Sequence record: KJ019152.1
Strand: one strand, 5' to 3'
DNA: 64,000 nucleotides
Shown: one piece after another, positions 1-64,000 of the stretch
Layout of the letters: each line of letters begins with the position of its first letter
How positions within the stretch are numbered: position 1 is the first letter of the stretch
Made by a program: the position numbers and the translations under genes
The notes under the pieces: generated by a model
What the model saw: the letters and a program-made list of their open reading frames with translations, nothing else
The model's database searches: none
What the model was told of the DNA's origin: nothing

Positions 1-927
1 ATGAGCTTCGCAAACCTAAAGAAACAGTCCTCCCTTGGTTCTCTCACTGAGAAACTTGTGAAGGAAGTCGAGAAGATGAATAATACACAGTCCGGTGGTG
101 AAGACGACCGTTACTGGAAACTCACATGTGACAAGTCACAGAACGGATATGCAGTTATCCGTTTCCTCCCTGCACCAGACAGTGAGGATATGCCTTTCGT
201 AAAACTATACTCCCACGCCTTCCAATCAAAGGGTGGATGGTTTATCGAAAACAGTCTAACTACACTCAATCAGAAAGATCCTGTATCTGAGTATAACTCT
301 GAACTCTGGAACAACGGAACTGAAGCAGGTAAAGAACAGGCACGTAAGCAGAAACGTAAGCTCACCTATATCGCTAACATCTACGTAGTGAAGGATCCAG
401 CTAACCCCGACAATGAGGGTCGCGTATTCCTCTACAAGTTCGGTAAGAAGATCTTTGACAAACTCATGAGTGCAATGCAACCTGAGTTTGAAGATGAAGA
501 AGCCATCAACCCCTTTGATTTCTGGGAAGGTGCAAACTTCAACCTCAAGGCTAAGAGCGTTGCAGGTTATCGTAACTACGACTCCTCTGGATTCGGTAAG
601 GTTACTGCCCTCAACGATGATGATGAGGTTCTAGAAGGTGTCTGGAAGAAAGAATACTCTCTTGCTGAACTCGTAGCCCCTGATCAGTTCAAGGACTATG
701 AGACACTCAAGAAGCGTATGACTCAAGTTCTAGGACTGAGTGGTACTTCACGTCCCGCTCCACAGGAAGACACTGAAGACGATAACATTGAGTCTCAATT
801 GCGTTCTTCACGTCCTGCATTCGCTAAGGAAGAGTCTTCATACGCAGAACCTGAACTACCTTCTATGAGTTCTAGTGACGAAGACACTTCAGCCATGGAT
901 TATTTTCAATCGTTAGCTTCTGACTGA
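1..927 (+). CDS. gp32: Single-stranded DNA-binding protein (T4 gp32 family)
   Basis: MSFANLKKQSSLGSL start, GYAVIRFLPAP, HAFQ..GGWFIENSLTTL, YKFGKKIFDK motifs, acidic C-tail. Confidence 0.95.
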   Translation: MSFANLKKQSSLGSLTEKLVKEVEKMNNTQSGGEDDRYWKLTCDKSQNGYAVIRFLPAPDSEDMPFVKLYSHAFQSKGGWFIENSLTTLNQKDPVSEYNSELWNNGTEAGKEQARKQKRKLTYIANIYVVKDPANPDNEGRVFLYKFGKKIFDKLMSAMQPEFEDEEAINPFDFWEGANFNLKAKSVAGYRNYDSSGFGKVTALNDDDEVLEGVWKKEYSLAELVAPDQFKDYETLKKRMTQVLGLSGTSRPAPQEDTEDDNIESQLRSSRPAFAKEESSYAEPELPSMSSSDEDTSAMDYFQSLASD

Positions 928-953
928 TATATAACCTAGGAGAATATTTTACT

Positions 954-1277
954 ATGAAAATTGTATTAGCTATCGTAGCTGCTTTCTTTCTTGCACTTCC
1001 TGCTTATGCTGCTGATGTTCAGATGGGTTTCAACGGAAACCTGGTATTTGAACCTAATGAACTCACAATCTCCGCAGGAGATACAGTCCACTTTCTGAAC
1101 GATATGCTTCCTCCACATAATATTATTGTGGAGGCTAGACCTGACCTTTCACGAGAGTCGCTTATGTTTAACCCCGGTGAGTCACAAGATATTGTGTTCG
1201 CTGATGTAGGTGACTATGAGTTCTTCTGTGGTCCTCATCAGGGAGCCGGAATGACCGGAGTGATTCACGTTGAGTGA
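954..1277 (+). CDS. petE: Plastocyanin (phage AMG) with signal peptide
   Basis: Signal peptide ending AYA; Cu ligands in PPHNI and CGPHQGAGM; GGAG RBS. Confidence 0.95.
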   Translation: MKIVLAIVAAFFLALPAYAADVQMGFNGNLVFEPNELTISAGDTVHFLNDMLPPHNIIVEARPDLSRESLMFNPGESQDIVFADVGDYEFFCGPHQGAGMTGVIHVE

Positions 1278-1658
1278 TCAGTTCTGAACAAGATACTTTA
1301 GAGGTAGAGTCAATGCTGTCTTTACCTCTATAGTTTTTAACTCATAATACGAAGTTGCACTCTGGTTCCAGTCATACTGACGAACCTTATTTAAGTGCAT
1401 ATTATATCCAACAAACCCCCAGTTATACACTGCGTTCACCGATGTAATCGGATACTGATCGTAGAGTAGATTGGGGGTTTTTGCGTAGTAATTATAAATA
1501 TATACCTTTCCTGGTATGGGGGCGTTGACTTCAGAGTCCTTGAGTCTAGCCATCACCAAGTCCATAATATCATCAGACTTTTCTGTTCCAATTAGATTAT
1601 CTAGAATAGGTTTCAGTCTATTAGAACTCTTCTGTTCAGATCTTTTCTTCCTAGCCAT
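1278..1658 (-). CDS. gp2-like DNA end protector (short cyanophage form)
   Basis: PGKVYIYNYYAKT..YDQYP..WGFVGYNMH resembles the gp2 core motif; adjacent to gp4 as in T4. Confidence 0.55.
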   Translation of the reverse strand: MARKKRSEQKSSNRLKPILDNLIGTEKSDDIMDLVMARLKDSEVNAPIPGKVYIYNYYAKTPNLLYDQYPITSVNAVYNWGFVGYNMHLNKVRQYDWNQSATSYYELKTIEVKTALTLPLKYLVQN

Positions 1659-2091
1659 TCTTAAATAGATCCTTTTCTGTTAGTATTCTGAACTCTAACC
1701 CATTATCAAGACAGAACTCTTCTGCCGCCTTCCACTTAGCTGTATTCTGTGCGTAGAGTGACTCAGCAATCATCACATTCTTAGTTCGCTTAGTGTATTT
1801 GGGTGGACTACACTCTCGGTGGGGTTTGATTTCAATGAGACACTTTTTAATTCCACCACCCTTCTTCACATACTCCACATAGAAGTCTGGGAAATACCTG
1901 GCTACTTTTTTCTTCATAGGGTTCCAATACTTGATGGCGATTTCCTCAGAGCCCCAACGTTGGACAGTTTCTCTACTATCCAAATAAAGCATGAATTTTC
2001 TTTCCCAGCCTGATCTATACACAATCTGATTAGGATTTCCAATATACTTTTTGGGATTAGAGGGTTTATAAACACCCTTCATGCTTGCCAT
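1651..2091 (-). CDS. gp4: Head completion nuclease gp4
   Basis: YKPSNPKKYIG, YRSGWE, RYFPDF, IEIKP, KWKAA..FRILTE motifs. Confidence 0.92.
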   Translation of the reverse strand: MASMKGVYKPSNPKKYIGNPNQIVYRSGWERKFMLYLDSRETVQRWGSEEIAIKYWNPMKKKVARYFPDFYVEYVKKGGGIKKCLIEIKPHRECSPPKYTKRTKNVMIAESLYAQNTAKWKAAEEFCLDNGLEFRILTEKDLFKNG

Positions 2092-2122
2092 ATAAATAAT
2101 AATAGTCCCTAGTAGTATTTAG
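2091..2122. promoter_or_regulatory. Paired T4-type late promoters serving divergent genes
   Basis: TATAAATA on + at 2091-2098; CTAAATA on - at 2116-2122, upstream of gp4. Confidence 0.7.
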
Positions 2123-2126
2123 TAGA

Positions 2127-2873
2127 GTGAGAAGAGATCTAACCCTACAGGATGTTCGTCCTCTAATAGGGAACTTATCAAGGACAAATATCTACCAAGT
2201 GCAATTTGGTGGATTGAGTCCTGGTCTTATTGGATATCTAACTTCTAGGAGTGTTGGTTCCCAGTTTATCGCAGATGGTGCTGGTTTGATGTGCTATGAA
2301 GCTTCCCTACCAGGATCATCACTATCACAAGTTCAGAGTTCTAACTTCCACGGAGTGGTAGAGAACTTTGCACACACAAGAGTATTCACACCCATTACCT
2401 TATCATTCTATTGTGACAGTGGTTATCAAACACTGAGAATGTTGGAACACTGGATGGAGTATGTTGTCAGTGGAAATGGAACATCAGGAATGGCATATGG
2501 TGGAAATAACTATAACTATCGTCTAAAGTATCCCAATGACCCATCAGATGGGTATAAGTGTGACTCTACTAGTGTATATAAGTTTGAAGGTGACAGGGAA
2601 AATGGAAGTGTGATGGAGTATTCCTTCATTGGACTATATCCTTCCAACCTATCCTCAGTCCCTGTTAGATACGGACCCAATAATGAGATTACTAGAGTAA
2701 CTTGTAGTTTCTCCTATGATAGATATGTTGCTGGATCTAAACGAAGTTTTGATTGGATTCTTGGTAACTCCAATAACAGAGATCAATCTAACGGTAACTT
2801 TATTGACCAAACAGTTAGGAATCTTGTGGATGTTGGTGTTGACTTTGTTGGTAACATCCTAAACAGGAGATAA
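2127..2873 (+). CDS. Tail tube-fold baseplate protein (gp54/gp19-like)
   Basis: SLPG..., ITLSFYCD, LEHWMEYV, LYP..LSSVPV, VTCSFSY tube-fold pattern; GTG start; baseplate context. Confidence 0.6.
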   Translation: MRRDLTLQDVRPLIGNLSRTNIYQVQFGGLSPGLIGYLTSRSVGSQFIADGAGLMCYEASLPGSSLSQVQSSNFHGVVENFAHTRVFTPITLSFYCDSGYQTLRMLEHWMEYVVSGNGTSGMAYGGNNYNYRLKYPNDPSDGYKCDSTSVYKFEGDRENGSVMEYSFIGLYPSNLSSVPVRYGPNNEITRVTCSFSYDRYVAGSKRSFDWILGNSNNRDQSNGNFIDQTVRNLVDVGVDFVGNILNRR

Positions 2874-2881
2874 ATAGTAAT

Positions 2882-3841
2882 ATGGCAAAATCTAAGAAAC
2901 AACTAAGATACCCACTTACTAGGATTGAGTCCAACTCTGACTATCTATCTATTAATGTGTGTAAATATAATCCACCAGGTTTTGCTGGGGGTAACACTTC
3001 TGATACTATGTTCGATATCCCATCCAGCACTAGTATAGGTGGTGGTGGTAACTGCTCAAAGAAATCTATTGAGGGTAATATTTTATTGCCCATGCCTGAT
3101 TCAATCGTAGACTCAAATATAACTAACTGGGAGAGTAATGAGATTAATAGTGTAGCTGCTTCTGCTATTGGCAGTATCAAACAGGGATTGGAGGAATTTA
3201 CACTAGATAGTATGATAAACAGCCCAGGCAAAAAACTCACAGATGGGTTAGCGCGTGCGCAAACTACAGCAAGTAACGCTTTAGACGCCGCAAAGGATCC
3301 AGCTGTTTCTGCTGCTTTGGAAAACTACTTTATTGGTAATGCTGTTAATCTATTTGGTGCAAACGTAGACGCAACATCACTCCTATCCAGAGAAAGGGGT
3401 TTAGTTCTTAACCCAAACATGGAGTTTCTATTCAAAGGTGTTCAACTTCGATCTTTCGACTTCACCTTTGTCATGAACCCCAGAAGTAGACAGGAGTCTA
3501 TCGAGGTTAAATCTATCATCAATACTTTTAAGAAGAGAATGGCAGCTAAGAGTAGTGCTGAAGGATCAGGACCCAGGGGGTTATTTGTCAAAGCGCCTGA
3601 TGTATTTGAACTCCAATTTAAGAGGGGTTCTTCCAAACATCCTTTCTTATATACTATGAAGACTTGCGCACTCACAAAGATGACTGTAGATTATATGAGA
3701 ACTGGTAATTATATCACATATGAGGATAGTACCCCAGTTCAATTGGCACTGGCTTTGAGTTTCACTGAACTCAACCCAATATACGCAGAGGATTATGATA
3801 TGAATAACCTACCTGGTCCAAATGAAGGAGTTGGATTCTAA
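2882..3841 (+). CDS. gp48: Baseplate tail tube cap gp48
   Basis: LPMP, NPNMEFLFKG..LRSFDFTF..PRS.QES, PDVFELQF, CALTKMTVDY, LSFTELNPIY. Confidence 0.88.
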   Translation: MAKSKKQLRYPLTRIESNSDYLSINVCKYNPPGFAGGNTSDTMFDIPSSTSIGGGGNCSKKSIEGNILLPMPDSIVDSNITNWESNEINSVAASAIGSIKQGLEEFTLDSMINSPGKKLTDGLARAQTTASNALDAAKDPAVSAALENYFIGNAVNLFGANVDATSLLSRERGLVLNPNMEFLFKGVQLRSFDFTFVMNPRSRQESIEVKSIINTFKKRMAAKSSAEGSGPRGLFVKAPDVFELQFKRGSSKHPFLYTMKTCALTKMTVDYMRTGNYITYEDSTPVQLALALSFTELNPIYAEDYDMNNLPGPNEGVGF

Positions 3842-4500
3842 TGACTTATTTTAGAGAGCTACCAAACTTAGAGTACGAAAACTTCCTATCAGATTCCAAT
3901 GGATCTGGTGATTATATCCTAATGAAGAATATCTTCGTTAGGGGAAAACTTCGTGATGACTTACAAAATGTATTAACTCTATTCAATAAGTATATTATTG
4001 AAGAGGATGAGAGGCCAGATCAGATTGCTCTGAAACTATATGGTGATCCAGGTTTAGATTGGGTTATTCGTATGGTGGGTGAAATTACTAACATGCCCAA
4101 CGATTGGCCAATATCTTCACAACAACTCTATGAGTTCTGTGTGGAAAAGTATGATGGTGAGAAGGGTATGAATGGTGTTAAGTATTATCAAACTACTGAA
4201 GTTAAAGACTCACAGGGTAGAATCTTACTAGCAGGTGGCCTCACAGTTGATAAGAACTTCACAATCCCTGATCCCGATCCAGATCACCAGGGTAATATTA
4301 TTAATCCAACTGAACCAGTTACTAACTACGCATACGAAACCAATCTTAACGATAGTAAGAGGGAACTATATGTATTGAAGAAGTCGTTCATTGGTCAGTT
4401 TATGAGTGATATGAGAGATATTAATACATATGGATTCAACTCTGAGTTTGTGAATTCTAAAACTCTTCGTGTGGCAAACACTAGGGTAACCAATCCCTGA
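3841..4500 (+). CDS. gp53: Baseplate wedge subunit gp53
   Basis: YFRELPNLEY, ERPDQIA.KLYGD..LDWVI, WP..SQQL..F...KY. Confidence 0.9.
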   Translation: MTYFRELPNLEYENFLSDSNGSGDYILMKNIFVRGKLRDDLQNVLTLFNKYIIEEDERPDQIALKLYGDPGLDWVIRMVGEITNMPNDWPISSQQLYEFCVEKYDGEKGMNGVKYYQTTEVKDSQGRILLAGGLTVDKNFTIPDPDPDHQGNIINPTEPVTNYAYETNLNDSKRELYVLKKSFIGQFMSDMRDINTYGFNSEFVNSKTLRVANTRVTNP

Positions 4501-4536
4501 TAAATACAGCATACCTTTCTATATTATTCTTACATC

Positions 4537-5247
4537 ATGGCGTTACCTAAGATTGCCAAGATAACCTATGAACTGGTTATTCCTTCCACTGGCAAAAAGA
4601 TTAAGTATAGACCTTTTCTAGTTAAAGAAGAGAAAGTTCTTATTCTTGCACAAGAATCTGGTTCCCAAACGGAAATGACCAGAGCTATTAAAGATGTTAT
4701 CTCCGCTTGTGTTCAAACTCGTGGATTTAAGGTCGATCAGATGGCAACCTTTGATATCGAGTATGTTTTCCTAAACATCCGGGGAAGATCGGTTGGTGAA
4801 TCTGTAGATGTTATCGTCACCTGTCCAGATGATGAAAAGACTACAGTTCCCGTTACTATTTATCTAGATGAAATTGAGGTTATCTTTGATGAGAACCACG
4901 AGGCAAACATCAAGTTAGATGATACTTACTCTGTACAGATGAAGTATCCCACTATGGAACAGGTCATGGAAGCAGATGCCGACAACATCTCCATCCAAGA
5001 AAGTCTAGAACTGATTGCCAAGTGTATTGATCAGATTTATAGTGAAGAGGAATCTTTCGCCGCTTCTGATTCTTCACTGAAGGAACTTGTATCATGGGTA
5101 GAGGATCTGGAACCTAAACAGTTTACTAAACTAGAGAACTTCTTCACCACCATGCCTAAGTTATCACACACTATTAATGTGATGAACCCAGAAACAGATG
5201 TTGAAAGTTCTGTCGTATTGGAGGGACTGGGTAGTTTTTTCGCGTAA
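4537..5247 (+). CDS. gp26: Baseplate hub subunit gp26
   Basis: MALPKI, IKYRPFLVKEEKVL, FDIEYVFL.IRGRSVGE, FFTTMPKL, LEGLGSFF; TAAATA at 4501. Confidence 0.92.
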   Translation: MALPKIAKITYELVIPSTGKKIKYRPFLVKEEKVLILAQESGSQTEMTRAIKDVISACVQTRGFKVDQMATFDIEYVFLNIRGRSVGESVDVIVTCPDDEKTTVPVTIYLDEIEVIFDENHEANIKLDDTYSVQMKYPTMEQVMEADADNISIQESLELIAKCIDQIYSEEESFAASDSSLKELVSWVEDLEPKQFTKLENFFTTMPKLSHTINVMNPETDVESSVVLEGLGSFFA

Positions 5248-5249
5248 GT

Positions 5250-5429
5250 ATGGCTCACATGGATCTAGAGTCATACTATAAGACCAACTTTGCACTGATG
5301 CAACACCACAAGTACAACCTCTCCGATATTGAAGATATGATCCCATGGGAGAGGGACATCTATGTTACTCTACTCAAGAACTGGATTGAGGAAGAGGAAC
5401 AACGAATCGCACAACAGCAGAAAGGATGA
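5250..5429 (+). CDS. gp51: Baseplate hub assembly catalyst gp51 (59 aa, not in ORF track)
   Basis: My translation: MAHMDLESYYKTNFALMQHHKYNLSDIEDMIPWERDIYVTLLKNWIEEEEQRIAQQQKG. Confidence 0.88.
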   Translation: MAHMDLESYYKTNFALMQHHKYNLSDIEDMIPWERDIYVTLLKNWIEEEEQRIAQQQKG

Positions 5430-7363
5430 GTTTATTCACCTCCGCTACTTCAGGTGTAGATCCCCAAACAGGATCTTACCTCTCTAAGGAACAAAGAGTT
5501 GCGATGTTCCAATCCTCCCGTGGTCGTGGAGGTGGTGGAAGCGCTACGCCTGAAGGTAAAAGAGGTAAAGTTGCACCACAGAATGCCATTGTTGTAGCAA
5601 ACAAGATGGCACAGGTGGTTCAGACACTCCAGACAAATACACAGGAGACTGTTCAAGCTGTTAATGTAAAGGTTCAAGAGAACGCACAAAATATTGAAAA
5701 CCTCTACAAATCTGTTCAGAATAACAGATCAGCGGAGGCTAAGGAAGAAAAAGCAGAGACAAAACTACTCAGAGGTGAGAGGGAGACAGCCCTAAGATCA
5801 GGTAAGGAGAAACTTATTGAGGGCATGTCATCAGCTGTTGCTGGTCTTGTCGGTGTAGGTAGGAGTGCAGCTGATGCTGCACTTAAACCCGTTATGGGTT
5901 TCTGGGAAAAGATTAAAGGATTCTTGCTTAATATAGCAGCAGCTTGGGCTATTAAGAATCTCCCAATTATTATGGGTTATGTTGAAGATTTTGTTAGTTG
6001 GTTAGGTGACTTTAAGAGTTGGTTGCCTAAGTCTCTTACAGGTCTTCGTGGTGTATGGTCTATTGCGGATAATATTATCCGAGCAATGTGGCGCGGTTTC
6101 AGTCGTATTGGTGGCACAATATTCCGTATAGCTACATGGTTAACTAGAAAGCTATTTTCACTACTCAAGAGAATATTTGCACCTATTGGTAGATTTATTT
6201 CAAGAATAGTAGGTGGTATTGTTGACTTCCTGAGACCAATAGTATCTAGAGCACTGAGAGGTTTGGGTGATGCACTTGGTGGAATGGGGAACTCCATCAA
6301 TCGAGCTTTTGGTGGTGGTGGTGGTAGTTCCAGTAGTCTAGGTGGAGTTAAAGGTGGCGCTGGTGTTGATCCTGGTCAGAAGGCAATAGCTGGAGCTGCC
6401 GAAGAAGGTGGCGGTCTTTTTGCAAGGTTCAACAGATTCCTCAAAGGGCTGACGCAGAAAGGCAAGGCTGCTTTTTCTAAAGGTCAAGAGTTATTTGCGA
6501 GTGGTGGTAAAAAGATTCAGCAGGGTATAGGTGCAATACAGGAAACCACCACTGGAATTAAACCGCAACCCGAAAAACATGCGGGGTGGCTTAAAAAAGC
6601 ACTAACTCCTATTGGTGACCTTCTTCCCGGTATGAAGGGAGCACTTAGTGGTATAGGTAAACTAGTCAATGGTGTTCTTAAAGTTGTTCCTGGTATTGGT
6701 TTTGCTATTGATTTGGCTCTAAACAAGGGAATCAATGGTGATGACTGGACTACTGCTATTGTAGCCGCTCTTGGTTCCTCTGTCGTTGGTGGTATTGGTA
6801 TTGCTGGTGGTGCTAAGATTGGTGGTGGAGTTGGTTTTGCTCTTGGTACTGCTATTCCTGGTATAGGTAACATTGTTGGTGCCGCTATTGGTGCCGGTCT
6901 TGGTGGTATTATCGGTGGTATTGCTGGTGGTGCTCTTGGTGATACTGCAGCCAGAATGGGTCTGGATGCATTAAATATAGGAGAAAGTGCTCAGTCGGAA
7001 AACAAACCAGCTGATATAGGTTCTCCTGGCGGTGCGATGGATCTTGAGGGTGGTGCTCACGAAACAGTACCTGCTAGTTCTGTGGGAGCTACAACTAACA
7101 ATAACTCAACATCAGGTATGGTTAGTAGTGCAACCAGTGGTAGTAGCACACCAGAAGGTATGTCAGAACCAAACGGTGGTAATACTACTTCTGTTGAAAC
7201 CATTAATCTAGCTCCTAATGTTGTAGATAGTGGTAAGGAGGATAGTTCTGGAAAACTTGAAGTGCCGTCTATGATTGATGATAACCCCTTCTGGCAGACA
7301 GCAGATCCAGCTTCTGATATGTACAGGAGTTTCGCTTCAACTGAATACGAGTTGGTACACTAA
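5426..7363 (+). CDS. Tape-measure-like / hub-associated protein
   Basis: Gly/Ala-rich amphipathic helices (GAAIGAGLGG); position after gp26-gp51. Confidence 0.55.
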   Translation: MSLFTSATSGVDPQTGSYLSKEQRVAMFQSSRGRGGGGSATPEGKRGKVAPQNAIVVANKMAQVVQTLQTNTQETVQAVNVKVQENAQNIENLYKSVQNNRSAEAKEEKAETKLLRGERETALRSGKEKLIEGMSSAVAGLVGVGRSAADAALKPVMGFWEKIKGFLLNIAAAWAIKNLPIIMGYVEDFVSWLGDFKSWLPKSLTGLRGVWSIADNIIRAMWRGFSRIGGTIFRIATWLTRKLFSLLKRIFAPIGRFISRIVGGIVDFLRPIVSRALRGLGDALGGMGNSINRAFGGGGGSSSSLGGVKGGAGVDPGQKAIAGAAEEGGGLFARFNRFLKGLTQKGKAAFSKGQELFASGGKKIQQGIGAIQETTTGIKPQPEKHAGWLKKALTPIGDLLPGMKGALSGIGKLVNGVLKVVPGIGFAIDLALNKGINGDDWTTAIVAALGSSVVGGIGIAGGAKIGGGVGFALGTAIPGIGNIVGAAIGAGLGGIIGGIAGGALGDTAARMGLDALNIGESAQSENKPADIGSPGGAMDLEGGAHETVPASSVGATTNNNSTSGMVSSATSGSSTPEGMSEPNGGNTTSVETINLAPNVVDSGKEDSSGKLEVPSMIDDNPFWQTADPASDMYRSFASTEYELVH

Positions 7364-9324
7364 TGGCACAACCACAAATTGCTGCAAACAAAACTAAAGC
7401 TCTGAGAATTGGTCAGAGGTTGATGACTGGTGCCAAGAGTTTTGGTAAAGGTGTCAGGAATAGTGTTGATACTTCACAACAGGTTATCACTCAGAGTGCT
7501 CGTAAGATCAAATCAGATCAGAAAAGAATCAACACAGAGAATAGGAAGCAGCAAAGGTTTGAGGAAGCAGTACGGGAAGAAACAGAGAGAAGACAGAAAT
7601 CCCTAACAAAGGGTGCATATGGTGTTGGTAGTGCTGCCAAGAAGCTAACCGAGAAGGTTGTGGTGGATCCAATGAAAGCTATTTGGAACATTATTGCTGC
7701 TTGGGCTATTAAGAATCTCCCAACTATTGTTGATGAAGTTAGAAAATTTGTAAAGAAAGTGAGGATTGTAATAGCTGCTATTAATAACGCGTTTAGAGCA
7801 ACTGGTAACCTATTTAAGGGGTGGTTATCATATGGACAGGCTTGGCTGACAAATATGGTTACCTTTGACTGGGGTGACTCCACAGGTAGGTTGGAAGACG
7901 CACAGGCTGAAATAGATAATAGTTATGATGAATTAGATGCAAGTTGGAATACTATCTACAATGTATGGGGTAAGGAGGAAGAAGAGTTAGACAAAATGCT
8001 AACTTGGTTGGATAGTGGTAAGACTGTTAAACAGGCTACTGATGCTATTACACAAGGTATTCCATTGCCACAGACACCTGCTTTTGGTGATGGTAGTAGG
8101 GAAGGTGGCGGAGGTTATGGTGGATCAGGCATCCAAATGAGTGCTGATGAACAGCAACTTACAGAGTCATTGATTGCTGGTGAGGAGGGGGTAAGAACCA
8201 AAGCATATCAGGATAGTGAAGGTATTTGGACAATTGGTTATGGTCAGACTAGAATTAATGGTAGAGCAGTAAAACCAAGTGATACAATAACAAAAGCACA
8301 AGCATTGAGTGGTTTTAGAGGTGCTCTCGCAGAACACCAACAAAGGGCAATCAATCAACTTGGTGAGGAGAGATGGTCACAACTGGACGCAAGATCTAGA
8401 GCAGTTCTCACCTCTATAACATACAACTATGGTAGTATTCCTGGTAGAGTTCTACCTGCTGCTAAAACTGGTAATGCTGAAGACATTGCTGTAGCGATGA
8501 ATAGTTTGTATGGAGATAATAGAGGAGTTCTAAAAGGTAGAAGACAGAGAGAGCAATCTATTCTCAGGGGCGGTACTTCTTCCTACTTAGATAAAGACTT
8601 TATGGCTGGTGGTCAATTTGCAGGCTCTGGTACTGGTCCTCTAGTCATGGGTGGTGGAAATGAATCTAGTTCAGGTTCAATATCTTCATCTGGAGGTACA
8701 ACCAACACGACTGCAATGAAGAAAGGTGATATGGTTGGTGGTTTTAGTGTTAGTTCTGCATTTGGACGTAGAGCTGCACCTACTGCTGGTGCTAGTTCTA
8801 ATCATGGGGGTCTTGATATTGCTACTCCACAAGGAACATACTTAGCTTTTGATGTTGATGTTGAGATTATGTTCGCTGGTTCAGCTGGTGGATATGGATA
8901 TGTCATTGATGCTTGGTCGGCATCATTAGGAATTCAGTTCCGTTGTGCTCACATGTCAGTATTAATGTGTAACCCAGGACAGAAAGTTCGTGCTGGAACT
9001 GCTGTTGGTAGAACTGGTGGTGCAGTGGGAAGTCGTGGAGCTGGTACATCCACTGGACCTCATCTTCACTTTGAAGTGAGTAATCAGAAGGGTTCTGCTA
9101 ACTATGGTGGTTCAAATAGTGCTAGTATGTTAGCCAGATACGCAAAACACTTAATCCTTAGCTCATCTAAACCACAACCACAGTCACTCAGACCAGCTAC
9201 AGTGAGTTCTTCCTCACAGCAAACCGCTAATCAACTTAACTCTTCTGCTTCCTCCAGAAGAACTAATGGTAGGAGAACTGATCAAAAAATAATACTAATC
9301 AAGGAAAATACTATTATTAAATAA
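7363..9324 (+). CDS. Tail-associated protein with GH24 lysozyme and M23 peptidase domains
   Basis: LIAGEEGVRTKAYQDSEGIWTIGYG (T4-type lysozyme E-x8-D-x5-T); HGGLDIA and GPHLHFEV (M23 HxxxD/HxH). Confidence 0.85.
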   Translation: MAQPQIAANKTKALRIGQRLMTGAKSFGKGVRNSVDTSQQVITQSARKIKSDQKRINTENRKQQRFEEAVREETERRQKSLTKGAYGVGSAAKKLTEKVVVDPMKAIWNIIAAWAIKNLPTIVDEVRKFVKKVRIVIAAINNAFRATGNLFKGWLSYGQAWLTNMVTFDWGDSTGRLEDAQAEIDNSYDELDASWNTIYNVWGKEEEELDKMLTWLDSGKTVKQATDAITQGIPLPQTPAFGDGSREGGGGYGGSGIQMSADEQQLTESLIAGEEGVRTKAYQDSEGIWTIGYGQTRINGRAVKPSDTITKAQALSGFRGALAEHQQRAINQLGEERWSQLDARSRAVLTSITYNYGSIPGRVLPAAKTGNAEDIAVAMNSLYGDNRGVLKGRRQREQSILRGGTSSYLDKDFMAGGQFAGSGTGPLVMGGGNESSSGSISSSGGTTNTTAMKKGDMVGGFSVSSAFGRRAAPTAGASSNHGGLDIATPQGTYLAFDVDVEIMFAGSAGGYGYVIDAWSASLGIQFRCAHMSVLMCNPGQKVRAGTAVGRTGGAVGSRGAGTSTGPHLHFEVSNQKGSANYGGSNSASMLARYAKHLILSSSKPQPQSLRPATVSSSSQQTANQLNSSASSRRTNGRRTDQKIILIKENTIIK

Positions 9325-9326
9325 CC

Positions 9327-9334
9327 TATAAATA
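9327..9334 (+). promoter_or_regulatory. T4 late promoter
   Basis: TATAAATA upstream of the ORF at 9359. Similar TAAATA boxes at 2871, 4501, 13479, 19172, 25082, 31005, 58594, 59452 and 59462. Confidence 0.75.
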
Positions 9335-9358
9335 CCTAATATAGGTGTGTAAGGTGTA

Positions 9359-10708
9359 ATGTCTAAGAGACCAGCAATATATAGAAAAGTCTCAGTAGTT
9401 ACTAAAGATGGTTTTAGGGCAGATATTCGTCTTGCTTGTGTGTCAATTGACTTCTTTCAGGATATAATGTCACCTGCACTAACGGCAAAGATTATTATTG
9501 CCAATACTATGACTAATATTGAGGATGATCAGGGTGCCACCGTATCTCTCTATGAAGGATTGAAGTTGCGCGGTGGTGAGGCAGTTGAGATTGAAATAGA
9601 AGCAAATAGTGAAGATAACTTACCTATTGAATTTAATAATCCTGCGTTGTATGTCAGTGGTGTATCTGAAATGAGTAGGAAGTCACTCAAACAGTTCTTC
9701 ACTATCAACTTATACACCAAGGAGGCATATGATAATGAGACTAAGTTCCTAGAGAAAGCATATCCAAAAGAATCTAGAGTGAGTGATCATGTTAGTACTA
9801 TAGTTTCTGAGTCTTTTCCTACAACTACTCTCAATAAGGTAGATACTACCTCAAATACTTATGGTTTTTTGGGTAATCAACTCAAGCCATTCTATGCTCT
9901 TATCAGGTTAGCAAGTAAAGCAGTTCCTGAAGGTGCTGGTAGTGGTGGAAATAGTGCGACAGCTGGTTTCTTCTTCTACCAATCTATGAGTGGATTTAAC
10001 TTTAGATCCATTGATAAGATGATGGGGGAAGAACCAAAGGCACAATATACTTACACTGAAGTTAGTTCATCTGAAGAGACTGGAGATTTTGAAGCTACCC
10101 CAGAACTACCTTCTAATAGGTTTAAGATTGAGAAGTTTCACGTCACTAAAAACCAGAACCTCTTGAAGAACCTTAGTCAAGGTGTATATGCTTCTGCTAA
10201 GAAGTTCTTTAACCCTGTAGATTTTACAGTCACCCCACCACAAGAGTTCTTCAGTGGTGATAAGTACATCAGGGGTGTTAGTAACTTGGGTCAGGCTTTT
10301 GATCCACAAGACATCAGCTTAGTGGGTGATTCTTTGAGTTTCACTAATGTACCATCTAGGATTCTTAATGAGGTATATGATATTGGAACTGTTGAGAAAG
10401 AAGTGAATCAGGAACCTACACAAAACCCTGATGAGTTTCTAGCACAGAGAAAGATGAGGTATAATACATTATTCACTCAAGATGTTTATATTCAAGTTAG
10501 TGTTAATACTAATCTTGAGGCTGGTGATCTTGTTAAATGTCTATTCCCTAAAACTCAAGAGTGTCCTACTGATGATATAGATCAGGATCAGTTAAGTGGT
10601 CTATATATGATTAAGGAAATTAGACATCACTTTGATACTAGGGGTTCTTATTCATCTATGAGACTACTTCGTGACACCTTTGGTTTATATGGAGTGAATA
10701 ACAAATGA
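9359..10708 (+). CDS. Baseplate hub protein (gp27-like)
   Basis: FFFYQSMSGFNFRSID, NTNLEAGDLV, SGLYMIKEIRHHF; directly upstream of gp5. Confidence 0.55.
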   Translation: MSKRPAIYRKVSVVTKDGFRADIRLACVSIDFFQDIMSPALTAKIIIANTMTNIEDDQGATVSLYEGLKLRGGEAVEIEIEANSEDNLPIEFNNPALYVSGVSEMSRKSLKQFFTINLYTKEAYDNETKFLEKAYPKESRVSDHVSTIVSESFPTTTLNKVDTTSNTYGFLGNQLKPFYALIRLASKAVPEGAGSGGNSATAGFFFYQSMSGFNFRSIDKMMGEEPKAQYTYTEVSSSEETGDFEATPELPSNRFKIEKFHVTKNQNLLKNLSQGVYASAKKFFNPVDFTVTPPQEFFSGDKYIRGVSNLGQAFDPQDISLVGDSLSFTNVPSRILNEVYDIGTVEKEVNQEPTQNPDEFLAQRKMRYNTLFTQDVYIQVSVNTNLEAGDLVKCLFPKTQECPTDDIDQDQLSGLYMIKEIRHHFDTRGSYSSMRLLRDTFGLYGVNNK

Positions 10709-12774
10709 CAATTAAACTTGGTAGAATCGCTGACATTGAACCACAAAAGGAACAGGTCGATGGTGGTGGATGGGCGTGGAGATACAAAGTACGCATCCTA
10801 GACAAACACTCACAGGATAAGAATGTTCTTCCTGATGAGGATCTACCGTGGGCACAGGTTATTATGCCTGTCACGGCAGGTTCTGGTGCTGCTAACTATG
10901 CAGTATCACCTATGATTAACCAGGGTGACACTGTAAGAATTGAGTATTATGATCTAGACGAACAACAACCAGTTATTACAGGTATCCTCCCTAGAACTAA
11001 AAAGGTTTCTACAGGTCCAGTGGGTGAGAATAACGGATATCTACCACACACTGGTTATACAGAGAGGAGAGAGCCAAACTCCAAACAGGTAAAGGATGAG
11101 TCACATGAATCTAATAAGGAGAGTCAAGTATCCACAAGGTCAGATAGGTTCTCCAGTGTTTTTGGTGATACAACAGTTCTAGCAGATAGTTGTGATCCCA
11201 ATGCTTATAAGATTAACGCAGTAACTTCTGCTATCACTAATCTATTCAACCAGATTAATAACTTTGCTAATCAAGCGTCATACATTGAGACTATCACACA
11301 AGCAACTATTGATAGAATTCATGCCATTGTAAATCCATATGTGGGACAAATCTTCAATGGATTGTTTGAGGGATTGGTTCCTATTCTCAACCAGGGTTTG
11401 GCTGCATTATACAAGAAAATATTCGCTCAAGTATTGGCTGCCACTAATGGTAATGTAATTGCTGCCACTGCTGCCGCAGAAGCAGCACTTATCGCACTTA
11501 TGCCAGCTATTATGGCACTACAGGAAGCCATTCAGATGTTGGCATCTCTAACAGTTGAGCAAATGTTAGACGAGATTGATTCCCTAGTTAGGGATGCAGT
11601 TGATAATAATGATGACTTCTCCCGTTGTGCGGCAGAAGACTTCGCTTCTGCTATGATCAACGATATTGTTGATAAGACTGATAATGGTATGCAACCACTA
11701 CTAAACGCAGTCACTATTATTCTAGCACTCGCAAGTGTTGGTAGTGGATTCACCGCTGGTACTGCTATTCGTAGTACTTTGGATGTTCTAAAAGATCTCA
11801 CATCTGCTCTACTTGCACCAGGTCAAAGTGGTGGTGGTAATTGTGGTGGAATCACAAAGGAATATGCATTTGGTATAGGTCCTGTGAAGGATGTGGGTGA
11901 TGTTATGGATGCTCTTCTAGAGTCAGCAAACATAGCAAAGTCACTAGTAGATGAGGCAAAGAAAACACAACAGGAAGTTGATGGTCTCCTAGACACATTT
12001 GGTGACTTCCCATTTATGAGTTCCACTACAAATATTATATCTAATCTAGACAAGTGTTCCACACTAGAACCTACTACTTGTTTTGGTCCTGAAGTTGTAT
12101 TATTTGGTGGTAGAGGTGATGGTGCTAAAGCTCGTGCTATTATTGGCAACACAAAATCAAAATCAGATGATAGAATTGCTGGTAATGCGCAGGGTGGCAT
12201 TGTTGCTATTGAAGTTCTGGATGGTGGTTCAGGTTATGAGTACCCACCATATGTGGATATCAGAGACAATTGTGGTCTAGGTATTGGTGGTGTTGGTAGA
12301 GCAGTCCTAAAGGGTGATAAGGTAGATAAAATCTATATGGTGAATATTGGTGAAGACTATCCTGGAGATGCACCTGGAGATGCACCTGGGGACTTTATTG
12401 TTGATACTATTATCATCGTTGATGGTGGCATAGGATATGAACCAGGTATTACTCCTGGAGGTGAATATGAAGTTATTACTGACCCAGATGGAACAGTAAT
12501 TGATATTATTCCTACCAACCCAGTACCAATTCCTGGTCCTCCAACTATAAATATACCAGATGTATCTCCACCTATTCCACCAGGAGGTAATATCATTGAT
12601 GGTAATGTTGTAGATGAGAATGGTAAAGTAATAGCACCCGCTAAGATTGGTACTGGTTTAGTATTCTATCCAGTTATCAAACAGATACCCCCACTTAAGG
12701 ACCTCCTTGAGGGTAATGTTCCTGGATTTACACCGGAAGAAGTTGTATTCATTATTGATTGTATTCAGAGTTAG
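10705..12774 (+). CDS. gp5: Baseplate spike gp5 N-terminal (OB-fold) protein; no lysozyme domain seen
   Basis: WRYKVRIL..H, LPWAQVIMPVTAGSG, QQPVITGIL; later VLDGGSGY repeats. Confidence 0.75.
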   Translation: MTIKLGRIADIEPQKEQVDGGGWAWRYKVRILDKHSQDKNVLPDEDLPWAQVIMPVTAGSGAANYAVSPMINQGDTVRIEYYDLDEQQPVITGILPRTKKVSTGPVGENNGYLPHTGYTERREPNSKQVKDESHESNKESQVSTRSDRFSSVFGDTTVLADSCDPNAYKINAVTSAITNLFNQINNFANQASYIETITQATIDRIHAIVNPYVGQIFNGLFEGLVPILNQGLAALYKKIFAQVLAATNGNVIAATAAAEAALIALMPAIMALQEAIQMLASLTVEQMLDEIDSLVRDAVDNNDDFSRCAAEDFASAMINDIVDKTDNGMQPLLNAVTIILALASVGSGFTAGTAIRSTLDVLKDLTSALLAPGQSGGGNCGGITKEYAFGIGPVKDVGDVMDALLESANIAKSLVDEAKKTQQEVDGLLDTFGDFPFMSSTTNIISNLDKCSTLEPTTCFGPEVVLFGGRGDGAKARAIIGNTKSKSDDRIAGNAQGGIVAIEVLDGGSGYEYPPYVDIRDNCGLGIGGVGRAVLKGDKVDKIYMVNIGEDYPGDAPGDAPGDFIVDTIIIVDGGIGYEPGITPGGEYEVITDPDGTVIDIIPTNPVPIPGPPTINIPDVSPPIPPGGNIIDGNVVDENGKVIAPAKIGTGLVFYPVIKQIPPLKDLLEGNVPGFTPEEVVFIIDCIQS

Positions 12775-12776
12775 AC

Positions 12777-13478
12777 ATGGCAGAACAAAATTGGGAAAGA
12801 AGAATACTCCAGAGTTTTGGTGCTAACTTTCGACTAGATGTTAGTAACCCACAGAAGACTGTTGGTGGTGAAGATGTATATAACTTCTACTCTGTTACAG
12901 ATGAGGAGAAAGTATGTCTAATGGGACAACAACAGGATGGTCTCTGGCGCCTCTACAATGATGATAAGGTAGAGATTGTAGGTGGTGCCAAAGTTGTTGA
13001 GGATGGTGTATGTGTAACTATTGTTGGTAAGAACGGTGATGTAGTTATTAACGCTGACAACAATGGGAGGGTTAGAATCCGTGGGCAGAATATCAACCTC
13101 CAGGCAGATGAGGATGTTAATATCACTGCGGGTAGGAATGTTAATATCAAATCTGGTTCTGGTAGAACTCTCCTTGCGGGCAATACCCTGGAGAAAGACG
13201 CACTCAAAGGTAATCTATTAGACCCAGAGAAACAATGGGCATGGAGAGTATTTGAAGGAACTGGACTACCTGCTGGTATGTTCCCACAACTCATGTCACC
13301 CTTCAGTGGTATTACAGACCTAGCGGGATCTATTGTTGGTGGAGTTGGGTTCGGTGATGCAATCAGTGGGGCTGTGAGTAGTGCAGTCAGTGGGGCAGTC
13401 AGTGGTGCTGTTGGTGGTGTCGCCGGTGGTGTCGCCGGTGATATTGCTGGTGACGCAATTGGTGGTATTATACCCTGA
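12777..13478 (+). CDS. gp5 C-terminal beta-helix-like spike protein
   Basis: VVINADNNGRVRIRGQNINLQADEDVNITAGRNVNIKSG beta-strand repeats; start refined to ATG 12777. Confidence 0.5.
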   Translation: MAEQNWERRILQSFGANFRLDVSNPQKTVGGEDVYNFYSVTDEEKVCLMGQQQDGLWRLYNDDKVEIVGGAKVVEDGVCVTIVGKNGDVVINADNNGRVRIRGQNINLQADEDVNITAGRNVNIKSGSGRTLLAGNTLEKDALKGNLLDPEKQWAWRVFEGTGLPAGMFPQLMSPFSGITDLAGSIVGGVGFGDAISGAVSSAVSGAVSGAVGGVAGGVAGDIAGDAIGGIIP

Positions 13479-13516
13479 TAAATATAAGAAGCACCTATAA
13501 CTAGCACCTATTAGTA

Positions 13517-16306
13517 ATGGCAAGCATTCAATTCCCAGCAAATCCGAAAGTTGGTGATACTTACTACGACGTAGATACAAATATAACTTACACCTGGGAG
13601 GGTGAATACTGGTTTGCAACAGGACCAGGCACAGGTATTGGTGCCACTGGAGCAACTGGAGCACAAGGAAATCAAGGTTCTAGTGGTGAAAAGGGTGAGC
13701 CAGGAACTCGCGGAATTAAAGGAGATACTGGATCTACTGGTTCTACCGGTCCCACAGGTCCTGGTGGTTTTATTGGATTAACAGGTGCAACTGGTCCTCA
13801 AGGTTCTCCCGGTGGTGCTACCGGTGCTACAGGTAATATTGGTCCTTTAGGAACTACTGGTGCAACTGGTCCTGATGGTGCTAGTGGTGCTACAGGTATT
13901 CAGGGTCCTATTGGTACTCCAGGTGGTGCAACTGGCGCTACTGGTTTAGCTGGTCCTCCAGGAAATGTTGGTGCTACTGGTCCTCTCGGTCCTAATGGTA
14001 CTCCAGGTGGTGCTACTGGTCCTCTTGGTCCTGTTGGTTCTACTGGAGCCACTGGTGCTGGTGCTACTGGCTCTGATGGTGCTACTGGTTCTACAGGTAT
14101 TCAGGGACTACAAGGTTCCCCAGGTGGTGCAACTGGTGCTACTGGTATTGATGGTTTACTAGGTCCTATTGGTGCCACAGGTACTACAGGAGCTACCGGT
14201 GTTGATGGTCCTATTGGTGCCACAGGTACTACAGGTGCCACAGGTGAGACAGGTGATACAGGTTCAACCGGTGCTGCTGGTCCTACCGGTATTCCTGGAG
14301 CCACTGGATTTACTGGTCCCGAAGGTGCTACGGGTTCCAAAGGTGATGAAGGTTCTACAGGTAGTACAGGTCCTCAAGGTTCTCCAGGTGGTGCCACTGG
14401 TGCTACTGGTGTTGATGGTCCTGTAGGTTCTACAGGTGCCACAGCTGCTACTGGTGCAACTGGTCCTGACGGTCCTACTGGTCCCGCAGGTCCTACAGGT
14501 TTATTAGGTGCCACTGGTGCTACTGGTGATGATGGTTCTACCGGAGCCACTGGTGCTACTGGTTTTGGTGCTACAGGTGCTGATGGTGCTACTGGTTCTA
14601 CAGGTTCTACAGGTCCTGATGGTCCTCTTGGTTCTACTGGTGCCACTGGTATTGCAGGTGGTGTGAGTCATGTATGGTCACCAGATGTTTCTATCCTAAC
14701 TGCCAACAACTCTTTCCTATTCACCCATGATGTAGACGAAGATATTAAGATCCTAAAGATCTCCAAGTTTAGTTCAACATTCACCAATGAGGAGGCACTA
14801 CTTAATAGTTTTGCAATCGGTGATTCACTTAGACTAACATCAGGTCCAGCAACATTCCAATATACTGTTAGAGCCAATGGTGGACTCACAGTATCATCTG
14901 GTGTTGACGTGTTTATGTTACTCGTCAGTGATGGTTTCTTAGCATCTGGTAGTGGAACACTCAATGGTTCAACAGTTGTTCTTCAACGTCCCACATCATC
15001 CACCTTCGCTACATTTAACTTCGGTGTATCCACTATCAACTGGCCTACTACTGATGGTGATGTAACTATTGACTATCCATTCCTAGTAAACAATGGTCCT
15101 AGGTATGTTGCATTCAATCAGAAGGATCTACTAGGTAGGGATGATGAGCAGTTCTTCTTTGAACCTTTAGTATCTACAGACCTAAACTCATTCCAGTTCC
15201 AGGTTAAGACTACTAACTTCTTCAAATCAGAAATTGAAGGTGGTTACTACTATAGTGATATTGATGCCTATGTGTATCTAACTGATATCACCGAACTATA
15301 TTCAGATCCAAGTAATCCAGTAACCAGTGTGGGTTCACCTTGGAATGTTCAGGTTGTAGGTATTGCCTCCGCCATTCCTGGTGTTGCTGGTTCTCCAGGT
15401 GGTGCAACCGGTGCTACTGGTCCTGCTGGTCCTCCAAGTGGTGCAACTGGTGCTACAGGTGATCTTGGTCCTATTGGTCCCGGTGGTCCTACTGGTCCCG
15501 TTGGTGTTAACGGATCCCCAGGTTCACCCGGTGGTGCAACTGGTGCCACTGGTGCTGATGGTCCTGAAGGTGCTACTGGTTCTACAGGTGCAACAGGTGC
15601 ATTCGTTACTGGTAGTAATCTTGTAGCAGGTATTATCACAGCCACCACATTTGATGGTGATGCCACATCAGCTAATAAGATTAAGACTAACCGGTCCAGC
15701 AGTGCGGCTGTTAACTATCTAACTTTCGTTTCTGATGATAACACTGGTGGTGCCGTTAGTGAAACCCTCAAGACAAACTTGAATGTAAGTTTCATTCCTT
15801 CTTCTGGTGATTTTATCGCTAGTAGGATTACAGCAAGTAACAACTTCTACCTGGGTGGTACTGAGGTCAATTCTTCAGCATCTGAACTAAATGTGTTGGT
15901 TGGTGTTACTGACTTCTTAGATGAAGATAATATGGCATCCGATAGTCCTACGGCTATCCCATCACAACAATCAGTTAAGAGGTATGTTGACGCTAACGCT
16001 TTCTCTGGTATTACTACAGTTAGTATCCTAGTGGGCGCTGGTTCTAGTGATGTATACTTCGCAAGTTCTATTGTTCCAACTACTAATGAGTCTATTGATT
16101 TAGGTAGTATTGACTATAAGTTCAGAGACCTCTACCTATCAGACACAACCATATATACTAACACTGGTGAACTTAGTGTAGGTTTGAATACCACAGCACC
16201 AACCGCAAAGGTTGTTCTTGGTCCAGCACTACAAACAATTGTTCAACAGTCCACTGATTTTGATGACTTTAAGATCAGAATCGCAGCACAAAGTTGGGGT
16301 GGTTAA
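13517..16306 (+). CDS. Collagen-like fibre protein
   Basis: Long G-X-Y tracts rich in GAT/GST/GPx in two blocks; [13 protein letters not shown]-term; [14 protein letters not shown]-term. Confidence 0.85.
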
Positions 16307-16309
16307 TTA

Positions 16310-16732
16310 ATGGGTTATCGTAATGAGAAAGCTCCCCACACTGGGAGCTTATTGGTAGGAACTGGAGGTAGAGTTACTTTTACTGGTAGATCCTCTGGTG
16401 ATATGAATAAGATTGCTACTTGGGGTGAAGAAGGGGGACAAATAGAATCCACCAACTTTTCTGATCTTCTGGCACTATATGAAGAGTCTTTCGCAGTATC
16501 TATTGTTAGTGAAGATGAACCTTCGCTAAGACCCCTAGGTGAAGACCTAAAACTAGGAGATCTGTGGTATAGTACGTCAGAACGGAGACAGTATGTTTTT
16601 ACAAATGGAATTGATGACCTTCCAGTCACCTTTAGAGGCTGGACACCTGTTATTTCAGGACTTAGTACGATTGCTAACGGATTTGTTGTATCCAATGGTA
16701 TCATTGTTGGTGTGGCAGCAACAACTCCATAA
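16310..16732 (+). CDS. Fibre-associated hypothetical protein
   Basis: GDLWYSTSERRQYVF motif typical of fibre modules. Confidence 0.5.
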   Translation: MGYRNEKAPHTGSLLVGTGGRVTFTGRSSGDMNKIATWGEEGGQIESTNFSDLLALYEESFAVSIVSEDEPSLRPLGEDLKLGDLWYSTSERRQYVFTNGIDDLPVTFRGWTPVISGLSTIANGFVVSNGIIVGVAATTP

Positions 16733-16767
16733 TATGGTATAATGGTGGGTAAGTATCTTATACCCAC

Positions 16768-17331
16768 ATGAGCCACGAGCACGAAGATTACGAATTTGAA
16801 AAAGATTATTGGGGTGATTGTTGTAATACCTTCGATGAGGATCAGAAACACTATGTGTATGCCCGTCTAATGGGATTAGAACAGGCACACTATAGTTTTC
16901 GTTTGCCTGGTATTTCTGTAATTGATATTGGTGGCGGTCCTTCTTCGATGTTATTGAAGACTGAAGGACTTACTAGAGGTTTGGTTGTAGATCCTATTTC
17001 ATATCCTCAATGGACTAAAGATAGGTATTCAGTAAAGAATATTGAAGTCCATGTAGATGTTGGTGAGAATGTAACAGAGACAGGATATGATGAGGTGTGG
17101 ATATACAATTGTATGCAACACGCTATTGATCCAGAGAAGATTATTGCTAACGCAAGGGAAGCAGCACCAGTCCTAAGATTGTTTGAGTGGATTGATATTC
17201 CAGCACACGATGGTCACCCCCACGAACTAACAGAGCAATCACTAAATAAGTGGATTGGTCAAACCGGTAGTGTTACATCTCTAGCAGAGAGTGGTTGCTA
17301 TGGTAAAGCATATTATGGAGTATTTGAGTGA
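16768..17331 (+). CDS. Class I SAM-dependent methyltransferase-like protein
   Basis: VIDIGGGP motif I, VVDP, YDEVWIYNCMQHAIDP. Confidence 0.7.
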   Translation: MSHEHEDYEFEKDYWGDCCNTFDEDQKHYVYARLMGLEQAHYSFRLPGISVIDIGGGPSSMLLKTEGLTRGLVVDPISYPQWTKDRYSVKNIEVHVDVGENVTETGYDEVWIYNCMQHAIDPEKIIANAREAAPVLRLFEWIDIPAHDGHPHELTEQSLNKWIGQTGSVTSLAESGCYGKAYYGVFE

Positions 17332-18419
17332 GTAATAAGTTTCGATTTCATATTCTCGGACTCCCCCATACTGTTACGCATCCAGACTTCTCCGCATGTG
17401 CGTACACATCTAAAGTCTTAAAGTTCGGTAAGATGATGAAGGCACGTGGGCATGAAATCATTCACTATGGACACGAAGATAGTGAGTTGGTTTGTGATGA
17501 ACATGTTACAGTAACTACCAACAAAGACTTAGAGATTGCTTATGGTGATTATGACTGGAGAAAGAACTTCTTCAAGTTCAATACATCGGACCACGCATAT
17601 CAAACCTTCTACAAGAATGCTATTGAAGAAGTAGGTAAGCGCAAACAGAAGAATGATTTCATCCTACCTTTCTGGGGTAGTGGTACTCGTCCAGTTTGTG
17701 ATGCTCACCCAGAAATGATTTGTGTGGAACCTGGTATTGGTTATGCTGGTGGTCACTGGTCTCAGTGGAAAGTGTTTGAGAGTTATGCCATTCTCCACGC
17801 TTATCAGAACCTAACATCAGTAGGAACCTGTAAACAGAGTTGGTATGAGGTTGTAATCCCTAACTATTTTGACTTAGATGATTTCACCTACGCCCCAGAA
17901 ACTAAAGAAGACTATTTTCTATTCTTGGGGCGCGTATATAGTGGTAAGGGCATTGATATTGCTGTACAGGTTACTGAACACATAGGTGCTAAACTAAAAG
18001 TAGCAGGACAGAACCCAGAGAATAGAACTTTCCCACCACATGTGGAGTTTGTTGGATATGCTGATATTGAGATGAGACGGGAGTTGATGTCTAAAGCAAA
18101 GGCATCCTTTGTTGCATCACAATACCTAGAACCTTTCGGTGGTGTTCAGGTGGAGAACTTATTATCAGGAACTCCTACTATCACTACAGACTGGGGTGCT
18201 TTCGTTGAGAACAACCCAGACGGACTAACTGGTTTCCGTTGTCGTACATTCGGTGACTTTGTTGATGCCGCTAATAACATTGACCAGATATCTCCTGCAG
18301 TATGTCGCACTTTCGGTGAGCAGTTTGCACTGGAGAATATTGCTCCCAAGTACGAGAAGTATTTCCAGGATGTTCTCAATGTATATACTGGAAAGGGATG
18401 GTATGAACTAAATGAATGA
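17328..18419 (+). CDS. Glycosyltransferase, GT-B fold (GT4 / group 1)
   Basis: FLFLGRVYSGKGIDIA; EPFGGVQVENLLSGTPTITTDWGAFVE (Ex7E). Confidence 0.9.
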   Translation: MSNKFRFHILGLPHTVTHPDFSACAYTSKVLKFGKMMKARGHEIIHYGHEDSELVCDEHVTVTTNKDLEIAYGDYDWRKNFFKFNTSDHAYQTFYKNAIEEVGKRKQKNDFILPFWGSGTRPVCDAHPEMICVEPGIGYAGGHWSQWKVFESYAILHAYQNLTSVGTCKQSWYEVVIPNYFDLDDFTYAPETKEDYFLFLGRVYSGKGIDIAVQVTEHIGAKLKVAGQNPENRTFPPHVEFVGYADIEMRRELMSKAKASFVASQYLEPFGGVQVENLLSGTPTITTDWGAFVENNPDGLTGFRCRTFGDFVDAANNIDQISPAVCRTFGEQFALENIAPKYEKYFQDVLNVYTGKGWYELNE

Positions 18420-19005
18420 ACTAATACAAACGATTGATTGTATTACTCAAACTGAAATCAATACAATCAAAGAATATGTCCAAGATGATTGGTGGCAACC
18501 TACTACTATCTTTGGAATGTCTGGTTGTGAAATTAATACAGATGTTAGATCCAATGATAGAATATCTCTCCATGATGATAGTATTGCCGCTCAGATTATT
18601 CATACGGGTATGAATAAGGCACTCCTTGAGTATAGAACACAACTCTATAATGTTGATCCATACTTCAACAATTACCCAGTTCCAGGATCATATAGGACTA
18701 ATTGTCATAGGGAAGGTATTCAACTCCTTAGATATAAAGAAGGACAACACTACAACTGGCATCACGATACTGCAGCAGAACGTGCAGTAAATGAGTATCA
18801 CAGAACGATCTCTATTGTGTTATACTTATCAGATGACTTTGAGGGTGGTAGAACAGTCTTCCCCCACAGAGCATACAAACCAAAAGCAGGTCAGGCACTA
18901 ATTTTTCCCTCTAACTGGTGTTTCCCACATAAGTGTGAACCAATCACAAAGGGTGTGAAGTTAGCATCTGTTTCCTGGTACTATTCACATTATAACTATG
19001 ACTGA
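18412..19005 (+). CDS. 2OG-Fe(II) oxygenase (prolyl 4-hydroxylase-like)
   Basis: YNWHHD; RTISIVLYLSDDFEGG; ALIFPSNWCFPHKCEPI..GVK. Confidence 0.9.
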   Translation: MNELIQTIDCITQTEINTIKEYVQDDWWQPTTIFGMSGCEINTDVRSNDRISLHDDSIAAQIIHTGMNKALLEYRTQLYNVDPYFNNYPVPGSYRTNCHREGIQLLRYKEGQHYNWHHDTAAERAVNEYHRTISIVLYLSDDFEGGRTVFPHRAYKPKAGQALIFPSNWCFPHKCEPITKGVKLASVSWYYSHYNYD

Positions 19006-19174
19006 AAATAAGACTACACCACAAACAGTAGAAGAAGCAACTCATGCTGCTTTCACTGGAAAGATGAACATGATCAAGTGTGCAGAACACTGTGGGATGA
19101 CGATAAAACAGTTTAAATTAACCTTCCGTGAGTATCTAAAATACCACCCAATAGACGAAAATTATCCTATCTAA
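18998..19174 (+). CDS. Small hypothetical protein (58 aa, not in ORF track)
   Basis: MTENKTTPQTVEEATHAAFTGKMNMIKCAEHCGMTIKQFKLTFREYLKYHPIDENYPI. Confidence 0.6.
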   Translation: MTENKTTPQTVEEATHAAFTGKMNMIKCAEHCGMTIKQFKLTFREYLKYHPIDENYPI

Positions 19175-19208
19175 ATATATGTAAGCAAGTATATGATGGT
19201 ACGGAACA

Positions 19209-22200
19209 TTGCCCCTTAATAAGTTAGAGAATTTCATTAAGAATACGGATGGACGTACTCTGTATGTTAATCCAAACGATCTTAATGCTACTGATAGTAT
19301 TACAAACCAAGGCACTTCCCTTACAGAACCCTTCAGAACTATTCAGAGGGCGTTAATTGAGAGCGCGCGTTTCTCATATGTGCGTGGTGATGATAATGAT
19401 CTCATCGAGAGAACCACCATCATGGTGTATCCCGGTGAGCATCCTATCGATAACCGTCCTGGTTTCGGTATTAAGACAGTAGGTAATAGTCCGGTAGCGG
19501 TAACTCCTTCAGGTGAATTGATTGATCCGTTCCAAGCATTTAACCTGACTGATGCTAGTAACTTTGATATTGAGTCTAGTAATAACGTTCTCTATAGATT
19601 TAACAGTATCCACGGTGGTGTGATTGTTCCCCGTGGTACTTCTATCGTGGGTATGGACCTACGTAAGACAAAGATTCGTCCGATATATGTTCCCAACCCC
19701 ACTGATGATTCAGTAGATTACTCAGCGATCTTCCGTATCACAGGTACTTGCTACTTCTGGCAGTTCACCATCTTCGATGGTAATGAGAATGGTGTAGTAT
19801 TCACTGATCCAAGAGATTTCTCTGAGAATAACCAGTCCAGACCCACTTTCTCACACCACAAACTAACAGCATTTGAATACGCTGATGGTGTTAACCCAGC
19901 GGTAGAATCAGGGTTTGAACTTACTGACCTTGCTATGTATTATAGTAAGTTGTCTAACGCATATAATGAAGCATCTGGTCGTCCTATTGATGAGAAGTAT
20001 CCATCAGATCCTGGTGGTTTTTCACCACAACGTCCTGAGTTTGAGATTGTTGGTGCATTCGCAACTGACCCAATCAATATCACTCGTTTAATCTCTGGTG
20101 ATGGTTTTGTCCCTGATGCTGTCATCACAGTAGATACACAGGTCCCACATGAACTAAACACTGGAACACCAATTAAGATTCGTGGTGTTGCTATCAGTGA
20201 CTATAATATCTCTACAAAAGTATCTGCAGTTCTTAGTCCTACTAGGTTTACGTATAACCTATCATTCGTAAGACCTAACCTACCAGCAGAACCTTCAGTA
20301 TCCTCTGCAACTGTAACCGTTGAGACTGATACTGTAACAGGTGCTTCACCATACATCTTTAACTGTTCGATGAGATCAGTTTGGGGTATCAATGGAATGC
20401 ACGCCGATGGTGCCAAAGCAACTGGATTCCGTTCCATGGTTGTTGCTCAGTTCACCGCGATCTCCCTTCAAAAAGATGATAGATCCTTCGTTACTTATAA
20501 TAAACAGGCACGTAGATACGATGGTATCAATGTCAATAAGACTGTAAGGGGTGCTGAACTATCTGCACAGTCATCTTCTACCAACTCAGCAACTGTATAC
20601 CACCTAGATCCTGACGCTATCTATCGTCCTGACTGGGGTACAACTCACATCAAGATGAGTAATGATGCAGTCATTCAGATTGTGTCTGTATTCGCTATTG
20701 GTTTCAATCAACACTTTGCTTCTATTGGTGGAGCTGATGCATCAATCACAAACTCTAACTCCAACTTTGGTCAGTTTGCACTGAAAGCTGATGGATTCAA
20801 GAATGATGCTTTCCTCAAAGATGATAAAGGTTTCCTAACATCATTTGTTTCTCCTAAGAGTGCGTATAACCCAGAAACTGATGATATTGAGATCATTGAC
20901 TGGATCAACATTGACTTTGATCTAACTCGTAGTATTGCCTTTGCTAATCAACTCTATCTAACTGGTTATACTAACGCGGAAGATAAACCACCAGTAGTTA
21001 ATCAGGGTTTCCGAATTGGTGCCAACTACAAAGAGAGTCTCATTCAGAGAACAACAGTTGGTGCTGGTGCAGATGTAACCTCATCAGTAAGAATGTGTGA
21101 TAATATTCTCGGTCCTGGTAACAATCAAGCCAATGGTAGTAGTGTTGCTAGGAAAGTATATCAAGTTCTAGCAGGACCTATCAACAATACCCTCTCACTG
21201 GGTGTTCATGGACTACTTAATGGTGAGAGTGTAAGAGTATTCTCATCAACAGGTGACCTACCTGAGAACCTAGAAAGAGGTGCCCTATACTACGCAAATG
21301 TGGTTGATGGTGAGAATATTCGTATTGCTACTTCCGAGTCTAATGCACTCAACAACATCTTCCTCAACATCTATGGTGGTGTTGAACTTCGTGTTGAGTC
21401 TAGAGTTAATGATAAGGAAGCAGGTGAAAGAGGTCATCCCGTTCAGTATGACTACACTAACCAGAACTGGTTTGTTCATACTGATGCCAATAGTGATATC
21501 TATCAGTATATTGTAGCCAACCCAACCTCTACAGATGGTATTGACTTTGTATCCATATTCAAGAGATTTGGTGATAACAGGGCACTAGAAGACAAACTAT
21601 ATCGCCTCAGGTATGTTATTCCTAAGGAGTCAAGGAACGCAAAACCACCTACCCCTGGTTATGTTCTACAAGCATCAGCAACAACAGGTGCTAGGAATAA
21701 CGATGACTTTATCCTACAGGATATTGGTATCAATGACTATGAATATAACAGAAACCCACGTTATGTTGTAAGTTGTACTGTTATTGCTAATGAAGTTGAG
21801 GTTCGTAGTGAGATTCCACACAACTTGAATGTTGGTGATAAGATTAAAATAGTGAATGTTGCCAGTACAAATAACACTGGCGCATCACAAATCAAAGGTT
21901 TCAATGGTGAGTTCCTAGTTACTAGAGTTATCAACTCTCGTGAGTTTAGGTATGATATTACTGATGTAAATGGTTTTAGTAGAAATCCTGGTACCTTTAC
22001 CAACAACATCAATGAAAGAAACATTCTTCTACCTCGTTTTGAGAGAAAGGATCTACAGAGTAATGTATTCGTATATCGTATTGAAACTATCACTGATTTC
22101 CTAGAAGGTGAGAGAGATGGTATCTACCATTTATTCCTTCTTAATGGTTCTAACCCAGTAACAGAGACATTCACTGATATCCAATACAATCAACCTGTGG

Positions 22201-25076
22201 AAGATTTATATCCACAGATGGATCCTGATAACCTTATTCAGAACCCCCCTGCAACCACAACGTTTGCTAAGAGGGCACCCCTAGGTGATGTTACTATTGA
22301 TGAACAACAGAACTCCATTACTAAAGAGTCTGTTGATAAAATATACAAGACACTTAATGTTGGTATCATTGAGACTGCTACTGATGGCACTGTTGGTGCT
22401 GGTGGAACACGTACAACCACACTAACATTCCAAAGAGAGCACGAGTTCAACTCTGTGTATAGTTACACCACACTAGTTGGTGGTGGTGGATATACTGATG
22501 GTACTTTCTATGATGTTAAACTACTCAGTGAGTTTGGCACAGTATGGGGAGGTGCTTCTGCTGTTGTTACTGTTACTGCTGGTACAGTTACCGCAGTTAC
22601 TATCATGGATCCTGGTTCAGGTTATTCTGCAGGTCAGACACTATTCATCGATGGAACTACAATTGGTGGTGGTACTAACGCTACTATTAGTATTACTCAG
22701 GCAGACTTAGAGGATAACAAGCATAGTATCCTACAGATTTCTGGTGGTGCTTTGTATAACCCAGATTCATATGTAGTGATGACCAGTGTTGAGGATCAGT
22801 CTTCAGTTGGTGTTGCTAGAACTTCTGGAAGTCCTGCTATTATTCCTGGTATGTACGCATATCCAGCAGATAGTGGAACAGGTATTTCTTCAACTACATA
22901 TAACTCCGATACAGGTTTAACAACACTAGTATCTACAGGTAGTGCTGGTTTTGGTCTTCAGAGAGGTAACACTTTCGTTGTATTCAGTGATAACTATAGT
23001 TATCTTGGTAAGTTCTTTGTATCTAACGTTCCAACTCCTGACACTTTGGAGTTCTACTCATACAGAGATCTTGGAACTGTATCTATTGTAGGTAAGACAG
23101 GTTTAGATGTAAATGATGCTAACACTGGTTCCTTAGGTGAGAACGTGGGTGTTAGAGCTACACCACTATATGATAACGGTGTATTCTATCTTGAACAGTC
23201 TTCAGGTACTGGAACACAACTAACAGTTAGGGCTGAAGATGGTGGTGTGGCTGGTAATGTAGACTCTAAGATGTACCTAGGAAGATACTTCCAAATGGGT
23301 TCTGAGATTATCAGAGTTGCTAGTAAGAACTTTGATGGAGCCAATAACAATATCGTAACTGTTATCCGTGGTGCTCTTGGTACCGTTGTTAGCAACCTTC
23401 CCATTAATACTAAGGTGAAGGCAATCAGACCTTCCGCACTAGAACTTAGAAGACCTTCTATTCTACGTGCCTCAGGTCACACCTTTGAATATCTTGGTTA
23501 TGGTCCTGGTAACTATTCCACTTCATTACCACAACTACAGGTTAAGCAACTCCCAGATGATGAAATTTACCTAGTACAGGCTCAGGAACTATCCTGTGGT
23601 CAGGTTGTTTATACTGGTATGAGTGATAATGGTGACTTCTATATCGGTAATACCAAGTATTCCGCAACCTCAGGAACACAATCAACCTTTGATGTTCCCA
23701 TCCCAACTGTTGCTGGTCAACCAGGTAGTTCTAATAATGTTGTGTTTGATGAAGTTATCATCAACCGTCGTCTATTCGTATCTGGTGGTGAAACTAATGA
23801 GGTTCAGTCACAGTTTGATGGTCCTGTTAAGTTTACCCAGTCTGTTACTATTCAGAACAATCTTTTCGTAACTGGTACAACTCAACTCAATAGAATTGAG
23901 ATCACCAGTACAGAGAACGCAACCAGTTCTGCTAATGGTGGAGCACTAACTATCAGAGGTGGTGCTGCTATTGGTAAAGACTTCTATGTTGGTGGTGAAA
24001 TGTACACCAACGCATATCAAATAGAAGATACAAGTGCAGTTCTTGAAATTGGTACTAACCAGTCATCTAAGGATATCTCTGTTGGTGGTTCAACTGATAC
24101 AGATAGAGTTGTTTTTAATACAACTAAACTAGCAACAGGTGAAGGTGCTGAAGAGGTAGTTAACGCAGACGCTGGTGTTGTTGTTGAGGGTGGATTAGTT
24201 GTTCGTGATGTTATTATCGCGAAAGAGTTTAGAGGTGCTGGAACTGGTGGTGGTCCTGGTACTATCCTACTCTGGGGTGGTTCTACTAGTGCTCTCCCTG
24301 ACAGATATCTACTCTGCAACGGAGCTACTCTCAATAAAAACACATATAACAAACTATTCGAAGCCATTGGTTATATCCATGGTGGTAGTGGTAATAGTTT
24401 TAAGTTACCAGATTTGAGAAATAGGTTTATCCCTGGTGCTGGTAGTTCTTATGCGGTAGCTGCAAAAGGTGGGGATGATTCAGTTGTACTAACTGAAACG
24501 CAGATGCCACGCCACACGCACTCAACTTCAGCAGTCAACGCACCACATACTCACCCAGTATCGTTTACTAGTGGAGCGGCAAATGCACCACATAAACACC
24601 CAGCTGGCACAGGTGGCGGTGGAAATCATAACCACCCATCAGGTGGCACAGGTGGTGGTGGTAATCACAATCACCCATCAGGTGGCTCTAACAATACAGG
24701 CAACCATGGACACCCGTATAGTGCTCCGGGGCAATCCAAAACTGATGTTGCTAATTCTAACGAGAAGAATGTAACTAGCAACGTCAATGCCTCAGGTGCA
24801 GGAACCGGTGGTGGTGGAGCACACTCCCACTCTGTTTCAGTTAACAGTACATCCTCAGCTCATAATCACCCAGTAAGTGTCAACTCTGGATCTTCAGCTC
24901 ATAATCACCCTGTTAGTGTTAATTCAGCTAATGCACCACATTCCCACCCAATTAGTGGTAATGCAGGTTCTGCAAACGCACCTCACGTTCACCCAATTGG
25001 TAATACTGGTGGTACTGCTTCCTTTGACAATAGACCCAAATACTACGCTCTCTGCTATATTATCCAATCAGAGTGA
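19209..25076 (+). CDS. Large virion structural/tail fibre protein with collar domain and HxH needle
   Basis: MPLNKLENFIK start; C-terminal collar (LLCNG..YNKLFEAIG..FKLPDLR); 11 HxH motifs; RPKYYALCYII end. Confidence 0.85.
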   Translation: MPLNKLENFIKNTDGRTLYVNPNDLNATDSITNQGTSLTEPFRTIQRALIESARFSYVRGDDNDLIERTTIMVYPGEHPIDNRPGFGIKTVGNSPVAVTPSGELIDPFQAFNLTDASNFDIESSNNVLYRFNSIHGGVIVPRGTSIVGMDLRKTKIRPIYVPNPTDDSVDYSAIFRITGTCYFWQFTIFDGNENGVVFTDPRDFSENNQSRPTFSHHKLTAFEYADGVNPAVESGFELTDLAMYYSKLSNAYNEASGRPIDEKYPSDPGGFSPQRPEFEIVGAFATDPINITRLISGDGFVPDAVITVDTQVPHELNTGTPIKIRGVAISDYNISTKVSAVLSPTRFTYNLSFVRPNLPAEPSVSSATVTVETDTVTGASPYIFNCSMRSVWGINGMHADGAKATGFRSMVVAQFTAISLQKDDRSFVTYNKQARRYDGINVNKTVRGAELSAQSSSTNSATVYHLDPDAIYRPDWGTTHIKMSNDAVIQIVSVFAIGFNQHFASIGGADASITNSNSNFGQFALKADGFKNDAFLKDDKGFLTSFVSPKSAYNPETDDIEIIDWINIDFDLTRSIAFANQLYLTGYTNAEDKPPVVNQGFRIGANYKESLIQRTTVGAGADVTSSVRMCDNILGPGNNQANGSSVARKVYQVLAGPINNTLSLGVHGLLNGESVRVFSSTGDLPENLERGALYYANVVDGENIRIATSESNALNNIFLNIYGGVELRVESRVNDKEAGERGHPVQYDYTNQNWFVHTDANSDIYQYIVANPTSTDGIDFVSIFKRFGDNRALEDKLYRLRYVIPKESRNAKPPTPGYVLQASATTGARNNDDFILQDIGINDYEYNRNPRYVVSCTVIANEVEVRSEIPHNLNVGDKIKIVNVASTNNTGASQIKGFNGEFLVTRVINSREFRYDITDVNGFSRNPGTFTNNINERNILLPRFERKDLQSNVFVYRIETITDFLEGERDGIYHLFLLNGSNPVTETFTDIQYNQPVEDLYPQMDPDNLIQNPPATTTFAKRAPLGDVTIDEQQNSITKESVDKIYKTLNVGIIETATDGTVGAGGTRTTTLTFQREHEFNSVYSYTTLVGGGGYTDGTFYDVKLLSEFGTVWGGASAVVTVTAGTVTAVTIMDPGSGYSAGQTLFIDGTTIGGGTNATISITQADLEDNKHSILQISGGALYNPDSYVVMTSVEDQSSVGVARTSGSPAIIPGMYAYPADSGTGISSTTYNSDTGLTTLVSTGSAGFGLQRGNTFVVFSDNYSYLGKFFVSNVPTPDTLEFYSYRDLGTVSIVGKTGLDVNDANTGSLGENVGVRATPLYDNGVFYLEQSSGTGTQLTVRAEDGGVAGNVDSKMYLGRYFQMGSEIIRVASKNFDGANNNIVTVIRGALGTVVSNLPINTKVKAIRPSALELRRPSILRASGHTFEYLGYGPGNYSTSLPQLQVKQLPDDEIYLVQAQELSCGQVVYTGMSDNGDFYIGNTKYSATSGTQSTFDVPIPTVAGQPGSSNNVVFDEVIINRRLFVSGGETNEVQSQFDGPVKFTQSVTIQNNLFVTGTTQLNRIEITSTENATSSANGGALTIRGGAAIGKDFYVGGEMYTNAYQIEDTSAVLEIGTNQSSKDISVGGSTDTDRVVFNTTKLATGEGAEEVVNADAGVVVEGGLVVRDVIIAKEFRGAGTGGGPGTILLWGGSTSALPDRYLLCNGATLNKNTYNKLFEAIGYIHGGSGNSFKLPDLRNRFIPGAGSSYAVAAKGGDDSVVLTETQMPRHTHSTSAVNAPHTHPVSFTSGAANAPHKHPAGTGGGGNHNHPSGGTGGGGNHNHPSGGSNNTGNHGHPYSAPGQSKTDVANSNEKNVTSNVNASGAGTGGGGAHSHSVSVNSTSSAHNHPVSVNSGSSAHNHPVSVNSANAPHSHPISGNAGSANAPHVHPIGNTGGTASFDNRPKYYALCYIIQSE

Positions 25077-25118
25077 TGGTATAAATATCTATAAGGTACT
25101 CTAACCATTTTATAGATA

Positions 25119-27227
25119 ATGGCGAATTTTAATAAGGCGTTTAACTTTAGAGGTGGCTTCCAAGTTGATGAAGACACCTTTTTGGTGCGCGGTTCTAACG
25201 TTGGTATCGGATCTTCTGTTCCATCAGAAAGACTAGATGTTGACGGTGTTATTAAAGCTCGCGGTTTAATTATTGACTCCACTGATGTTGTTGCCATTAC
25301 TACCGCATATGTTGGTGTTGTAAGTGCAACTGAGGTTCAATCCGGTATATTCACTGGAACTCCAAAAAATGGTGGTATTGCTACTTACTATGGTGATGGA
25401 TCACAACTAATCAATCTCCCCACATCTCAGTGGGTTGATATTGATGTAGGATTAGGCTTCACTAGTATCTACGCAGCTGGAAATGTTGGTGTTGATACTG
25501 TAGATCCTAGGTATAAGTTTCAGGTCGGTGGAGTTCCTTTCAAAACCAAAACTGGTCCCCTCTTACAAGCACAAGATGGTGTAGGTGTTGAGGATGGTAA
25601 CATTTATTTCTCTGGTATTGCCTCTGCCAGATTCAAACCCGGTCTAGAAAAGCAGGGTTTTGTGGGTTATGGTTCATATATTAATACATTAAATGCAGCT
25701 GAACTCACCACTGGTGATATTCCTTCATATGCATATGGTGATCTTATTATCACCGAAGAAATTATAGCACCTAAACTAACAGGTATTGCATCAACTGCTA
25801 TCGGTGTTACAACTGATGCTCAGTTATCATTTGATACTGCAGTAGCAAACGAACTTAGAGCAAAGAATAGATTTATCAGTACAGAAGGTTATCTTCAGAT
25901 TGGTACTGATGAAGATGTTGCTGGTGTAGGTGATATTGAAGTAGTAAAAGATACAGATAACTCCAACATCTATTCAATATCTAATACTCGAGCACAAATT
26001 CTGGTGGGTAATGAGAGACCCGGTGGATCTAATCGTGGTATTGGTGGAATAAGGAAGGGCACATTTACTAGTGATCCACTCACATCAGCCACTGATGTAG
26101 ATTTGGTTAACTATGATGTCGGTAACCTAAACTTCTATCTCCATAACGGATCTGGTGGTCAGGGTGCAACAACTGGTAAGTTCCGTTGGATATATGGCCA
26201 GAGAGATATTTCAGTTATGGAGCTGGATAAAGATGGTCAATTAGTTCTACCTGATAATGTAGTGGTTACAGGTCCACTCCTAAGTGTTGGTGGAAGTGCA
26301 TATCTCAAGAATGGTGCTCAGTTAGATGGTGATCTAAATGTTACATCAGGTATTGGTTCTTTCGCTAATGATGTTAATATCTTTGGAGAACTCAGTGTAG
26401 GTAGTATCTCAATATCTGGTGTTGTTACATTTAGTGGTATTGACACAGATATCCTAACTGTAGGATCAGACACAGTTATTCAATCTGGCATTGCAACCAT
26501 TGCAAGAATTATGGTTGTTAATGATACAACCAATTCAGTAGATATCGATGGTTCTCTTGAGTCATCAACATTAGTAACAACTAACGCTAGTTCTTCCACA
26601 TTAGTATTCTCACAGAGTTTAACAGGACCGAATGGTTTCACAGTATCATCTGATGGTAGTGTAACAGCCTCTAGTGTGGATGTATCAGGTAATATAGGTG
26701 CTGGTGGGACTTTTGAAGGTGTTGATATTGTTACAAACACCGGAAGCATCAACGACCTCACTGTTAGTGAATTAATCGGATCTAAAGTCGATGTTAGTGA
26801 GGTCGAAACTGATAGTCTCAATGTAGCAAACTCATCCACAGTTAATGACCTAAGTGCTACTAGTATTGAGACCACATCCATTCAGGCAGACACCACTGAT
26901 TTCAATGCCATGGAAGCAACTGCCGCAAGTGTGGATAGTTTAGGTTCTAAGAGTGGATCAAAAGTAGATATATCTGATGATCTAGACTTACAGAACAACG
27001 ATATCGATGGAGTTAATGAGATAAACGTTGAGAACCTCAACGCAAACGATAGGGTTTCTAGCTCCTTTGGGCGCTATGGTATTACTAACAACAACTACGT
27101 TTCTATTGATTATGGGGACAGAGGTTTCGGTAGTCAAGATCTTCCAGCTATTACTTTCGAGGTGTTTGATGATAACAACGTTTCCCTAGGACAGACATAC
27201 TTCAAACTATATACCCCTGTCCCCTGA
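25119..27227 (+). CDS. Tail fibre-like structural protein
   Basis: MANFNKAFNFRGGFQVD; NVGIGSSVP and NVGVDT fibre repeats; late promoter at 25080. Confidence 0.7.
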   Translation: MANFNKAFNFRGGFQVDEDTFLVRGSNVGIGSSVPSERLDVDGVIKARGLIIDSTDVVAITTAYVGVVSATEVQSGIFTGTPKNGGIATYYGDGSQLINLPTSQWVDIDVGLGFTSIYAAGNVGVDTVDPRYKFQVGGVPFKTKTGPLLQAQDGVGVEDGNIYFSGIASARFKPGLEKQGFVGYGSYINTLNAAELTTGDIPSYAYGDLIITEEIIAPKLTGIASTAIGVTTDAQLSFDTAVANELRAKNRFISTEGYLQIGTDEDVAGVGDIEVVKDTDNSNIYSISNTRAQILVGNERPGGSNRGIGGIRKGTFTSDPLTSATDVDLVNYDVGNLNFYLHNGSGGQGATTGKFRWIYGQRDISVMELDKDGQLVLPDNVVVTGPLLSVGGSAYLKNGAQLDGDLNVTSGIGSFANDVNIFGELSVGSISISGVVTFSGIDTDILTVGSDTVIQSGIATIARIMVVNDTTNSVDIDGSLESSTLVTTNASSSTLVFSQSLTGPNGFTVSSDGSVTASSVDVSGNIGAGGTFEGVDIVTNTGSINDLTVSELIGSKVDVSEVETDSLNVANSSTVNDLSATSIETTSIQADTTDFNAMEATAASVDSLGSKSGSKVDISDDLDLQNNDIDGVNEINVENLNANDRVSSSFGRYGITNNNYVSIDYGDRGFGSQDLPAITFEVFDDNNVSLGQTYFKLYTPVP

Positions 27228-27234
27228 AGAATAA

Positions 27235-27293
27235 TGTGACAGTCGACAAACTGGCACAGGGGGGTTGGCAAACCCCCTTTTTTGTGCTATAAT
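27235..27293 (+). promoter_or_regulatory. Cassette 1: dyad + terminator-like hairpin + sigma70 promoter
   Basis: TGTGACAGTC-GACA-AACTGGCACA; TTGGCA-17-TATAAT; GGGGGGTT/AACCCCC hairpin with T6. Confidence 0.9.
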
Positions 27294-27326
27294 AACAGGG
27301 TAGTCAAACAGAGAGGTTGGGTTCTA

Positions 27327-27677
27327 GTGGGTTTCCTGAGGTCTCTGTTTGCTACTGCCTTGGTGGGTATTGTTGGTGTGGTGTCTCCCGCCGAGGCAAG
27401 TGTGGGTGGTAATATGTCCCCAGTCGTAGAGGGTATGTGTATAAAGTACACACCCTTTGGCAATCTGCCATGTAAGATTAGAGTAGATGATAGTAAAGAA
27501 TTAGTGTATATTACAGACGGATATAACACTATGACATATACCAAGCACCCATTCATACCATATGCGTGGACAATGTATGTGAATGAACAAAGAATATCTA
27601 ACATGTTATGCTCCCTAGATAAGTATAACTTCTCTTGTTTTACTTCAATCAATTTTGTTCCTGATTATGAAAACTAA
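27327..27677 (+). CDS. Exported hypothetical protein
   Basis: GTG start after GAGAGG; signal peptide ending AEA; 4 Cys. Confidence 0.6.
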   Translation: MGFLRSLFATALVGIVGVVSPAEASVGGNMSPVVEGMCIKYTPFGNLPCKIRVDDSKELVYITDGYNTMTYTKHPFIPYAWTMYVNEQRISNMLCSLDKYNFSCFTSINFVPDYEN

Positions 27678-27999
27678 ATCATTGATGCTCACCAGTTTGA
27701 TGGTGGCAACGATAACCGCATCACCTGTCATGGCGTACGGATATCGCCAACCATACTATCAACAACCCCCAGTTGTTATTCAACAGCCAGCACCTGTTAT
27801 CATTCAACAACCAAGACCAAGTACCCTAGAAACTGTTTTGGGTATTGCAGTTATTGGTGCAGGTTTATACTGGAATAGTCCAGCATATCAGAACGATCAT
27901 GGATATTATAATGGAAATAGAAACCACCATCACAACCAATACCAAGGTGGCAAAACATATGTAATTTGTAATGATTACGGACGGAGGTATTACTGCTGA
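27667..27999 (+). CDS. Hypothetical protein with signal peptide and Gln/Pro repeats
   Basis: MKTKSLMLTSL..VMA; PVVIQQPAPVIIQQP. Confidence 0.6.
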   Translation: MKTKSLMLTSLMVATITASPVMAYGYRQPYYQQPPVVIQQPAPVIIQQPRPSTLETVLGIAVIGAGLYWNSPAYQNDHGYYNGNRNHHHNQYQGGKTYVICNDYGRRYYC

Positions 28000-28208
28000 T
28001 GGATTTTGTGGCATTTATGATTGATAAGGAAAACGCCTTATCACTGATACAATCACTTCACGAATCTGCCGATAAGTGTAGTAAAGATGGAAGACGAATT
28101 ATGGAAGCAAACTATACCAAACTAGCAGACATGATGATGGAACAATACCTAGTATCAGAGAGTATCCACAGGAAGAGAAAAAGAAATAACGGAGATTATA
28201 TCGGCTAA
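27999..28208 (+). CDS. Hypothetical protein
   Basis: Translationally coupled ORF (TGATG). Confidence 0.5.
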   Translation: MDFVAFMIDKENALSLIQSLHESADKCSKDGRRIMEANYTKLADMMMEQYLVSESIHRKRKRNNGDYIG

Positions 28209-28780
28209 TGATTGACTATCTTACCATCCCTAATAGCTTATCAGACAAACTTTGTGACGACATCATTCACAAGTTTGACAGTGATGATAGAGTTGATTAT
28301 GGTAAAATTAATATGGGAGATGTTGATACTGAGGTCAAAAGATGTAAAGAGTTGTTCATATCAATCCTAGATAACTGGCGAGATCTTGACAATCAGGTAT
28401 TCAATGCGTCGGTGAAAGGGTTAAGTCAATACCGTGAGTACATTAATGAGTTATACGATGCCGATTATCTTCTAGGATCAGATAATTCTGATCAAGGTTA
28501 CCGGGTAAAGAGATACGATATTGGTGAAGATTACTTTCATTGGCATCATGATCTACGTATAGATGAAAACCGTAGGATGAGATCAGTTGCCTTCATATGG
28601 TATCTAAATGATGTGGAAGAGGGTGGTGAAACAGAATTTAGTAATGGTCTAAAGATACGTCCAGAGAAAGGTAAACTACTTCTATTTCCATCTACATGGA
28701 ACAACGTACACAGAGGGAATACACCAATAAGTAATACGAAGTATGCTATTACTAGTTTCCTCTATTCCTCCTACGATTAG
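28208..28780 (+). CDS. 2OG-Fe(II) oxygenase
   Basis: FHWHHD; FIWYLNDVEEGGETEF; LLFPSTWNNVHRG..KY. Confidence 0.92.
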   Translation: MIDYLTIPNSLSDKLCDDIIHKFDSDDRVDYGKINMGDVDTEVKRCKELFISILDNWRDLDNQVFNASVKGLSQYREYINELYDADYLLGSDNSDQGYRVKRYDIGEDYFHWHHDLRIDENRRMRSVAFIWYLNDVEEGGETEFSNGLKIRPEKGKLLLFPSTWNNVHRGNTPISNTKYAITSFLYSSYD

Positions 28781-28809
28781 GTGATATATACTAAGTATGG
28801 GATACTTCA

Positions 28810-29364
28810 GTGGCAAAGGGTTATCGAATCAGGGGAGACTTTATTGCAAGTCTCATTAAACAACACGACTGTAAGATTGGTTATGAAATTGGGGTATCCA
28901 ATGGTGCAACTTTTGGTAAGATCTTAAAGAAATGTGATAATATTGAGTGGCATGGTGTAGATCCATGGGTTGTATGTTCCGAGTATGATAAACGCCCCAA
29001 TGGTAAGGGTAAGTGGAATCATGATGCTAACTATGAGAAAGTTCAGGAGATTGTTAGTAAGTATCCAAAGCGTGCATATACCCACCGCATGACCTCTGTA
29101 GAGGCTGCAAAGGAGGTAGAGGATAGAAGTATTGATATTATCTTTATAGACGGTCTGCACACCTACGAGGGGGTGAAGGAAGATCTAGAGGCTTGGGTGC
29201 CAAAGATCAAAATAGGTGGTATAATCTCTGGACATGACTATAAAGGTATGAAGAGACATGAGGGTGTGACTATACGAGTGAATGAAGTATTTGGTGAAGA
29301 AAACATTACTACTGGTCCAGATGTGACCTGGTGGTTATACAAAACGGAGGAACACGATGACTGA
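28810..29364 (+). CDS. SAM-dependent methyltransferase (Methyltransf_24-like)
   Basis: YEIGVSNG, GVDPW, IDIIFIDGLHTYEGV, GGIISGHDY. Confidence 0.85.
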   Translation: MAKGYRIRGDFIASLIKQHDCKIGYEIGVSNGATFGKILKKCDNIEWHGVDPWVVCSEYDKRPNGKGKWNHDANYEKVQEIVSKYPKRAYTHRMTSVEAAKEVEDRSIDIIFIDGLHTYEGVKEDLEAWVPKIKIGGIISGHDYKGMKRHEGVTIRVNEVFGEENITTGPDVTWWLYKTEEHDD

Positions 29365-30118
29365 GGGTTATGTTGTTATTGCACTTGGCGATAAGTATGT
29401 TCAACTCGCCAAGAACTTTGAAGATACACTAAGACAAAACGGTGACAATCGTCCTGTTCATGTTGTAACTGAAGACATGATTGATAAGGATAATGATAAG
29501 TATAGGGACTGTGATGTTCCCAACGAAAGGTATAACTGCTACCCCAAACTTCACTTCAATGAGTATGCGATATTTGATCATAGTATCCTAATCGATGCCG
29601 ATGTTCTGTGCGTAGGTGATACCCAACACGTTTGGGATATGTGTAAAGAACAGGAACAGTTTATTCTTCACCGTGGGTGGGGACAAGTTACTAAATGGAA
29701 TAGAGAACTACAGAAGAAAGTGTGGGACGTTCATGGGTTCGTACCTCCTCGCATTCACGGAGCTTTCTGTTATCTAAGGAAGGCAGATATCAATGAAGAC
29801 TTCTTTGAATTTATCCAAAATAATGTGTGGTTTCAGTATACTGAATGGTGTACGGAAGATGTCAAAGCAAGACATCACAGGTTAAGTAGATCAGACCAGG
29901 TGATATATGCTATTGGTTATGGTAAGTTTGATCTCATGCCCTGTCAGTTAATGGAAGTCCCTATTATGACTCATATATTGACAGCGGCACACGTTAATCC
30001 TCCATACGATAGAATCACTTTTAAGGATCAAATTGGACCCGATTTACAACATCCAGTGGCATTTGCCCATATCGAACAACTATTTCAGGAGAGCACCCCA
30101 GAAAGTTTTCTAAGGTGA
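29357..30118 (+). CDS. GT-A fold glycosyltransferase (GT8-like)
   Basis: YPKLH..FDHSILIDADVL (DxD); SDQVIY motif. Confidence 0.7.
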   Translation: MTEGYVVIALGDKYVQLAKNFEDTLRQNGDNRPVHVVTEDMIDKDNDKYRDCDVPNERYNCYPKLHFNEYAIFDHSILIDADVLCVGDTQHVWDMCKEQEQFILHRGWGQVTKWNRELQKKVWDVHGFVPPRIHGAFCYLRKADINEDFFEFIQNNVWFQYTEWCTEDVKARHHRLSRSDQVIYAIGYGKFDLMPCQLMEVPIMTHILTAAHVNPPYDRITFKDQIGPDLQHPVAFAHIEQLFQESTPESFLR

Positions 30119-30172
30119 CAGTCCACAAACTGGCACACAGGGCTTGGCAACCCTCCAAAAAGGTGCTATACT
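30114..30172 (+). promoter_or_regulatory. Cassette 2
   Basis: GGTGACAGTC-CACA-AACTGGCACA; TTGGCA-17-TATACT; upstream stop TGA inside dyad. Confidence 0.9.
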
Positions 30173-30198
30173 ATCCAAGTAACCAAAGGAAATGATTT

Positions 30199-30420
30199 AT
30201 GAAACCAGCAGAAATTCTCTACGAAATGCAATCCATTCGTAAAGTCTGGCATAATAATAATTTCGTTATCAGTCCCGAACTAAACCGTCGCTATTGTGAA
30301 CTTCTTAAACTCCGCCGTGAACGAGTTTCTCAATTCTATAAAGAGGGAAGGGTCGCTACAGGATCACAGACCCCCGACCTCAAAGCCCGAGAAGCAGCCA
30401 GACAAGCCGAGGTTGGTTGA
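30199..30420 (+). CDS. Hypothetical early protein
   Basis: AAGGA RBS after cassette 2. Confidence 0.7.
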   Translation: MKPAEILYEMQSIRKVWHNNNFVISPELNRRYCELLKLRRERVSQFYKEGRVATGSQTPDLKAREAARQAEVG

Positions 30421-30424
30421 GCCT

Positions 30425-30664
30425 ATGCAGGAACTTCTAGATACTTTCTATACAACCCCCTATGGTGATTTTGCCATTAGAAAGACTCGTTTCGGTGTTC
30501 ATACCTCATATGATCGAGAGGGAACCGATTTGGTGACAGGTTTAGAGTGGATTGACGTATTCACCACCACACCTTGTCACCTACAATGGGAGAAGGAGGG
30601 TTACAAACCCCCCGAAGGTACAGTTCAAGCAACCTATGATAGTGTAGTCTCTGGAAAACTCTAA
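30425..30664 (+). CDS. Hypothetical protein
   Basis: Start refined to ATG 30425; TRFGVHTSYD..VTGL, YDSVVSGKL. Confidence 0.6.
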   Translation: MQELLDTFYTTPYGDFAIRKTRFGVHTSYDREGTDLVTGLEWIDVFTTTPCHLQWEKEGYKPPEGTVQATYDSVVSGKL

Positions 30665-31011
30665 TGGAAGACCGAAAATCACAACTATACAGCATCATGT
30701 ATGATGCCATCAGTGAATTAACTGAGCACGAGAGTGCTGAGGATATCTTTGACAATATTGTAGAGTATTTTGCTCTACGTGTTGAAGAAGCCCGTACTGA
30801 GGTTGATACTTACACGGATATGTTAAACGTATTCCGCAAAGACAACCCAGTGAGAGACGTTCCTAGTGCAGATCCATACAAGAGAACTGAATGGGAACAC
30901 GCATTTGGTGATATGGATGACATCAATCAAACATACATGCCATCAAACCAACACATCTGGAACGAGTTTCTTAAGAATATAAAATTCACGGACAATCAAG
31001 ATACTAAATAA
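30664..31011 (+). CDS. Hypothetical protein
   Basis: Coupled ORF (TAATG). Confidence 0.6.
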   Translation: MEDRKSQLYSIMYDAISELTEHESAEDIFDNIVEYFALRVEEARTEVDTYTDMLNVFRKDNPVRDVPSADPYKRTEWEHAFGDMDDINQTYMPSNQHIWNEFLKNIKFTDNQDTK

Positions 31012-31031
31012 ACACTATCAGGAGAAAAGAG

Positions 31032-31229
31032 ATGACTACTGACCCAAACGATAAGTACGCTAAGTTCAAAGTACCATTTGGCACTAATGAACATCACGAA
31101 GATGATGAATGGGATCCCACAACTGAGGGTAAAATCTCTGATTGGCACAACCGACATCAAGATAAACTCTTAGATGAGTTTTGTGACACTCACCCAGGCG
31201 CACCCCAGTGTAAGGTGTTTGACGACTAA
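31032..31229 (+). CDS. CP12-like protein (C-terminal Cys pair)
   Basis: Ends DEFCDTHPGAPQCKVFDD, like the CP12 C-terminal C-x8-C motif; AGGAG RBS; CTAAATA at 31004. Confidence 0.55.
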   Translation: MTTDPNDKYAKFKVPFGTNEHHEDDEWDPTTEGKISDWHNRHQDKLLDEFCDTHPGAPQCKVFDD

Positions 31230-31231
31230 CA

Positions 31232-31277
31232 AAGTGGCACAAGACCACTTGACAGTACCACATTATTAGGTTACAGT
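31232..31277 (+). promoter_or_regulatory. Cassette 3 (right half-site only)
   Basis: AAGTGGCACA-7-TTGACA-17-TACAGT. Confidence 0.65.
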
Positions 31278-31281
31278 ACAT

Positions 31282-31470
31282 TTGTTCAAGAGGTTTCTCA
31301 TGACTACCGTTGTTGATTCAGAGGTTATCTTTGCTGACGCTTTCAGTGAAGATGGTATAGACTACGGAACTGGTTATTATGTAACTAAGTTCTATAGCAA
31401 TGGTATGACCGACCTATTTGGACCATACAATTTTGAGGAAGACGCCCTCAATCTTGCCACTGTTTATTGA
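31282..31470 (+). CDS. Hypothetical protein
   Basis: ORF track; probable start at ATG after AGAGG. Confidence 0.5.
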   Translation: MFKRFLMTTVVDSEVIFADAFSEDGIDYGTGYYVTKFYSNGMTDLFGPYNFEEDALNLATVY

Positions 31471-31645
31471 TTCCTTCCTTTTTATTATGACTTTTGACAC
31501 CTACGAAGACGAAAGTATCTTCACTATTCTCGGTATTGCCGAAGAAGGTGAAGAAGAAACAGAAAACCCCTATTCCACTGAGGATACTAAAACACTAAAA
31601 GAATATGGCTATTGATTTCTCGTTCATTCTAGGTTTAGTTTTCAT

Positions 31646-31975
31646 TTGGTTGGGACTAAATATCCGTATAGTGAGAGAGGTGGAATAGTGGATTTCAGGG
31701 TAACAGTAAGAACACACACCGGGGCAGTTAGAGTTGTCGAGGTGAGCAACATGCCGAACGAGGAGGCAGCCAGAGCGGAAGCTGTTGGTATGACTTTCGG
31801 TAGGGTTCTGCAGGTTGAGTGTTTAGATGAGATCCCAGAACAATCCAAACCTAAAAAGAAAAGAGGACCAGTTCAAGAGATTGAACGAGAACTTAGACCA
31901 GGTGAAACCGAAACAATTGTAACAGGTTACAATAGCAACCCGTTAGCAGTGTTCTTCACTTTAGATGTTTTTTAG
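31646..31975 (+). CDS. Hypothetical protein
   Basis: ORF track; GAGG RBS suggests a start near 31687. Confidence 0.5.
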   Translation: MVGTKYPYSERGGIVDFRVTVRTHTGAVRVVEVSNMPNEEAARAEAVGMTFGRVLQVECLDEIPEQSKPKKKRGPVQEIERELRPGETETIVTGYNSNPLAVFFTLDVF

Positions 31976-32007
31976 GGGTTGACACACCCCTTTTTTTGTG
32001 CTATACT
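31974..32007 (+). promoter_or_regulatory. Cassette 4 (hairpin promoter without dyad)
   Basis: AGGGGT-TGACAC-ACCCCT hairpin with T-run; TTGACA-17-TATACT. Confidence 0.85.
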
Positions 32008-32028
32008 TATACCAATCGCAGGAGATCA

Positions 32029-32295
32029 ATGGAAGAAAACATGTCGATTTCGACAGAACTTCTAACCAGCATAAACGACGCCATGTATGTTGCCACTAAC
32101 AACGCAGCTACTTACATGCACGGTGATAGAGGTGCTGACGCTATGTGTCTCCTAAACGAGTGGACTACAGAGGATGGTGAATGTTTACTCACACAATATG
32201 CAAAGGGTGAAGTATGTGAGCACATGGGAACTTTCATGTTTATCAACCTAGAAGAAGAAACATGGGGTGAGTTTATTATATCCGATGATGAGTAA
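32029..32295 (+). CDS. Hypothetical early protein
   Basis: AGGAG RBS; start refined. Confidence 0.65.
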   Translation: MEENMSISTELLTSINDAMYVATNNAATYMHGDRGADAMCLLNEWTTEDGECLLTQYAKGEVCEHMGTFMFINLEEETWGEFIISDDE

Positions 32296-32542
32296 ACTAT
32301 ATACTACAGACAATTATTCAGGTACAATGAACCTAACTGAACATCAAAAGATTCAACTCTCACAATTTATTCATGAGTCGTTCTCTACATTCTATGAGGA
32401 GGAACTAAAGTTTCAAGTAGAAACTCTAAAAGATGATGATAAGTTGGATTGGACTTATACAATCACACCAAGAGACTCAGGGGAGATTTATGATAAGGTT
32501 CAGGAATTATTCACACTGGAAAGGCGTGTGACAGTCGAATAA
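32288..32542 (+). CDS. Hypothetical protein ending in the cassette 5 dyad
   Basis: C-term RRVTVE encoded by the dyad. Confidence 0.55.
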   Translation: MSKLYTTDNYSGTMNLTEHQKIQLSQFIHESFSTFYEEELKFQVETLKDDDKLDWTYTITPRDSGEIYDKVQELFTLERRVTVE

Positions 32543-32586
32543 GTGACACAAGGGGGGTTGGCAAACCCCCTTTTTGCTGCCATAAT
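32527..32586 (+). promoter_or_regulatory. Cassette 5
   Basis: TGTGACAGTC-GAAT-AAGTGACACA; TTGGCA-17-CATAAT; G-run/C-run hairpin with T5. Confidence 0.9.
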
Positions 32587-32608
32587 ATACTCATACACAC
32601 AAAGACCC

Positions 32609-32737
32609 ATGAACGTCCCCAACTGGCAGAAGCACTCCAAGAAAGACCAGAAGGGTCGCGGAGTGAGCAAGGGTCAGATGAGAGCCCGCAAACAGGCTCT
32701 ACGTGCCCTGAAGGCAAAGCTCCTTGTGACAGTCTAG
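32609..32737 (+). CDS. Small basic hypothetical protein
   Basis: MNVPNWQKHSKKDQKG...; stop inside cassette 6 dyad. Confidence 0.65.
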   Translation: MNVPNWQKHSKKDQKGRGVSKGQMRARKQALRALKAKLLVTV

Positions 32738-32784
32738 GAAGTGGCACAAGCCCCCTAGGCAAGACCCCCAAACCCTGCTATACT
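32725..32784 (+). promoter_or_regulatory. Cassette 6
   Basis: TGTGACAGTC-TAGG-AAGTGGCACA; TAGGCA-17-TATACT. Confidence 0.9.
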
Positions 32785-32807
32785 AAACACATACAAAGGA
32801 AACCACC

Positions 32808-33218
32808 ATGGCTCGTCACTCTGAAGTTCTCATCCAAGGCACCGAGGTTCCCGGTCTTCGTATGATCGTAACCGTTCCAGTCGATCACACCTGGGCATCA
32901 GAAACCGCCCGTAGCATCTACGGATTCGGTGGCAACACCCAATACATCTGGCGGAAGTCTTGGGAGACTAACAAACCCGCTCCCCGTGGTGGTGGTGGTT
33001 CGTCCTCCTCCTCTGGCATGGGTCCTGGAGCTATCCTGATGGGGATGATTGGTCTTATCCTGGTTGCTGGTATTGGTTCCGCCTTCGAGGGTAACGACAC
33101 CCCCTCAGCTCCTTCCTATGACGCTCCCGCACCTGTTGAGAGGTCATACGTTCCACAGGCACCCGCAGCCTCCTATGACAATGGCCCTTGTCTCACCGCT
33201 AACTTCGAACCTTGTTAA
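32808..33218 (+). CDS. Membrane-anchored hypothetical protein
   Basis: GGGGSSSSS linker, then hydrophobic GAILMGMIGLILVAGIG. Confidence 0.65.
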   Translation: MARHSEVLIQGTEVPGLRMIVTVPVDHTWASETARSIYGFGGNTQYIWRKSWETNKPAPRGGGGSSSSSGMGPGAILMGMIGLILVAGIGSAFEGNDTPSAPSYDAPAPVERSYVPQAPAASYDNGPCLTANFEPC

Positions 33219-33219
33219 T

Positions 33220-33393
33220 ATGAATGACTTTCGCCCCCCGCATCACACCACTACTAAAGAAGAGTGGGAGTTTATTTTCCAAACACAGATACATAACTGC
33301 GCCCAACTAAAGAACACAGAACTCCAACGTTTTGTGTGTGTAGATAGTACGGGCAACAAAACTACCAAATATGTTATAGAATACAATGACTGA
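33220..33393 (+). CDS. Hypothetical protein
   Basis: Start refined to ATG 33220. Confidence 0.5.
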   Translation: MNDFRPPHHTTTKEEWEFIFQTQIHNCAQLKNTELQRFVCVDSTGNKTTKYVIEYND

Positions 33394-33676
33394 AAAAGAA
33401 GTAGAGCTACACTTTGGGAGTGAGTATGAGGCTGGCATTGACTATGGGGATAGTGATGATTCAGACATTTTAGACTACACCAAAGAAGTAAGTGTCACAC
33501 TAACCCGTTCAGATTGGAATTGGTTTGTTACACTGATGTCAGACTCCGTTAATAAGATGGAGGCTGCAGTTTCTGCACAAGGTATGGATGCTGAGTCCTT
33601 CCTTTCTATTGATGTTCTTCGCACTATTCGTAATGAAATCGCAACTCAGAGTGGGCTCACTCAATACATTGATTGA
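33386..33676 (+). CDS. Hypothetical protein
   Basis: Operon-like packing. Confidence 0.6.
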   Translation: MTEKEVELHFGSEYEAGIDYGDSDDSDILDYTKEVSVTLTRSDWNWFVTLMSDSVNKMEAAVSAQGMDAESFLSIDVLRTIRNEIATQSGLTQYID

Positions 33677-33677
33677 G

Positions 33678-33950
33678 ATGCCAGTAGTGGCACCTAAAGG
33701 TTATCACTATGAGGCAGTAGAACACAAACAAAACGTAGTGGCTATTTGGTTATGTGGAGGTCCAACATACCTCTACAAGATGGGAGAAACTGCTAGAACT
33801 ATTCACTCCTTCTATAATATTAAGAAGAAAACCTGGTATGCACCTATCAACTGCAAGAAGCCAGGTAAGGAGGTATCAGTGGATAAGATACGACCTTACA
33901 CATCAATGCAACTGAACTACAACCCTCTGGAGATGCTACTATATGGCTAA
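33678..33950 (+). CDS. Hypothetical cyanophage protein
   Basis: APKGYHYE..IWL..WYAPIN.KKPGKEV..RPYTSMQLN. Confidence 0.7.
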   Translation: MPVVAPKGYHYEAVEHKQNVVAIWLCGGPTYLYKMGETARTIHSFYNIKKKTWYAPINCKKPGKEVSVDKIRPYTSMQLNYNPLEMLLYG

Positions 33951-33985
33951 ATATATGTTATAATATCATAACATATATCACGAAT

Positions 33986-34207
33986 ATGAAGTCCAAAGAC
34001 CAATACAAGAAAGAGTTTCAATTCACACTGAATACATCTGATGATAAGATCGCGGAAGAGAATATTCTTCACGATTTCGCCAGAGAGGTTTCAGTTATTG
34101 ATGCTTTCCTACAAGGTGGGAAGGTATCACTAAAGGAGGCAAAACAGCGTATCAAAGATGTATACAAAGTGTGGAAGAACTCACTGAAAAACAACAACCA
34201 AATGTAA
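33986..34207 (+). CDS. Hypothetical protein
   Basis: GGKVS..EAKQRIK..YKVWK. Confidence 0.6.
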   Translation: MKSKDQYKKEFQFTLNTSDDKIAEENILHDFAREVSVIDAFLQGGKVSLKEAKQRIKDVYKVWKNSLKNNNQM

Positions 34208-34594
34208 ATGGAACCTTTCCTGCTAATGGCTGTTGATGTAGCTGAATCTTCACCTTCTAGAAAGAAGGTTGGAGCTGTTCTAATGAATAAGAACAAAGTT
34301 ATAGCAACAGCCACAAATCATGATTGTAAATCACACCCTCTACAAGCAAAGTGGGCAGAACGTGTGGGACTATCTGAAAAGATATATCTACACGCTGAAA
34401 TGTCAGCAATGATCAAAGCTCGTGATGACTCAGACAAAATCGTTGTAGTTAGACTAGGAGGACATTCTGGTCACGAACTACGACAATCTCGTCCTTGTCC
34501 TATATGTGAATCATACCTGAAACATTCAGGCATTGAACATGTATATTATTCCACTGGGAATAACAAATTTACCTATGAATACTGGGGGAAATGA
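34208..34594 (+). CDS. Cytidine/dCMP deaminase-fold zinc protein
   Basis: HAE and PCPIC zinc motifs; KVGAVL. Confidence 0.85.
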   Translation: MEPFLLMAVDVAESSPSRKKVGAVLMNKNKVIATATNHDCKSHPLQAKWAERVGLSEKIYLHAEMSAMIKARDDSDKIVVVRLGGHSGHELRQSRPCPICESYLKHSGIEHVYYSTGNNKFTYEYWGK

Positions 34595-34791
34595 TGGAAA
34601 CGTTCACAGCAACTTGTCCCAAAGACTACGACAGACATCACTATTCAGTTGTCAACAAAGACGGCACGAATAGGATGTTTAGTAGTTGGGAACTCGCACA
34701 GAGTTACTGGTGGCATACTAACAAACTTGGCACACTATCACACATCGATGTGATAGACTATAAAGAACAATCAAGAGGTTTTGGAGCATGA
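34591..34791 (+). CDS. Hypothetical protein
   Basis: YDRHHYSVV..WELAQSYWW; overlapping start/stop. Confidence 0.6.
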   Translation: MMETFTATCPKDYDRHHYSVVNKDGTNRMFSSWELAQSYWWHTNKLGTLSHIDVIDYKEQSRGFGA

Positions 34792-35006
34792 ACATGTTGG
34801 GTAAACAATCAGAGACTGGGATGAAAGTAACCTTTCTTGGTTATATCCCAGAACAAGTGAAGTTCGCAGGATCTGACACACCAGACAAACTGAATACCAC
34901 TACAACATATACCATTGAACAGGTAAAACGATTCAACTCGTATACCAAGATCAAACTAGTTGGTGATGATCTGTGGTATAATTCAGTTCACTTTAGAGTT
35001 ACTTAA
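34788..35006 (+). CDS. Hypothetical protein
   Basis: ATGA coupling. Confidence 0.6.
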   Translation: MNMLGKQSETGMKVTFLGYIPEQVKFAGSDTPDKLNTTTTYTIEQVKRFNSYTKIKLVGDDLWYNSVHFRVT

Positions 35007-35206
35007 TGGATAACATCTATGGGCGTGAGTATCACAGACATGCTGTTGATTACGCTCTGATGATAGGTGAGTTAGAAGGAACTTACACTCACCTGAAACG
35101 AATGTCTTACTTTGAGGATGCTGCTATCCTTGAAGAAATGAAGAAACGTTACTACAAGATCTACTTCCGTACCTTACGTGAAGAAAGAGAAAAAGCAGAA
35201 AACTAA
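35006..35206 (+). CDS. Hypothetical protein
   Basis: TAATG coupling. Confidence 0.6.
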   Translation: MDNIYGREYHRHAVDYALMIGELEGTYTHLKRMSYFEDAAILEEMKKRYYKIYFRTLREEREKAEN

Positions 35207-35224
35207 CCTAATTGAGGATTTTGA

Positions 35225-35533
35225 ATGGTGTTAACTTGGACCGACGAAGAGAAAGTAAACCTAACCCGTGCAGAGGTTAGTATTCATGGGGAGAATATCA
35301 CTCCAGATAAACTAGACAACAAAACTCTACCAACAGATATTCATGTCATTGAATATGAGATGGAAGGTGTAACTTACTACGACGCGGTTCGTGCCTACAA
35401 AATGGTTAGCATCTTTGATGTATATCACGATAAGCTAAAAGGTGGTGGTAAAGTTGTTAGAATCACCAATGGGTATGGTAGCATTAGACCTAACCTGTGG
35501 AACAACAATAAGAGTGAGAAAGGTGATGAGTGA
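35225..35533 (+). CDS. Hypothetical cyanophage protein
   Basis: GAGG RBS; LPTD..IFDVYHD..GYGSIRPNLW. Confidence 0.7.
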   Translation: MVLTWTDEEKVNLTRAEVSIHGENITPDKLDNKTLPTDIHVIEYEMEGVTYYDAVRAYKMVSIFDVYHDKLKGGGKVVRITNGYGSIRPNLWNNNKSEKGDE

Positions 35534-35705
35534 GAGGAAGTCTGAGGACTGGATTAGTGAGTGGAAAGGAATGAATGATGAGTTCATTGAAGAAGACACT
35601 ATGTTCAGACTTGACATTCCTTCCACTGAAAAGACACAAGAATGGATGGATAGAGAACCATTAATCTTAAAAGTAGATCACTCGAAGTATTATTTTGATG
35701 ACTGA
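35526..35705 (+). CDS. Hypothetical protein
   Basis: Start refined to ATG 35526. Confidence 0.5.
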   Translation: MSERKSEDWISEWKGMNDEFIEEDTMFRLDIPSTEKTQEWMDREPLILKVDHSKYYFDD

Positions 35706-35901
35706 AGAAGATCCAATGATCAACTGGAAACAGAAGATGATGAAACATTGCACCCACGATTGGGAAAAGCAACTATTACGTGAAGGTGCCACATCATCTG
35801 TGACAGCAATGGGTATAATGTCACTAAAGAAACGATACAAAAGGATTATGGGTATTGATGATGATCCAAAGCCACCTGTAGTTCAGTACGCCTCCTATTG
35901 A
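35695..35901 (+). CDS. Hypothetical protein
   Basis: ORF track; packed in operon. Confidence 0.55.
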   Translation: MMTEEDPMINWKQKMMKHCTHDWEKQLLREGATSSVTAMGIMSLKKRYKRIMGIDDDPKPPVVQYASY

Positions 35902-35907
35902 TACTTT

Positions 35908-36312
35908 ATGAATAAGAACAAGCACAATGAGACTGTAGGATCTACAGTAGAAAGATCAGACGAGAGGATCAAAGACACTGGGGAGGTATTCACTCCCCTA
36001 GAACTGTGTCGTGAGATGGTGAACGAGATCCCTGAATCTACCCTACAAGATCCCAACTCCACCTTTTTAGATAATTCTGCTGGCTGTGGTAACTTCCTCA
36101 TCGCCCTCAGGGACCGGCTATTGGAATATCATGAGTTATCACATATCGTAGACAATATGATCTACTGTGTGGAACTTATGGAGGATAATCATAAGGAAAT
36201 CTGTAAGACAATGGGGGTATCTACCGATCATCCACACTATGTAAGGGCAAATGCACTGGAATACGATTATAGCTTCGGCAACCCCGTTGGGTTGGAAGGT
36301 TTCTTCGTGTGA
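35908..36312 (+). CDS. Short N6-adenine MTase-like protein (SAM-binding half only)
   Basis: GEVFTP, FLDNSAGCGNFL, YCVELMEDN; no NPPY; stop in cassette 7 dyad. Confidence 0.75.
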   Translation: MNKNKHNETVGSTVERSDERIKDTGEVFTPLELCREMVNEIPESTLQDPNSTFLDNSAGCGNFLIALRDRLLEYHELSHIVDNMIYCVELMEDNHKEICKTMGVSTDHPHYVRANALEYDYSFGNPVGLEGFFV

Positions 36313-36367
36313 CACCTGAATAACTGGCACAAGGGGGGTAGGCACCCCCCTTTTTTTGTGCCATAAT
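36308..36367 (+). promoter_or_regulatory. Cassette 7
   Basis: TGTGACACCT-GAAT-AACTGGCACA; TAGGCA-17-CATAAT; G6/C6 hairpin with T7. Confidence 0.9.
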
Positions 36368-36393
36368 ACAGAGGTAAACAACGGGAACCACCC

Positions 36394-36771
36394 ATGCAAC
36401 TACCTACCCCCCTGCTAAACAGAGGTTACACTATAAACGGCAATACTGCCAGTAGGGTATATCAGCACGGTTTTAGAGTAGAGTTAGAGGCACTAACTAC
36501 CCTAAACATGCCCATAGGTTTACTAAACTATATTATAAACGAAAACGATATAGAGTGCCCCTGGGCACCATCAGATGTAGAGCAGTTTGATACTATCTGG
36601 CACTATACTGTTACAGATATTAGAGGTGAGATACTAGATAATACATATGGTTTTACAACCTATTATATGTTTGACTCTATTAGAGAGATACATAACGCAC
36701 TAACAGATATTACAGTAGATAATGCGTTAGATATTATGAATGGCACATCTGAACTATATGCCACCTGCTAA
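36394..36771 (+). CDS. Hypothetical early protein
   Basis: Follows cassette 7; stop in cassette 8 dyad. Confidence 0.7.
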   Translation: MQLPTPLLNRGYTINGNTASRVYQHGFRVELEALTTLNMPIGLLNYIINENDIECPWAPSDVEQFDTIWHYTVTDIRGEILDNTYGFTTYYMFDSIREIHNALTDITVDNALDIMNGTSELYATC

Positions 36772-36816
36772 ACTGGCACAGGGGGGCTAGGCACAGCCCC
36801 CTATACCTGCTACACT
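36757..36816 (+). promoter_or_regulatory. Cassette 8
   Basis: TATGCCACCT-GCTA-AACTGGCACA; TAGGCA-17-TACACT. Confidence 0.85.
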
Positions 36817-36838
36817 AAACACATACCAAACCAATACT

Positions 36839-37015
36839 ATGTTTGAATTGATGTTACTGGCGGGGGTGGCATTCACACCTCTCCAAGGATCAGAAACTAT
36901 CAACCAATTTTGTTCTGAAGTTGTTGGTATCCCATACGCCAGTGATAACTTCACTGATGAAGAATGGGAACGTTTTACTTATTGTCGTGAATCTATCAAG
37001 GTACCTCAAAAATGA
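36839..37015 (+). CDS. Small exported-type protein (58 aa, not in ORF track)
   Basis: MFELMLLAGVAFTPLQG..FCSEVVGIPYASDNFTDEEWERFTYCRES. Confidence 0.65.
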   Translation: MFELMLLAGVAFTPLQGSETINQFCSEVVGIPYASDNFTDEEWERFTYCRESIKVPQK

Positions 37016-37299
37016 AAGAATCAATTATCTCTGGCATCAAAGGTGGTTTAATAGGCACAGGTTCTGCACTCGTTGTGTTTGCTGGAATTGAGTTCTTCTT
37101 CCCCACTCCAGATACATACACAATCGATCTCAACAAAAGAGAAACTATCTCCCTAAAGATGTCTGTTATTCGCACACCCTGTGGATATGATTATTGTTTC
37201 ATTCCTGCCATCAAAGAAGGAGAAGCAATTGAGATTGAAACACATAACCCAAACCCTGAGCCCGGTTTCCTTCGCCCTGTAGAATCTACTGATTACTGA
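37012..37299 (+). CDS. Membrane hypothetical protein
   Basis: N-terminal hydrophobic segment. Confidence 0.55.
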   Translation: MKESIISGIKGGLIGTGSALVVFAGIEFFFPTPDTYTIDLNKRETISLKMSVIRTPCGYDYCFIPAIKEGEAIEIETHNPNPEPGFLRPVESTDY

Positions 37300-37300
37300 T

Positions 37301-37510
37301 ATGGATTATCAACCCCCAACTCTCTGTATTCGGAGTATTGAACCAGCTGCAACTCCCGGTAGGTTCCTGTTAGATATGCCTTCACTTTGGAGAGAACCAG
37401 GAGCATTAGAGGTGGATCAATATACCATCGATTATGTTACTGGTGGGAAATATGAGGTTCCTAAATGTCCCCCAGGTTATCCAAATCCACCAACCCCTGA
37501 TACACAATGA
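37301..37510 (+). CDS. Hypothetical protein
   Basis: ORF track. Confidence 0.55.
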   Translation: MDYQPPTLCIRSIEPAATPGRFLLDMPSLWREPGALEVDQYTIDYVTGGKYEVPKCPPGYPNPPTPDTQ

Positions 37511-37577
37511 CACCCGAAGAATTTGAAGAAAACGCAAGAATTATCACGGGTGACCCAACATGGTCACTAGATGATGA

Positions 37578-37637
37578 TGTGACAGTTGAGGAAGTGTCAC
37601 AAGCCCCCTTGGCAAACCCCCTGAAACCTGTTATCTT
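37578..37637 (+). promoter_or_regulatory. Cassette 9
   Basis: TGTGACAGTT-GAGG-AAGTGTCACA; TTGGCA-17-TATCTT. Confidence 0.85.
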
Positions 37638-37697
37638 ATAGGAGTGGGAGAGATACACCCCCCACACCAAACAAACCCCCTACAACCCCTTCTAAGT

Positions 37698-38048
37698 ATG
37701 AATCTCAAGGCACTGGCACTCACTTCCGTTCTCGCCGTTGGTGGTATCTTTGGATCAGTTGCACCAGCATCAGCTGGCACCTGTTGGTTTGAAAACTACA
37801 GTGGTAGTTTGTCTCCAACATATTGTTCCACATATGTTAGGACTAACGCTAACGGACACAGGGTTGTGGATGTTGTTGACTATGAAGGAACCGCGATGAC
37901 GTTAGTATTCTGGACTGATAGTTCAGTTGAGATTCTCTACACTAACGGACAATACAATGGTAACCGAGTTGTGGCAACTTGGTACTTCGATGATGATGGT
38001 GACCGTCGCATCTATGTTGGTGACTTTGAAATGAGTCTCCGAGTTTGA
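37698..38048 (+). CDS. Exported hypothetical protein
   Basis: Signal peptide MNLKALALTSVLAVGG..APASA; Cys pair. Confidence 0.7.
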   Translation: MNLKALALTSVLAVGGIFGSVAPASAGTCWFENYSGSLSPTYCSTYVRTNANGHRVVDVVDYEGTAMTLVFWTDSSVEILYTNGQYNGNRVVATWYFDDDGDRRIYVGDFEMSLRV

Positions 38049-38055
38049 TAACACT

Positions 38056-38080
38056 GGAGGGTTTACAACCCTCCTTTTTT
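38056..38080 (+). terminator. Rho-independent terminator
   Basis: GGAGGGTT-TAC-AACCCTCC-TTTTTT. Confidence 0.8.
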
Positions 38081-38088
38081 ATGCCATG

Positions 38089-38117
38089 TTGCCACTACAG
38101 TGAATATGTGTTATAAT
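38089..38117 (+). promoter_or_regulatory. Non-cassette sigma70 promoter
   Basis: TTGCCA-17-TATAAT. Confidence 0.6.
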
Positions 38118-38142
38118 ACCTTTGTCAGGATCAGTAGGGATT

Positions 38143-38409
38143 ATGAAACGCAAAGCAACCAGGAACTTCGACCTTAGAATAAGGTTAGACGGCAACAAGT
38201 GGAAGGTAGTTCAGTTAGAAGAAGGTAAGATTATTACCCCAGCTAAGTTGAAAGAACTGAACGCTAGACAGATAAGAGATTATACAGAAGAAGTTAAAGA
38301 GGTTGACTTAAGTTTTCTATCACCAGAAGATAAGCGTTACTACCGTAAACATAAGTCTAATCCAGATATGGATTGGGCTCTAGATATTCTCTCCTACCCC
38401 CCCAACTAA
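38143..38409 (+). CDS. Basic hypothetical protein
   Basis: Start refined to ATG 38143 after AGGGA. Confidence 0.55.
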   Translation: MKRKATRNFDLRIRLDGNKWKVVQLEEGKIITPAKLKELNARQIRDYTEEVKEVDLSFLSPEDKRYYRKHKSNPDMDWALDILSYPPN

Positions 38410-38574
38410 ATGAAAAGCAAGTATGTAGAGCTTATGTCCTTATGGAAAAGAGCTATGTCAATGAACAACAAAGAGGAAGCATTCCGTCTAAAGAGTGAGG
38501 CTAACCAACTCATTATAGAAGGGAAGGTAACAGATAGGGAGATAACAGCAGGTAAGTTTATTGGTTGGCGTTGA
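38410..38574 (+). CDS. Hypothetical protein (54 aa, not in ORF track)
   Basis: MKSKYVELMSLWKRAM..GKFIGWR. Confidence 0.5.
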   Translation: MKSKYVELMSLWKRAMSMNNKEEAFRLKSEANQLIIEGKVTDREITAGKFIGWR

Positions 38575-38584
38575 TTGATATAAA

Positions 38585-38746
38585 CTGATTTTCTCATATC
38601 CAGGGAGCACGGGGTGACCTGTTCTCCCTTTCTTTATGCCGATATGGTTTTTTATGAGTTTGGGTCTAGTGCCTGACTGGGTTCTCAGGGGGCAACAAAC
38701 CCCATATCACCCTGATACCACCCCCCTACACCAAACCACAAACCAT
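38585..38746. repeat. Non-coding element copy A (~160 bp)
   Basis: Blocks CTGATTTT, CCGATATGG, GTCTAGTGCCTGACTGGGTTCTCAG and AACCAT shared with the 48414 copy at the same spacing. Confidence 0.75.
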
Positions 38747-38806
38747 TGTGCCAGTTGGACTAGTGGCACAACCCCCCTTGGCAAACCCACAGCAGTCGTG
38801 TATTGT
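38747..38806 (+). promoter_or_regulatory. Cassette 10
   Basis: TGTGCCAGTT-GGAC-TAGTGGCACA; TTGGCA-17-TATTGT. Confidence 0.85.
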
Positions 38807-38852
38807 ATAGAAGTGGAGGGGAGACCCACCACACAAACCATTCACCAAAACA

Positions 38853-39044
38853 ATGACTGAGATTTACACACAACCAACATTCTCAGTTCATTACTCAAGT
38901 GATGAACACGATCAAATCTTAACTGAAACTGATTCTCTCTTTGAAGCAACTTGTGAGTACTACGAGATGATCGAAGATTTAGAAGATGATGAATGGATTT
39001 CAATCTACAATGAAGATTACAAAATCCTCAAGATTTCAGAATGA
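38853..39044 (+). CDS. Acidic hypothetical protein
   Basis: Follows cassette 10. Confidence 0.65.
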   Translation: MTEIYTQPTFSVHYSSDEHDQILTETDSLFEATCEYYEMIEDLEDDEWISIYNEDYKILKISE

Positions 39045-39079
39045 GGGGAGACCCACCACACAAACCACTAACTAACCAA

Positions 39080-39262
39080 ATGAACCGTATCCAAATCAAC
39101 AAAGAACTCACACAACTTCGCGAAGAACGTGAAAAAGCACAGCGTGAAGTTGATAACATTCAAGCATGTATGAATGAGTTGATGAAGAAGCGTAATGAGT
39201 TGGATATGGAACAAGAAGAGCGTTCAGGTCAGATGTTATTCGACCAGATGTTCGGAGGTTGA
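39080..39262 (+). CDS. Coiled-coil hypothetical protein
   Basis: Start refined; ends LFDQMFGG. Confidence 0.6.
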   Translation: MNRIQINKELTQLREEREKAQREVDNIQACMNELMKKRNELDMEQEERSGQMLFDQMFGG

Positions 39263-39291
39263 GTTAGTAACACAAACTATTCACTAAAACA

Positions 39292-39537
39292 ATGAACACA
39301 ACAACAATCAACATTCTCAAATCACTGGACATTCTTTCCACTTTGATTCAGGCATTCTATGAGATTGGATATGAACTTGGCACCTTCTATCGCAACCATC
39401 TTCATTCACATGTGAAGTTTGCTATTGAATACTCTGGTCTTGTTATTCGTGAGACCTATGGTAACCGTCAAGAGTATTTCACAAAACTGAATAACTTCCG
39501 CAACCAAGCTGGTTCATACTTTGTCTATAGCGTGTGA
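39292..39537 (+). CDS. Hypothetical protein
   Basis: Stop TGA in cassette 11 dyad. Confidence 0.65.
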   Translation: MNTTTINILKSLDILSTLIQAFYEIGYELGTFYRNHLHSHVKFAIEYSGLVIRETYGNRQEYFTKLNNFRNQAGSYFVYSV

Positions 39538-39592
39538 CAGTTGAGGAAGTGGCACAACCCCCCTTGGCAAACCCCTCAGGGGGTGCTATACT
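39533..39592 (+). promoter_or_regulatory. Cassette 11
   Basis: TGTGACAGTT-GAGG-AAGTGGCACA; TTGGCA-17-TATACT. Confidence 0.92.
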
Positions 39593-39617
39593 ATATTCAT
39601 ACCAAAGGGAACCACCC

Positions 39618-39860
39618 ATGACTCATCTTTCCTTCACTCAGACCACACAAAACGCACTCCGTGAGTTAGATCGTTTAGAGGGAATTAAAGTTAGACTCGC
39701 TGGTCTGATTGTTGATCTTAAAGAGACACCATCAGCTAACTCTGAGACTTGGGTCAGGATGTATACTGACCGCCTCGTTTCTAATGTTATCCCAGCCATC
39801 AAGGAAGTTAAAGAATATCTCACTAGTCAGGATGCACTAGTTACCAAAGCATCCAACTGA
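39618..39860 (+). CDS. Hypothetical early protein
   Basis: Start refined to ATG 39618 after AAGGGA. Confidence 0.65.
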   Translation: MTHLSFTQTTQNALRELDRLEGIKVRLAGLIVDLKETPSANSETWVRMYTDRLVSNVIPAIKEVKEYLTSQDALVTKASN

Positions 39861-39862
39861 CA

Positions 39863-39908
39863 AACTGGCACAAGGGGGGTTGGCAAGACCCCCCAAAACC
39901 CCTATACT
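39863..39908 (+). promoter_or_regulatory. Cassette 12 (right half-site)
   Basis: AACTGGCACA-7-TTGGCA-17-TATACT. Confidence 0.85.
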
Positions 39909-39937
39909 AAACACATACCAAACAAAGGGAACAACCC

Positions 39938-40189
39938 ATGGCTCAACAAATTAAAATGAGAACACGAGTTTATTCTGATGTGACAGTAAGAGATCCACAG
40001 AAATATTATGATAGTGTGTTTCAGGGTTATAATGAGTACTGGACACTATTAGATTCAGAAGATCCACAATGTATCTTAGTTGAGACTACAGCACAATATG
40101 ATCTAAACCCAGAGGGTTTGGATAACTTATACGACTTGATTACTCCTGAAATGTATCAGTCAACATCAAGGACTTATGTGAAAGTATAA
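39938..40189 (+). CDS. Hypothetical early protein
   Basis: AAGGGA RBS. Confidence 0.7.
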   Translation: MAQQIKMRTRVYSDVTVRDPQKYYDSVFQGYNEYWTLLDSEDPQCILVETTAQYDLNPEGLDNLYDLITPEMYQSTSRTYVKV

Positions 40190-40191
40190 GG

Positions 40192-40250
40192 TGTGACAGT
40201 TGGAGAAGTGGCACACGCTTCCCCGCAAACCACCCCACACCTGCTATACT
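40192..40250 (+). promoter_or_regulatory. Cassette 13 (CCCGCA subtype)
   Basis: TGTGACAGTT-GGAG-AAGTGGCACA-6-CCCGCA-17-TATACT. Confidence 0.88.
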
Positions 40251-40271
40251 ATATTCATACCAAAGGAACCA

Positions 40272-40439
40272 ATGTTTAAGTCACAAGTTCAGCGAATCGT
40301 CCGCGACACTGTTATTGGTCAGAGTGCTTCACTCACACGCGAAGAGAAGTGGTCCGTGTTCATCCAAGTCTGTGATGGTCTCTACAGTGACGGTCGCATC
40401 ACACTCAAGCAACATGAAAGTTGGACATCCCCTTTCTGA
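40272..40439 (+). CDS. Hypothetical early protein
   Basis: MFKSQVQRIVR..DGRITLKQHESWTSPF. Confidence 0.7.
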   Translation: MFKSQVQRIVRDTVIGQSASLTREEKWSVFIQVCDGLYSDGRITLKQHESWTSPF

Positions 40440-40448
40440 TTACCCTGA

Positions 40449-40508
40449 TGTGACAGTTGGACTAGTGGCACAAGCCCCCTAGGCAAACCCCTCCACACCT
40501 GCTATACT
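40449..40508 (+). promoter_or_regulatory. Cassette 14
   Basis: TGTGACAGTT-GGAC-TAGTGGCACA; TAGGCA-17-TATACT. Confidence 0.92.
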
Positions 40509-40532
40509 ATATTCATACCAAAGGAACCCAAC

Positions 40533-40730
40533 ATGGTTATCGACACTGACAACTATTTCACCACTGACAACGATCTTCTTCAGGCAGTATCACAATTCAT
40601 TCTCTCACTGAATAATAAATTGATCAGTCAGAATGAGAACTTCCAGAGGGATACTGGTATCACTACTCTTGATAGTTTCAATGAGTGTCTTATCGCTGAA
40701 TGTGAAGAATACAAGTGTTATGATGTATAA
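40533..40730 (+). CDS. Hypothetical early protein
   Basis: AAGGA RBS. Confidence 0.65.
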   Translation: MVIDTDNYFTTDNDLLQAVSQFILSLNNKLISQNENFQRDTGITTLDSFNECLIAECEEYKCYDV

Positions 40731-40890
40731 TGAGATTACTTATTCTCTTCTTGTTTGTCACTGGGTTTCTAGTCCTTAGATTCGGAGTTGTCCCCCATGA
40801 CAACTACGTATTTGATTGTGACAACATCCCACAAACAACAATCAACACCATCGCCTGTGGTGGTTAACACTCAACCTCAACTATTTCATC

Positions 40891-41400
40891 ATGACTGATA
40901 CTAACAAGGCTCAAACAATTGAAGAGCTGAAAGCTGAAGTTTCTGAACTGAAGGCAGCTAGGAAGGAAGAACTTCTGGCACAGGCAGAACAACGAAAGCA
41001 AGATGAGGAACTTCGTTCACTCGAACTTCAGAAACAAGCTCTAGAAAGTGGTTCCCTCCCCTCCCCCACAGGCACACCCCAGTCACTACAACGTAGGATG
41101 ACTGATATTGAAAACGCACGAGTTCGCACCTGGGCATATGCACTAGGAGCTTATTTCACTGGTCCTATCATGCCAGCTGTGGTGGCTAATCGTACTAAGA
41201 ACTGGACACCTTTCTGGGCTGGATTGGGTCTTGGCATTGTATCTCTCCCCCTAGCATTTGCTGACCTTGGTATCATCTCCTCTGTTCCTGCAGCTGCTTT
41301 AGGAACTGTACTTCAGGCTCAGAAATCTAACAAGAAGCGTGAGGAGTTGGGTATTGTTTCCCCTGAGGAAGCTGACCTCCTCCGGTTCAAACAGTTCTGA
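40891..41400 (+). CDS. Coiled-coil + transmembrane hypothetical protein
   Basis: N-terminal coiled coil; hydrophobic FWAGLGLGIVSLPLAFA.. Confidence 0.7.
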   Translation: MTDTNKAQTIEELKAEVSELKAARKEELLAQAEQRKQDEELRSLELQKQALESGSLPSPTGTPQSLQRRMTDIENARVRTWAYALGAYFTGPIMPAVVANRTKNWTPFWAGLGLGIVSLPLAFADLGIISSVPAAALGTVLQAQKSNKKREELGIVSPEEADLLRFKQF

Positions 41401-41497
41401 TTAAGTTACATCTCTGACCTCCTCAGTTTATACTGACGACTAAACCAACCGAGAGCGCTGGTCCCCTCTCACAACTCACCTTATCTAACTATCTACT

Positions 41498-42043
41498 ATG
41501 GCTATTTTCTCCGAAGAGTTCACCAACAGCATCAAGTCTAAAGTTGATTCAGCAAAGAACAAAATCTCTAACATCAACATTGGGAAACAGAGTGTCGTTG
41601 CTATTGTGGGGGGCACGTTGGTATTCTCTACCCTCGCAGTTGGTGCAGTTGGTGCTACAGTTCGTCAGGTTGTTGGTTCTAACATTGGCAAAGAATGTAA
41701 TGTGGCTGTTGGTGACTATGTGAGGTTGGCTGAAGTTCAAGAGACACAACTACTCAAGGCTAATGGATATATTCAATCGGTTCTAGAAAACCCTTGGAGC
41801 GCCCTAGTCCTTGGTGCTAGGATGTCTGAGATGGCAGACGAGATGAGTGCTCGTTGGGATGAGATTGGTGAAGCTGATGACACTTACCTTGAATCATGTG
41901 TTCTTGATGGTGACTTCAAGCGTTGGGTATTTGGTGGATATGTTCAAGAGGATCGTGAAGTGAAGTGGGAAGCTCAAGCTAACCTAGAGGAAACTCGTCA
42001 GGTTACAGTTAAACTCTCTGAGCAACTAGATAGCCGGTACTGA
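41498..42043 (+). CDS. Membrane-anchored hypothetical protein
   Basis: TM segment VVAIVGGTLVFSTLAVGAVG; stop abuts cassette 15. Confidence 0.7.
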   Translation: MAIFSEEFTNSIKSKVDSAKNKISNINIGKQSVVAIVGGTLVFSTLAVGAVGATVRQVVGSNIGKECNVAVGDYVRLAEVQETQLLKANGYIQSVLENPWSALVLGARMSEMADEMSARWDEIGEADDTYLESCVLDGDFKRWVFGGYVQEDREVKWEAQANLEETRQVTVKLSEQLDSRY

Positions 42044-42103
42044 TGTGACAGTTGAATAAGTGGCACAAGGGGGGTTCGCAACCCTCCTTTTTTATGCTAT
42101 ACT
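42044..42103 (+). promoter_or_regulatory. Cassette 15
   Basis: TGTGACAGTT-GAAT-AAGTGGCACA; TTCGCA-17-TATACT; hairpin with T6. Confidence 0.9.
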
Positions 42104-42127
42104 ATATTCATACCAAAGGAACCACAC

Positions 42128-42379
42128 ATGCCCAACCCTTTCGAGTCACTGACCTCTGAGGAGTTTTCGTTTCTATCTGACGCATGTGCCCTCTCTGAGC
42201 AAATGTGGAGGGAGCGCTCCCGTTCTATAAAAGTAGGGGAGCCACGTTGGTTTCTAGATGGTGAGCCCATGTTCACTGAAGAGGAATGTCGCTCAGAAAT
42301 GAAACGATACCGTGAGCTACAGAAGCGAGTTTCCTGGTTCACCCTCACACCAGAGGAGAGGGAGGGTGTGCCAGTCTAG
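42128..42379 (+). CDS. Hypothetical early protein
   Basis: AAGGA RBS; stop in cassette 16 dyad. Confidence 0.7.
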   Translation: MPNPFESLTSEEFSFLSDACALSEQMWRERSRSIKVGEPRWFLDGEPMFTEEECRSEMKRYRELQKRVSWFTLTPEEREGVPV

Positions 42380-42426
42380 AAACTGGCACAAGCCCCCTAG
42401 GCAAACCCCTCCTTTTCTGCTATACT
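42367..42426 (+). promoter_or_regulatory. Cassette 16
   Basis: TGTGCCAGTC-TAGA-AACTGGCACA (near-perfect dyad); TAGGCA-17-TATACT. Confidence 0.92.
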
Positions 42427-42448
42427 ATTCACATACAGACAAAACACT

Positions 42449-43354
42449 ATGGCTAAGAATCTCCACCTAGAACACCCAGAAGACCAGCTCCTCACTGGTG
42501 ATGATAGTGTCATCAGTTGGTTCTATGCAACCTCTAGTTCCTCTGTGAAGATGGATGGTAGTCCTGCAATAGTTTGGGGAACTAACCCAGAAAATGGTGA
42601 GTTCTTTGTGGGAACTAAGTCAGTCTTCAATAAGAAGAAGATCAAGATATGTTATACCCAGAAAGATATTACAACCTTATATGGTCATCAACCTAATGTG
42701 GTTGCTATCCTTACCGCCTGTTTGGCATACCTCCCCCGCACTGATGTAGTGTATCAGGGTGACTTTATTGGGTTTGGTGGTGATGATACCTACACCCCAA
42801 ATACTGTCACCTATGTGTTCCCTGAGGTTATTCAGGAACGTGTTATCATGGCACCCCACACTTTCTATGTGGGTGAGAAGATGACTGAGATGGATGCCTT
42901 CCCTATCTTATCCACTCTAGATGAATCACGTCATGTTCACTTTGTTCAACCCACTGTAGATATCTACAACGATAAGGCAAACTGGGAAGAGTTTCAGCGT
43001 TGTTATGATGAAGTGAAAGAGGTAGATGGTTTCCTAGGTATCAAGAGAGCCGCAGAGGCAAAGATCATCATCAACCAGTTACTTCGTAACAACAAGTATC
43101 TCAGTATCCCACTATTGACTGAGATCTTTGGTACTAAAGAGATGGCTATTCTGTACACCTTCGCACTACATGAGAAGTTCAGAATCCTTGAGGATGCTAT
43201 CTACTACGATGGTCCTCAGTGTTTGTTAGATGGTGATGATGTAGAGTCTGAGGGTATTGTTAGAACCAATCAGTTTGGTTCTATGAAACTCGTCAATCGT
43301 TACATCTTCAGTGTAGCAAACTTCAACAACAGCAAGTTCAGAGAGGTGAAGTAA
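42449..43354 (+). CDS. Putative ligase-fold nucleotidyltransferase (KxDG)
   Basis: HLEHPED, SVKMDGSPAI (motif I), FFVGTKSVFNK, ESEGIV..MKLVNR (motifs IV/V). Confidence 0.55.
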   Translation: MAKNLHLEHPEDQLLTGDDSVISWFYATSSSSVKMDGSPAIVWGTNPENGEFFVGTKSVFNKKKIKICYTQKDITTLYGHQPNVVAILTACLAYLPRTDVVYQGDFIGFGGDDTYTPNTVTYVFPEVIQERVIMAPHTFYVGEKMTEMDAFPILSTLDESRHVHFVQPTVDIYNDKANWEEFQRCYDEVKEVDGFLGIKRAAEAKIIINQLLRNNKYLSIPLLTEIFGTKEMAILYTFALHEKFRILEDAIYYDGPQCLLDGDDVESEGIVRTNQFGSMKLVNRYIFSVANFNNSKFREVK

Positions 43355-43548
43355 TGATTGACTTCGATACTCTAACTCACGAAGAACTAGAGAGACTATC
43401 TGATGACTGTGAAGACTTTCTTCTTCATAGAAATATACCTCTAAGGTCACATTCCTATGAGAATATCATCAGACATGCTATTTTGGAAGGATACCAACTC
43501 TCTCGGTATCCTGGTGTGACACCTGGGAAACTGGCACAAGACCCCTAG
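43354..43548 (+). CDS. Hypothetical protein reading through cassette 17 dyad
   Basis: C-term GVTPGKLAQDP encoded by the dyad. Confidence 0.6.
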   Translation: MIDFDTLTHEELERLSDDCEDFLLHRNIPLRSHSYENIIRHAILEGYQLSRYPGVTPGKLAQDP

Positions 43549-43574
43549 ACAAACCAGACCACACCTGCTATACT
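43515..43574 (+). promoter_or_regulatory. Cassette 17
   Basis: TGTGACACCT-GGGA-AACTGGCACA; TAGACA-17-TATACT. Confidence 0.9.
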
Positions 43575-43598
43575 ATATTCATACCAAACAAACAACCC

Positions 43599-43856
43599 AT
43601 GCAACTCACAGCACAACACGCAAACATCGTTGTTGATTTCTACCCTGTAAAGTATTCTGATGGTACTATCAGTGAGCGTCTAATGTATAAAACAGTGAAG
43701 TTCGTTGGTTCACCCCCATCCAAGTCATATATCAACAAAGAATCCTTCGAAAAGGAAGTTGATTCCCGTGTTTATGGTTTTGGTTATGAGGTGACTGCTC
43801 TACATACAGAGCCACAACTCTTCAACTCTGCACTTGTTCAAACTCGCTGGTCATAA
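43599..43856 (+). CDS. Hypothetical early protein
   Basis: VVDFYPVKYSDG..YGFGYEV. Confidence 0.7.
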   Translation: MQLTAQHANIVVDFYPVKYSDGTISERLMYKTVKFVGSPPSKSYINKESFEKEVDSRVYGFGYEVTALHTEPQLFNSALVQTRWS

Positions 43857-43858
43857 GT

Positions 43859-44050
43859 ATGAATTATACACAACGGTTGTATGAAGCTGAACAACTCTCC
43901 ACTATGTGTTACCTCCAGGATATTGATCTAATGGATTGTATCATGGAGGTACGTGATTATCTAGAGTTGGGTTATAATGAAAGTAAAGATATTGCCTCAG
44001 GTACATATAAAGTTCTCTCATCAATGAATCCCAATGAGCCTATCAAATGA
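43859..44050 (+). CDS. Hypothetical protein
   Basis: Operon packing. Confidence 0.55.
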   Translation: MNYTQRLYEAEQLSTMCYLQDIDLMDCIMEVRDYLELGYNESKDIASGTYKVLSSMNPNEPIK

Positions 44051-44405
44051 ATCAATGAAGAAACTTGTGGAAAACGTTGGACCTGATGTTTTCCATCTAA
44101 TTGCTTCTGACCCATACTATACTGAGACCTTTATGAACCTATTACCTGGTGCAATCACTGAGGTTATTGGTGACACTTCCCCTGAACTTATTGGTGCTTT
44201 GGGTATCAGTATCATGAACAGAATTGAGTTTGTTGGTGACGATGATGGTGGTGATAATAAAGCCGCTAAAGTGTGGGAGGAGAGATATAGATCTCTGTTT
44301 CGTTATGTCAAAAACACATACGCATCAGAGTATGTTGATGGGGCAGAATATGGTCAGATGGGTACAATGTATGGAGATTTTACTAGTACCTCGGAGTTAG
44401 ACTGA
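44034..44405 (+). CDS. Hypothetical protein
   Basis: Operon packing. Confidence 0.6.
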   Translation: MSLSNESMKKLVENVGPDVFHLIASDPYYTETFMNLLPGAITEVIGDTSPELIGALGISIMNRIEFVGDDDGGDNKAAKVWEERYRSLFRYVKNTYASEYVDGAEYGQMGTMYGDFTSTSELD

Positions 44406-44608
44406 TGCCATCATTTACACCCTATGGTAGATACCAACTAACATCAGTTCAGGTAGATTTGATCCTACACTGCATGAGTGAGTATAAAGGACTCACCACA
44501 CAGGAAGATAACGAGAGGAGAAAGATTGTAGAAGAACTTAGCAACTCTTTTGCTGATACTGACCCATCAGATCCTTACCTAGATCATTACTATACTTGTG
44601 ACTATTGA
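44405..44608 (+). CDS. Hypothetical protein
   Basis: TGATG coupling. Confidence 0.55.
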   Translation: MPSFTPYGRYQLTSVQVDLILHCMSEYKGLTTQEDNERRKIVEELSNSFADTDPSDPYLDHYYTCDY

Positions 44609-44982
44609 TGAATGAACTCTTTCCTTTTCCTGGTTTCCAGTATAGGCTAGACTATACAGATAACGGAACTCCAAAGCTATGTTGGTTTGAATGTGAGGAT
44701 CATTTAGCCAAACATATATCTAGATACAAACTAACAAAGAAAACTCACAGGGCAAAGATACAAACCCCTCGCGGTGTGAAGTTGGCGAAAGACCCCCTAG
44801 CCACCAAACCAGCCAGGAAACGGAAAACCACCCCACCAAACCCCAGTGGTGGCGGGGGTTCTAAAGTATCAAAAACACAAAAATCCATAACGAAGGGTAA
44901 GAAGGTAGAAACACCCACCCCCTCCCGTAGGAAAGCGAAGAAATCAGTTTTTAGTACCGTGGAGGACTTCTTTACCAAATGA
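44605..44982 (+). CDS. Basic hypothetical protein
   Basis: FPFPGFQYRL..CWFECEDHLAKHISRY; Lys-rich tail. Confidence 0.65.
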   Translation: MMNELFPFPGFQYRLDYTDNGTPKLCWFECEDHLAKHISRYKLTKKTHRAKIQTPRGVKLAKDPLATKPARKRKTTPPNPSGGGGSKVSKTQKSITKGKKVETPTPSRRKAKKSVFSTVEDFFTK

Positions 44983-45170
44983 TTGTACCTAACGAATCAG
45001 AATTGCTCCACATGAAGATACAGGCTGCTATGAGAGAGAATAACTTTCCTCACAATCAGTTGATGTATCTGGGAGTGAGAGAAGAACAACACTGGTATCT
45101 AATAGCAGGGAAACACGAAGTGCCAGTAACAATGTTAGAGGGATTTGAGAGGATTGATGATGAAGAATGA
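44979..45170 (+). CDS. Hypothetical protein
   Basis: HWYLIAGKHEVPV. Confidence 0.6.
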   Translation: MIVPNESELLHMKIQAAMRENNFPHNQLMYLGVREEQHWYLIAGKHEVPVTMLEGFERIDDEE

Positions 45171-45308
45171 TAAACTAAAGACATATCACCTAAAGGTAAA
45201 GTTTATGGATGAACTAACCTATGGTCAGTTTATTACAGCACCCAGTGAAGAGGAAGCCATGAGACTTTTCATTGAGGAGTATATCTACATCGCATCGGAG
45301 AGAGACAC

Positions 45309-45500
45309 ATGAACCACAATAAGGTAGCAGAGGCTCTTCATGAAGAAGTAACTGATTATATCTTTAAGAACCATTATCGCCATATCAAATCAGTTTATAC
45401 TGATGTTGTTGAGGAATACATAGAGAGGGAAGTGGGTCCTCTAACTGAGAGGAACCACAAACAACTAGTTAAACAACTCGTTAAATTCTACATCTCCTGA
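45309..45500 (+). CDS. Hypothetical protein
   Basis: GGAG RBS. Confidence 0.55.
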   Translation: MNHNKVAEALHEEVTDYIFKNHYRHIKSVYTDVVEEYIEREVGPLTERNHKQLVKQLVKFYIS

Positions 45501-45514
45501 TTGAGCTTTTCGTT

Positions 45515-45724
45515 ATGTCTTCACCATCAGCATTCACACCAGCATTAGGTCTAGAAGTTGAATACAGGGGCTTTGTGGGTTATATCAAGTTTATAGATGA
45601 AGAATATTTAACAGTGTGTGTGAAGAAGAAAGAGCACCAAATGTTTGGTGATGTTTGTATGGTTGTGTATCCAAGTCAGTGGGAACACATTAAACTAATG
45701 GGCGGACCTCACAGAGACCGCTAG
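45515..45724 (+). CDS. Hypothetical protein
   Basis: GLEVEYRGFVGYIKFID.EYLTVCV; stop in cassette 18 dyad. Confidence 0.65.
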   Translation: MSSPSAFTPALGLEVEYRGFVGYIKFIDEEYLTVCVKKKEHQMFGDVCMVVYPSQWEHIKLMGGPHRDR

Positions 45725-45781
45725 GACAGTTGGGGAAGTGTCACAAGGGGGCTAGGCAAGCCCCCTTTGTCGTGCTATACT
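45722..45781 (+). promoter_or_regulatory. Cassette 18
   Basis: TAGGACAGTT-GGGG-AAGTGTCACA; TAGGCA-17-TATACT; GGGGGCT/AGCCCCC hairpin. Confidence 0.88.
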
Positions 45782-45808
45782 ATATTCATACCAAAGGGAA
45801 CCACCCCC

Positions 45809-45955
45809 ATGACTATCAACTTTAAAAGTCTATTCATCACCACTTGTGTGGGTCTCACCCTAATACTAGGGAGCTTCGCTTTTACCAGTGATTATGGTAC
45901 TGAGACCGGGCGTGGCGAACAGACTGAGAGCCCTTACTACGGACCCGCTTTCTAA
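45809..45955 (+). CDS. Small membrane/exported peptide
   Basis: MTINFKSLFITTCVGLTLILGSFA. Confidence 0.6.
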   Translation: MTINFKSLFITTCVGLTLILGSFAFTSDYGTETGRGEQTESPYYGPAF

Positions 45956-46000
45956 AGTGGCACAAGGGGGGTTGGCAATACCCTCTACACCTGCTATACT
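45955..46000 (+). promoter_or_regulatory. Cassette 19 (right half-site)
   Basis: AAGTGGCACA-7-TTGGCA-17-TATACT. Confidence 0.85.
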
Positions 46001-46023
46001 AAACACATACCAAACAAAGAACC

Positions 46024-46200
46024 ATGTTCAAACTTCAACTCAAGTGGCAGAAAGAAGGTGAGTGGATTGATACAGTATACGCTCCTACAGAATACGCAAC
46101 AGCTTTCTTTCGTTGGAGACAGTACCAAGAGCTTTGGGGTGATACTCACACCTATCGCCTCCTCGATGTGACACCTCAGGAAGTGGCACAAGCCTCCTAG
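46024..46200 (+). CDS. Hypothetical early protein (58 aa, not in ORF track)
   Basis: MFKLQLKWQKEGEWIDTVY..LLDVTPQEVAQAS; reads through cassette 20 dyad. Confidence 0.65.
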   Translation: MFKLQLKWQKEGEWIDTVYAPTEYATAFFRWRQYQELWGDTHTYRLLDVTPQEVAQAS

Positions 46201-46226
46201 GCAAACCACCCCACACCTGCTATACT
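46167..46226 (+). promoter_or_regulatory. Cassette 20
   Basis: TGTGACACCT-CAGG-AAGTGGCACA; TAGGCA-17-TATACT. Confidence 0.9.
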
Positions 46227-46249
46227 AAACACATACCAAACAAAGAACC

Positions 46250-46531
46250 ATGAATTTCAAGTCCTTCCTTCTTTCCTCACTCATCGTCACCACCGGGCTA
46301 GTAGCCTCAGCACCAGGAGCCAAAGCCGCTGAATGTTTCATGGGTGATGGCTATCGGGTTTGTATGGAGAGCTTAGGCATGAACCGTTGGGAAGTATCCT
46401 TCGAGAACAACCATGGCTCAGAGTTTATGGAGGTTCAGTGTATTGGCAAGAGTGTGAGTGATTGGACATCACGAGGTGATTTGAGTCAGTCTGAGGCAAA
46501 CTATCTCGCAGAACAGTTCTGTTCCTGGTAA
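46250..46531 (+). CDS. Exported 4-Cys protein
   Basis: Signal peptide ending AKA; 4 Cys; similar to 51409. Confidence 0.75.
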   Translation: MNFKSFLLSSLIVTTGLVASAPGAKAAECFMGDGYRVCMESLGMNRWEVSFENNHGSEFMEVQCIGKSVSDWTSRGDLSQSEANYLAEQFCSW

Positions 46532-46564
46532 GATATAACAACTAACCAACTCTACACTATTATC

Positions 46565-46723
46565 ATGTTTGTATCCTTCACTGAAATCCAAGACTACATT
46601 CGCGAAGATCAATACACATATAGTGAGCGCCAGTTCCGCTCACGCAAGTATAAAAAGAACGAACGTCGTTATCAGCGTCGTCAGAAGCAACAACAAAGAG
46701 AACGCAACTACGATAGCGTGTGA
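46565..46723 (+). CDS. Small basic protein (52 aa, not in ORF track)
   Basis: MFVSFTEIQDYIRED..RKYKKNERRYQRRQKQ; stop in cassette 21 dyad. Confidence 0.55.
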   Translation: MFVSFTEIQDYIREDQYTYSERQFRSRKYKKNERRYQRRQKQQQRERNYDSV

Positions 46724-46777
46724 CAGTTGGAGAAGTGGCACACACTTCTCCGCAAACCCCTCAGGGGGTGCTATACT
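46719..46777 (+). promoter_or_regulatory. Cassette 21 (TCCGCA subtype)
   Basis: TGTGACAGTT-GGAG-AAGTGGCACA-6-TCCGCA-17-TATACT. Confidence 0.88.
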
Positions 46778-46802
46778 ATATTCATACCAAAGGGAACCAC
46801 CC

Positions 46803-47027
46803 ATGACCACCACCACTCCAAACCTCTACAACGAAGCTATCCGTCGTTTGGCTGACGGGTTCTCCTCAGAGTTCGCTGAGTTCTGTGCAGGAGACGAGAG
46901 GGTTCACGAGATCATGATGGACCTCGCTAGTGAGTTCGTAGAAACCAATATCCCTGTAGTGAGTGAGGATAGCCAGCACGACGTGGCTTCTGAGCTCCTC
47001 ATGAGTATCACAGTCACCAAGGTGTGA
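46803..47027 (+). CDS. Hypothetical early protein
   Basis: Start refined; stop in cassette 22 dyad. Confidence 0.7.
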   Translation: MTTTTPNLYNEAIRRLADGFSSEFAEFCAGDERVHEIMMDLASEFVETNIPVVSEDSQHDVASELLMSITVTKV

Positions 47028-47082
47028 CAGTCTAGGAACTGGCACAAGGGGGGTTGGCAACACCCCCCAAAACCTCTATACT
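47023..47082 (+). promoter_or_regulatory. Cassette 22
   Basis: TGTGACAGTC-TAGG-AACTGGCACA; TTGGCA-17-TATACT. Confidence 0.92.
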
Positions 47083-47107
47083 AAACACATACCAAACAAC
47101 CCAGACC

Positions 47108-47656
47108 ATGAACTTCAAGAAACTCCTTCTTTCCACTCTCGCACTTGGTTCAGTTGTAGCCCCTTCAGCAAACGCTGGTTATACCTATGAGGGTTATCAC
47201 TTGATGGATGGTTCTGACTTTCCTGGTTATGAGAGGGTGGCAACCCCAATGATTCAGGCTCTCAATGAAATGGGTGTTCCTGTTGTTGATGGTGGTAAGA
47301 ATAACGTAGAAATGTGTATTCCTGAAGAGGAAAAGATGACTCTTGGTTTCTACGTTCCAGCATCCAATGTGATGGTTATCTGTACCAAGTCTATCCCAGG
47401 TTGGCTCCAGATGGAGACACTTACCCACGAAACAGTTCATGTCATCCAAGACGCACGGGCTGGTATTGATAACGGAGATTTGGGAGAGGCACCAACTGAT
47501 CACCTTATCACCCTCGCTAATGAGATGGATCCCGATAAGATGAATATCATCTACAGCCTCTACGATGAGTCTGATTACGCAGTAGAGATTGAAGCTTTCT
47601 ACTTTGAAACAGAACCCCAGGTGGTTATGAATGAGATCCAACGTTGGGCATTCTGA
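47108..47656 (+). CDS. Exported zinc metallopeptidase-like protein (HExxH)
   Basis: Signal peptide ending ANA; TLTHETVHVIQD; later EIEAF. Confidence 0.7.
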   Translation: MNFKKLLLSTLALGSVVAPSANAGYTYEGYHLMDGSDFPGYERVATPMIQALNEMGVPVVDGGKNNVEMCIPEEEKMTLGFYVPASNVMVICTKSIPGWLQMETLTHETVHVIQDARAGIDNGDLGEAPTDHLITLANEMDPDKMNIIYSLYDESDYAVEIEAFYFETEPQVVMNEIQRWAF

Positions 47657-47698
47657 TACACTAAGTAACACTCACCAAACACACTAACTAACAACATC

Positions 47699-48085
47699 AT
47701 GGGCACACGTTCACGCATCGGTTATCAACTTCCAACTGGCAATATCGTTTCTGTGTATCATCATTGGGATTCCTATCCTACGTGGTTGGGTAAGAGACTC
47801 ACCAAAAACTATATCACTGATAAAACTATCACCGAACTGATTGATGGTGGTGATATGTCATCTATCGAGAGTAATCGCGACTGGGATCTTAATGAAGTTG
47901 CCCCACATGTTCAGTATTATTCACAACGTGGTGACACTGGATGTGAACCCCTCCTTCACAAAAACCAAAGAGAGTTTATCAAAACCACTGTAGACTGTTG
48001 GGGTGAGTATTCCTACCTATACAGGAATGGACGTTGGTTCTGTTATGATGAGAAGGGTAAGTCTGTTTCACTGAAGAACTTATGA
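47699..48085 (+). CDS. Hypothetical phage protein
   Basis: MGTRSRIG..YHHWDSYP.WLGK..GGDMSSI. Confidence 0.7.
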   Translation: MGTRSRIGYQLPTGNIVSVYHHWDSYPTWLGKRLTKNYITDKTITELIDGGDMSSIESNRDWDLNEVAPHVQYYSQRGDTGCEPLLHKNQREFIKTTVDCWGEYSYLYRNGRWFCYDEKGKSVSLKNL

Positions 48086-48417
48086 TTAGCAAACTGTTTT
48101 CACTATCTCTTGTTCTTGCGGGTTCTATCTTACCCGCACAGGCATACCCCAATATCATATATTGGGAACGCATTGATTGTAACCTCATCACCGAAACTAT
48201 CCAGAAGTGTGATAGGTACAATGGGCAGAATGGAGTTTTCATCGAATCATACTACCTGGACATATACACAAACGAACATAGCTTTATAGATCCACGAGGA
48301 CCTGAAATAGTTGTACCTGATGTAATAGAAGAAGAGACACTAGATGATATCCAACCTGATGTAGAATACAACGAACCGATAACAACAACAGACCCACTCC
48401 TGAATGATAGTTACTGA
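48082..48417 (+). CDS. Exported hypothetical protein
   Basis: Signal peptide ending AQA; Cys pair. Confidence 0.6.
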   Translation: MISKLFSLSLVLAGSILPAQAYPNIIYWERIDCNLITETIQKCDRYNGQNGVFIESYYLDIYTNEHSFIDPRGPEIVVPDVIEEETLDDIQPDVEYNEPITTTDPLLNDSY

Positions 48418-48574
48418 TTTTTCCATATTCCTGTCGGCAACCACCTCCTACCATACCCCCTGCCAAACCGATATGGATTTTTCACCTTTTCCGTCTAGTG
48501 ACTCACTGGGTTCTCAGTGGGACCAAAATGAGAATCCACCCCCATACCCCCAGACAGAGCAAAACTCATAACCA
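48414..48574. repeat. Non-coding element copy B (~160 bp)
   Basis: CTGATTTT, CCGATATGG, GTCTAGTGACTCACTGGGTTCTCAG and AACCAT at the same spacing as copy A. Confidence 0.75.
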
Positions 48575-48633
48575 TGTGACAGTTGGATTAGTGGCACACG
48601 AAAGCCCGCAAACCCCTCAGGGGGTGCTATACT
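48575..48633 (+). promoter_or_regulatory. Cassette 23 (CCCGCA subtype)
   Basis: TGTGACAGTT-GGAT-TAGTGGCACA-6-CCCGCA-17-TATACT. Confidence 0.88.
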
Positions 48634-48655
48634 AAACCCATACACAACAAAACCA

Positions 48656-49012
48656 ATGATCTACTCTATCACTCACCAGGAGACTGGCATTACGTATTCA
48701 GTTAGCACTGAAGATATTCGTAAAGTTGCTAACATCCTCCCAATGAACTCCGAGGAGTTGGCTGACATGATGACAGGTCTGAATTGTGACTCATATGCAG
48801 ATATGGCAGAAGAGTATATTGAAGAAGTTGCGGATATGTATGATGATGTGGCACTGGCAACTGATAAGTTTATGAGTAGCACTGATGAAAGGGCACAAAC
48901 AACGTTCGCCTACTATCGTATCATGAACTGTGATAACTCTGATGAAGTATGTGAGCAGTATTGGCGTGATGACGCTATGGCTATGATCACTGACTACAAT
49001 GATCGCAAATGA
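48656..49012 (+). CDS. Acidic hypothetical early protein
   Basis: Follows cassette 23. Confidence 0.7.
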   Translation: MIYSITHQETGITYSVSTEDIRKVANILPMNSEELADMMTGLNCDSYADMAEEYIEEVADMYDDVALATDKFMSSTDERAQTTFAYYRIMNCDNSDEVCEQYWRDDAMAMITDYNDRK

Positions 49013-49320
49013 AACGCTACGGACTTTATTGGCTGAGAGCTATAACCCTAGGGGCTGGTCTAAACTTTGTTTTGACTGGTTATCTCATGGGTCACCAAAA
49101 GTGGAAGTTTCAACATGCAGCTCCACTCTCAGCGTTTATCTGTGTGAATCTATCGTATGTGGCGGATCGTCTTATCTTTGGTGATAAGAAGGAACCTGAA
49201 GATTTAGATCCAGATACTATTGTTATATCAACCCCACATTGTTGCCCCGTATGTTCAGAGTATCCTTGCACTTGTGACAGTTGGGAAAGTGGCACAACCC
49301 CCCTAGGCAACACCCTCTGA
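49009..49320 (+). CDS. Membrane protein with Cys cluster, reading through cassette 24
   Basis: Two hydrophobic segments; CCPVCSEYPCTC. Confidence 0.55.
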   Translation: MKRYGLYWLRAITLGAGLNFVLTGYLMGHQKWKFQHAAPLSAFICVNLSYVADRLIFGDKKEPEDLDPDTIVISTPHCCPVCSEYPCTCDSWESGTTPLGNTL

Positions 49321-49332
49321 ACCTGCTATACT
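49273..49332 (+). promoter_or_regulatory. Cassette 24
   Basis: TGTGACAGTT-GGGA-AAGTGGCACA; TAGGCA-17-TATACT. Confidence 0.92.
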
Positions 49333-49356
49333 AAACACATACCAAAGGAACCAACC

Positions 49357-49554
49357 ATGAAAGTCTCTCAGGAAGTTTTCAAGAGTTACATTCAGATACT
49401 GGATGAAAACACACAAACATCATGGGATATCCTAAATGTTTTGAATGATATTGTTAGAGGTGACTGGGATAACTCAGTCCAGTATTGTTTGGAAAATCCA
49501 TCAGGCGACCCTATGGATGATTTCAACTACGCAGGCAGTCGCCACCACTATTGA
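49357..49554 (+). CDS. Hypothetical early protein
   Basis: AAGGA RBS; ends DDFNYAGSRHHY. Confidence 0.7.
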   Translation: MKVSQEVFKSYIQILDENTQTSWDILNVLNDIVRGDWDNSVQYCLENPSGDPMDDFNYAGSRHHY

Positions 49555-49583
49555 TCACTAACTCACCACACTAACTAACAACT

Positions 49584-49865
49584 ATGACACGCACTCCAAT
49601 CACAGTTACCCTCAAGCGTAGCGAATGGGAATGTTATACAGACACTCCTGATACTATCATCGAAACTATCAACTCATACTTCTCTTATGTGTTATCAACT
49701 AAAGATAACGCGTTTGATGCACAGTCTGAGATATTCAAGTTTCTGAATATGTTTAGTGAGTTTGGGTTTATGGATAGTGAGTGCCTAGAATGTGCAACTA
49801 GAGTCATCAACAGATATTTCGATTCATACCTCTCCCGATGGAGCCAGATAGGTGTGACAGTCTAG
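49584..49865 (+). CDS. Hypothetical protein
   Basis: FSEFGFMDSE; stop in cassette 25 dyad. Confidence 0.65.
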   Translation: MTRTPITVTLKRSEWECYTDTPDTIIETINSYFSYVLSTKDNAFDAQSEIFKFLNMFSEFGFMDSECLECATRVINRYFDSYLSRWSQIGVTV

Positions 49866-49912
49866 GAACTGGCACAAGGGGGGTTGGCAAGACCCTCCAC
49901 ACCTGCTATACT
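49853..49912 (+). promoter_or_regulatory. Cassette 25
   Basis: TGTGACAGTC-TAGG-AACTGGCACA; TTGGCA-17-TATACT. Confidence 0.92.
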
Positions 49913-49937
49913 ATATTCATACCAAAGGGAACCACCC

Positions 49938-50528
49938 ATGACCATTTTTCTAGAAGACTACCTCCTCACCTCTTTCGCCAATAACCGTTCATCAAAGAGA
50001 ACTGATGATCTGAATGTGGCTCTTCTAAATGAGTTTCTAAATGAGTATCCTGAATACGCTGAACTAGAATGGAAGTTTGAAATACCTCTACCCGATGCCT
50101 ACGGTGCTACCTTCAAAGTAGATGCTGTGGGGTTTGAAGGTGATACACCTAAAATCGTTCTTCTCAATAAAAACGCTAACTCTAACTTCGCTCAGAATAT
50201 GAAAAACTACGCTAATACCAGCGTAGGTGAAGCCGCCCGAGTTCTGTTAGGCCCCATTGGTGAAGATGTAGAGAAAGTGTTCTTTATTACTGTTCATCCT
50301 AACTACTCACCTTTTTTCAAAAGTGATGGTTCTGTGAGTAGAATTGAAAATGTATGGAAGGCTAAAAAGAGAACCAATGTTGAATCTGTTCTGAAAAAGT
50401 TGTATGGTAGTAAAGTATCTACAATTACCTATTCATTTGATATCAACGAAATCAATGAGTTCTCTACTAAAACTCAGTTTCAGGATGGTATTACTATCTC
50501 TAACCTAAACTTTCATCAATGTGTATGA
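49938..50528 (+). CDS. Putative restriction endonuclease-like (PD-(D/E)xK-fold) protein
   Basis: FEIPL..FKVDAV..LLNKNANSNFAQN; directly upstream of a DNA MTase. Confidence 0.35.
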   Translation: MTIFLEDYLLTSFANNRSSKRTDDLNVALLNEFLNEYPEYAELEWKFEIPLPDAYGATFKVDAVGFEGDTPKIVLLNKNANSNFAQNMKNYANTSVGEAARVLLGPIGEDVEKVFFITVHPNYSPFFKSDGSVSRIENVWKAKKRTNVESVLKKLYGSKVSTITYSFDINEINEFSTKTQFQDGITISNLNFHQCV

Positions 50529-50540
50529 TATAATAAAGAT

Positions 50541-51311
50541 ATGAAGAATCAACTAATCAACGGCGAATGTTTAGAAGTCATGTCCACACTTCCTGATGGT
50601 TGTGTGGACATGGTGTTCTGCGATCTTCCTTATGGGACAACCCAAAATCATTGGGATGTTGTTATACCCTTTGATGATTTGTGGAAGCAATACAATAGAG
50701 TCGTAAAGGAAAATGGTGCTATTGTTCTCACAGCACAGTCGCCCTTCGACAAGGTGCTTGCCTGCTCTAATCTGAAAGAATTTCGTTATGAATGGATATG
50801 GGAAAAGAATAAGGCGACAGGACACTTAAACGCTAAAAAGATGCCAATGAAGGCACATGAGAATGTGTTAGTTTTCTATCGCAAACTACCCACATACAAT
50901 CCACAGAAAACAACAGGACATAAGCCTTTTGGTGCTGTTAAACCGAGAGATAATATCCCTGAGCCAGAGAAGAAGAGAAACTACAATCACCTCAGCAAAA
51001 CATATGGAAACGATGGCAATACCACTGATAGGTATCCTCGTTCTGTTCAGAAGTTTCCTGTTATTAACAATGATGACCCTCGTAAGTTTCATCCAACCCA
51101 GAAGCCAATTGGAATGATAGAATACTTTATAAAGACATATTCCAATGAGGGTGATATTGTGTTAGATAATTGTATGGGTTCAGGTTCTACCTGTATCGCT
51201 GCCAATAACCTAAACAGAGGATACATTGGAATTGAAAAAGATAAAGACATTTATCAGATGGCATCTGATTGGTTCAAAACAGAAACAACGCTAACACAGT
51301 TCATGTCATAA
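50541..51311 (+). CDS. DNA N6-adenine/N4-cytosine methyltransferase (beta class)
   Basis: DMVFCDLPYGTT (motif IV), HPTQKP, VLDNCMGSGST (motif I). Confidence 0.93.
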   Translation: MKNQLINGECLEVMSTLPDGCVDMVFCDLPYGTTQNHWDVVIPFDDLWKQYNRVVKENGAIVLTAQSPFDKVLACSNLKEFRYEWIWEKNKATGHLNAKKMPMKAHENVLVFYRKLPTYNPQKTTGHKPFGAVKPRDNIPEPEKKRNYNHLSKTYGNDGNTTDRYPRSVQKFPVINNDDPRKFHPTQKPIGMIEYFIKTYSNEGDIVLDNCMGSGSTCIAANNLNRGYIGIEKDKDIYQMASDWFKTETTLTQFMS

Positions 51312-51326
51312 TAGGAAGGATACCCA

Positions 51327-51386
51327 TGTGACAGTTGGAGAAGTGGCACAAGCCCCCTAGGCAAACCCCTCAGGGGGTGCTATACT
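51327..51386 (+). promoter_or_regulatory. Cassette 26
   Basis: TGTGACAGTT-GGAG-AAGTGGCACA; TAGGCA-17-TATACT. Confidence 0.92.
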
Positions 51387-51408
51387 ATATTCATACCAAA
51401 GGAACCAA

Positions 51409-51726
51409 ATGAATTTCAGAACACTAGCACTCACCACCACCCTGGCTCTCTCCACTGTCCTAGGTGGTTTGGCTCCTGAAGCTAAGTCAGCTGACTTTTG
51501 TGACAACATCCCCGGCAACTCGGGATACGTTTGTGTTACCATGGGTCTCTGGTTCGACTTGGTTGAGGCAGACATACCCGCCTTTGGTGGTAAAGAGTCA
51601 TTACACATCACCTGTGACGGTGGCTGGTCCTACCGTTCGAATGGCAACTGGAACAAAGACGCCGCTTCCCTTGTGGCTAAGGAATACTGTGAAGGTGCTG
51701 GCTGGAACAGCCACTCCGAGGTGTGA
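51409..51726 (+). CDS. Exported 4-Cys protein
   Basis: Signal peptide ending AKSA; similar to 46250; stop in cassette 27 dyad. Confidence 0.75.
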   Translation: MNFRTLALTTTLALSTVLGGLAPEAKSADFCDNIPGNSGYVCVTMGLWFDLVEADIPAFGGKESLHITCDGGWSYRSNGNWNKDAASLVAKEYCEGAGWNSHSEV

Positions 51727-51781
51727 CAGTTGAGGAAGTGGCACAAGCCCCCTAGGCAAACCCCTCCATACCTGCTATACT
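51722..51781 (+). promoter_or_regulatory. Cassette 27
   Basis: TGTGACAGTT-GAGG-AAGTGGCACA; TAGGCA-17-TATACT. Confidence 0.92.
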
Positions 51782-51803
51782 ATATTCATACCAAAGGAAA
51801 CCA

Positions 51804-52070
51804 ATGTTCCCACACCTCCACATCTCTGAATCAAACCTCGGACCTCACACCTCCATGTTTTTCAAAGTATCATCACAACCACAAGATGAGTGGCAGAATG
51901 GCATTTTCCATAACTCACCTTATGGCATCTTTCACCTTCATTCTGAGAAAGGTGTTTATAAGTTGGAACTATCTTCCTCAGGTTTGAATACTCCTAAGTT
52001 TCGCAAGTGTAAGTGTGAAGATGAACTTACCGCACTCACTAAGATTCGTCAGTGGATGGATAAGTTCTGA
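51804..52070 (+). CDS. Hypothetical cyanophage protein
   Basis: EWQNGIFHNSPYGIF..KLELSSSG..PKFRKCK. Confidence 0.75.
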   Translation: MFPHLHISESNLGPHTSMFFKVSSQPQDEWQNGIFHNSPYGIFHLHSEKGVYKLELSSSGLNTPKFRKCKCEDELTALTKIRQWMDKF

Positions 52071-52105
52071 TATTATCTAACACAAACCACTCACAACAAA
52101 CTATC

Positions 52106-52279
52106 ATGAACCGACTAGAACTACTGACCCAACGTGAACAACTGATGGAGAGGATTGACTCTATCTGTGATGAATTCTTTTATAAGAACTATAATGGAGA
52201 TACGTCAGAAGCAGATGAATTAGTTCGTATTCTATGTGATGCTGTTTGTGAAACCATAGACCCAGCGGGCATGGTGTGA
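52106..52279 (+). CDS. Hypothetical protein (57 aa, not in ORF track)
   Basis: MNRLELLTQREQLMERID..LCDAVCE; stop in cassette 28 dyad. Confidence 0.6.
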   Translation: MNRLELLTQREQLMERIDSICDEFFYKNYNGDTSEADELVRILCDAVCETIDPAGMV

Positions 52280-52333
52280 CAGTTGGACTAGTGGCACACG
52301 TTTCTCCGCAAACCCCTCCTCACCTGCTATACT
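52275..52333 (+). promoter_or_regulatory. Cassette 28 (TCCGCA subtype)
   Basis: TGTGACAGTT-GGAC-TAGTGGCACA-6-TCCGCA-17-TATACT. Confidence 0.88.
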
Positions 52334-52358
52334 ATATTCATACCAAAGGAAACCGACC

Positions 52359-52622
52359 ATGTTCCAAGTCTGTACCGAAGACGCTCTAGATCACCGCTAC
52401 ACAATTGATGAGTTTGAGACACTGGAAGAAGCCCAATCTTGTTATAACGAGTGTGTGAAGGTTGGAGCTGAGGGTTATGAGATTTCGGTTGAGTTAGAGG
52501 AAATCATTGGCGATCATGATGATTACGTTTCCATCGAGTTCACCGAGTGGTTTACACAAGAGAGTTGGGAGGAAGCACATCCATGGAATGATAAGGAAGG
52601 AGTTTGGGAGAACGTTGACTGA
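52359..52622 (+). CDS. Acidic hypothetical early protein
   Basis: AAGGA RBS. Confidence 0.7.
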   Translation: MFQVCTEDALDHRYTIDEFETLEEAQSCYNECVKVGAEGYEISVELEEIIGDHDDYVSIEFTEWFTQESWEEAHPWNDKEGVWENVD

Positions 52623-52623
52623 C

Positions 52624-52683
52624 TGTGACAGTTGGAGAAGTGGCACAAGCCCCCTAGGCAAACCCCTCCATACCTGCTATACT
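52624..52683 (+). promoter_or_regulatory. Cassette 29
   Basis: TGTGACAGTT-GGAG-AAGTGGCACA; TAGGCA-17-TATACT. Confidence 0.92.
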
Positions 52684-52710
52684 AAACACATACCAAACAA
52701 AGGAAACCAA

Positions 52711-53052
52711 ATGACCACCACCCAAACCAAAACCGAGTTCCTCACCGAGGCAATGATCGAACAGGTGAACAACCTCTGGAAGGTTTATAACGTGGAGTCA
52801 GGTCACACCATCACCCCACTTCTTAAGTATGAAGTGGCTAAGAAGTACATCAAGGTCTATCGTTTAGACGTTGTGAATGGTGAGATTCGTGACGGTCGTT
52901 CAGTGTTTATGTTTATCGATAAGGAGACTGGTGCAGTTCTGAAACCAGCCTCATGGAGAGCACCCGCTAAGGGTATCCGGTTCTACATTGAACAGTTGGC
53001 TGAGTCTCCTGAGCTCGTGGATCAGTATGGTAGTTTCCTCTACCGTCGCTGA
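52711..53052 (+). CDS. Hypothetical phage protein
   Basis: KKYIKVY..RSVFMFIDKETGAVLKPASWRAPAKGIRF; start refined. Confidence 0.75.
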   Translation: MTTTQTKTEFLTEAMIEQVNNLWKVYNVESGHTITPLLKYEVAKKYIKVYRLDVVNGEIRDGRSVFMFIDKETGAVLKPASWRAPAKGIRFYIEQLAESPELVDQYGSFLYRR

Positions 53053-53112
53053 TGTGACAGCCACCAAAGTGGCACAGGGGGGCTAGGCAGCTCCCCCTCT
53101 TTATGCTATACT
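53053..53112 (+). promoter_or_regulatory. Cassette 30
   Basis: TGTGACAGCC-ACCA-AAGTGGCACA; TAGGCA-17-TATACT. Confidence 0.88.
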
Positions 53113-53134
53113 ATATTCATACCAAAGGAACCCG

Positions 53135-54388
53135 ATGAGCTTCACCCTTCGCCCTCACCAAACAGAAGCACTTCAGGCGATGGCTGAGACCCGTCTTGGC
53201 ACGGTGTTAGTTCCAACTGGAGGAGGCAAAACACTGATAGCCATCATGGACGTTGTTCGTTCCCTAGAGACCGCAGGAACCCCTCAGACTATCGTTGTCG
53301 TCGCTCCCCGTATCCTTCTAGCCCAGCAACTCTGTAGTGAGTATATGGAGGTTCTGAGTGATAGGTTCGCCAACGTTATCCCCGCCCATATCCATTCAGG
53401 TCATACACCCCACTTCTCTACCACTAACATTCAGAAGATTCATCTCTTTGAGAAGATGATGGATACCGCCAACCTTCACCGTATATACTTCACCACATAC
53501 AACTCACTTCCACGTTTAGCAGAAGCAGGTGTAAGTGTCGATACTATTATGTTTGATGAGGCACATAACTCGACTCGTAATGACTTCTATCCCGCTACTA
53601 AGTATTTCTCACAAACCGCTAGTCGTTGTTACTACTTTACAGCAACTCCCCGCCACTCTGTAACATCCAAGAGACACGGAATGAACGAGTCTGATGTATA
53701 TGGTCAGGTCATCTACAATGTTCCTGCCCCTACACTTGTACAAGGTGGTTTCATCATCCCCCCACAGGTTCGTGTTAAAGAGATGGAGTTCGTAGCTAAA
53801 CATGAGCTCATCTCACAACGTGATACAAACCACCTCATCTCCTGTATTGATGACAACCACACGAGCAAAGTTCTAGTTTGTGCTAAGTCAGTCAAACAGA
53901 TCATGCGTATGTTTAGTGAGACCGATATCAGCCAACAACTTGATGATCGTGGTTTCTCCTATATGTACATCTCAGCTAAGACTGGTGGTGTTATCAATGG
54001 CAAGAAAGTATCACGTACTATGTTCTTCGATACTCTAAACGAGTGGGGTAAGGATAACAACAAGAAGTTCATTGTTCTTCATCATTCTATTCTCTCTGAG
54101 GGTATCAATGTAAGTGGTCTAGAGTCCGCTATCTTCTTACGTACTATGGATCATATCACTATCTCCCAAACGATTGGAAGAGTAATAAGATTACATAAGG
54201 ATGATGCCCAAGGTATGAGAGATGGTTCTATTCGCCCTGGTGATCTTAACTCCTACACCAAGTCGTTTGGTTTGTGTATTGTTCCAGTTTATTCTAAAAC
54301 ACAACAAACAGTTGCCAAGTCTCTTCAGGCAGTTGTTAATACCGTCTTTGTGGAAGGTGAAGCAGCAACCACAGTTGTGAGGCGTTAG
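53135..54388 (+). CDS. Superfamily 2 DEAH helicase (ResIII-like)
   Basis: LRPHQ Q-motif, PTGGGKT Walker A, DEAH, TATP, SEGINV, QTIGRVIR. Confidence 0.92.
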   Translation: MSFTLRPHQTEALQAMAETRLGTVLVPTGGGKTLIAIMDVVRSLETAGTPQTIVVVAPRILLAQQLCSEYMEVLSDRFANVIPAHIHSGHTPHFSTTNIQKIHLFEKMMDTANLHRIYFTTYNSLPRLAEAGVSVDTIMFDEAHNSTRNDFYPATKYFSQTASRCYYFTATPRHSVTSKRHGMNESDVYGQVIYNVPAPTLVQGGFIIPPQVRVKEMEFVAKHELISQRDTNHLISCIDDNHTSKVLVCAKSVKQIMRMFSETDISQQLDDRGFSYMYISAKTGGVINGKKVSRTMFFDTLNEWGKDNNKKFIVLHHSILSEGINVSGLESAIFLRTMDHITISQTIGRVIRLHKDDAQGMRDGSIRPGDLNSYTKSFGLCIVPVYSKTQQTVAKSLQAVVNTVFVEGEAATTVVRR

Positions 54389-54496
54389 TATGAATTATCA
54401 AAACCAAGCTCTTGTGATACTTCTAGGTCTAATGTTCATAGCTGGTATTAACGTACTTCACTATGAACAACAATGGCAATGTAGGATGCATCAAAC

Positions 54497-55207
54497 CTAT
54501 TGTTTTGTTTCTGAATAATACCATAGGTAACCCTTCCAACGCGAACCCCATTTGATAGAAGTACAAATACCCTTCCCACGATCCTCCTCATTAAAGGATC
54601 TCATCGCATCACTAATAGAATCAAAGACGGGAGTAACATGACCAGTCTTATGAACTCCATAGACTTGTTTCTTATTCTTAGCGTGTTTATGAATCCACCA
54701 TTTGTAACCATATGCCGAACCCTCTCTTGTGATACTTCTCCTGATATTTGATGGCCTACCATTCACATACTCAGCGGCAGCAACCCAACCATGAAAGGTT
54801 TTGATCTTACCCGTTTCCAAGCACCTACACTTGATGACGTTCTTATCATGTTTCTTAGGTTTCTTCTTTCGTTGATAACCCCATCTCCTATCCCCTTTAT
54901 GATATGACTCTTTATTATTCAGCTTCCTAGTCTTATGTTCTAACACCAAATTGTTATACTCAGGGTTATACTTATTCATCCAATATTCCACTCGTTCAGT
55001 AAGCTTATTCTCATTCACTTCTTCTAGTATACGTATAGTAAAGTCATCGGAGTTATAGTAAGATAAGGCATTACTCAGTGGAGTATTTTCCTCCTTATGA
55101 TTTTCCAATATCCCAGCCCAAACTTTATTCAGGGGAAGCGTATCATAACCGATGTATTTGTGAGAGGTTTGTCTATTCAAGATGATGTAGATGTTTGTGA
55201 TGCTCAC
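54497..55207 (-). CDS. GIY-YIG family protein with C-terminal NUMOD1-like repeats (Seg-like, probably inactive)
   Basis: NIYIILN..HKYIG and YN motifs; two C-terminal HTH-like repeats ending GYKW/GYLW; only - strand gene in the region. Confidence 0.7.
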   Translation of the reverse strand: MSITNIYIILNRQTSHKYIGYDTLPLNKVWAGILENHKEENTPLSNALSYYNSDDFTIRILEEVNENKLTERVEYWMNKYNPEYNNLVLEHKTRKLNNKESYHKGDRRWGYQRKKKPKKHDKNVIKCRCLETGKIKTFHGWVAAAEYVNGRPSNIRRSITREGSAYGYKWWIHKHAKNKKQVYGVHKTGHVTPVFDSISDAMRSFNEEDRGKGICTSIKWGSRWKGYLWYYSETKQ

Positions 55208-55587
55208 GGGAAATAGTCTCTATTCTGGTTGTATATATAAACATTATCTTTTTTTATCACATGTGTTTGTTTATCTCCCTTATGAATGTTATAATAGAAA
55301 GGAAGAGATAAAGATGAATAACCAATGGAATTACCTAGGTAAGAGTTATCTAATAGAAGGAACTAATGAATACAATAACCAATGTAATCACCTAAGAGAA
55401 GGTAACACTAATCCCCTATACAATACCCCTTATAATAGTATCATATAACGAGGTCTTTACAGCTCACTAAGCTCCTCCTAAACTCCACTGCCCGTTGCAA
55501 CCTAAGCCCGTTATAACACGGGACTTCGGAAAAGTCAAGGGATCTCCGAAAAACTTAATATTTCCGAGACACCCCAGACACCCACGG

Positions 55588-55633
55588 AACTGGCACAAAC
55601 CCCCTTGGCAAACCCCCCGAAATGGCATATACT
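55588..55633 (+). promoter_or_regulatory. Cassette 31 (right half-site)
   Basis: AACTGGCACA-7-TTGGCA-17-TATACT. Confidence 0.85.
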
Positions 55634-55658
55634 ATATTCATACACAAGGGAACCACCC

Positions 55659-55892
55659 ATGGAATTCATCCAAACTGACTACCCCGCTAACATGGCTCCC
55701 AATGTTATGGAGAGGAACTATGGTCGGGGTATCATCCTGACTCAGGTCAATGAGGATGGTGTCATTCCATTCTCAGTATTCAATTTCAAAAAAGAGGATT
55801 GGAACTGGGGAGCTGACTACTACATGACCGAGCATAACTTTTATACACTAGAAGAGGCAGAGGCGGTAGTGACTCAGCTCGTAGCCAGCTGA
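55659..55892 (+). CDS. Hypothetical early protein
   Basis: Start refined; stop in cassette 32 dyad. Confidence 0.65.
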   Translation: MEFIQTDYPANMAPNVMERNYGRGIILTQVNEDGVIPFSVFNFKKEDWNWGADYYMTEHNFYTLEEAEAVVTQLVAS

Positions 55893-55940
55893 ACCACTGT
55901 CACATGGGGGCTAGGCACAGCCCCCTCTATACCCTATACT
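55881..55940 (+). promoter_or_regulatory. Cassette 32
   Basis: GTAGCCAGCT-GAAC-CACTGTCACA; TAGGCA-17-TATACT. Confidence 0.82.
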
Positions 55941-55966
55941 ATATTCATACACAAGGGAACACCCCC

Positions 55967-56125
55967 ATGACCAAAGCAACTCAGAGACCTTCCACCCAGA
56001 GCCGTTACACCAGCCAGGTAGCCCGGGACCGTAAGGCGGCAGCACTCCAGAGGGCTGAGGAGCGTCGCCTCACTGGCTCATGTGGAGTGGATCAGGTGAA
56101 CCGCCTCTACACTGTGACACTCTGA
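55967..56125 (+). CDS. Small basic early protein
   Basis: Start refined; stop in cassette 33 dyad. Confidence 0.6.
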   Translation: MTKATQRPSTQSRYTSQVARDRKAAALQRAEERRLTGSCGVDQVNRLYTVTL

Positions 56126-56172
56126 TAACTGGCACACAGGGGGTTGACAATACACCCCCATGGCTCTATACT
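56113..56172 (+). promoter_or_regulatory. Cassette 33
   Basis: TGTGACACTC-TGAT-AACTGGCACA; TTGACA-17-TATACT. Confidence 0.9.
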
Positions 56173-56196
56173 ACACTCATACACAGATCCAACCCC

Positions 56197-56358
56197 ATGA
56201 ACAGCCAACAGCATCTAGACTCCCTGGTATCCTCACTAGCCCAGGACGGTTGCCAAGAGATCGCAGTTATCAAGCTCCCCTCCCAGGCAAAGAGGAACCA
56301 CAAGACCCTGTTCAGCCCACCAAACCGTAAAGGACCCCGGGCTAAGGTTTCAGCCTAA
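56197..56358 (+). CDS. Small hypothetical early protein
   Basis: Start refined to ATG 56197. Confidence 0.55.
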   Translation: MNSQQHLDSLVSSLAQDGCQEIAVIKLPSQAKRNHKTLFSPPNRKGPRAKVSA

Positions 56359-56396
56359 CTCCCCCATTCACTCATCCCCCTTACACTCTGAGAACT

Positions 56397-56588
56397 ATGA
56401 ACAACATCGACAACCTGGCAATGGACCGTTTGGATCAGCTGGCTTCCATGGTTATCCATCACACGGCGAATGGAAACGAATCACTCGCTGAACTCTGTGA
56501 CCAGGAGGCACGGGACCTACTGAACGAACTGGAATCCGATGACTATACCTTCTGGACAATGCAAGACCTCAGCGGGCTGGAAGCCTAG
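56397..56588 (+). CDS. Hypothetical protein
   Basis: Last ORF of the early-type region. Confidence 0.6.
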   Translation: MNNIDNLAMDRLDQLASMVIHHTANGNESLAELCDQEARDLLNELESDDYTFWTMQDLSGLEA

Positions 56589-57069
56589 GGACAGGTTAGG
56601 GGGCTAACCGACAGTCCCCCGTTTCGACAGTTGTTGGCGGCGGTACCCCGATACCCCCGGATCGCGATACCGAAAAGCAATAGGGGACCCAACTCGCAAC
56701 CTACAAACGTTTCCCAGCGGGCTATAATTATCGATCTCAATTTATTTTTCCCAGGGTCACCGAGCCCCAGAGGTCGCCTATATTATTACCCCCCGAAGGG
56801 GATCTTCCTCTTAGTTTCCCAGGGTCTCCCAAAATTTCCCCCAGTAAAAATATTCCCCATAAGGTTACGCAGTAAACACGGAGTGTTTCTCGTAGGGAAT
56901 CCGTAGAGGAACAATCTGTTTCTCTTCAAGGGAACTTCAAGTATCTCTCCGTCTCTCCCATATCTATTATAACACACTACATTACATACAGTTACTCTGA
57001 GAATACAAACACAGAGATATAGTATAAAATGTAGAAGTTCTATATACACCAGTTGTTACCCCTATATGA

Positions 57070-57234
57070 ATGAAAAAGGAAAACACGTTTATCACTGAGT
57101 TACAAGAGAATGTCTCCACGGGAGATCTAATGGCTTCTATTCCTCCACAGGTCCTCTCAGAGATGGGATGGTATGAAGGTACAGAGGTCCGTTGGGTCAT
57201 CGATGGAAACGAGTTAGTTCTTATGGAGGCTTGA
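57070..57234 (+). CDS. AbrB/SpoVT-like small DNA-binding protein (54 aa, not in ORF track)
   Basis: MKKENTFITELQENVSTGDLMASIPPQVLSEMGWYEGTEVRWVIDGNELVLMEA (IP..l..lgw..G..v pattern). Confidence 0.65.
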   Translation: MKKENTFITELQENVSTGDLMASIPPQVLSEMGWYEGTEVRWVIDGNELVLMEA

Positions 57235-57281
57235 TGTCTTCTAGAAGTTAGAAATCTTATGGAGTCTTAGAGACTAAAAAA

Positions 57282-57473
57282 ATGGCACAAAAAACATCCC
57301 TGTATCATATCTACGTCAACAAAGAGCCCATCTATGTCAATCTAGATGAGGATGATTTTAAGCGAGAATATAGTTACCTGTTGGGGTTTTTGGAGTTGAC
57401 TAATCTAAAGAAAGATGCTACAATAGAGTATGAGGAATGTGAGACTATTCTTGGTTTAGAATCGTCTTACTAA
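57282..57473 (+). CDS. Hypothetical cyanophage protein
   Basis: YHIYVNKEPIYVNLDEDDF..IEYEE. Confidence 0.65.
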   Translation: MAQKTSLYHIYVNKEPIYVNLDEDDFKREYSYLLGFLELTNLKKDATIEYEECETILGLESSY

Positions 57474-57514
57474 TCCTCTACATACTAGTATGAACACATT
57501 AATGGAGTATTGAA

Positions 57515-58282
57515 ATGGCAAAGGGTTTCACCGTGAAGGCGAAGACACCCCCTAAAGGAACCGAAGCTAAAAAGGCATCGGAATGGGATTATGATAAGGC
57601 TAAGGAGATTATGCGTGGTAAGAGCGTAGTATTCTGTCTCCCTGGTCGTGGCGTTAGTTATACGTATCTAAAGAACTTTGTTCAACTATGTTTTGACTTA
57701 GTTCAAATGGGAGCTTCGATTCAGATCTCTCAAGACTACAGTTCAATGGTTAACTTTGCACGTTGTAAGTGCTTAGGTGCCAACGTCCTACGGGGTCCTG
57801 ATCAGATTCCATGGGATGGTCGACTTAAGTACGATTACCAACTCTGGATTGATAGTGATATCGTATTCAACACTGAGAAGTTCCTACAACTTGTTCTAAT
57901 GGACAAGGACATCGCTTCTGGTTGGTATTGTACTGAAGACGGACGTACCTCCTCTGTAGCCCACTGGCTAGAGGAAGATGACTTCGCCAAGAATGGTGGT
58001 GTTATGAACCATGAGAACCTAGAAACAATGGCTAAGCGTAAGAAGCCTTTCACGGTTGACTACACTGGCTTTGGTTGGGTCCTTATCAAGAATGGTGTCT
58101 TTGAGCACCCTGAGATGAAGTATCCATGGTTCGCACCTAAGATGCAGATCTTTGAATCTGGTGATGTACAAGATATGTGTGGTGAAGATGTTAGCTTCTG
58201 TTTAGATGCTATCGAAGCTGGATTTGAGATCTGGTGTGATCCCCGTATCCGTGTTGGACATGAGAAGTCACGAGTGATCTAA
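57515..58282 (+). CDS. GT-A fold (glycosyltransferase family 2-like) protein
   Basis: VFCLPG, VNFARCKCL, YQLWIDSDIVF (DxD), GFGWVLIK, GEDVSFC, VGHEK. Confidence 0.75.
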   Translation: MAKGFTVKAKTPPKGTEAKKASEWDYDKAKEIMRGKSVVFCLPGRGVSYTYLKNFVQLCFDLVQMGASIQISQDYSSMVNFARCKCLGANVLRGPDQIPWDGRLKYDYQLWIDSDIVFNTEKFLQLVLMDKDIASGWYCTEDGRTSSVAHWLEEDDFAKNGGVMNHENLETMAKRKKPFTVDYTGFGWVLIKNGVFEHPEMKYPWFAPKMQIFESGDVQDMCGEDVSFCLDAIEAGFEIWCDPRIRVGHEKSRVI

Positions 58283-58446
58283 TGGACCACTTGTATGATA
58301 TAATCATAGAAGGTCAGGTTATTCATAAGGGAGTATGTGAAGAGGAGTTTCTAGATCTTATGGAGATCTTCTCTTCCAACTATTATGAATGTGGGTTCCC
58401 CCATCCTGACACCATCTCTCACACAATGTATACTAAGGAGAACTAA
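58282..58446 (+). CDS. Hypothetical protein (54 aa, not in ORF track)
   Basis: MDHLYDIIIEGQVIHKGVCEEEFLDLME.. Confidence 0.6.
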   Translation: MDHLYDIIIEGQVIHKGVCEEEFLDLMEIFSSNYYECGFPHPDTISHTMYTKEN

Positions 58447-58577
58447 TGTACGGAAACACTAAGACTCAGGATGCGGCAAGACCTAAGAGAACCTCTCAAG
58501 GTCGTTCAGCAAACACTAAGATGAGTGCTACCTCACGAAACTCTCGTAAGAAGCGTTACCGCGGACAAGGTAGATAA
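58446..58577 (+). CDS. Small very basic peptide (43 aa, not in ORF track)
   Basis: MYGNTKTQDAARPKRTSQGRSANTKMSATSRNSRKKRYRGQGR. Confidence 0.65.
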   Translation: MYGNTKTQDAARPKRTSQGRSANTKMSATSRNSRKKRYRGQGR

Positions 58578-58584
58578 GATATCT

Positions 58585-58615
58585 AACCACCTCTAAATAC
58601 TAGGGGTGGTTTTTT
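58585..58615 (+). terminator. Terminator hairpin overlapping a late promoter
   Basis: AACCACCTCT-AAATACT-AGGGGTGGTT-TTTT, containing CTAAATA. Confidence 0.7.
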
Positions 58616-58629
58616 AGTGCTATTTCTTT

Positions 58630-59238
58630 ATGGAAGTGTTGCATGAGTTTTTGAATGTACATCCAGATGACATGTGGGTGTATAACAAACTACAACTTTG
58701 TCGTAAGTTGGAGTATATCTGTGGACCTCTAGGGGCACCAGTACCCTTTCCTGGTTGGTATATCCTTAAGCCTGCTATAAACTTCCTTGGTATGGGAAGG
58801 AACTCAAGAAAGATATGGTTAACTCCTGAAGATAAGACAGAAAACTTTGGAATACCGGGTGAGTTTTGGTCTGAGTTCTTTGTAGGGGAACATATTAGTA
58901 TAGATTATCACAAAAGACATCAGATATTAACTGTCAAGGGATACCCAGAGGATAAGAAACACATCTCTGAGTGCTCTAGATGGAAGAAGTGGACTAAAGT
59001 TGATAGAGAAGTACCATTCCCAGAAGTATTAGGGGATGTATGGAGGAACTATGCTACTATTAACATTGAATGCATTGGTGGAAATATGATTGAAGCCCAT
59101 GTTAGAGGTAACCCTGACTTTGTTTGGGGTAATGAAGAAGCTATTCCAGTGTGGAAAGGTGATAGAATAGATCCACCGGATGGTTATACATATGTCAAGA
59201 GTCCAGATTACGAAAGAGTTGGGTTCTACATCAAGTAA
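58630..59238 (+). CDS. Hypothetical protein, possible ATP-grasp fold
   Basis: YILKP..N..GMG, WSEFFVGEHISIDY, INIECIGG..IE.H.R.NPDF. Confidence 0.55.
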   Translation: MEVLHEFLNVHPDDMWVYNKLQLCRKLEYICGPLGAPVPFPGWYILKPAINFLGMGRNSRKIWLTPEDKTENFGIPGEFWSEFFVGEHISIDYHKRHQILTVKGYPEDKKHISECSRWKKWTKVDREVPFPEVLGDVWRNYATINIECIGGNMIEAHVRGNPDFVWGNEEAIPVWKGDRIDPPDGYTYVKSPDYERVGFYIK

Positions 59239-59305
59239 ATAAAGTATCAGGGGATAGAAACCCCCTTAAAAGTTCTATAACTGTTGTTTTTAGGACTATA
59301 GTACT

Positions 59306-59443
59306 ATGGGAAGACCAGTAGATCGTTCAGAAGGAGTTCTTTTAGTCACCGATTATGGTGCTCTTGAGTGGGCATTGAAGAAAAAGAAGGAAATGTCTAA
59401 GAGATGTCCGTCATGTTCTTGTCAGACAAAGGCAACTTCCTGA
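59306..59443 (+). CDS. Small hypothetical protein (45 aa, not in ORF track)
   Basis: MGRPVDRSEGVLLVTDYGALEW..RCPSCSCQ. Confidence 0.55.
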   Translation: MGRPVDRSEGVLLVTDYGALEWALKKKKEMSKRCPSCSCQTKATS

Positions 59444-59477
59444 TAATACACTAAATACAACTAAATACGCAACAATA

Positions 59478-59882
59478 ATGGCAGAAGTCACACGTATTTC
59501 TAGGGCATTTAAGGACATTAGTCTCTCGTTCAAACCTCATCCGGTTACGGGAGATATTTCTGTGCTCAAAAACGAGAGAGCGATCAACAAATCTGTTCAG
59601 AATATCGTCGAAACCATTCCTGGTGAGAAGTTTTTCAATCCTAACTTTGGTTCTGACGTTAGATCAATGCTTTTTGAGTTAGTTGACTTTGGTAGTTCCG
59701 CATTAATTGAGGATCAGATCCTAACTTCCATTAATAACTACGAACCAAGAGTTAATAAAGTAAAAGTATCGGTAGATCCGAGACCTGATACTAATGAATT
59801 CGAGGTTACTGTTAATTATGAAATCATAGGACAACCATTTCCTTCCCAAACATTCACATTCATCTTAGAGGCAACTAGGTAA
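59478..59882 (+). CDS. gp25: Baseplate wedge subunit gp25
   Basis: FKDISLSF..HP, TIPGEKFFNPNFGS, YEPRV. Confidence 0.93.
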   Translation: MAEVTRISRAFKDISLSFKPHPVTGDISVLKNERAINKSVQNIVETIPGEKFFNPNFGSDVRSMLFELVDFGSSALIEDQILTSINNYEPRVNKVKVSVDPRPDTNEFEVTVNYEIIGQPFPSQTFTFILEATR

Positions 59883-61807
59883 TGGCATTTACTAAGTTCA
59901 CTAACCTAGATTACGACCAGATTAAGGCGTCTATTAAGGATTATCTAAGAGCAAACTCAGATTTCACTGGGTTTGACTTTGATGGTTCTAACTTTTCTGT
60001 GCTAATTGATACTTTAGCATACAACGCCTACATCAACTCAGTAAATGCCAACATGATTGTCAATGAATCCTTTTTGGATTCAGCAGTCGTTAGGAGAAAC
60101 GTGGTTTCTCTTGCTGGAAATATCGGATATCTACCAAGATCAAAGAAAGCAGCACAAGCAAAGATTACACTTACTATTGCAACCGCCTCAGATACTCCTA
60201 CGCTCACCCTGAAGGCGGGTTTGGTGTGTGTTGGGGCACAAGATAACACAAACTATGTGTTCTCCATTCCAGAGGATATTACGACACTAGTAAATGATGG
60301 GGTTGCTCAGTTTGGAACTACTGAAGATCCCATTACTGTCTACCAAGGAACATATTTACAGAACTCCTTTACCTATGATGGGTCCTTAGATCAGAGATTC
60401 ATCATTACCAACTCCAATATGGACTACAGTACCCTTGTGGTGCGTGTTAAAGATCAAAATGAACAGACTCCTGGTAAAGTCTGGAACAGGGTAGAGAATA
60501 TTATCAAGATCAATAGGGATAGTGAGATATATTTCTTAGCAGAAGTTGAAAAGGAGTACTATGAACTCCTATTTGGTGATGGAATCTTTGGTAAGAAGCT
60601 AAAACAGGGACAACAACCTGTTGCGAGTTACATTTTGACTGATGGGTCATCAGGAAATGGACCTTCTAAGTTCAGTTATTCGGGTTCTGTGGTTAGTTCG
60701 ACTGGTGGAGTGATAATCCCTACCAATACCATCGATATAACCACTGTAGAGAGTGCTAGGAATGGTGCAAATATTGAATCTGTTGACTCTGTAAGGTATT
60801 ATGCACCCAAACTCTATGGTGCTCAGTATAGAAGTGTAACTGCTCGTGATTACGAGGGTATTATTAAGGAAATTTACCCAAATACGGAGTCTGTCTCTGT
60901 TGTTGGTGGTGAAGAACTCGATCCACCCCAGTTTGGTAACGTTTTAATCAGTATCAAACCGGTAAATGGTACCGAAGTCTCTGATTTTGACAAAAAGAAC
61001 ATATTGGAGGGGTTGAAACAGTACACAATCGCTGGAATCAACCAACAACTAGTGGATCTTAAGATTCTATTCGTCGAATTGGACTCTTATGTCTATTATG
61101 ATGTAACTAAAGTGGCATCTGCTGACTCTTTGAAGACAGAAGTCATTGGTTCACTCAATACTTACGCAAAATCAGTCGATCTCAACAAGTTTGGCGGTAG
61201 ATTCAAGTATTCGAAGGCACAGAAGGTAATTGACGACACCAGTATCGCTGTTACATCCAATATTACTCGTGTTGTTATCCGTAGAAACCTATCTGCAGCG
61301 ATTGGGCAGTTTGCACAGTATGAATTGTGCTTTGGTAACGGTTTTCACATCAAAGCATCAGGTGGAAACATCAAAACCACTGGTTTCCGCATTACTGGGT
61401 TGAATGATGTTGTATACTTAACAGATACACCAAATAAAGATGCAAATGGAAATGTAGATAACTCAGGGAAGGGTAAGATTTCCGTAATTACTGGAATTGC
61501 CGATGATAATGGTAGTTTCCGATATACTGTTGTTATTGATAAGGCAGGAACAGTGGATTATACAAAAGGAGAGATAATGTTGAACACTTTACAGATAAGT
61601 TCTACTGTTAAACCCAATAGAATTGTTGAAGTGCAGGCATACCCAACATCTAATGATATTATTGGTTTGAAGGACCTTTATGTGTCACTAGCTGTTCCTG
61701 ATAGTGAGATAAATATGGTTAAGGATACTATTACCAGTGGTGAGCAAATCTCTGGTGTAGGATTCAAAGTAACCTCCAGTTACGGCAACGGCAAGTTAAC
61801 ACGGTAA
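59882..61807 (+). CDS. gp6: Baseplate wedge subunit gp6
   Basis: LDYDQIK..FDGSNFSVLID.LAYN, AGNIGYLPRS, YELLFGDG, QYRSVTARDY. Confidence 0.95.
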   Translation: MAFTKFTNLDYDQIKASIKDYLRANSDFTGFDFDGSNFSVLIDTLAYNAYINSVNANMIVNESFLDSAVVRRNVVSLAGNIGYLPRSKKAAQAKITLTIATASDTPTLTLKAGLVCVGAQDNTNYVFSIPEDITTLVNDGVAQFGTTEDPITVYQGTYLQNSFTYDGSLDQRFIITNSNMDYSTLVVRVKDQNEQTPGKVWNRVENIIKINRDSEIYFLAEVEKEYYELLFGDGIFGKKLKQGQQPVASYILTDGSSGNGPSKFSYSGSVVSSTGGVIIPTNTIDITTVESARNGANIESVDSVRYYAPKLYGAQYRSVTARDYEGIIKEIYPNTESVSVVGGEELDPPQFGNVLISIKPVNGTEVSDFDKKNILEGLKQYTIAGINQQLVDLKILFVELDSYVYYDVTKVASADSLKTEVIGSLNTYAKSVDLNKFGGRFKYSKAQKVIDDTSIAVTSNITRVVIRRNLSAAIGQFAQYELCFGNGFHIKASGGNIKTTGFRITGLNDVVYLTDTPNKDANGNVDNSGKGKISVITGIADDNGSFRYTVVIDKAGTVDYTKGEIMLNTLQISSTVKPNRIVEVQAYPTSNDIIGLKDLYVSLAVPDSEINMVKDTITSGEQISGVGFKVTSSYGNGKLTR

Positions 61808-61819
61808 TAGGTATTAAAC

Positions 61820-64000
61820 ATGATCGGTACTGAGCTAGGTATTGACGTGAGAGTTAAGATTCAGGATGTGGTTTCCTCACAACTTCCTGATTATATTTTA
61901 AGTGAAGCTCCACTCACCGACGATTTTCTAAAACAGTTTTACATATCTCAGGAATACCAAGGCGGTACTGTAGATTTTGCGTCAAACCTAGATCAATACC
62001 TCTCTCTGACAACACTTGGCAGTGAGAATCTTTATACTGCCTTTGAACTTACACAAGATGTAAGTATTGATGATACTATTATTCATGTTAATACTACAAG
62101 TACCTTCCCCAACGAATGGGGTCTTCTAAAGATTGATGATGAGATTGTCACCTATACCGGTCTCACCACAAACACCTTCACTGGAGTTGTAAGAGGTTTT
62201 AGTGGCATTTCTAGTTACAGAGATTCTGATAATCCTTCCGAACTTGTATTTGAAACCACAACCGCTGCCACTCACACTACAGAAACCAATGTTGAGAATC
62301 TATCAACACTCTTCCTAAAGAATTTCTACGACAAACTCAAGTATACCTTTGCTCCTGGTTTTGAGAACCTAGAGTTCAATAGTGAAGTTAGTGTTGGTCA
62401 GTGGATTCGTCAGGCAAGATCATTCTACCAATCTAAGGGTAGTGAAGAGTCCTTCAAGATTCTATTCAGAGTATTATATGGTGAAGATCCTCTAGTTATT
62501 GATCTAGAGCAGTTCCTTATCAAACCTTCCCAAGCAGAGTACTCTAGAAGGGACTATGCGGTTGCTATTCCAGTCAGTGGTAACCCTATAACCCTCAAGG
62601 GTAAGACAGTGTATCAGAGTGATGCAGAGGACGTGTTTGGTGCCATCTCAGAGATTGAGACATTTACTAGAGATAACAAATTATATTACAGAATCTACTT
62701 CTTTGTTAGTAATGATGAAATTGCTAATGAGAGAAAACTATTCACTATCCCTGGTAGATCAAGAACACAGAGAGGATGGAATCAGGGTGACACTACAATC
62801 ACTGTAGATACTACTCTTGGGTTTAGGGATAACAACGAGTTTATCACTGAAGATGGAACTAAGTTTACTTACTTGGAAAGGACTGTTAATCAGTTCCTAG
62901 GTGTTGAATGTAGTGATACAGAGAAAACACTAGGTACTAATGAAGATATCATTGATGATATTACTATCTTTGGTATTAATGATGATGGTGAGACTGTCTC
63001 ACTACGTATGACTGGTGTTATCTCTGATATTGAGTTCCCCGATGAAGTCCCATTCACTACACCTGGGGAGAAGATATCTGTAGATACCTTAGGTGAGAAT
63101 ATCATCTCTGCTGATGTAACTAGAAGTGAGCCTACACAGAGACAGATCATTGCTAATAGTTTCATCTATAACACTTCAGTAAGAATGGAAGTAGATGAAC
63201 TCAATGGTTCTGATTTCCAAATCAATACTGCCTACTTAGATAAAGCTTTCATTTCTCCTGGTGACTCTGTTGATATTCTCCAAAGAGGCTCGCAGCTTGT
63301 CTATGTCGCTAATCGCAAAGTAACCTCAGTTGACTATCTCAATAGTATTATAACAATCAATGACTCATTTGGCATCCCTTTAGATCAATCACTTGATATC
63401 AGAAGGAATCAGAACTATGCAAAGAGTAGCACTACAGATATTGAGTATGGTCAGAACTCTGTTCTATCCAATGTTCTGAACCTTTATGATGCAACAGAGT
63501 TTGATGGTAACTTCTATGTTGCAACTAACTCCCTACCTTCCTATGATATGGAAGTTAAAGTTGTTGAGAGTATTCTTACTGGAGTTACTACTTCTAACTT
63601 TGAAGGATATAACTCATTCACTGATCAGTACTCAACAATTATCTTTGATTCTGCCACTTCATTCATAACTGGTGATCTAATTTCATATAGAGTTATCTCA
63701 GTAGAAAGAACAGGTATTCCCCTTATCACTGAAGGTGAATACTTTGTAGAGGTTCTCAGCAACCCCAGAAAGATTAAACTATATGTATCACCTTCCTTTA
63801 TTGGAAGTGATAACTTTGTTGGATTCGTATATAACGATGCAGTAGGTGCTCATGCATTCACTCTAGAGGAACAGAAAGATAGAAGAATCAATACTAAGAA
63901 TGTATTCAAGAAGATTCCCTTCACAGCAACCAAACAGAATATCACTATCCCTAGAACACCCGATGTAACCCCCTCAGGTTCCCCTGTGGCAGTTCTTACT
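61820..64000 (+). CDS. gp7: gp7-like baseplate wedge initiator / large structural protein (partial, runs off the window)
   Basis: MIGTELGIDVRVKIQDVVSSQLP..FLKQFY.SQEYQGG; later FYQSKGSEESFKILFRVLYG; follows gp6. Confidence 0.75.
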   Translation, partial: MIGTELGIDVRVKIQDVVSSQLPDYILSEAPLTDDFLKQFYISQEYQGGTVDFASNLDQYLSLTTLGSENLYTAFELTQDVSIDDTIIHVNTTSTFPNEWGLLKIDDEIVTYTGLTTNTFTGVVRGFSGISSYRDSDNPSELVFETTTAATHTTETNVENLSTLFLKNFYDKLKYTFAPGFENLEFNSEVSVGQWIRQARSFYQSKGSEESFKILFRVLYGEDPLVIDLEQFLIKPSQAEYSRRDYAVAIPVSGNPITLKGKTVYQSDAEDVFGAISEIETFTRDNKLYYRIYFFVSNDEIANERKLFTIPGRSRTQRGWNQGDTTITVDTTLGFRDNNEFITEDGTKFTYLERTVNQFLGVECSDTEKTLGTNEDIIDDITIFGINDDGETVSLRMTGVISDIEFPDEVPFTTPGEKISVDTLGENIISADVTRSEPTQRQIIANSFIYNTSVRMEVDELNGSDFQINTAYLDKAFISPGDSVDILQRGSQLVYVANRKVTSVDYLNSIITINDSFGIPLDQSLDIRRNQNYAKSSTTDIEYGQNSVLSNVLNLYDATEFDGNFYVATNSLPSYDMEVKVVESILTGVTTSNFEGYNSFTDQYSTIIFDSATSFITGDLISYRVISVERTGIPLITEGEYFVEVLSNPRKIKLYVSPSFIGSDNFVGFVYNDAVGAHAFTLEEQKDRRINTKNVFKKIPFTATKQNITIPRTPDVTPSGSPVAVLT

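Follow-up and report, generated by a model that had tools for sequence, protein, structure and literature searches.

A 24-bp dyad in fixed phase with the promoters of small genes in Synechococcus phage ACG-2014f and its counterpart at cyanobacterial yfr2 promoters

About 32 small early-type genes in the first 64 kb of Synechococcus phage ACG-2014f (the 64,000-nucleotide stretch analyzed here, hereafter the window) each have their own copy of one promoter cassette that begins with a 24-bp dyad, which raises the question of what recognizes the dyad and whether it is recognized as DNA or as RNA. The window was searched with the consensus TGTGMCASYY-N4-WASTGKCACA, allowing up to three mismatches. 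The search returned 56 strand matches, corresponding to about 30 sites, whereas 0.32 matches were expected from shuffled sequences, in which the maximum was 3. This bears out the repeated array that had been predicted; however, the array had been placed at 32725-52683, and its true extent is wider, since curation yielded 32 cassettes at 27235-56136, in each of which the dyad is followed at 29-30 nt by a -10 box and then by a start codon. Three further copies lie beyond the window, before cobS, gene _216, and psbA.

Architecture of the dyad cassettes

In the 32 cassettes, the 5' edge of conservation falls sharply at dyad position 1, and the central 4 bp hold near-zero information, in agreement with the prediction that they are free. 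Right-arm positions 16, 18, 19, and 21-24 were invariant in 32/32 cassettes, as expected if the right arm is always kept, although this is in part because the sites had been selected on TGGCACA. Loss of the left arm in four copies was also correctly foreseen (31218, 39849, 45941, and 55574), and the left arm at 55881 is partly degraded as well. The -35 boxes of the left-arm-defective cassettes tended to be better than those of the others (4/5 versus 9/27), but the trend was not significant (p = 0.13).

The distance from the end of the dyad to the -10 box is 30 nt in 26 cassettes and 29 nt in 6, and the -35 to -10 spacer is 17 bp, so that the dyad ends 7 or 6 bp before the -35 hexamer, exactly as had been claimed. 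The view that the dyad acts as DNA through its sequence, at a set distance from σ70-type promoters, is supported; judged from the promoter geometry, its center would lie near -54.5. The class I/II activator sites of CRP and NtcA are likewise dimer-type dyads with TGTG/CACA ends that lie upstream of or at -35 and aid the σ70 polymerase. The phage dyad differs from them in spacing (TGTG-N16-CACA, compared with TGTGA-N6-TCACA for CRP and GTA-N8-TAC for NtcA), as the original prediction had noted, and in its position, which is not -41.5 or -61.5.

All 32 cassettes are on the plus strand; the CDS that follows each is given in parentheses. A dyad followed by -35 TAGGCA and -10 TATACT is found at 32725-32784 (32808), 40449-40508 (40533), 46167-46226 (46250), 51327-51386 (51409), 51722-51781 (51804), and 52624-52683 (52711). 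The same two boxes accompany a near-perfect palindromic dyad at 42367-42426 (42449), a dyad within the end of the upstream ORF at 49273-49332 (49357), a TAGG variant with a hairpin around the -35 box at 45722-45781 (45809), a dyad with a hairpin likewise placed at 53053-53112 (the helicase CDS at 53135), and a partly degraded left arm with the right arm ACTGTCACA at 55881-55940 (55967). The TATG variant at 36757-36816 (36839) has -35 TAGGCA and -10 TACACT. The combination of -35 TTGGCA and -10 TATACT is present at 47023-47082 (47108), 49853-49912 (49938), 39533-39592 (39618), and, with a GGTG variant, 30114-30172 (30199); a TGA within the dyad at 39533 is the stop codon of the upstream ORF. 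These boxes also follow a right arm only at 45941-46000 (46024) and at 39849-39908 (39938), where the -35 box is in a GGGGGG/CCCCCC loop, and a degraded left arm at 55574-55633 (55659). With other -10 boxes, -35 TTGGCA is found at 37578-37637 (37698; TATCTT, 60-nt leader), 38747-38806 (38853; TATTGT, 46-nt leader), 32527-32586 (32609; CATAAT, with a terminator-like hairpin around the -35 box), and 27235-27293 (27327; TATAAT, dyad at 27235-27258), where the box forms part of the loop of a GC hairpin with a T-run downstream. A hairpin and T-run surround the -35 box at 36308-36367 (36394; -10 CATAAT) and at 42044-42103 (42128; -35 TTCGCA, -10 TATACT). An offset of 29 nt and -10 TATACT occur with -35 CCCGCA at 40192-40250 (40272), where this box is weak, and 48575-48633 (48656), and with TCCGCA at 46719-46777 (46803) and 52275-52333 (52359). 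The C8/C17-type dyad at 43515-43574 (43599) has -35 TAGACA and -10 TATACT. The -35 box is TTGACA at 56113-56172, where the dyad and -10 TATACT are followed by an unannotated 53-aa ORF (56197-56358), and at 31218-31277 (31300), which has a degraded left arm, the right arm AAGTGGCACA, and -10 TACAGT.

Pairing within the dyad and recombination at the cassettes

Hairpin formation does not account for the dyad. Its pairs are mismatched at 5:20 in 25/32 copies and at 8:17 in 24/32, and are never compensated; the consensus RNA fold reaches only -5 kcal/mol, with z between about -1.2 and -1.6. In the 421 oriented environmental sites among the matches listed, Watson-Crick pairing at 8:17 was depleted (105 observed versus 190 expected) and perfect palindromes were rare (11/421). 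The dyad might instead function at the RNA level, where a hairpin at the 3' end of the upstream transcript would serve in processing, stability, or termination; many upstream ORFs have stop codons that overlap it, and a few individual copies form stable structures (42367 reaches -13.8 kcal/mol). We find this scarcely credible, since the folding energies of most copies are near -5 kcal/mol and their z > -2, covariation is absent from both the 32 cassettes and the 421 environmental sites among the matches listed, no U-tract follows the dyad itself, and the dyad of host yfr2 genes lies upstream of the transcribed RNA.

The cassettes resemble the PeSLs of T4-type phages (Arbiol 2010, PMC2839356; Comeau 2014, PMC4122927), which are repeated short intergenic cassettes with a dyad, a σ70-like early promoter, a Shine-Dalgarno site, and a start codon in that order, and which lie between the small ORFs of the hyperplastic region at indel or replacement junctions between close relatives. 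Indels relative to isolates C34 and C90 break within cassettes 36308, 36757, 49853, and 51327. Cassette 36308 is the junction of a 622-bp module indel relative to C34 and of a 3.5-kb replacement relative to C90, the right junction of which is cassette 36757; C34 and C90 both lack a 1392-bp module (genes _94 and Dam _95), which has its left junction at cassette 49853 and its right junction at cassette 51327. Being direct repeats of 60-80 bp, the cassettes would thus also serve as homologous-recombination junctions at which gene modules are added, removed, or swapped, like PeSLs. The architecture, the location in a hyperplastic region, and the indel junctions (PMC4122927), together with the mosaic nature of cassette sub-parts, would even fit a cassette that is only a PeSL-type mobile promoter-terminator module, its dyad being a stem-loop kept by copying and gene conversion and not by protein recognition. 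We consider this very improbable. In PeSLs, the stem-loop functions as a terminator and its structure is what is conserved, whereas the phage dyad is conserved in sequence, folds weakly without compensatory change, with pairing even depleted, and has a counterpart in host genomes. Furthermore, the true terminator hairpins of ACG-2014f are G+C-rich stems separate from the dyad, wrapped around the -35 box in only about six cassettes, and the dyad sequence is retained across genera while its surroundings have diverged.

Occurrence in other cyanophages and at yfr2 promoters

The dyad is old and widespread among cyanophages. It is present in at least 120 environmental cyanophage contigs (IMG/VR), and a -10 box was found at an offset of 29-30 in 322/421 oriented sites among the matches listed; the flanks and -35 regions of the environmental sites have diverged, but the dyad-to-promoter phase is unchanged. 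Dyad sites with a promoter also precede small ORFs in Syn9 and Prochlorococcus phage P-TIM40. These are the phages of the 2016 study by Doron et al. (ISME J), which reportedly described an early-gene regulatory element that is abundant and conserved in T4-like cyanophages, in agreement with the environmental spread of the dyad. The dyad was probably reported there already, to the extent that it can be likened to the description of that element rather than to a published logo, and it is therefore doubtful that it should be called uncharacterized, as it had been. A binding factor or host counterpart of the element, or a link to yfr2/PlmA, was not found in the literature searched.

A genome scan for the dyad returned at least 120 loci, compared with a rough chance estimate of 17. 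Among the matches listed, eight cyanobacterial loci (four in Nodularia and one each in Anabaena, Umezakia, a Microcystaceae MAG, and a Synechococcales MAG) carry the dyad 29-30 nt before the -10 box that drives the Cyano-1/Yfr2 RNA (Rfam 50-66 bits). The whole 24-bp dyad and its phase are thus identical between these non-marine cyanobacteria and the phage, although yfr2 promoters drive an sRNA and the phage promoters drive protein genes. The arrangement of dyad, 30 nt, and TAnnnT is also common in Acidobacteriota (83/123 cellular sites overall, among the matches listed); PlmA is not reported there, so a different or broader factor may recognize the dyad. The yfr2 comparison covered Prochlorococcus-like, Nostocales, Microcystaceae MAG, and Synechococcales MAG promoters, with marine Synechococcus, the actual host, outside the set. 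Eight Prochlorococcus-like promoters were located through the RNA, independently of the dyad. TGTGACAGTTGA is in the same register, as the left arm, in 4/8, two promoters read AATTGGCACA followed by TGTGACAGTT, and the promoter-proximal arm, always kept in phage, has shrunk to AAC(T).

According to Lambrecht, Wahlig, and Steglich 2018 (PMC6191309), the palindromic CGRE1 upstream of yfr2 is an activator site bound by PMM1637 (pull-down, EMSA, and R50A control). In the same study, CGRE1 raised promoter output in a GFP reporter, the extra output of CGRE1 promoters in E. coli reporters required PMM1637, and PMM1637 failed to shift a promoter with just one CGRE1 half in EMSA. That paper and PMC6778093 describe PMM1637 as the sole GntR regulator of MED4, with homologs in all cyanobacteria, and state that high light and nitrogen starvation induce Yfr2. 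Reporter data show the Yfr2a promoter of Synechocystis to be very strong, roughly equal to that of psbA2, and to be stimulated by light (PMC2662882). In Prochlorococcus-like yfr2 promoters, the phage dyad seems to form part of CGRE1, at which the activator PMM1637/PlmA is published to bind. Like the phage dyad, CGRE1 is situated upstream of -35, has the same 10-mer arms (TGTGMCASTT and AASTGKCACA), and holds the left arm in the same register to the -10 box. CGRE1 was reconstructed here from retrieved promoters and a verbal description that fits only if read in reverse. In the Prochlorococcus element so reconstructed, the arms abut right-then-left and are centered one helical turn further upstream, whereas in the phage the left arm comes first and N4 separates it from the right arm; a rigid dimer could therefore not bind both alike.

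Candidate binding factors

On balance, we favor the reading that the cassettes are early promoters that depend on a host activator and mimic the yfr2 promoter, with PlmA as the most likely binder. A dimeric factor co-regulating about 30 promoters, as originally proposed, or a multimeric one, best explains a 24-bp dyad with an uninformative center in 32 phased cassettes. The proposal had allowed for a phage or a host factor; the same dyad and phase at cyanobacterial yfr2 promoters point to the host, most likely to PlmA, and the phage candidates are poorly supported. Each cassette would be a self-contained early transcription unit for the host σ70-type RNA polymerase, in which 6-7 bp of G+C-rich sequence separate the dyad (about -66 to -43) from a -35 hexamer that varies and is often weak (TTGGCA, TAGGCA, or CCGCA); then come the 17-bp spacer, the -10 box TATACT, and a short leader, conserved and containing a ribosome-binding site, that runs up to the start codon. 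The dyad would be the double-stranded DNA site of a pre-existing host protein that aids polymerase from upstream of -35 in the manner of a class I activator. The phage would have copied the upstream element of host yfr2 (Cyano-1) small-RNA promoters and put it before about 35 genes, which would consequently fire right after DNA entry and track the light and nitrogen status of the host. The favored binder is PlmA, a cyanobacterial regulator of the GntR family (PMM1637 in Prochlorococcus MED4), because the published CGRE1 seems to consist of the two 10-mers of the dyad. We infer early timing, activation rather than repression, and binding by PlmA; if this is correct, the phage borrows a host activator to start infection.

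Polymerase might instead contact the dyad directly, in an UP-element-like or sigma-associated manner that needs no separate transcription factor. Such contact would fit the constant spacing of 29-30 nt between dyad and -10 box that phages, cyanobacteria, and Acidobacteriota share, the arm positions roughly equal αCTD subsites, and the arm always kept in phage is the promoter-proximal one. However, a 24-bp dyad with an uninformative center is typical of a dimeric regulator, and known UP elements are A/T-rich and not palindromic, unlike the phage dyad. The dependence of CGRE1 promoters on PMM1637 for extra output in E. coli (PMC6191309) also argues against direct contact, which we regard as quite improbable. 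Unlikely, though deserving of some weight, is a binder encoded by the phage, either a virion-delivered activator or an early/middle repressor that closes the early regulon; one candidate, already named in the original prediction, is the conserved 54-aa AbrB/SpoVT-like ORF 57070-57234. This ORF has a weak AbrB/MazE-fold match (22.7 bits), and its P-TIM40 homolog at a similar position is annotated as an AbrB/MazE/SpoVT DNA-binding protein; moreover, T4-like cyanophages are without MotA and AsiA (PMC5780444), and the phage arrangement is unlike CGRE1. Nevertheless, cyanobacteria of several orders use an identical dyad, at the same distance, to drive yfr2 without any infection, which means that the dyad already has a host protein to read it, and early promoters have to fire ahead of any phage protein synthesis. 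The AbrB/MazE-fold match of ORF 57070 does not reach the Pfam cut-off, and the ORF was detectable in only 64/50,697 phage records, mostly ACG-2014f isolates, whereas the dyad is in at least 120 diverse contigs; it also sits behind the late-promoter-like TATAAAAT. The other protein that had been put forward, the product of ORF 54497 (described as GIY-YIG), is a poor candidate as well, the ORF being a homing-endonuclease-like gene with NUMOD1 that is annotated cox1-i7.

Cassette array and gene-module junctions

The window is identical to nucleotides 1-64000 of Synechococcus phage ACG-2014f isolate Syn7803C25 (KJ019152.1; Kyanoviridae, Atlauavirus), a 221-kb T4-like cyanomyovirus. At 27-57 kb, between the tail-fibre and baseplate genes, about 85 small ORFs lie on the + strand, nearly all of them annotated as hypothetical, and this run is a hyperplastic region in T4-type phage terms. 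The window was searched with the 24-bp dyad TGTGMCASYY-N4-WASTGKCACA, the first and last 10-mers of which are referred to as the left and right arms. With three or fewer mismatches allowed, 56 matches were found on both strands (about 30 sites), against a mean of 0.32 and a maximum of 3 in shuffled sequences. Curation by the right arm and the promoter gave 32 cassettes at 27235-56136, each consisting of dyad, linker, −35, 17-bp spacer, −10 and leader with start codon, and each named by the start of its dyad. The array of the original prediction was recovered, but its limits (32725-52683) were too narrow at both ends, and three more copies lie beyond the window. These were the whole yield of scanning the remaining genome (L127 and L128), and are located before cobS (114488), before a small ORF, gene _216 (156412), and before psbA, the gene for photosystem II D1 (171127); 32 of the 35 genome copies fall within 27-56 kb. 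One dyad promoter of phage Syn9 precedes gp150, three genes ahead of a cobS-like gene.

When the cassettes were aligned on the dyad, information content was zero until the base before position 1, high in both arms and approximately zero in the central 4 bp. The right arm was the most conserved part of the promoter, above the −35 hexamer, which is partly an effect of selecting sites on TGGCACA; the left arm was degraded in 4-5 of the 32 cassettes. Between the end of the dyad and the −10 hexamer there are 30 nt in 26 cassettes and 29 nt in 6. The predicted consensus, free centre, fixed promoter phase, constant right arm and loss of the left arm in four copies were all borne out by this alignment. 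An independent promoter scan detected, at the cassettes, a −35 element (TTGGCA, TAGGCA, TTGACA or similar), a 17-bp spacer and a −10 TATACT. In 29 of the 32 cassettes an annotated start codon lies 21-33 nt 3' of the −10, and the dyad centre would be positioned near −54.5 from the transcription start. Among the cassettes in the window, compensation of left-arm loss by a better −35 was not significant.

Several smaller features of the array were observed. An unannotated 53-aa frame (56197-56358) begins 24 nt after the −10 of the 56113 cassette, the next annotated gene being at 56397. The dyad often supplies the stop codon of the upstream ORF, either as the TGA of TGTGA or as TAG or TAA in the free centre (for example 39535-39537, 42377-42379, 46721-46723, 47025-47027 and 49863-49865), and some ORFs read through the whole dyad (43515, 46167 and 49273). 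Two main leader types, ATATTCATACCAAAGG... and AAACACATACCAAACAAAGG..., follow the −10 when all cassettes are considered. Leader types combine freely with several linker/−35 types and central tetramers, arguing for mosaic exchange between cassettes. Cassettes with a deviant −10 (TATCTT or TATTGT) have a long purine-rich leader starting with GGAGTGGGAGAG or GAAGTGGAGGGGAG; these are located at 37638-37697 and 38807-38852 in the window, near 53050 in Syn9, and in the IMG/VR contigs L013, L020 and L006. In one intergenic promoter of the array (38056-38117) the dyad is missing; there, a terminator hairpin precedes a near-consensus TTGCCA, which a 17-bp spacer separates from the extended −10 TGTTATAAT.

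Comparison with two other ACG-2014f isolates, C34 and C90, bears on the role of the cassettes in gene exchange. The alignment blocks with C34 overlap by 63 bp, beginning exactly at the 36308 dyad, where C34 has an extra 622-bp gene module with a cassette copy on each side. The window carries 1392 extra bases (gene _94 and the Dam methylase gene _95) between cassettes 49853 and 51327, at which C34 and C90 have a single cassette. In C90, the 402 bp that separate cassettes 36308 and 36757 have given way to 3.5 kb encoding a methyltransferase and a helicase, and an inserted HNH gene brings its own cassette. Other indels in the region have homing endonuclease genes instead of cassette junctions. 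The promoter-early stem-loop cassettes (PeSLs) of T4-type phages are repeats composed of a stem-loop, a sigma70-like early promoter, a Shine-Dalgarno sequence and a start codon, which concentrate in hyperplastic regions and sit at indel junctions (PMC4122927). Our cassettes likewise combine an early promoter of sigma70-like type with a downstream Shine-Dalgarno site and start codon, cluster in the hyperplastic region, and are found at the indel junctions 36308, 36757, 49853 and 51327. Unlike PeSLs, they have no stable stem-loop or terminator just 5' of the promoter, where the dyad is weak (about −5 kcal/mol) and uncompensated. A PeSL-like gene-shuffling role of the cassettes is supported by the junctions observed.

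Distribution in phages and nature of the site

IMG/VR was scanned with a somewhat narrower dyad pattern, and at least 120 contigs were identified. A relaxed pattern applied within the contigs listed gave 461 unique sites, 421 of which were followed by a −10-like hexamer, at an offset of 29-30 in 322 of the 421. Information was low in the flanks and centre of these environmental sites and even in their −35 region, and positions left free in the search pattern (5, 8, 9, 10, 15, 16, 17 and 20) were still strongly constrained. In A+T-rich contigs the dyad accompanied A+T-rich promoters; one of these contigs (L018) is nearest to Prochlorococcus phage P-TIM40, which itself has 8 dyad promoters in a 20-kb part of its small-ORF region. 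Syn9 has about 6, near 47-53 kb and before gp150 and gp183. The retention of the dyad within diverged surroundings, in phages of both host genera, argues that it is an ancient element common to cyanomyoviruses, and its conservation across diverged phages cannot be explained by recent copying within one genome. Cyanophage-type dyad promoters were also seen on short contigs of a Nanopelagicaceae MAG (L204) and a Pirellulales MAG (L207), which are probably phage DNA mis-binned into non-cyanobacterial MAGs.

Early-gene transcription in Syn9 and P-TIM40 was reported by Doron et al. (ISME J, 2016) to be under the control of a novel regulatory element, one that is both abundant and conserved among T4-like cyanophages. 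Since Syn9 and P-TIM40 both carry the dyad in the expected type of region, the dyad is probably the same element, although its sequence was not given in the accessible literature citing that study. The phage element itself, which had been called uncharacterised, has thus probably been described before, and the potentially new part is its link to the yfr2 promoter and PlmA set out below.

The palindromic form of the dyad raises the possibility of an RNA hairpin. Pairing of the two 10-nt arms leaves an A:G mismatch at 5:20 in 23 of the 32 cassettes and G:G at 8:17 in 17 of the 32, and no compensating changes at these mismatches were detected among the 32. As RNA, the common form of the dyad folds at −5 kcal/mol, no better than shuffled sequences (z −1.2 to −1.6). 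Among 421 unique oriented environmental phage sites, complementary pairing at 8:17 was strongly depleted (105 observed versus 190 expected under independence), and only 11 dyads were fully complementary. Instead, the same base on the same strand was favoured at positions 8 and 17, which was the strongest non-adjacent coupling. The 8/17 counts at the phage sites were GG 174, CC 101, GC 80 and CG 25; those at cyanobacterial sites followed the same order (GG 5, GC 4, CC 4, CG 0), and Acidobacteriota differ.

Terminator-like G-run/C-run hairpins separate from the dyad were present in about six cassettes (27258-27278, 32547-32576, 36331-36352, 42067-42089, 45745-45767 and 53077-53096), four of them with a clear T-run after the hairpin; the −35 hexamer forms the loop, so that terminator and promoter overlap. 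The dyad as an intrinsic terminator was rejected, as it is followed by a G+C-rich linker rather than a T-run and the scan called terminators only at the −35 hairpins. The RNA hairpin or terminator reading of the dyad was rejected on the fold energies together with the absent, even depleted, compensatory pairing. Given the weak fold, the lack of compensation and the separate true terminators, we read the dyad sequence as a sequence-specific, double-stranded DNA site and not as an RNA or cruciform structure. It does not have the spacing of a CRP site (TGTGA-N6-TCACA) or an NtcA site (GTA-N8-TAC, centred at −41.5), as had been predicted, the outer tetramers being 16 bp apart and the predicted centre near −54.5. 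A sigma-54-like reading was also rejected on spacing; cyanobacteria are not known to have sigma-54.

Counterparts at yfr2 promoters and in other bacteria

GTDB was scanned, at one genome per species, with the pattern TGTGMCASTT-N4-AASTGKCACA, and at least 120 loci were obtained versus about 17 estimated by chance. The matches listed were mostly from Acidobacteriota and included about 16 cyanobacterial loci. In 8 of the cyanobacterial loci listed (four in Nodularia, and one each in Anabaena, Umezakia, a Microcystaceae MAG and a Synechococcales MAG), the dyad lies just 5' of a match to the Rfam family Cyano-1 (RF01701; 50-57 bits versus a gathering score of 41), the small RNA gene yfr2. In these host promoters the dyad is followed after 29-30 nt by a TATTCT-like −10, and GUGUGAGGAG comes about 8 nt later. 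The Yfr2 family is marked by a 5' GUGUGAGGAG motif and a GGAAACA repeat (PMC1242208), both of which the RNAs at the dyad loci possess. The loci were picked by the dyad alone, and yet 8 lie at a fixed distance from a few-copy gene, arguing that the association is not an artefact of the search. By the definition of a yfr2-type promoter that we drew from these host loci (dyad, 29-30 nt and −10), the phage cassettes share both the TGTGMCASTT-N4-AASTGKCACA dyad and the 29-30-nt distance to the −10, but they drive protein-coding genes and not the Yfr2/Cyano-1 RNA. No Rfam family was found in the 64-kb window and no yfr2 gene in the IMG/VR viral contigs. The Yfr2a promoter of Synechocystis has about the strength of the psbA2 promoter and is light-stimulated (PMC2662882).

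The yfr2 promoters compared came from Nostocales, Microcystaceae and Synechococcales MAGs and Prochlorococcus-like sequences, the actual host group of the phage being marine Synechococcus. The Prochlorococcus-like set was obtained by scanning metagenomes for the Yfr2 RNA itself, independently of the dyad, which yielded 8 low-G+C contigs (31-37% G+C), all 8 with Cyano-1 matches and a Prochlorococcus-like appearance. Four of the eight promoters contain TGTGACAGTTGA(A/G)(A/G)AACT, with the 24-nt frame ending 27-29 nt before the −10, which places the left arm essentially in the phage register. In two of these four (L255 and L257), AATTGGCACA is directly followed by TGTGACAGTT, that is, a right arm abuts a left arm; in further Prochlorococcus-like copies an upstream terminator runs into CACA followed directly by TGTGCCAATC.

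Lambrecht et al. 2018 (PMC6191309) describe CGRE1 as a palindrome of 21-22 nt that starts 55-57 nt before the start site of yfr2 and is flanked by GTTG or GTTA with its inverted repeat, 13-14 nt apart; at yfr5, one CGRE1 half is disrupted by an upstream terminator. The retrieved right-left palindrome matches this text in length, flank spacing, position and terminator-disrupted upstream half, and the CGRE1 centre as worded there agrees with it only when read in the reverse direction. The palindrome thus appears to be CGRE1, as a reconstruction from the verbal description and the retrieved promoters. The left arm TGTGACAGTT is common to phage and yfr2 promoters in the same register, with the CGRE1 side of this comparison reconstructed from the text and the retrieved promoters. 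The arm order differs, however, being left-N4-right in phages and non-marine cyanobacteria and right-left followed by N4 and AAC in Prochlorococcus-like yfr2. The abutting 21-22-nt palindrome was not found in the phage cassettes; the right-left arrangement had no match in the window, the remaining ACG-2014f genome or Syn9, and one match in 1.08 Mb of environmental phage DNA. Moreover, the promoter-proximal arm is indispensable in the phage, whereas it is the decaying arm in marine host promoters. The 24-bp element precedes yfr2 in Nostocales and in the Microcystaceae and Synechococcales MAGs, although CGRE1 had been regarded as confined to marine strains, and yfr2 promoter biology is thereby widened past marine picocyanobacteria.

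The arrangement is also frequent outside cyanobacteria: among the matches listed (L130-L249, for example L203:4261-4330, L178 and L223), the dyad was followed by TAnnnT at an offset of 29-31 in 83 of 123 cellular sites, mostly from Acidobacteriota. An ATG frequently occurs 6-7 nt after the hexamer, which suggests leaderless genes. The genes there encode signal-peptide or exported proteins, beta-barrel outer-membrane proteins and a trypsin-like peptidase, and no recurrent regulator gene was detected among the neighbours checked. From its sequence pattern, the dyad with TAnnnT looks like an undescribed regulon architecture of Acidobacteriota. PlmA has been reported only from cyanobacteria, and therefore a related or different factor must act at the non-cyanobacterial sites.

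Candidate binding protein

PMM1637, a GntR-family homolog of PlmA, binds CGRE1 in pull-down and EMSA, and the R50A protein loses binding (PMC6191309). In that study, a promoter with one CGRE1 half only gave no PMM1637 shift in EMSA, CGRE1 raised the output of promoters measured by GFP in E. coli, and Yfr2 increased in high light and upon nitrogen starvation. MED4 has a small set of regulators in which PMM1637 is the sole GntR member, and homologs of PMM1637 are present in all cyanobacteria (PMC6191309, PMC6778093). A link of yfr2 or PlmA to the cyanophage element was not found in the searched literature mentioning CGRE1 or PMM1637.

The dyad is real and functional, a putative activator-type operator fused to early promoters as well as a recombination junction. 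Early genes have to rely for their transcription on factors already in the cell, and a dyad 5' of a frequently weak −35 occupies an activator position. The dyad is present, in the same phase, at a strong, stress-responsive promoter in uninfected cyanobacteria; on the most economical view, the phage cassettes are copies of the upstream element of the host yfr2 promoter, recruiting the same host protein. We consider it likely, from the shared site and register, that the host yfr2-promoter factor binds the dyad, and reasonably likely that its effect is activation. PlmA is the leading candidate, as its published site seems to consist of these 10-mers too, and the chances that the factor is PlmA seem to us about even. 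PlmA is a cyanobacteria-wide GntR regulator that interacts with PII-PipX.

The proteins originally proposed as binders fared less well. The AbrB/SpoVT-like ORF at 57070-57234 (54 aa, with a 480-bp non-coding stretch upstream) might regulate the dyad promoters if it were, for example, made late or borne in the virion, and it has a homolog in P-TIM40 (gp091). However, its AbrB/MazE-fold match was below threshold (22.7 bits versus a cut-off of 24.7), it was detectable in only 64 phage records, a late-promoter-like TATAAAAT lies ahead of it at 57020-57030, and it cannot account for the host dyad sites; we regard it as a minor rival of a host factor. The other candidate, a GIY-YIG protein at 54497, is not convincing either: for ORF 54497-55207 the match to NUMOD1 is only weak, and the annotation is that of an intron-type endonuclease.

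A further-reaching reading, to which we give slightly less than even odds, is that T4-like cyanophages of Synechococcus and Prochlorococcus start early transcription through recruitment of PlmA via a copy of an ancestral yfr2 operator, with the cassettes as the recombination units that shuffle early genes. If this were true, the presence of PlmA homologs in all cyanobacteria would allow one element to work in both genera, and early phage transcription would be wired to host light and carbon/nitrogen signalling, which might explain the sensitivity of infection to light and nutrient state. Were the dyad a hijacked host-activator site, the simultaneous firing of about 35 genes would be accounted for by a single protein-DNA interaction that can be tested. 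The link to yfr2 and PlmA would, if confirmed, be a notable result, and the cassette could serve cyanobacterial genetics as a compact, strong, host-regulated promoter. Cyanomyoviruses are without the T4 MotA/AsiA system (PMC5780444). At 139000-139692 of ACG-2014f (L127:25000-25692), between methylase and cytidylyltransferase genes, we observed a gene for a 230-aa sigma-70-family protein whose only regions are 2 and 4 (Pfam, 49 and 30 bits) and is distinct from the gp55 late sigma factor.

Follow-up and report, generated by a model that had tools for sequence, protein, structure and literature searches.

Two intergenic stretches in the early region of a marine cyanophage genome share short blocks of sequence at nearly the same distances from each other, and the question they raise is what kind of element such a pair could be. 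The DNA that we analysed (hereafter the window) is 64,000 nucleotides long and corresponds to positions 1-64000 of KJ019152.1, from isolate Syn7803C25 of Synechococcus phage ACG-2014f, a T4-like cyanomyovirus (Kyanoviridae, Atlauavirus). A first-pass annotation of the window had described the pair as a duplicated non-coding element and had listed as candidates, in this order, a structured non-coding RNA, a replication origin or primase site, and a recombination or packaging signal.

Two diverged copies of an intergenic element

Between 27 and 56 kb the window holds a hyperplastic early region of small plus-strand genes, nearly every one of which is preceded by a cassette resembling the PeSLs, the promoter-early stem-loop cassettes of T4-type phages (PMC2839356, PMC4122927). 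More than 20 copies of this cassette, each about 80-100 bp long, lie upstream of small plus-strand genes at 27200-56200; they combine a TGTGACAG-N8-GTGGCACA dyad, a GGGGG..CCCCC hairpin overlapping TTGGCA, a TATACT hexamer and a ATATTCATACCAAAGGAACC leader. The dyad bears a likeness to a CRP-family half-site pair.

The two intergenic stretches, copy A and copy B, each lie between the stop of a plus-strand CDS (38574 and 48417, respectively) and one of these cassettes, and GenBank annotates no feature over either. Every coordinate and distance that had been reported for them proved to be exact. Block 1 (CTGATTTT) starts at 38585 in copy A and at 48414 in copy B, and block 2 (CCGATATGG) at 38639 and 48468, which is +54 in both. 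The 25-mer core, 23/25 identical between the copies, follows at +25 in both (38664-38688 and 48493-48517), and the cassette dyad starts at 38747 (+83, A) and 48575 (+82, B), directly after AACCAT. When up to three mismatches are allowed, the degenerate 25-mer core occurs exactly twice in the 64 kb, against 0.00 expected from 100 shuffles, and a scan of the window found two exact copies of CCGATATGGWTTTTT. This is a genuine duplicated element with spacing conserved between its copies. A pairwise alignment moves the left edge of the similarity outward by about 13 bp, to 38572 and 48401, so that the element overlaps the stop codons of the upstream CDSs. Its parts are as follows.

38572-38746, plus strand: copy A of the element, extended to the left by about 13 bp (alignment with copy B; nhmmer match 38589-38735, E=1.5e-12)
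38585-38599, plus strand: block 1 of copy A (CTGATTTTCTCATAT)
38603-38637, plus strand: terminator-like hairpin GGGAG..CTCCC with TTTCTTTAT behind it, 3' of the upstream CDS stop (fold and isolate alignment)
38639-38663, plus strand: block 2 (CCGATATGG) and two T tracts of copy A
38664-38688, plus strand: core of copy A, with the GGGTTCTCAG block intact and the AGTGGTGG block reading AGTGCCTG
38688-38746, plus strand: small GGGGG..CCCC hairpin, GATACC (38714-38719) and CA-rich tail ending in AACCAT, all of copy A
38747-38806, plus strand: PeSL-like early-promoter cassette beside copy A (dyad 38747-38770; TTGGCA-N17-TATTGT 38778-38806)
48401-48574, plus strand: copy B of the element (nhmmer match to the right-hand part, 48472-48564, E=1.1e-10)
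48468-48492, plus strand: block 2 and T tracts of copy B, with AACCGA in the -10 slot
48493-48517, plus strand: core of copy B (AGTGACTC..GGGTTCTCAG; GGTGTCTCA or GGTATCTCA in other isolates)
48508-48537, plus strand: hairpin of copy B, GGGTTCTCA-N12-TGAGAATCC (fold; isolate comparison)
48575-48633, plus strand: early-promoter cassette beside copy B (dyad 48575-48598; TATACT 48628-48633; repeat family D13)

The cassette at 38747-38806 lies outside the element and forms the right boundary of copy A, as judged from repeat families D3, D4 and D8 and from the promoter scan. Block 1 resembles ATGGAAAA, the opposite-strand start of a small gene that flanks those relatives lying antisense to their neighbouring genes. 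The hairpin at 38603-38637 was missed by a simple scan because its loop is longer than 8 nt; in sister isolates the position is taken by another hairpin with T6. The look of an intrinsic terminator is confined to this left half of copy A and its isolate variants, and is shared neither by copy B nor by the core. The inner hairpins that had been proposed for the two copies are both present in this isolate, while the TCAGGG/CCCTGA hairpin of copy A is not kept in sister isolates. A proposed closure by pairing of ATGGWTT with AACCAT appears in the minimum-energy fold of copy A and is missing from that of copy B.

Isolates of ACG-2014f differ in what they keep. The core and T tracts of copy A are invariant in all seven isolates compared, while the flanks vary, and the left half comes in three mosaic versions, two with a terminator-like hairpin and one that is copy-B-like and lies beside an HNH endonuclease gene. 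The latter is found in isolate US40, where the putative endonuclease gene (locus L304; KJ019100.1 38189-38656) is immediately to the left of copy A; the replacement of the left half by copy-B-like sequence suggests that endonuclease-associated gene conversion may have taken place between the copies. In copy B of other isolates, positions that are near-invariant in the wider family are mutated (GGGTT to GGTGT or GGTAT), and one pair of its hairpin changes from U-A to G.U or A-U, the sole positive sign of a fold, and a local one. The whole gene block holding copy B is absent from KJ019123, so that an empty-site comparison gave no readable insertion boundary. Three pattern scans of the US26 genome of ACG-2014f (IMG/VR) found no canonical copy.

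Several other features of the window were recorded along the way. A second short repeated leader (GAGGGGAGACCCACCACACAAACCA..ATG; 38816-38856, 39043-39083 and 39255-39295), unlike the usual cassette leader, stands ahead of three consecutive small genes just 3' of copy A. One of the small early genes lying between copies A and B, 169 aa long, is annotated as 'two-component sensor histidine kinase' (40891-41400). A large gene of the structural region contains long GGT-rich repeats with a 9-bp period (13600-15650), which code for collagen-like Gly-X-Y.

A family in three groups of Synechococcus phages

Relatives of the pair were searched for by a core scan of IMG/VR, two looser scans and iterated nhmmer. 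The core motif matched 19 loci at first, most of them not ACG-2014f, then about 44 and then more, and nhmmer returned 115 matches, 77 of them non-redundant, in the loci retrieved. In its canonical form the element opens with an A/T tract and a sigma-70-like promoter (ATGACC-N16-TAGAAT), continues with phased A/T tracts and a core of AGTGGTGG-N3-GGGTTCTC(AG), and closes with a variable dyad and then a tail rich in CA. A consensus built from 63 distinct members reads GGATGACC, a 16-nt spacer, TAGAAT, TTGCAG, a tract of A5-7 or T5-7, CAGG, a T4-5 tract, the core, variable short dyads and the CA-rich tail. The hexamers TAGAAT and ATGACC, with the 16-nt spacer, are each present in 33/63 members. 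The -35/-10 signals stand at a fixed distance of 25-26 nt from the core, with about 20 bp of A/T tracts in between, and of the tracts that follow the promoter, 44 are A-rich and 17 T-rich. The conservation of blocks at fixed spacing, claimed originally for two copies, is strong among homologues as well: 65 sequences align without gaps over 67 columns, in which AGTG, GG and T..TC are invariant. We found no description of the element in Rfam, in GenBank annotation or in the literature searched, and a scan of genome contigs for host copies, with a CTAGTG-anchored pattern that was too narrow, gave five chance-looking matches. Taken together, the data show that the two regions of the window are diverged paralogous copies of a widespread, previously unannotated non-coding element of Synechococcus phages, and that the family is defined by primary sequence and fixed spacing and not by an RNA fold.

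Within this family the window copies are atypical. They lack the GGTGG block, and the first block of their core reads AGTGCCTG (A) or AGTGACTC (B) instead of AGTGGTGG. Block 2 of copy A and its two T tracts occupy the slot of the -10 hexamer and A/T tracts, and the hexamers found there, TGCCGA in copy A and AACCGA in copy B, are the sole such cases among the 63 members. A simple scan found no promoter in either copy and the -10 hexamer is absent from both, which leaves just the T tracts of the canonical promoter-plus-A/T layout. A (G/C)ATACC motif between the dyads and the CA-rich tail is common to the window copies and several relatives.

The core is polar and sits inside dyads that are specific to each lineage and kept in shifting registers, which hints weakly at a hairpin in single-stranded nucleic acid and not at a defined fold. 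Relative to the flanking genes the element is in sense orientation about 33 times and antisense about 29 times, with a constant internal order. In one rare lineage of three contigs the 5-nt centre is inverted (CCACC), and in L293 and L261 it is reversed with respect to the left module; this loop inversion is real but rare, and so carries little weight as a general DNA-level signature. Nine loci have two copies, some of them as direct pairs 0.46-9.8 kb apart. At two others (L015 and L087) the pairs face outward, with one copy at the stop of a helicase gene and the other 5.5-8.7 kb downstream, and these mirror the inverted pair of S-H1-type phages described below.

The family occurs in three unrelated groups of phages, all of which infect marine Synechococcus: T4-like cyanomyoviruses, T7-like cyanopodoviruses and S-H1-like phages. 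Cyanomyovirus copies lie 0-500 nt from the 3' end of a gene for an SF2 (ResIII/DEAD) helicase of about 412 aa. In the isolates identified by BLAST (Syn33, S-CAM8, S-RIM12, S-RIM8, KBS-M-1A, ACG-2014b and ACG-2014g) the element is 300-500 nt downstream of this gene, and in the antisense cases it abuts or overlaps the helicase stop codon. Just 6 of 80 helicase-bearing loci have the element within 3 kb and Syn9 has none there, so the element is not essential for this phage group. In ACG-2014f the helicase gene is directly followed by a minus-strand homing-endonuclease-like gene, at the place where relatives have an antisense copy of the element, and no trace of a remnant was found after it. This gene, annotated as 'cox1-i7 protein' (54497-55207 of the window), is the sole minus-strand gene of the region. 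Among T7-like cyanopodoviruses S-CBP2 carries the element, and in related contigs it follows the terminase gene, close to the end of the genome. No neighbouring gene is constant; those beside the element fall into several unrelated families of unknown function.

The most elaborate setting is that of the S-H1-like phages. In two loci (L029 and L222) the core stands between three direct and three inverted 9-10-bp iterons, and an AT-rich spacer separates two such core-iteron modules, which are about 150-160 bp from each other. The iterons differ between the phages (CCTCACR in one, TCTTACG in the other) and the core is the same. The array begins about 25-40 nt after the stop of a gene for a Zn-ribbon primase-helicase of 820-832 aa. 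S-H1, which infects WH7803, is the closest isolate; its primase-helicase is 64% identical and its layout the same, with a primase-helicase gene of 820-863 aa across L029, L222 and S-H1 and a Pol III beta gene nearby. The two cores of L222 and S-H1 are in inverted orientation. This arrangement, seen in sequence, is the architecture expected of an iteron origin. None of its surroundings (iteron arrays, AT-rich spacer, adjacent primase-helicase gene) is found around the window copies. Two further loci, L276 and L288, have the core within DNA that by eye is rich in repeats.

Two side observations concern these loci. In S-H1 an unannotated origin-like region lies between the primase-helicase and Pol III beta genes (MK105819.1 ~17684-17900; 4185-4400 of locus L310), with CCGTTCGG/CCGAACGG/CCTAACGG iterons, two core-like sites in inverted orientation and a centre that is AT-rich. 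The CCTCACA and CCTCACG iterons of L029 (2101-2357) contain the string CCUCAC, the conserved loop motif of the host sRNA Yfr1, a match which is probably coincidence.

Coding capacity and RNA fold

The claim that no ORF explains the element is borne out by inspection of all six frames. The best frame is open in 55/63 members and none in all 63, an in-frame ATG is present in 25/63, stops are scattered, and the frame of copy A ends after 10 codons. A match to a degenerate coding remnant had been named among the outcomes that would overturn the earlier description; no consistent reading frame was found. We consider a coding remnant or micro-ORF very improbable, although it has some points in its favour: one frame reads ..SGG(L/K/Q)GSQ with wobble variation at GGN, the window has ORFs at 38636-38860 and 48404-48571, and a 21-aa CDS is annotated over the element in Syn33. 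By our own reading, substitutions between close relatives fall mostly outside third codon positions. The Syn33 'hypothetical protein' (Syn33_062; 2507-2572 of locus L136) covers exactly the core of the element, and the absence of a frame open throughout, the scarcity of ATG and the scattered stops make it unlikely to be real.

A structured RNA with a conserved fold, the first-listed candidate, fared little better: it is improbable and largely refuted, and no other non-coding option has less support. Every member can be drawn with local hairpins and the 9-bp helix of copy B shows one compensatory change among isolates, but these signs do not extend to the family. Rfam gave no match at the gathering threshold for the window and nine canonical relatives, and only chance-level matches, none on the core, at permissive E values up to 10. 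RNAalifold placed no consensus base pair in the 65 sequences. Counts of pairing and covariation left all three candidate helices, P1, P2a (GGGTTCTCA/TGAGAATCC) and P2c (TCTC-AGY-GAGA), at the level of shuffled or slid controls. P1, 9 bp around the GGTGG loop, was 70.5% paired against 70.9% in shuffles, with no double changes; the three inner pairs fail to form in 16-28 of the 63 sequences, although AGT is invariant. Folding z-scores for both copies and both strands (-0.90, -1.37, -0.96 and +0.74) were not significant against shuffles. A resemblance to tRNA, seen by eye in a D-loop and a T-loop, was dismissed for want of closing stems, and ARAGORN found no tRNA or tmRNA gene in the window. The window copies are thus very probably members of the family and neither coding nor structured RNA. 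The lesson is that fixed spacing between sequence blocks is no evidence of an RNA fold.

Candidate roles of the element

We favour the reading that the element acts in cis, as DNA, in the manner of a transcription-activated origin, and put its probability at roughly one in three (0.35). Of the roles proposed at the outset, a replication origin or primase site appears to fit the genomic contexts of the relatives best. A host-type promoter would fire into an easily melted A/T stretch, and the core would be the site where a factor common to the infections by these phages, either host-encoded or horizontally shared, loads or primes. Given that ACG-2014f has only two copies, both promoter-less and divergent in block 1, these would be either versions adapted to the lineage, with read-through from the genes upstream, or relics in decay. 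The origin reading is favoured because it would explain the layout of promoter, A/T tract and specific site, the repeated association with helicase and primase genes, the iteron-embedded inverted pair of S-H1-like phages, and both the independence from flanking transcription and the lack of terminators. The exchange of A-rich for T-rich tracts, the two orientations, and the absence of a terminator and of a conserved structure hint at DNA rather than RNA. Several findings count against it. The link to helicase and primase genes is purely positional, the window copies have neither the -10 hexamer nor the GGTGG block, and copy B is mutated at near-invariant core positions in a region that KJ019123 lacks. 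Moreover, the relative orientation of blocks 1 and 2 is kept nearly throughout (the loop is flipped in three contigs), which would suit an RNA equally, and a conserved promoter aimed at a conserved 22-nt sequence also looks like an sRNA gene.

The element resembles phage origins and promoter cassettes without matching any of these systems in full. In the primary origin of T7, promoters are followed by an AT-rich stretch with a primase site, and T4 oriF and oriG combine a promoter with a downstream unwinding element. The canonical family likewise has a promoter, about 20 bp of A/T tracts and a specific conserved site, adjoins replication genes and can be present more than once per genome. However, its promoter is host sigma-70-like and not phage-polymerase- or MotA-dependent, its 22-bp core is common to several phage families, the window copies have no promoter, and it is only a candidate origin. 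Iteron origins beside a primase-helicase gene are known from P4 (ori/crr type) and from IncQ plasmids, whose oriV has paired ssi sites. S-H1, L029 and L222 are alike in having direct and inverted 9-10-bp iterons around an AT-rich spacer by such a gene, with the core central in each array, whereas the window and other T4-like phages have no iterons, and where iterons occur they vary among phages while the core is constant. With PeSLs the element shares its shortness, its repetition as regulatory DNA in hyperplastic early regions, its promoter and stem-loop and its link to modular shuffling. Unlike them it runs from promoter to dyad and not from stem-loop to promoter, lies upstream of a cassette and not directly of an ORF, takes either orientation, is present in one or two copies and not dozens, and extends with its core to podoviruses and S-H1-like phages. 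It is the flanking cassettes (families D3 and D4, more than 20 copies) that have the features of PeSLs, and not the element itself. Finally, the cyanophage RNAs in Rfam (CfrI and the glnA, manA, wcaG and PhotoRC motifs) are, like the element, conserved non-coding cyanophage sequences, but the element has no Rfam match, gathering or permissive, and no conserved fold.

Among the alternatives, a small RNA or 5' leader is possible but doubtful. The 22-nt core would be a single-stranded seed or a protein-binding sequence in an RNA that starts at the promoter within the element, or in ACG-2014f arises by read-through, and that targets a transcript of the host or the phage. The -35/-10 signals at a fixed 25-26 nt from the core would suit this, as would an orientation independent of neighbouring genes with block polarity kept nearly throughout, and a core common to unrelated phages of one host, WH7803, is what a host-directed seed would look like. 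The C/U changes of the left arm stand opposite G and are G.U-compatible on this strand only, and one compensatory pair is found among the copy B variants. Yet a simple scan of both window copies and of Syn33 detected no intrinsic terminator after the core, and none was seen by eye in the relatives. There is no consensus structure, covariation or Rfam match, and A6 and T6 tracts interchange within the presumed transcript. Additionally, the S-H1-like core is embedded in iteron arrays, and the promoter that an sRNA gene should have, conserved in the family, is absent from the window copies. Somewhat less likely still is an operator or insulator, bound as duplex DNA by a regulatory protein of host or phage and placed shortly after a promoter, where two early transcription units meet. 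Pointing in this direction are two 8-bp blocks that begin 11 bp from each other and are separated by 3 bp of free sequence, the local dyads around the core and the constant position between a gene end and the next early-promoter cassette. On the other side, no candidate regulator co-occurs, the small neighbouring genes falling into several unrelated families, and no family-wide fit was seen to LexA, NtcA, CRP or DnaA boxes or to sigma-54 -24/-12 sites. These comparisons were made by eye with the known consensus sequences and are leads only, as are those that turned up no family-wide fit to boxA/nut, Chi, a retroviral-type primer-binding site, a two-tetrad G-quadruplex or a T7-type GTC primase site; an ops/elemental pause site does not fit members whose spacer reads CAA or TCA.

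A promoter cassette that is mobile or recombinogenic, with a PeSL-like role, spreading among co-infecting phages and surviving in ACG-2014f as functionless, decaying relics, seems to us about as unlikely as the operator. PeSLs are a documented precedent (PMC2839356, PMC4122927). Hyperplastic early regions contain several copies, in either orientation, copy A has a mosaic left half that includes the B-like version beside the HNH gene of US40, copy B is variable and sometimes absent, and the distribution crosses phage families. Against this stands the core of copy A, invariant in seven isolates despite varying flanks; a core that stays constant across very divergent flanks and phage families argues for selection on the sequence itself. 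The element may also have a packaging or recombination role.

The GC skew of the window has only a broad plateau near 34-37 kb and is uninformative as an origin indicator. In the literature we found no experimentally mapped replication origin for marine cyanophages, and for Syn9 a review cites only a predicted single theta origin (PMC2984593). That one signal of about 22 nt (AGTGGTGG-N3-GGGTTCTC) is used by the T4-like, T7-like and S-H1-like lineages via one host factor is an idea we hold as unlikely though worth stating; its role would be, for example, that of a DNA replication start or loading site, or of the seed of an anti-host RNA. If true, it would give cyanophages their first common signal for replication or host takeover that is defined by sequence. 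The presence of the element beside helicase or primase genes in three lineages makes it a testable candidate for the replication start of abundant viruses; if it acts as RNA instead, it could be part of a shared interaction between phage and host. In either case, the element is useful as an annotation marker for hyperplastic early regions.
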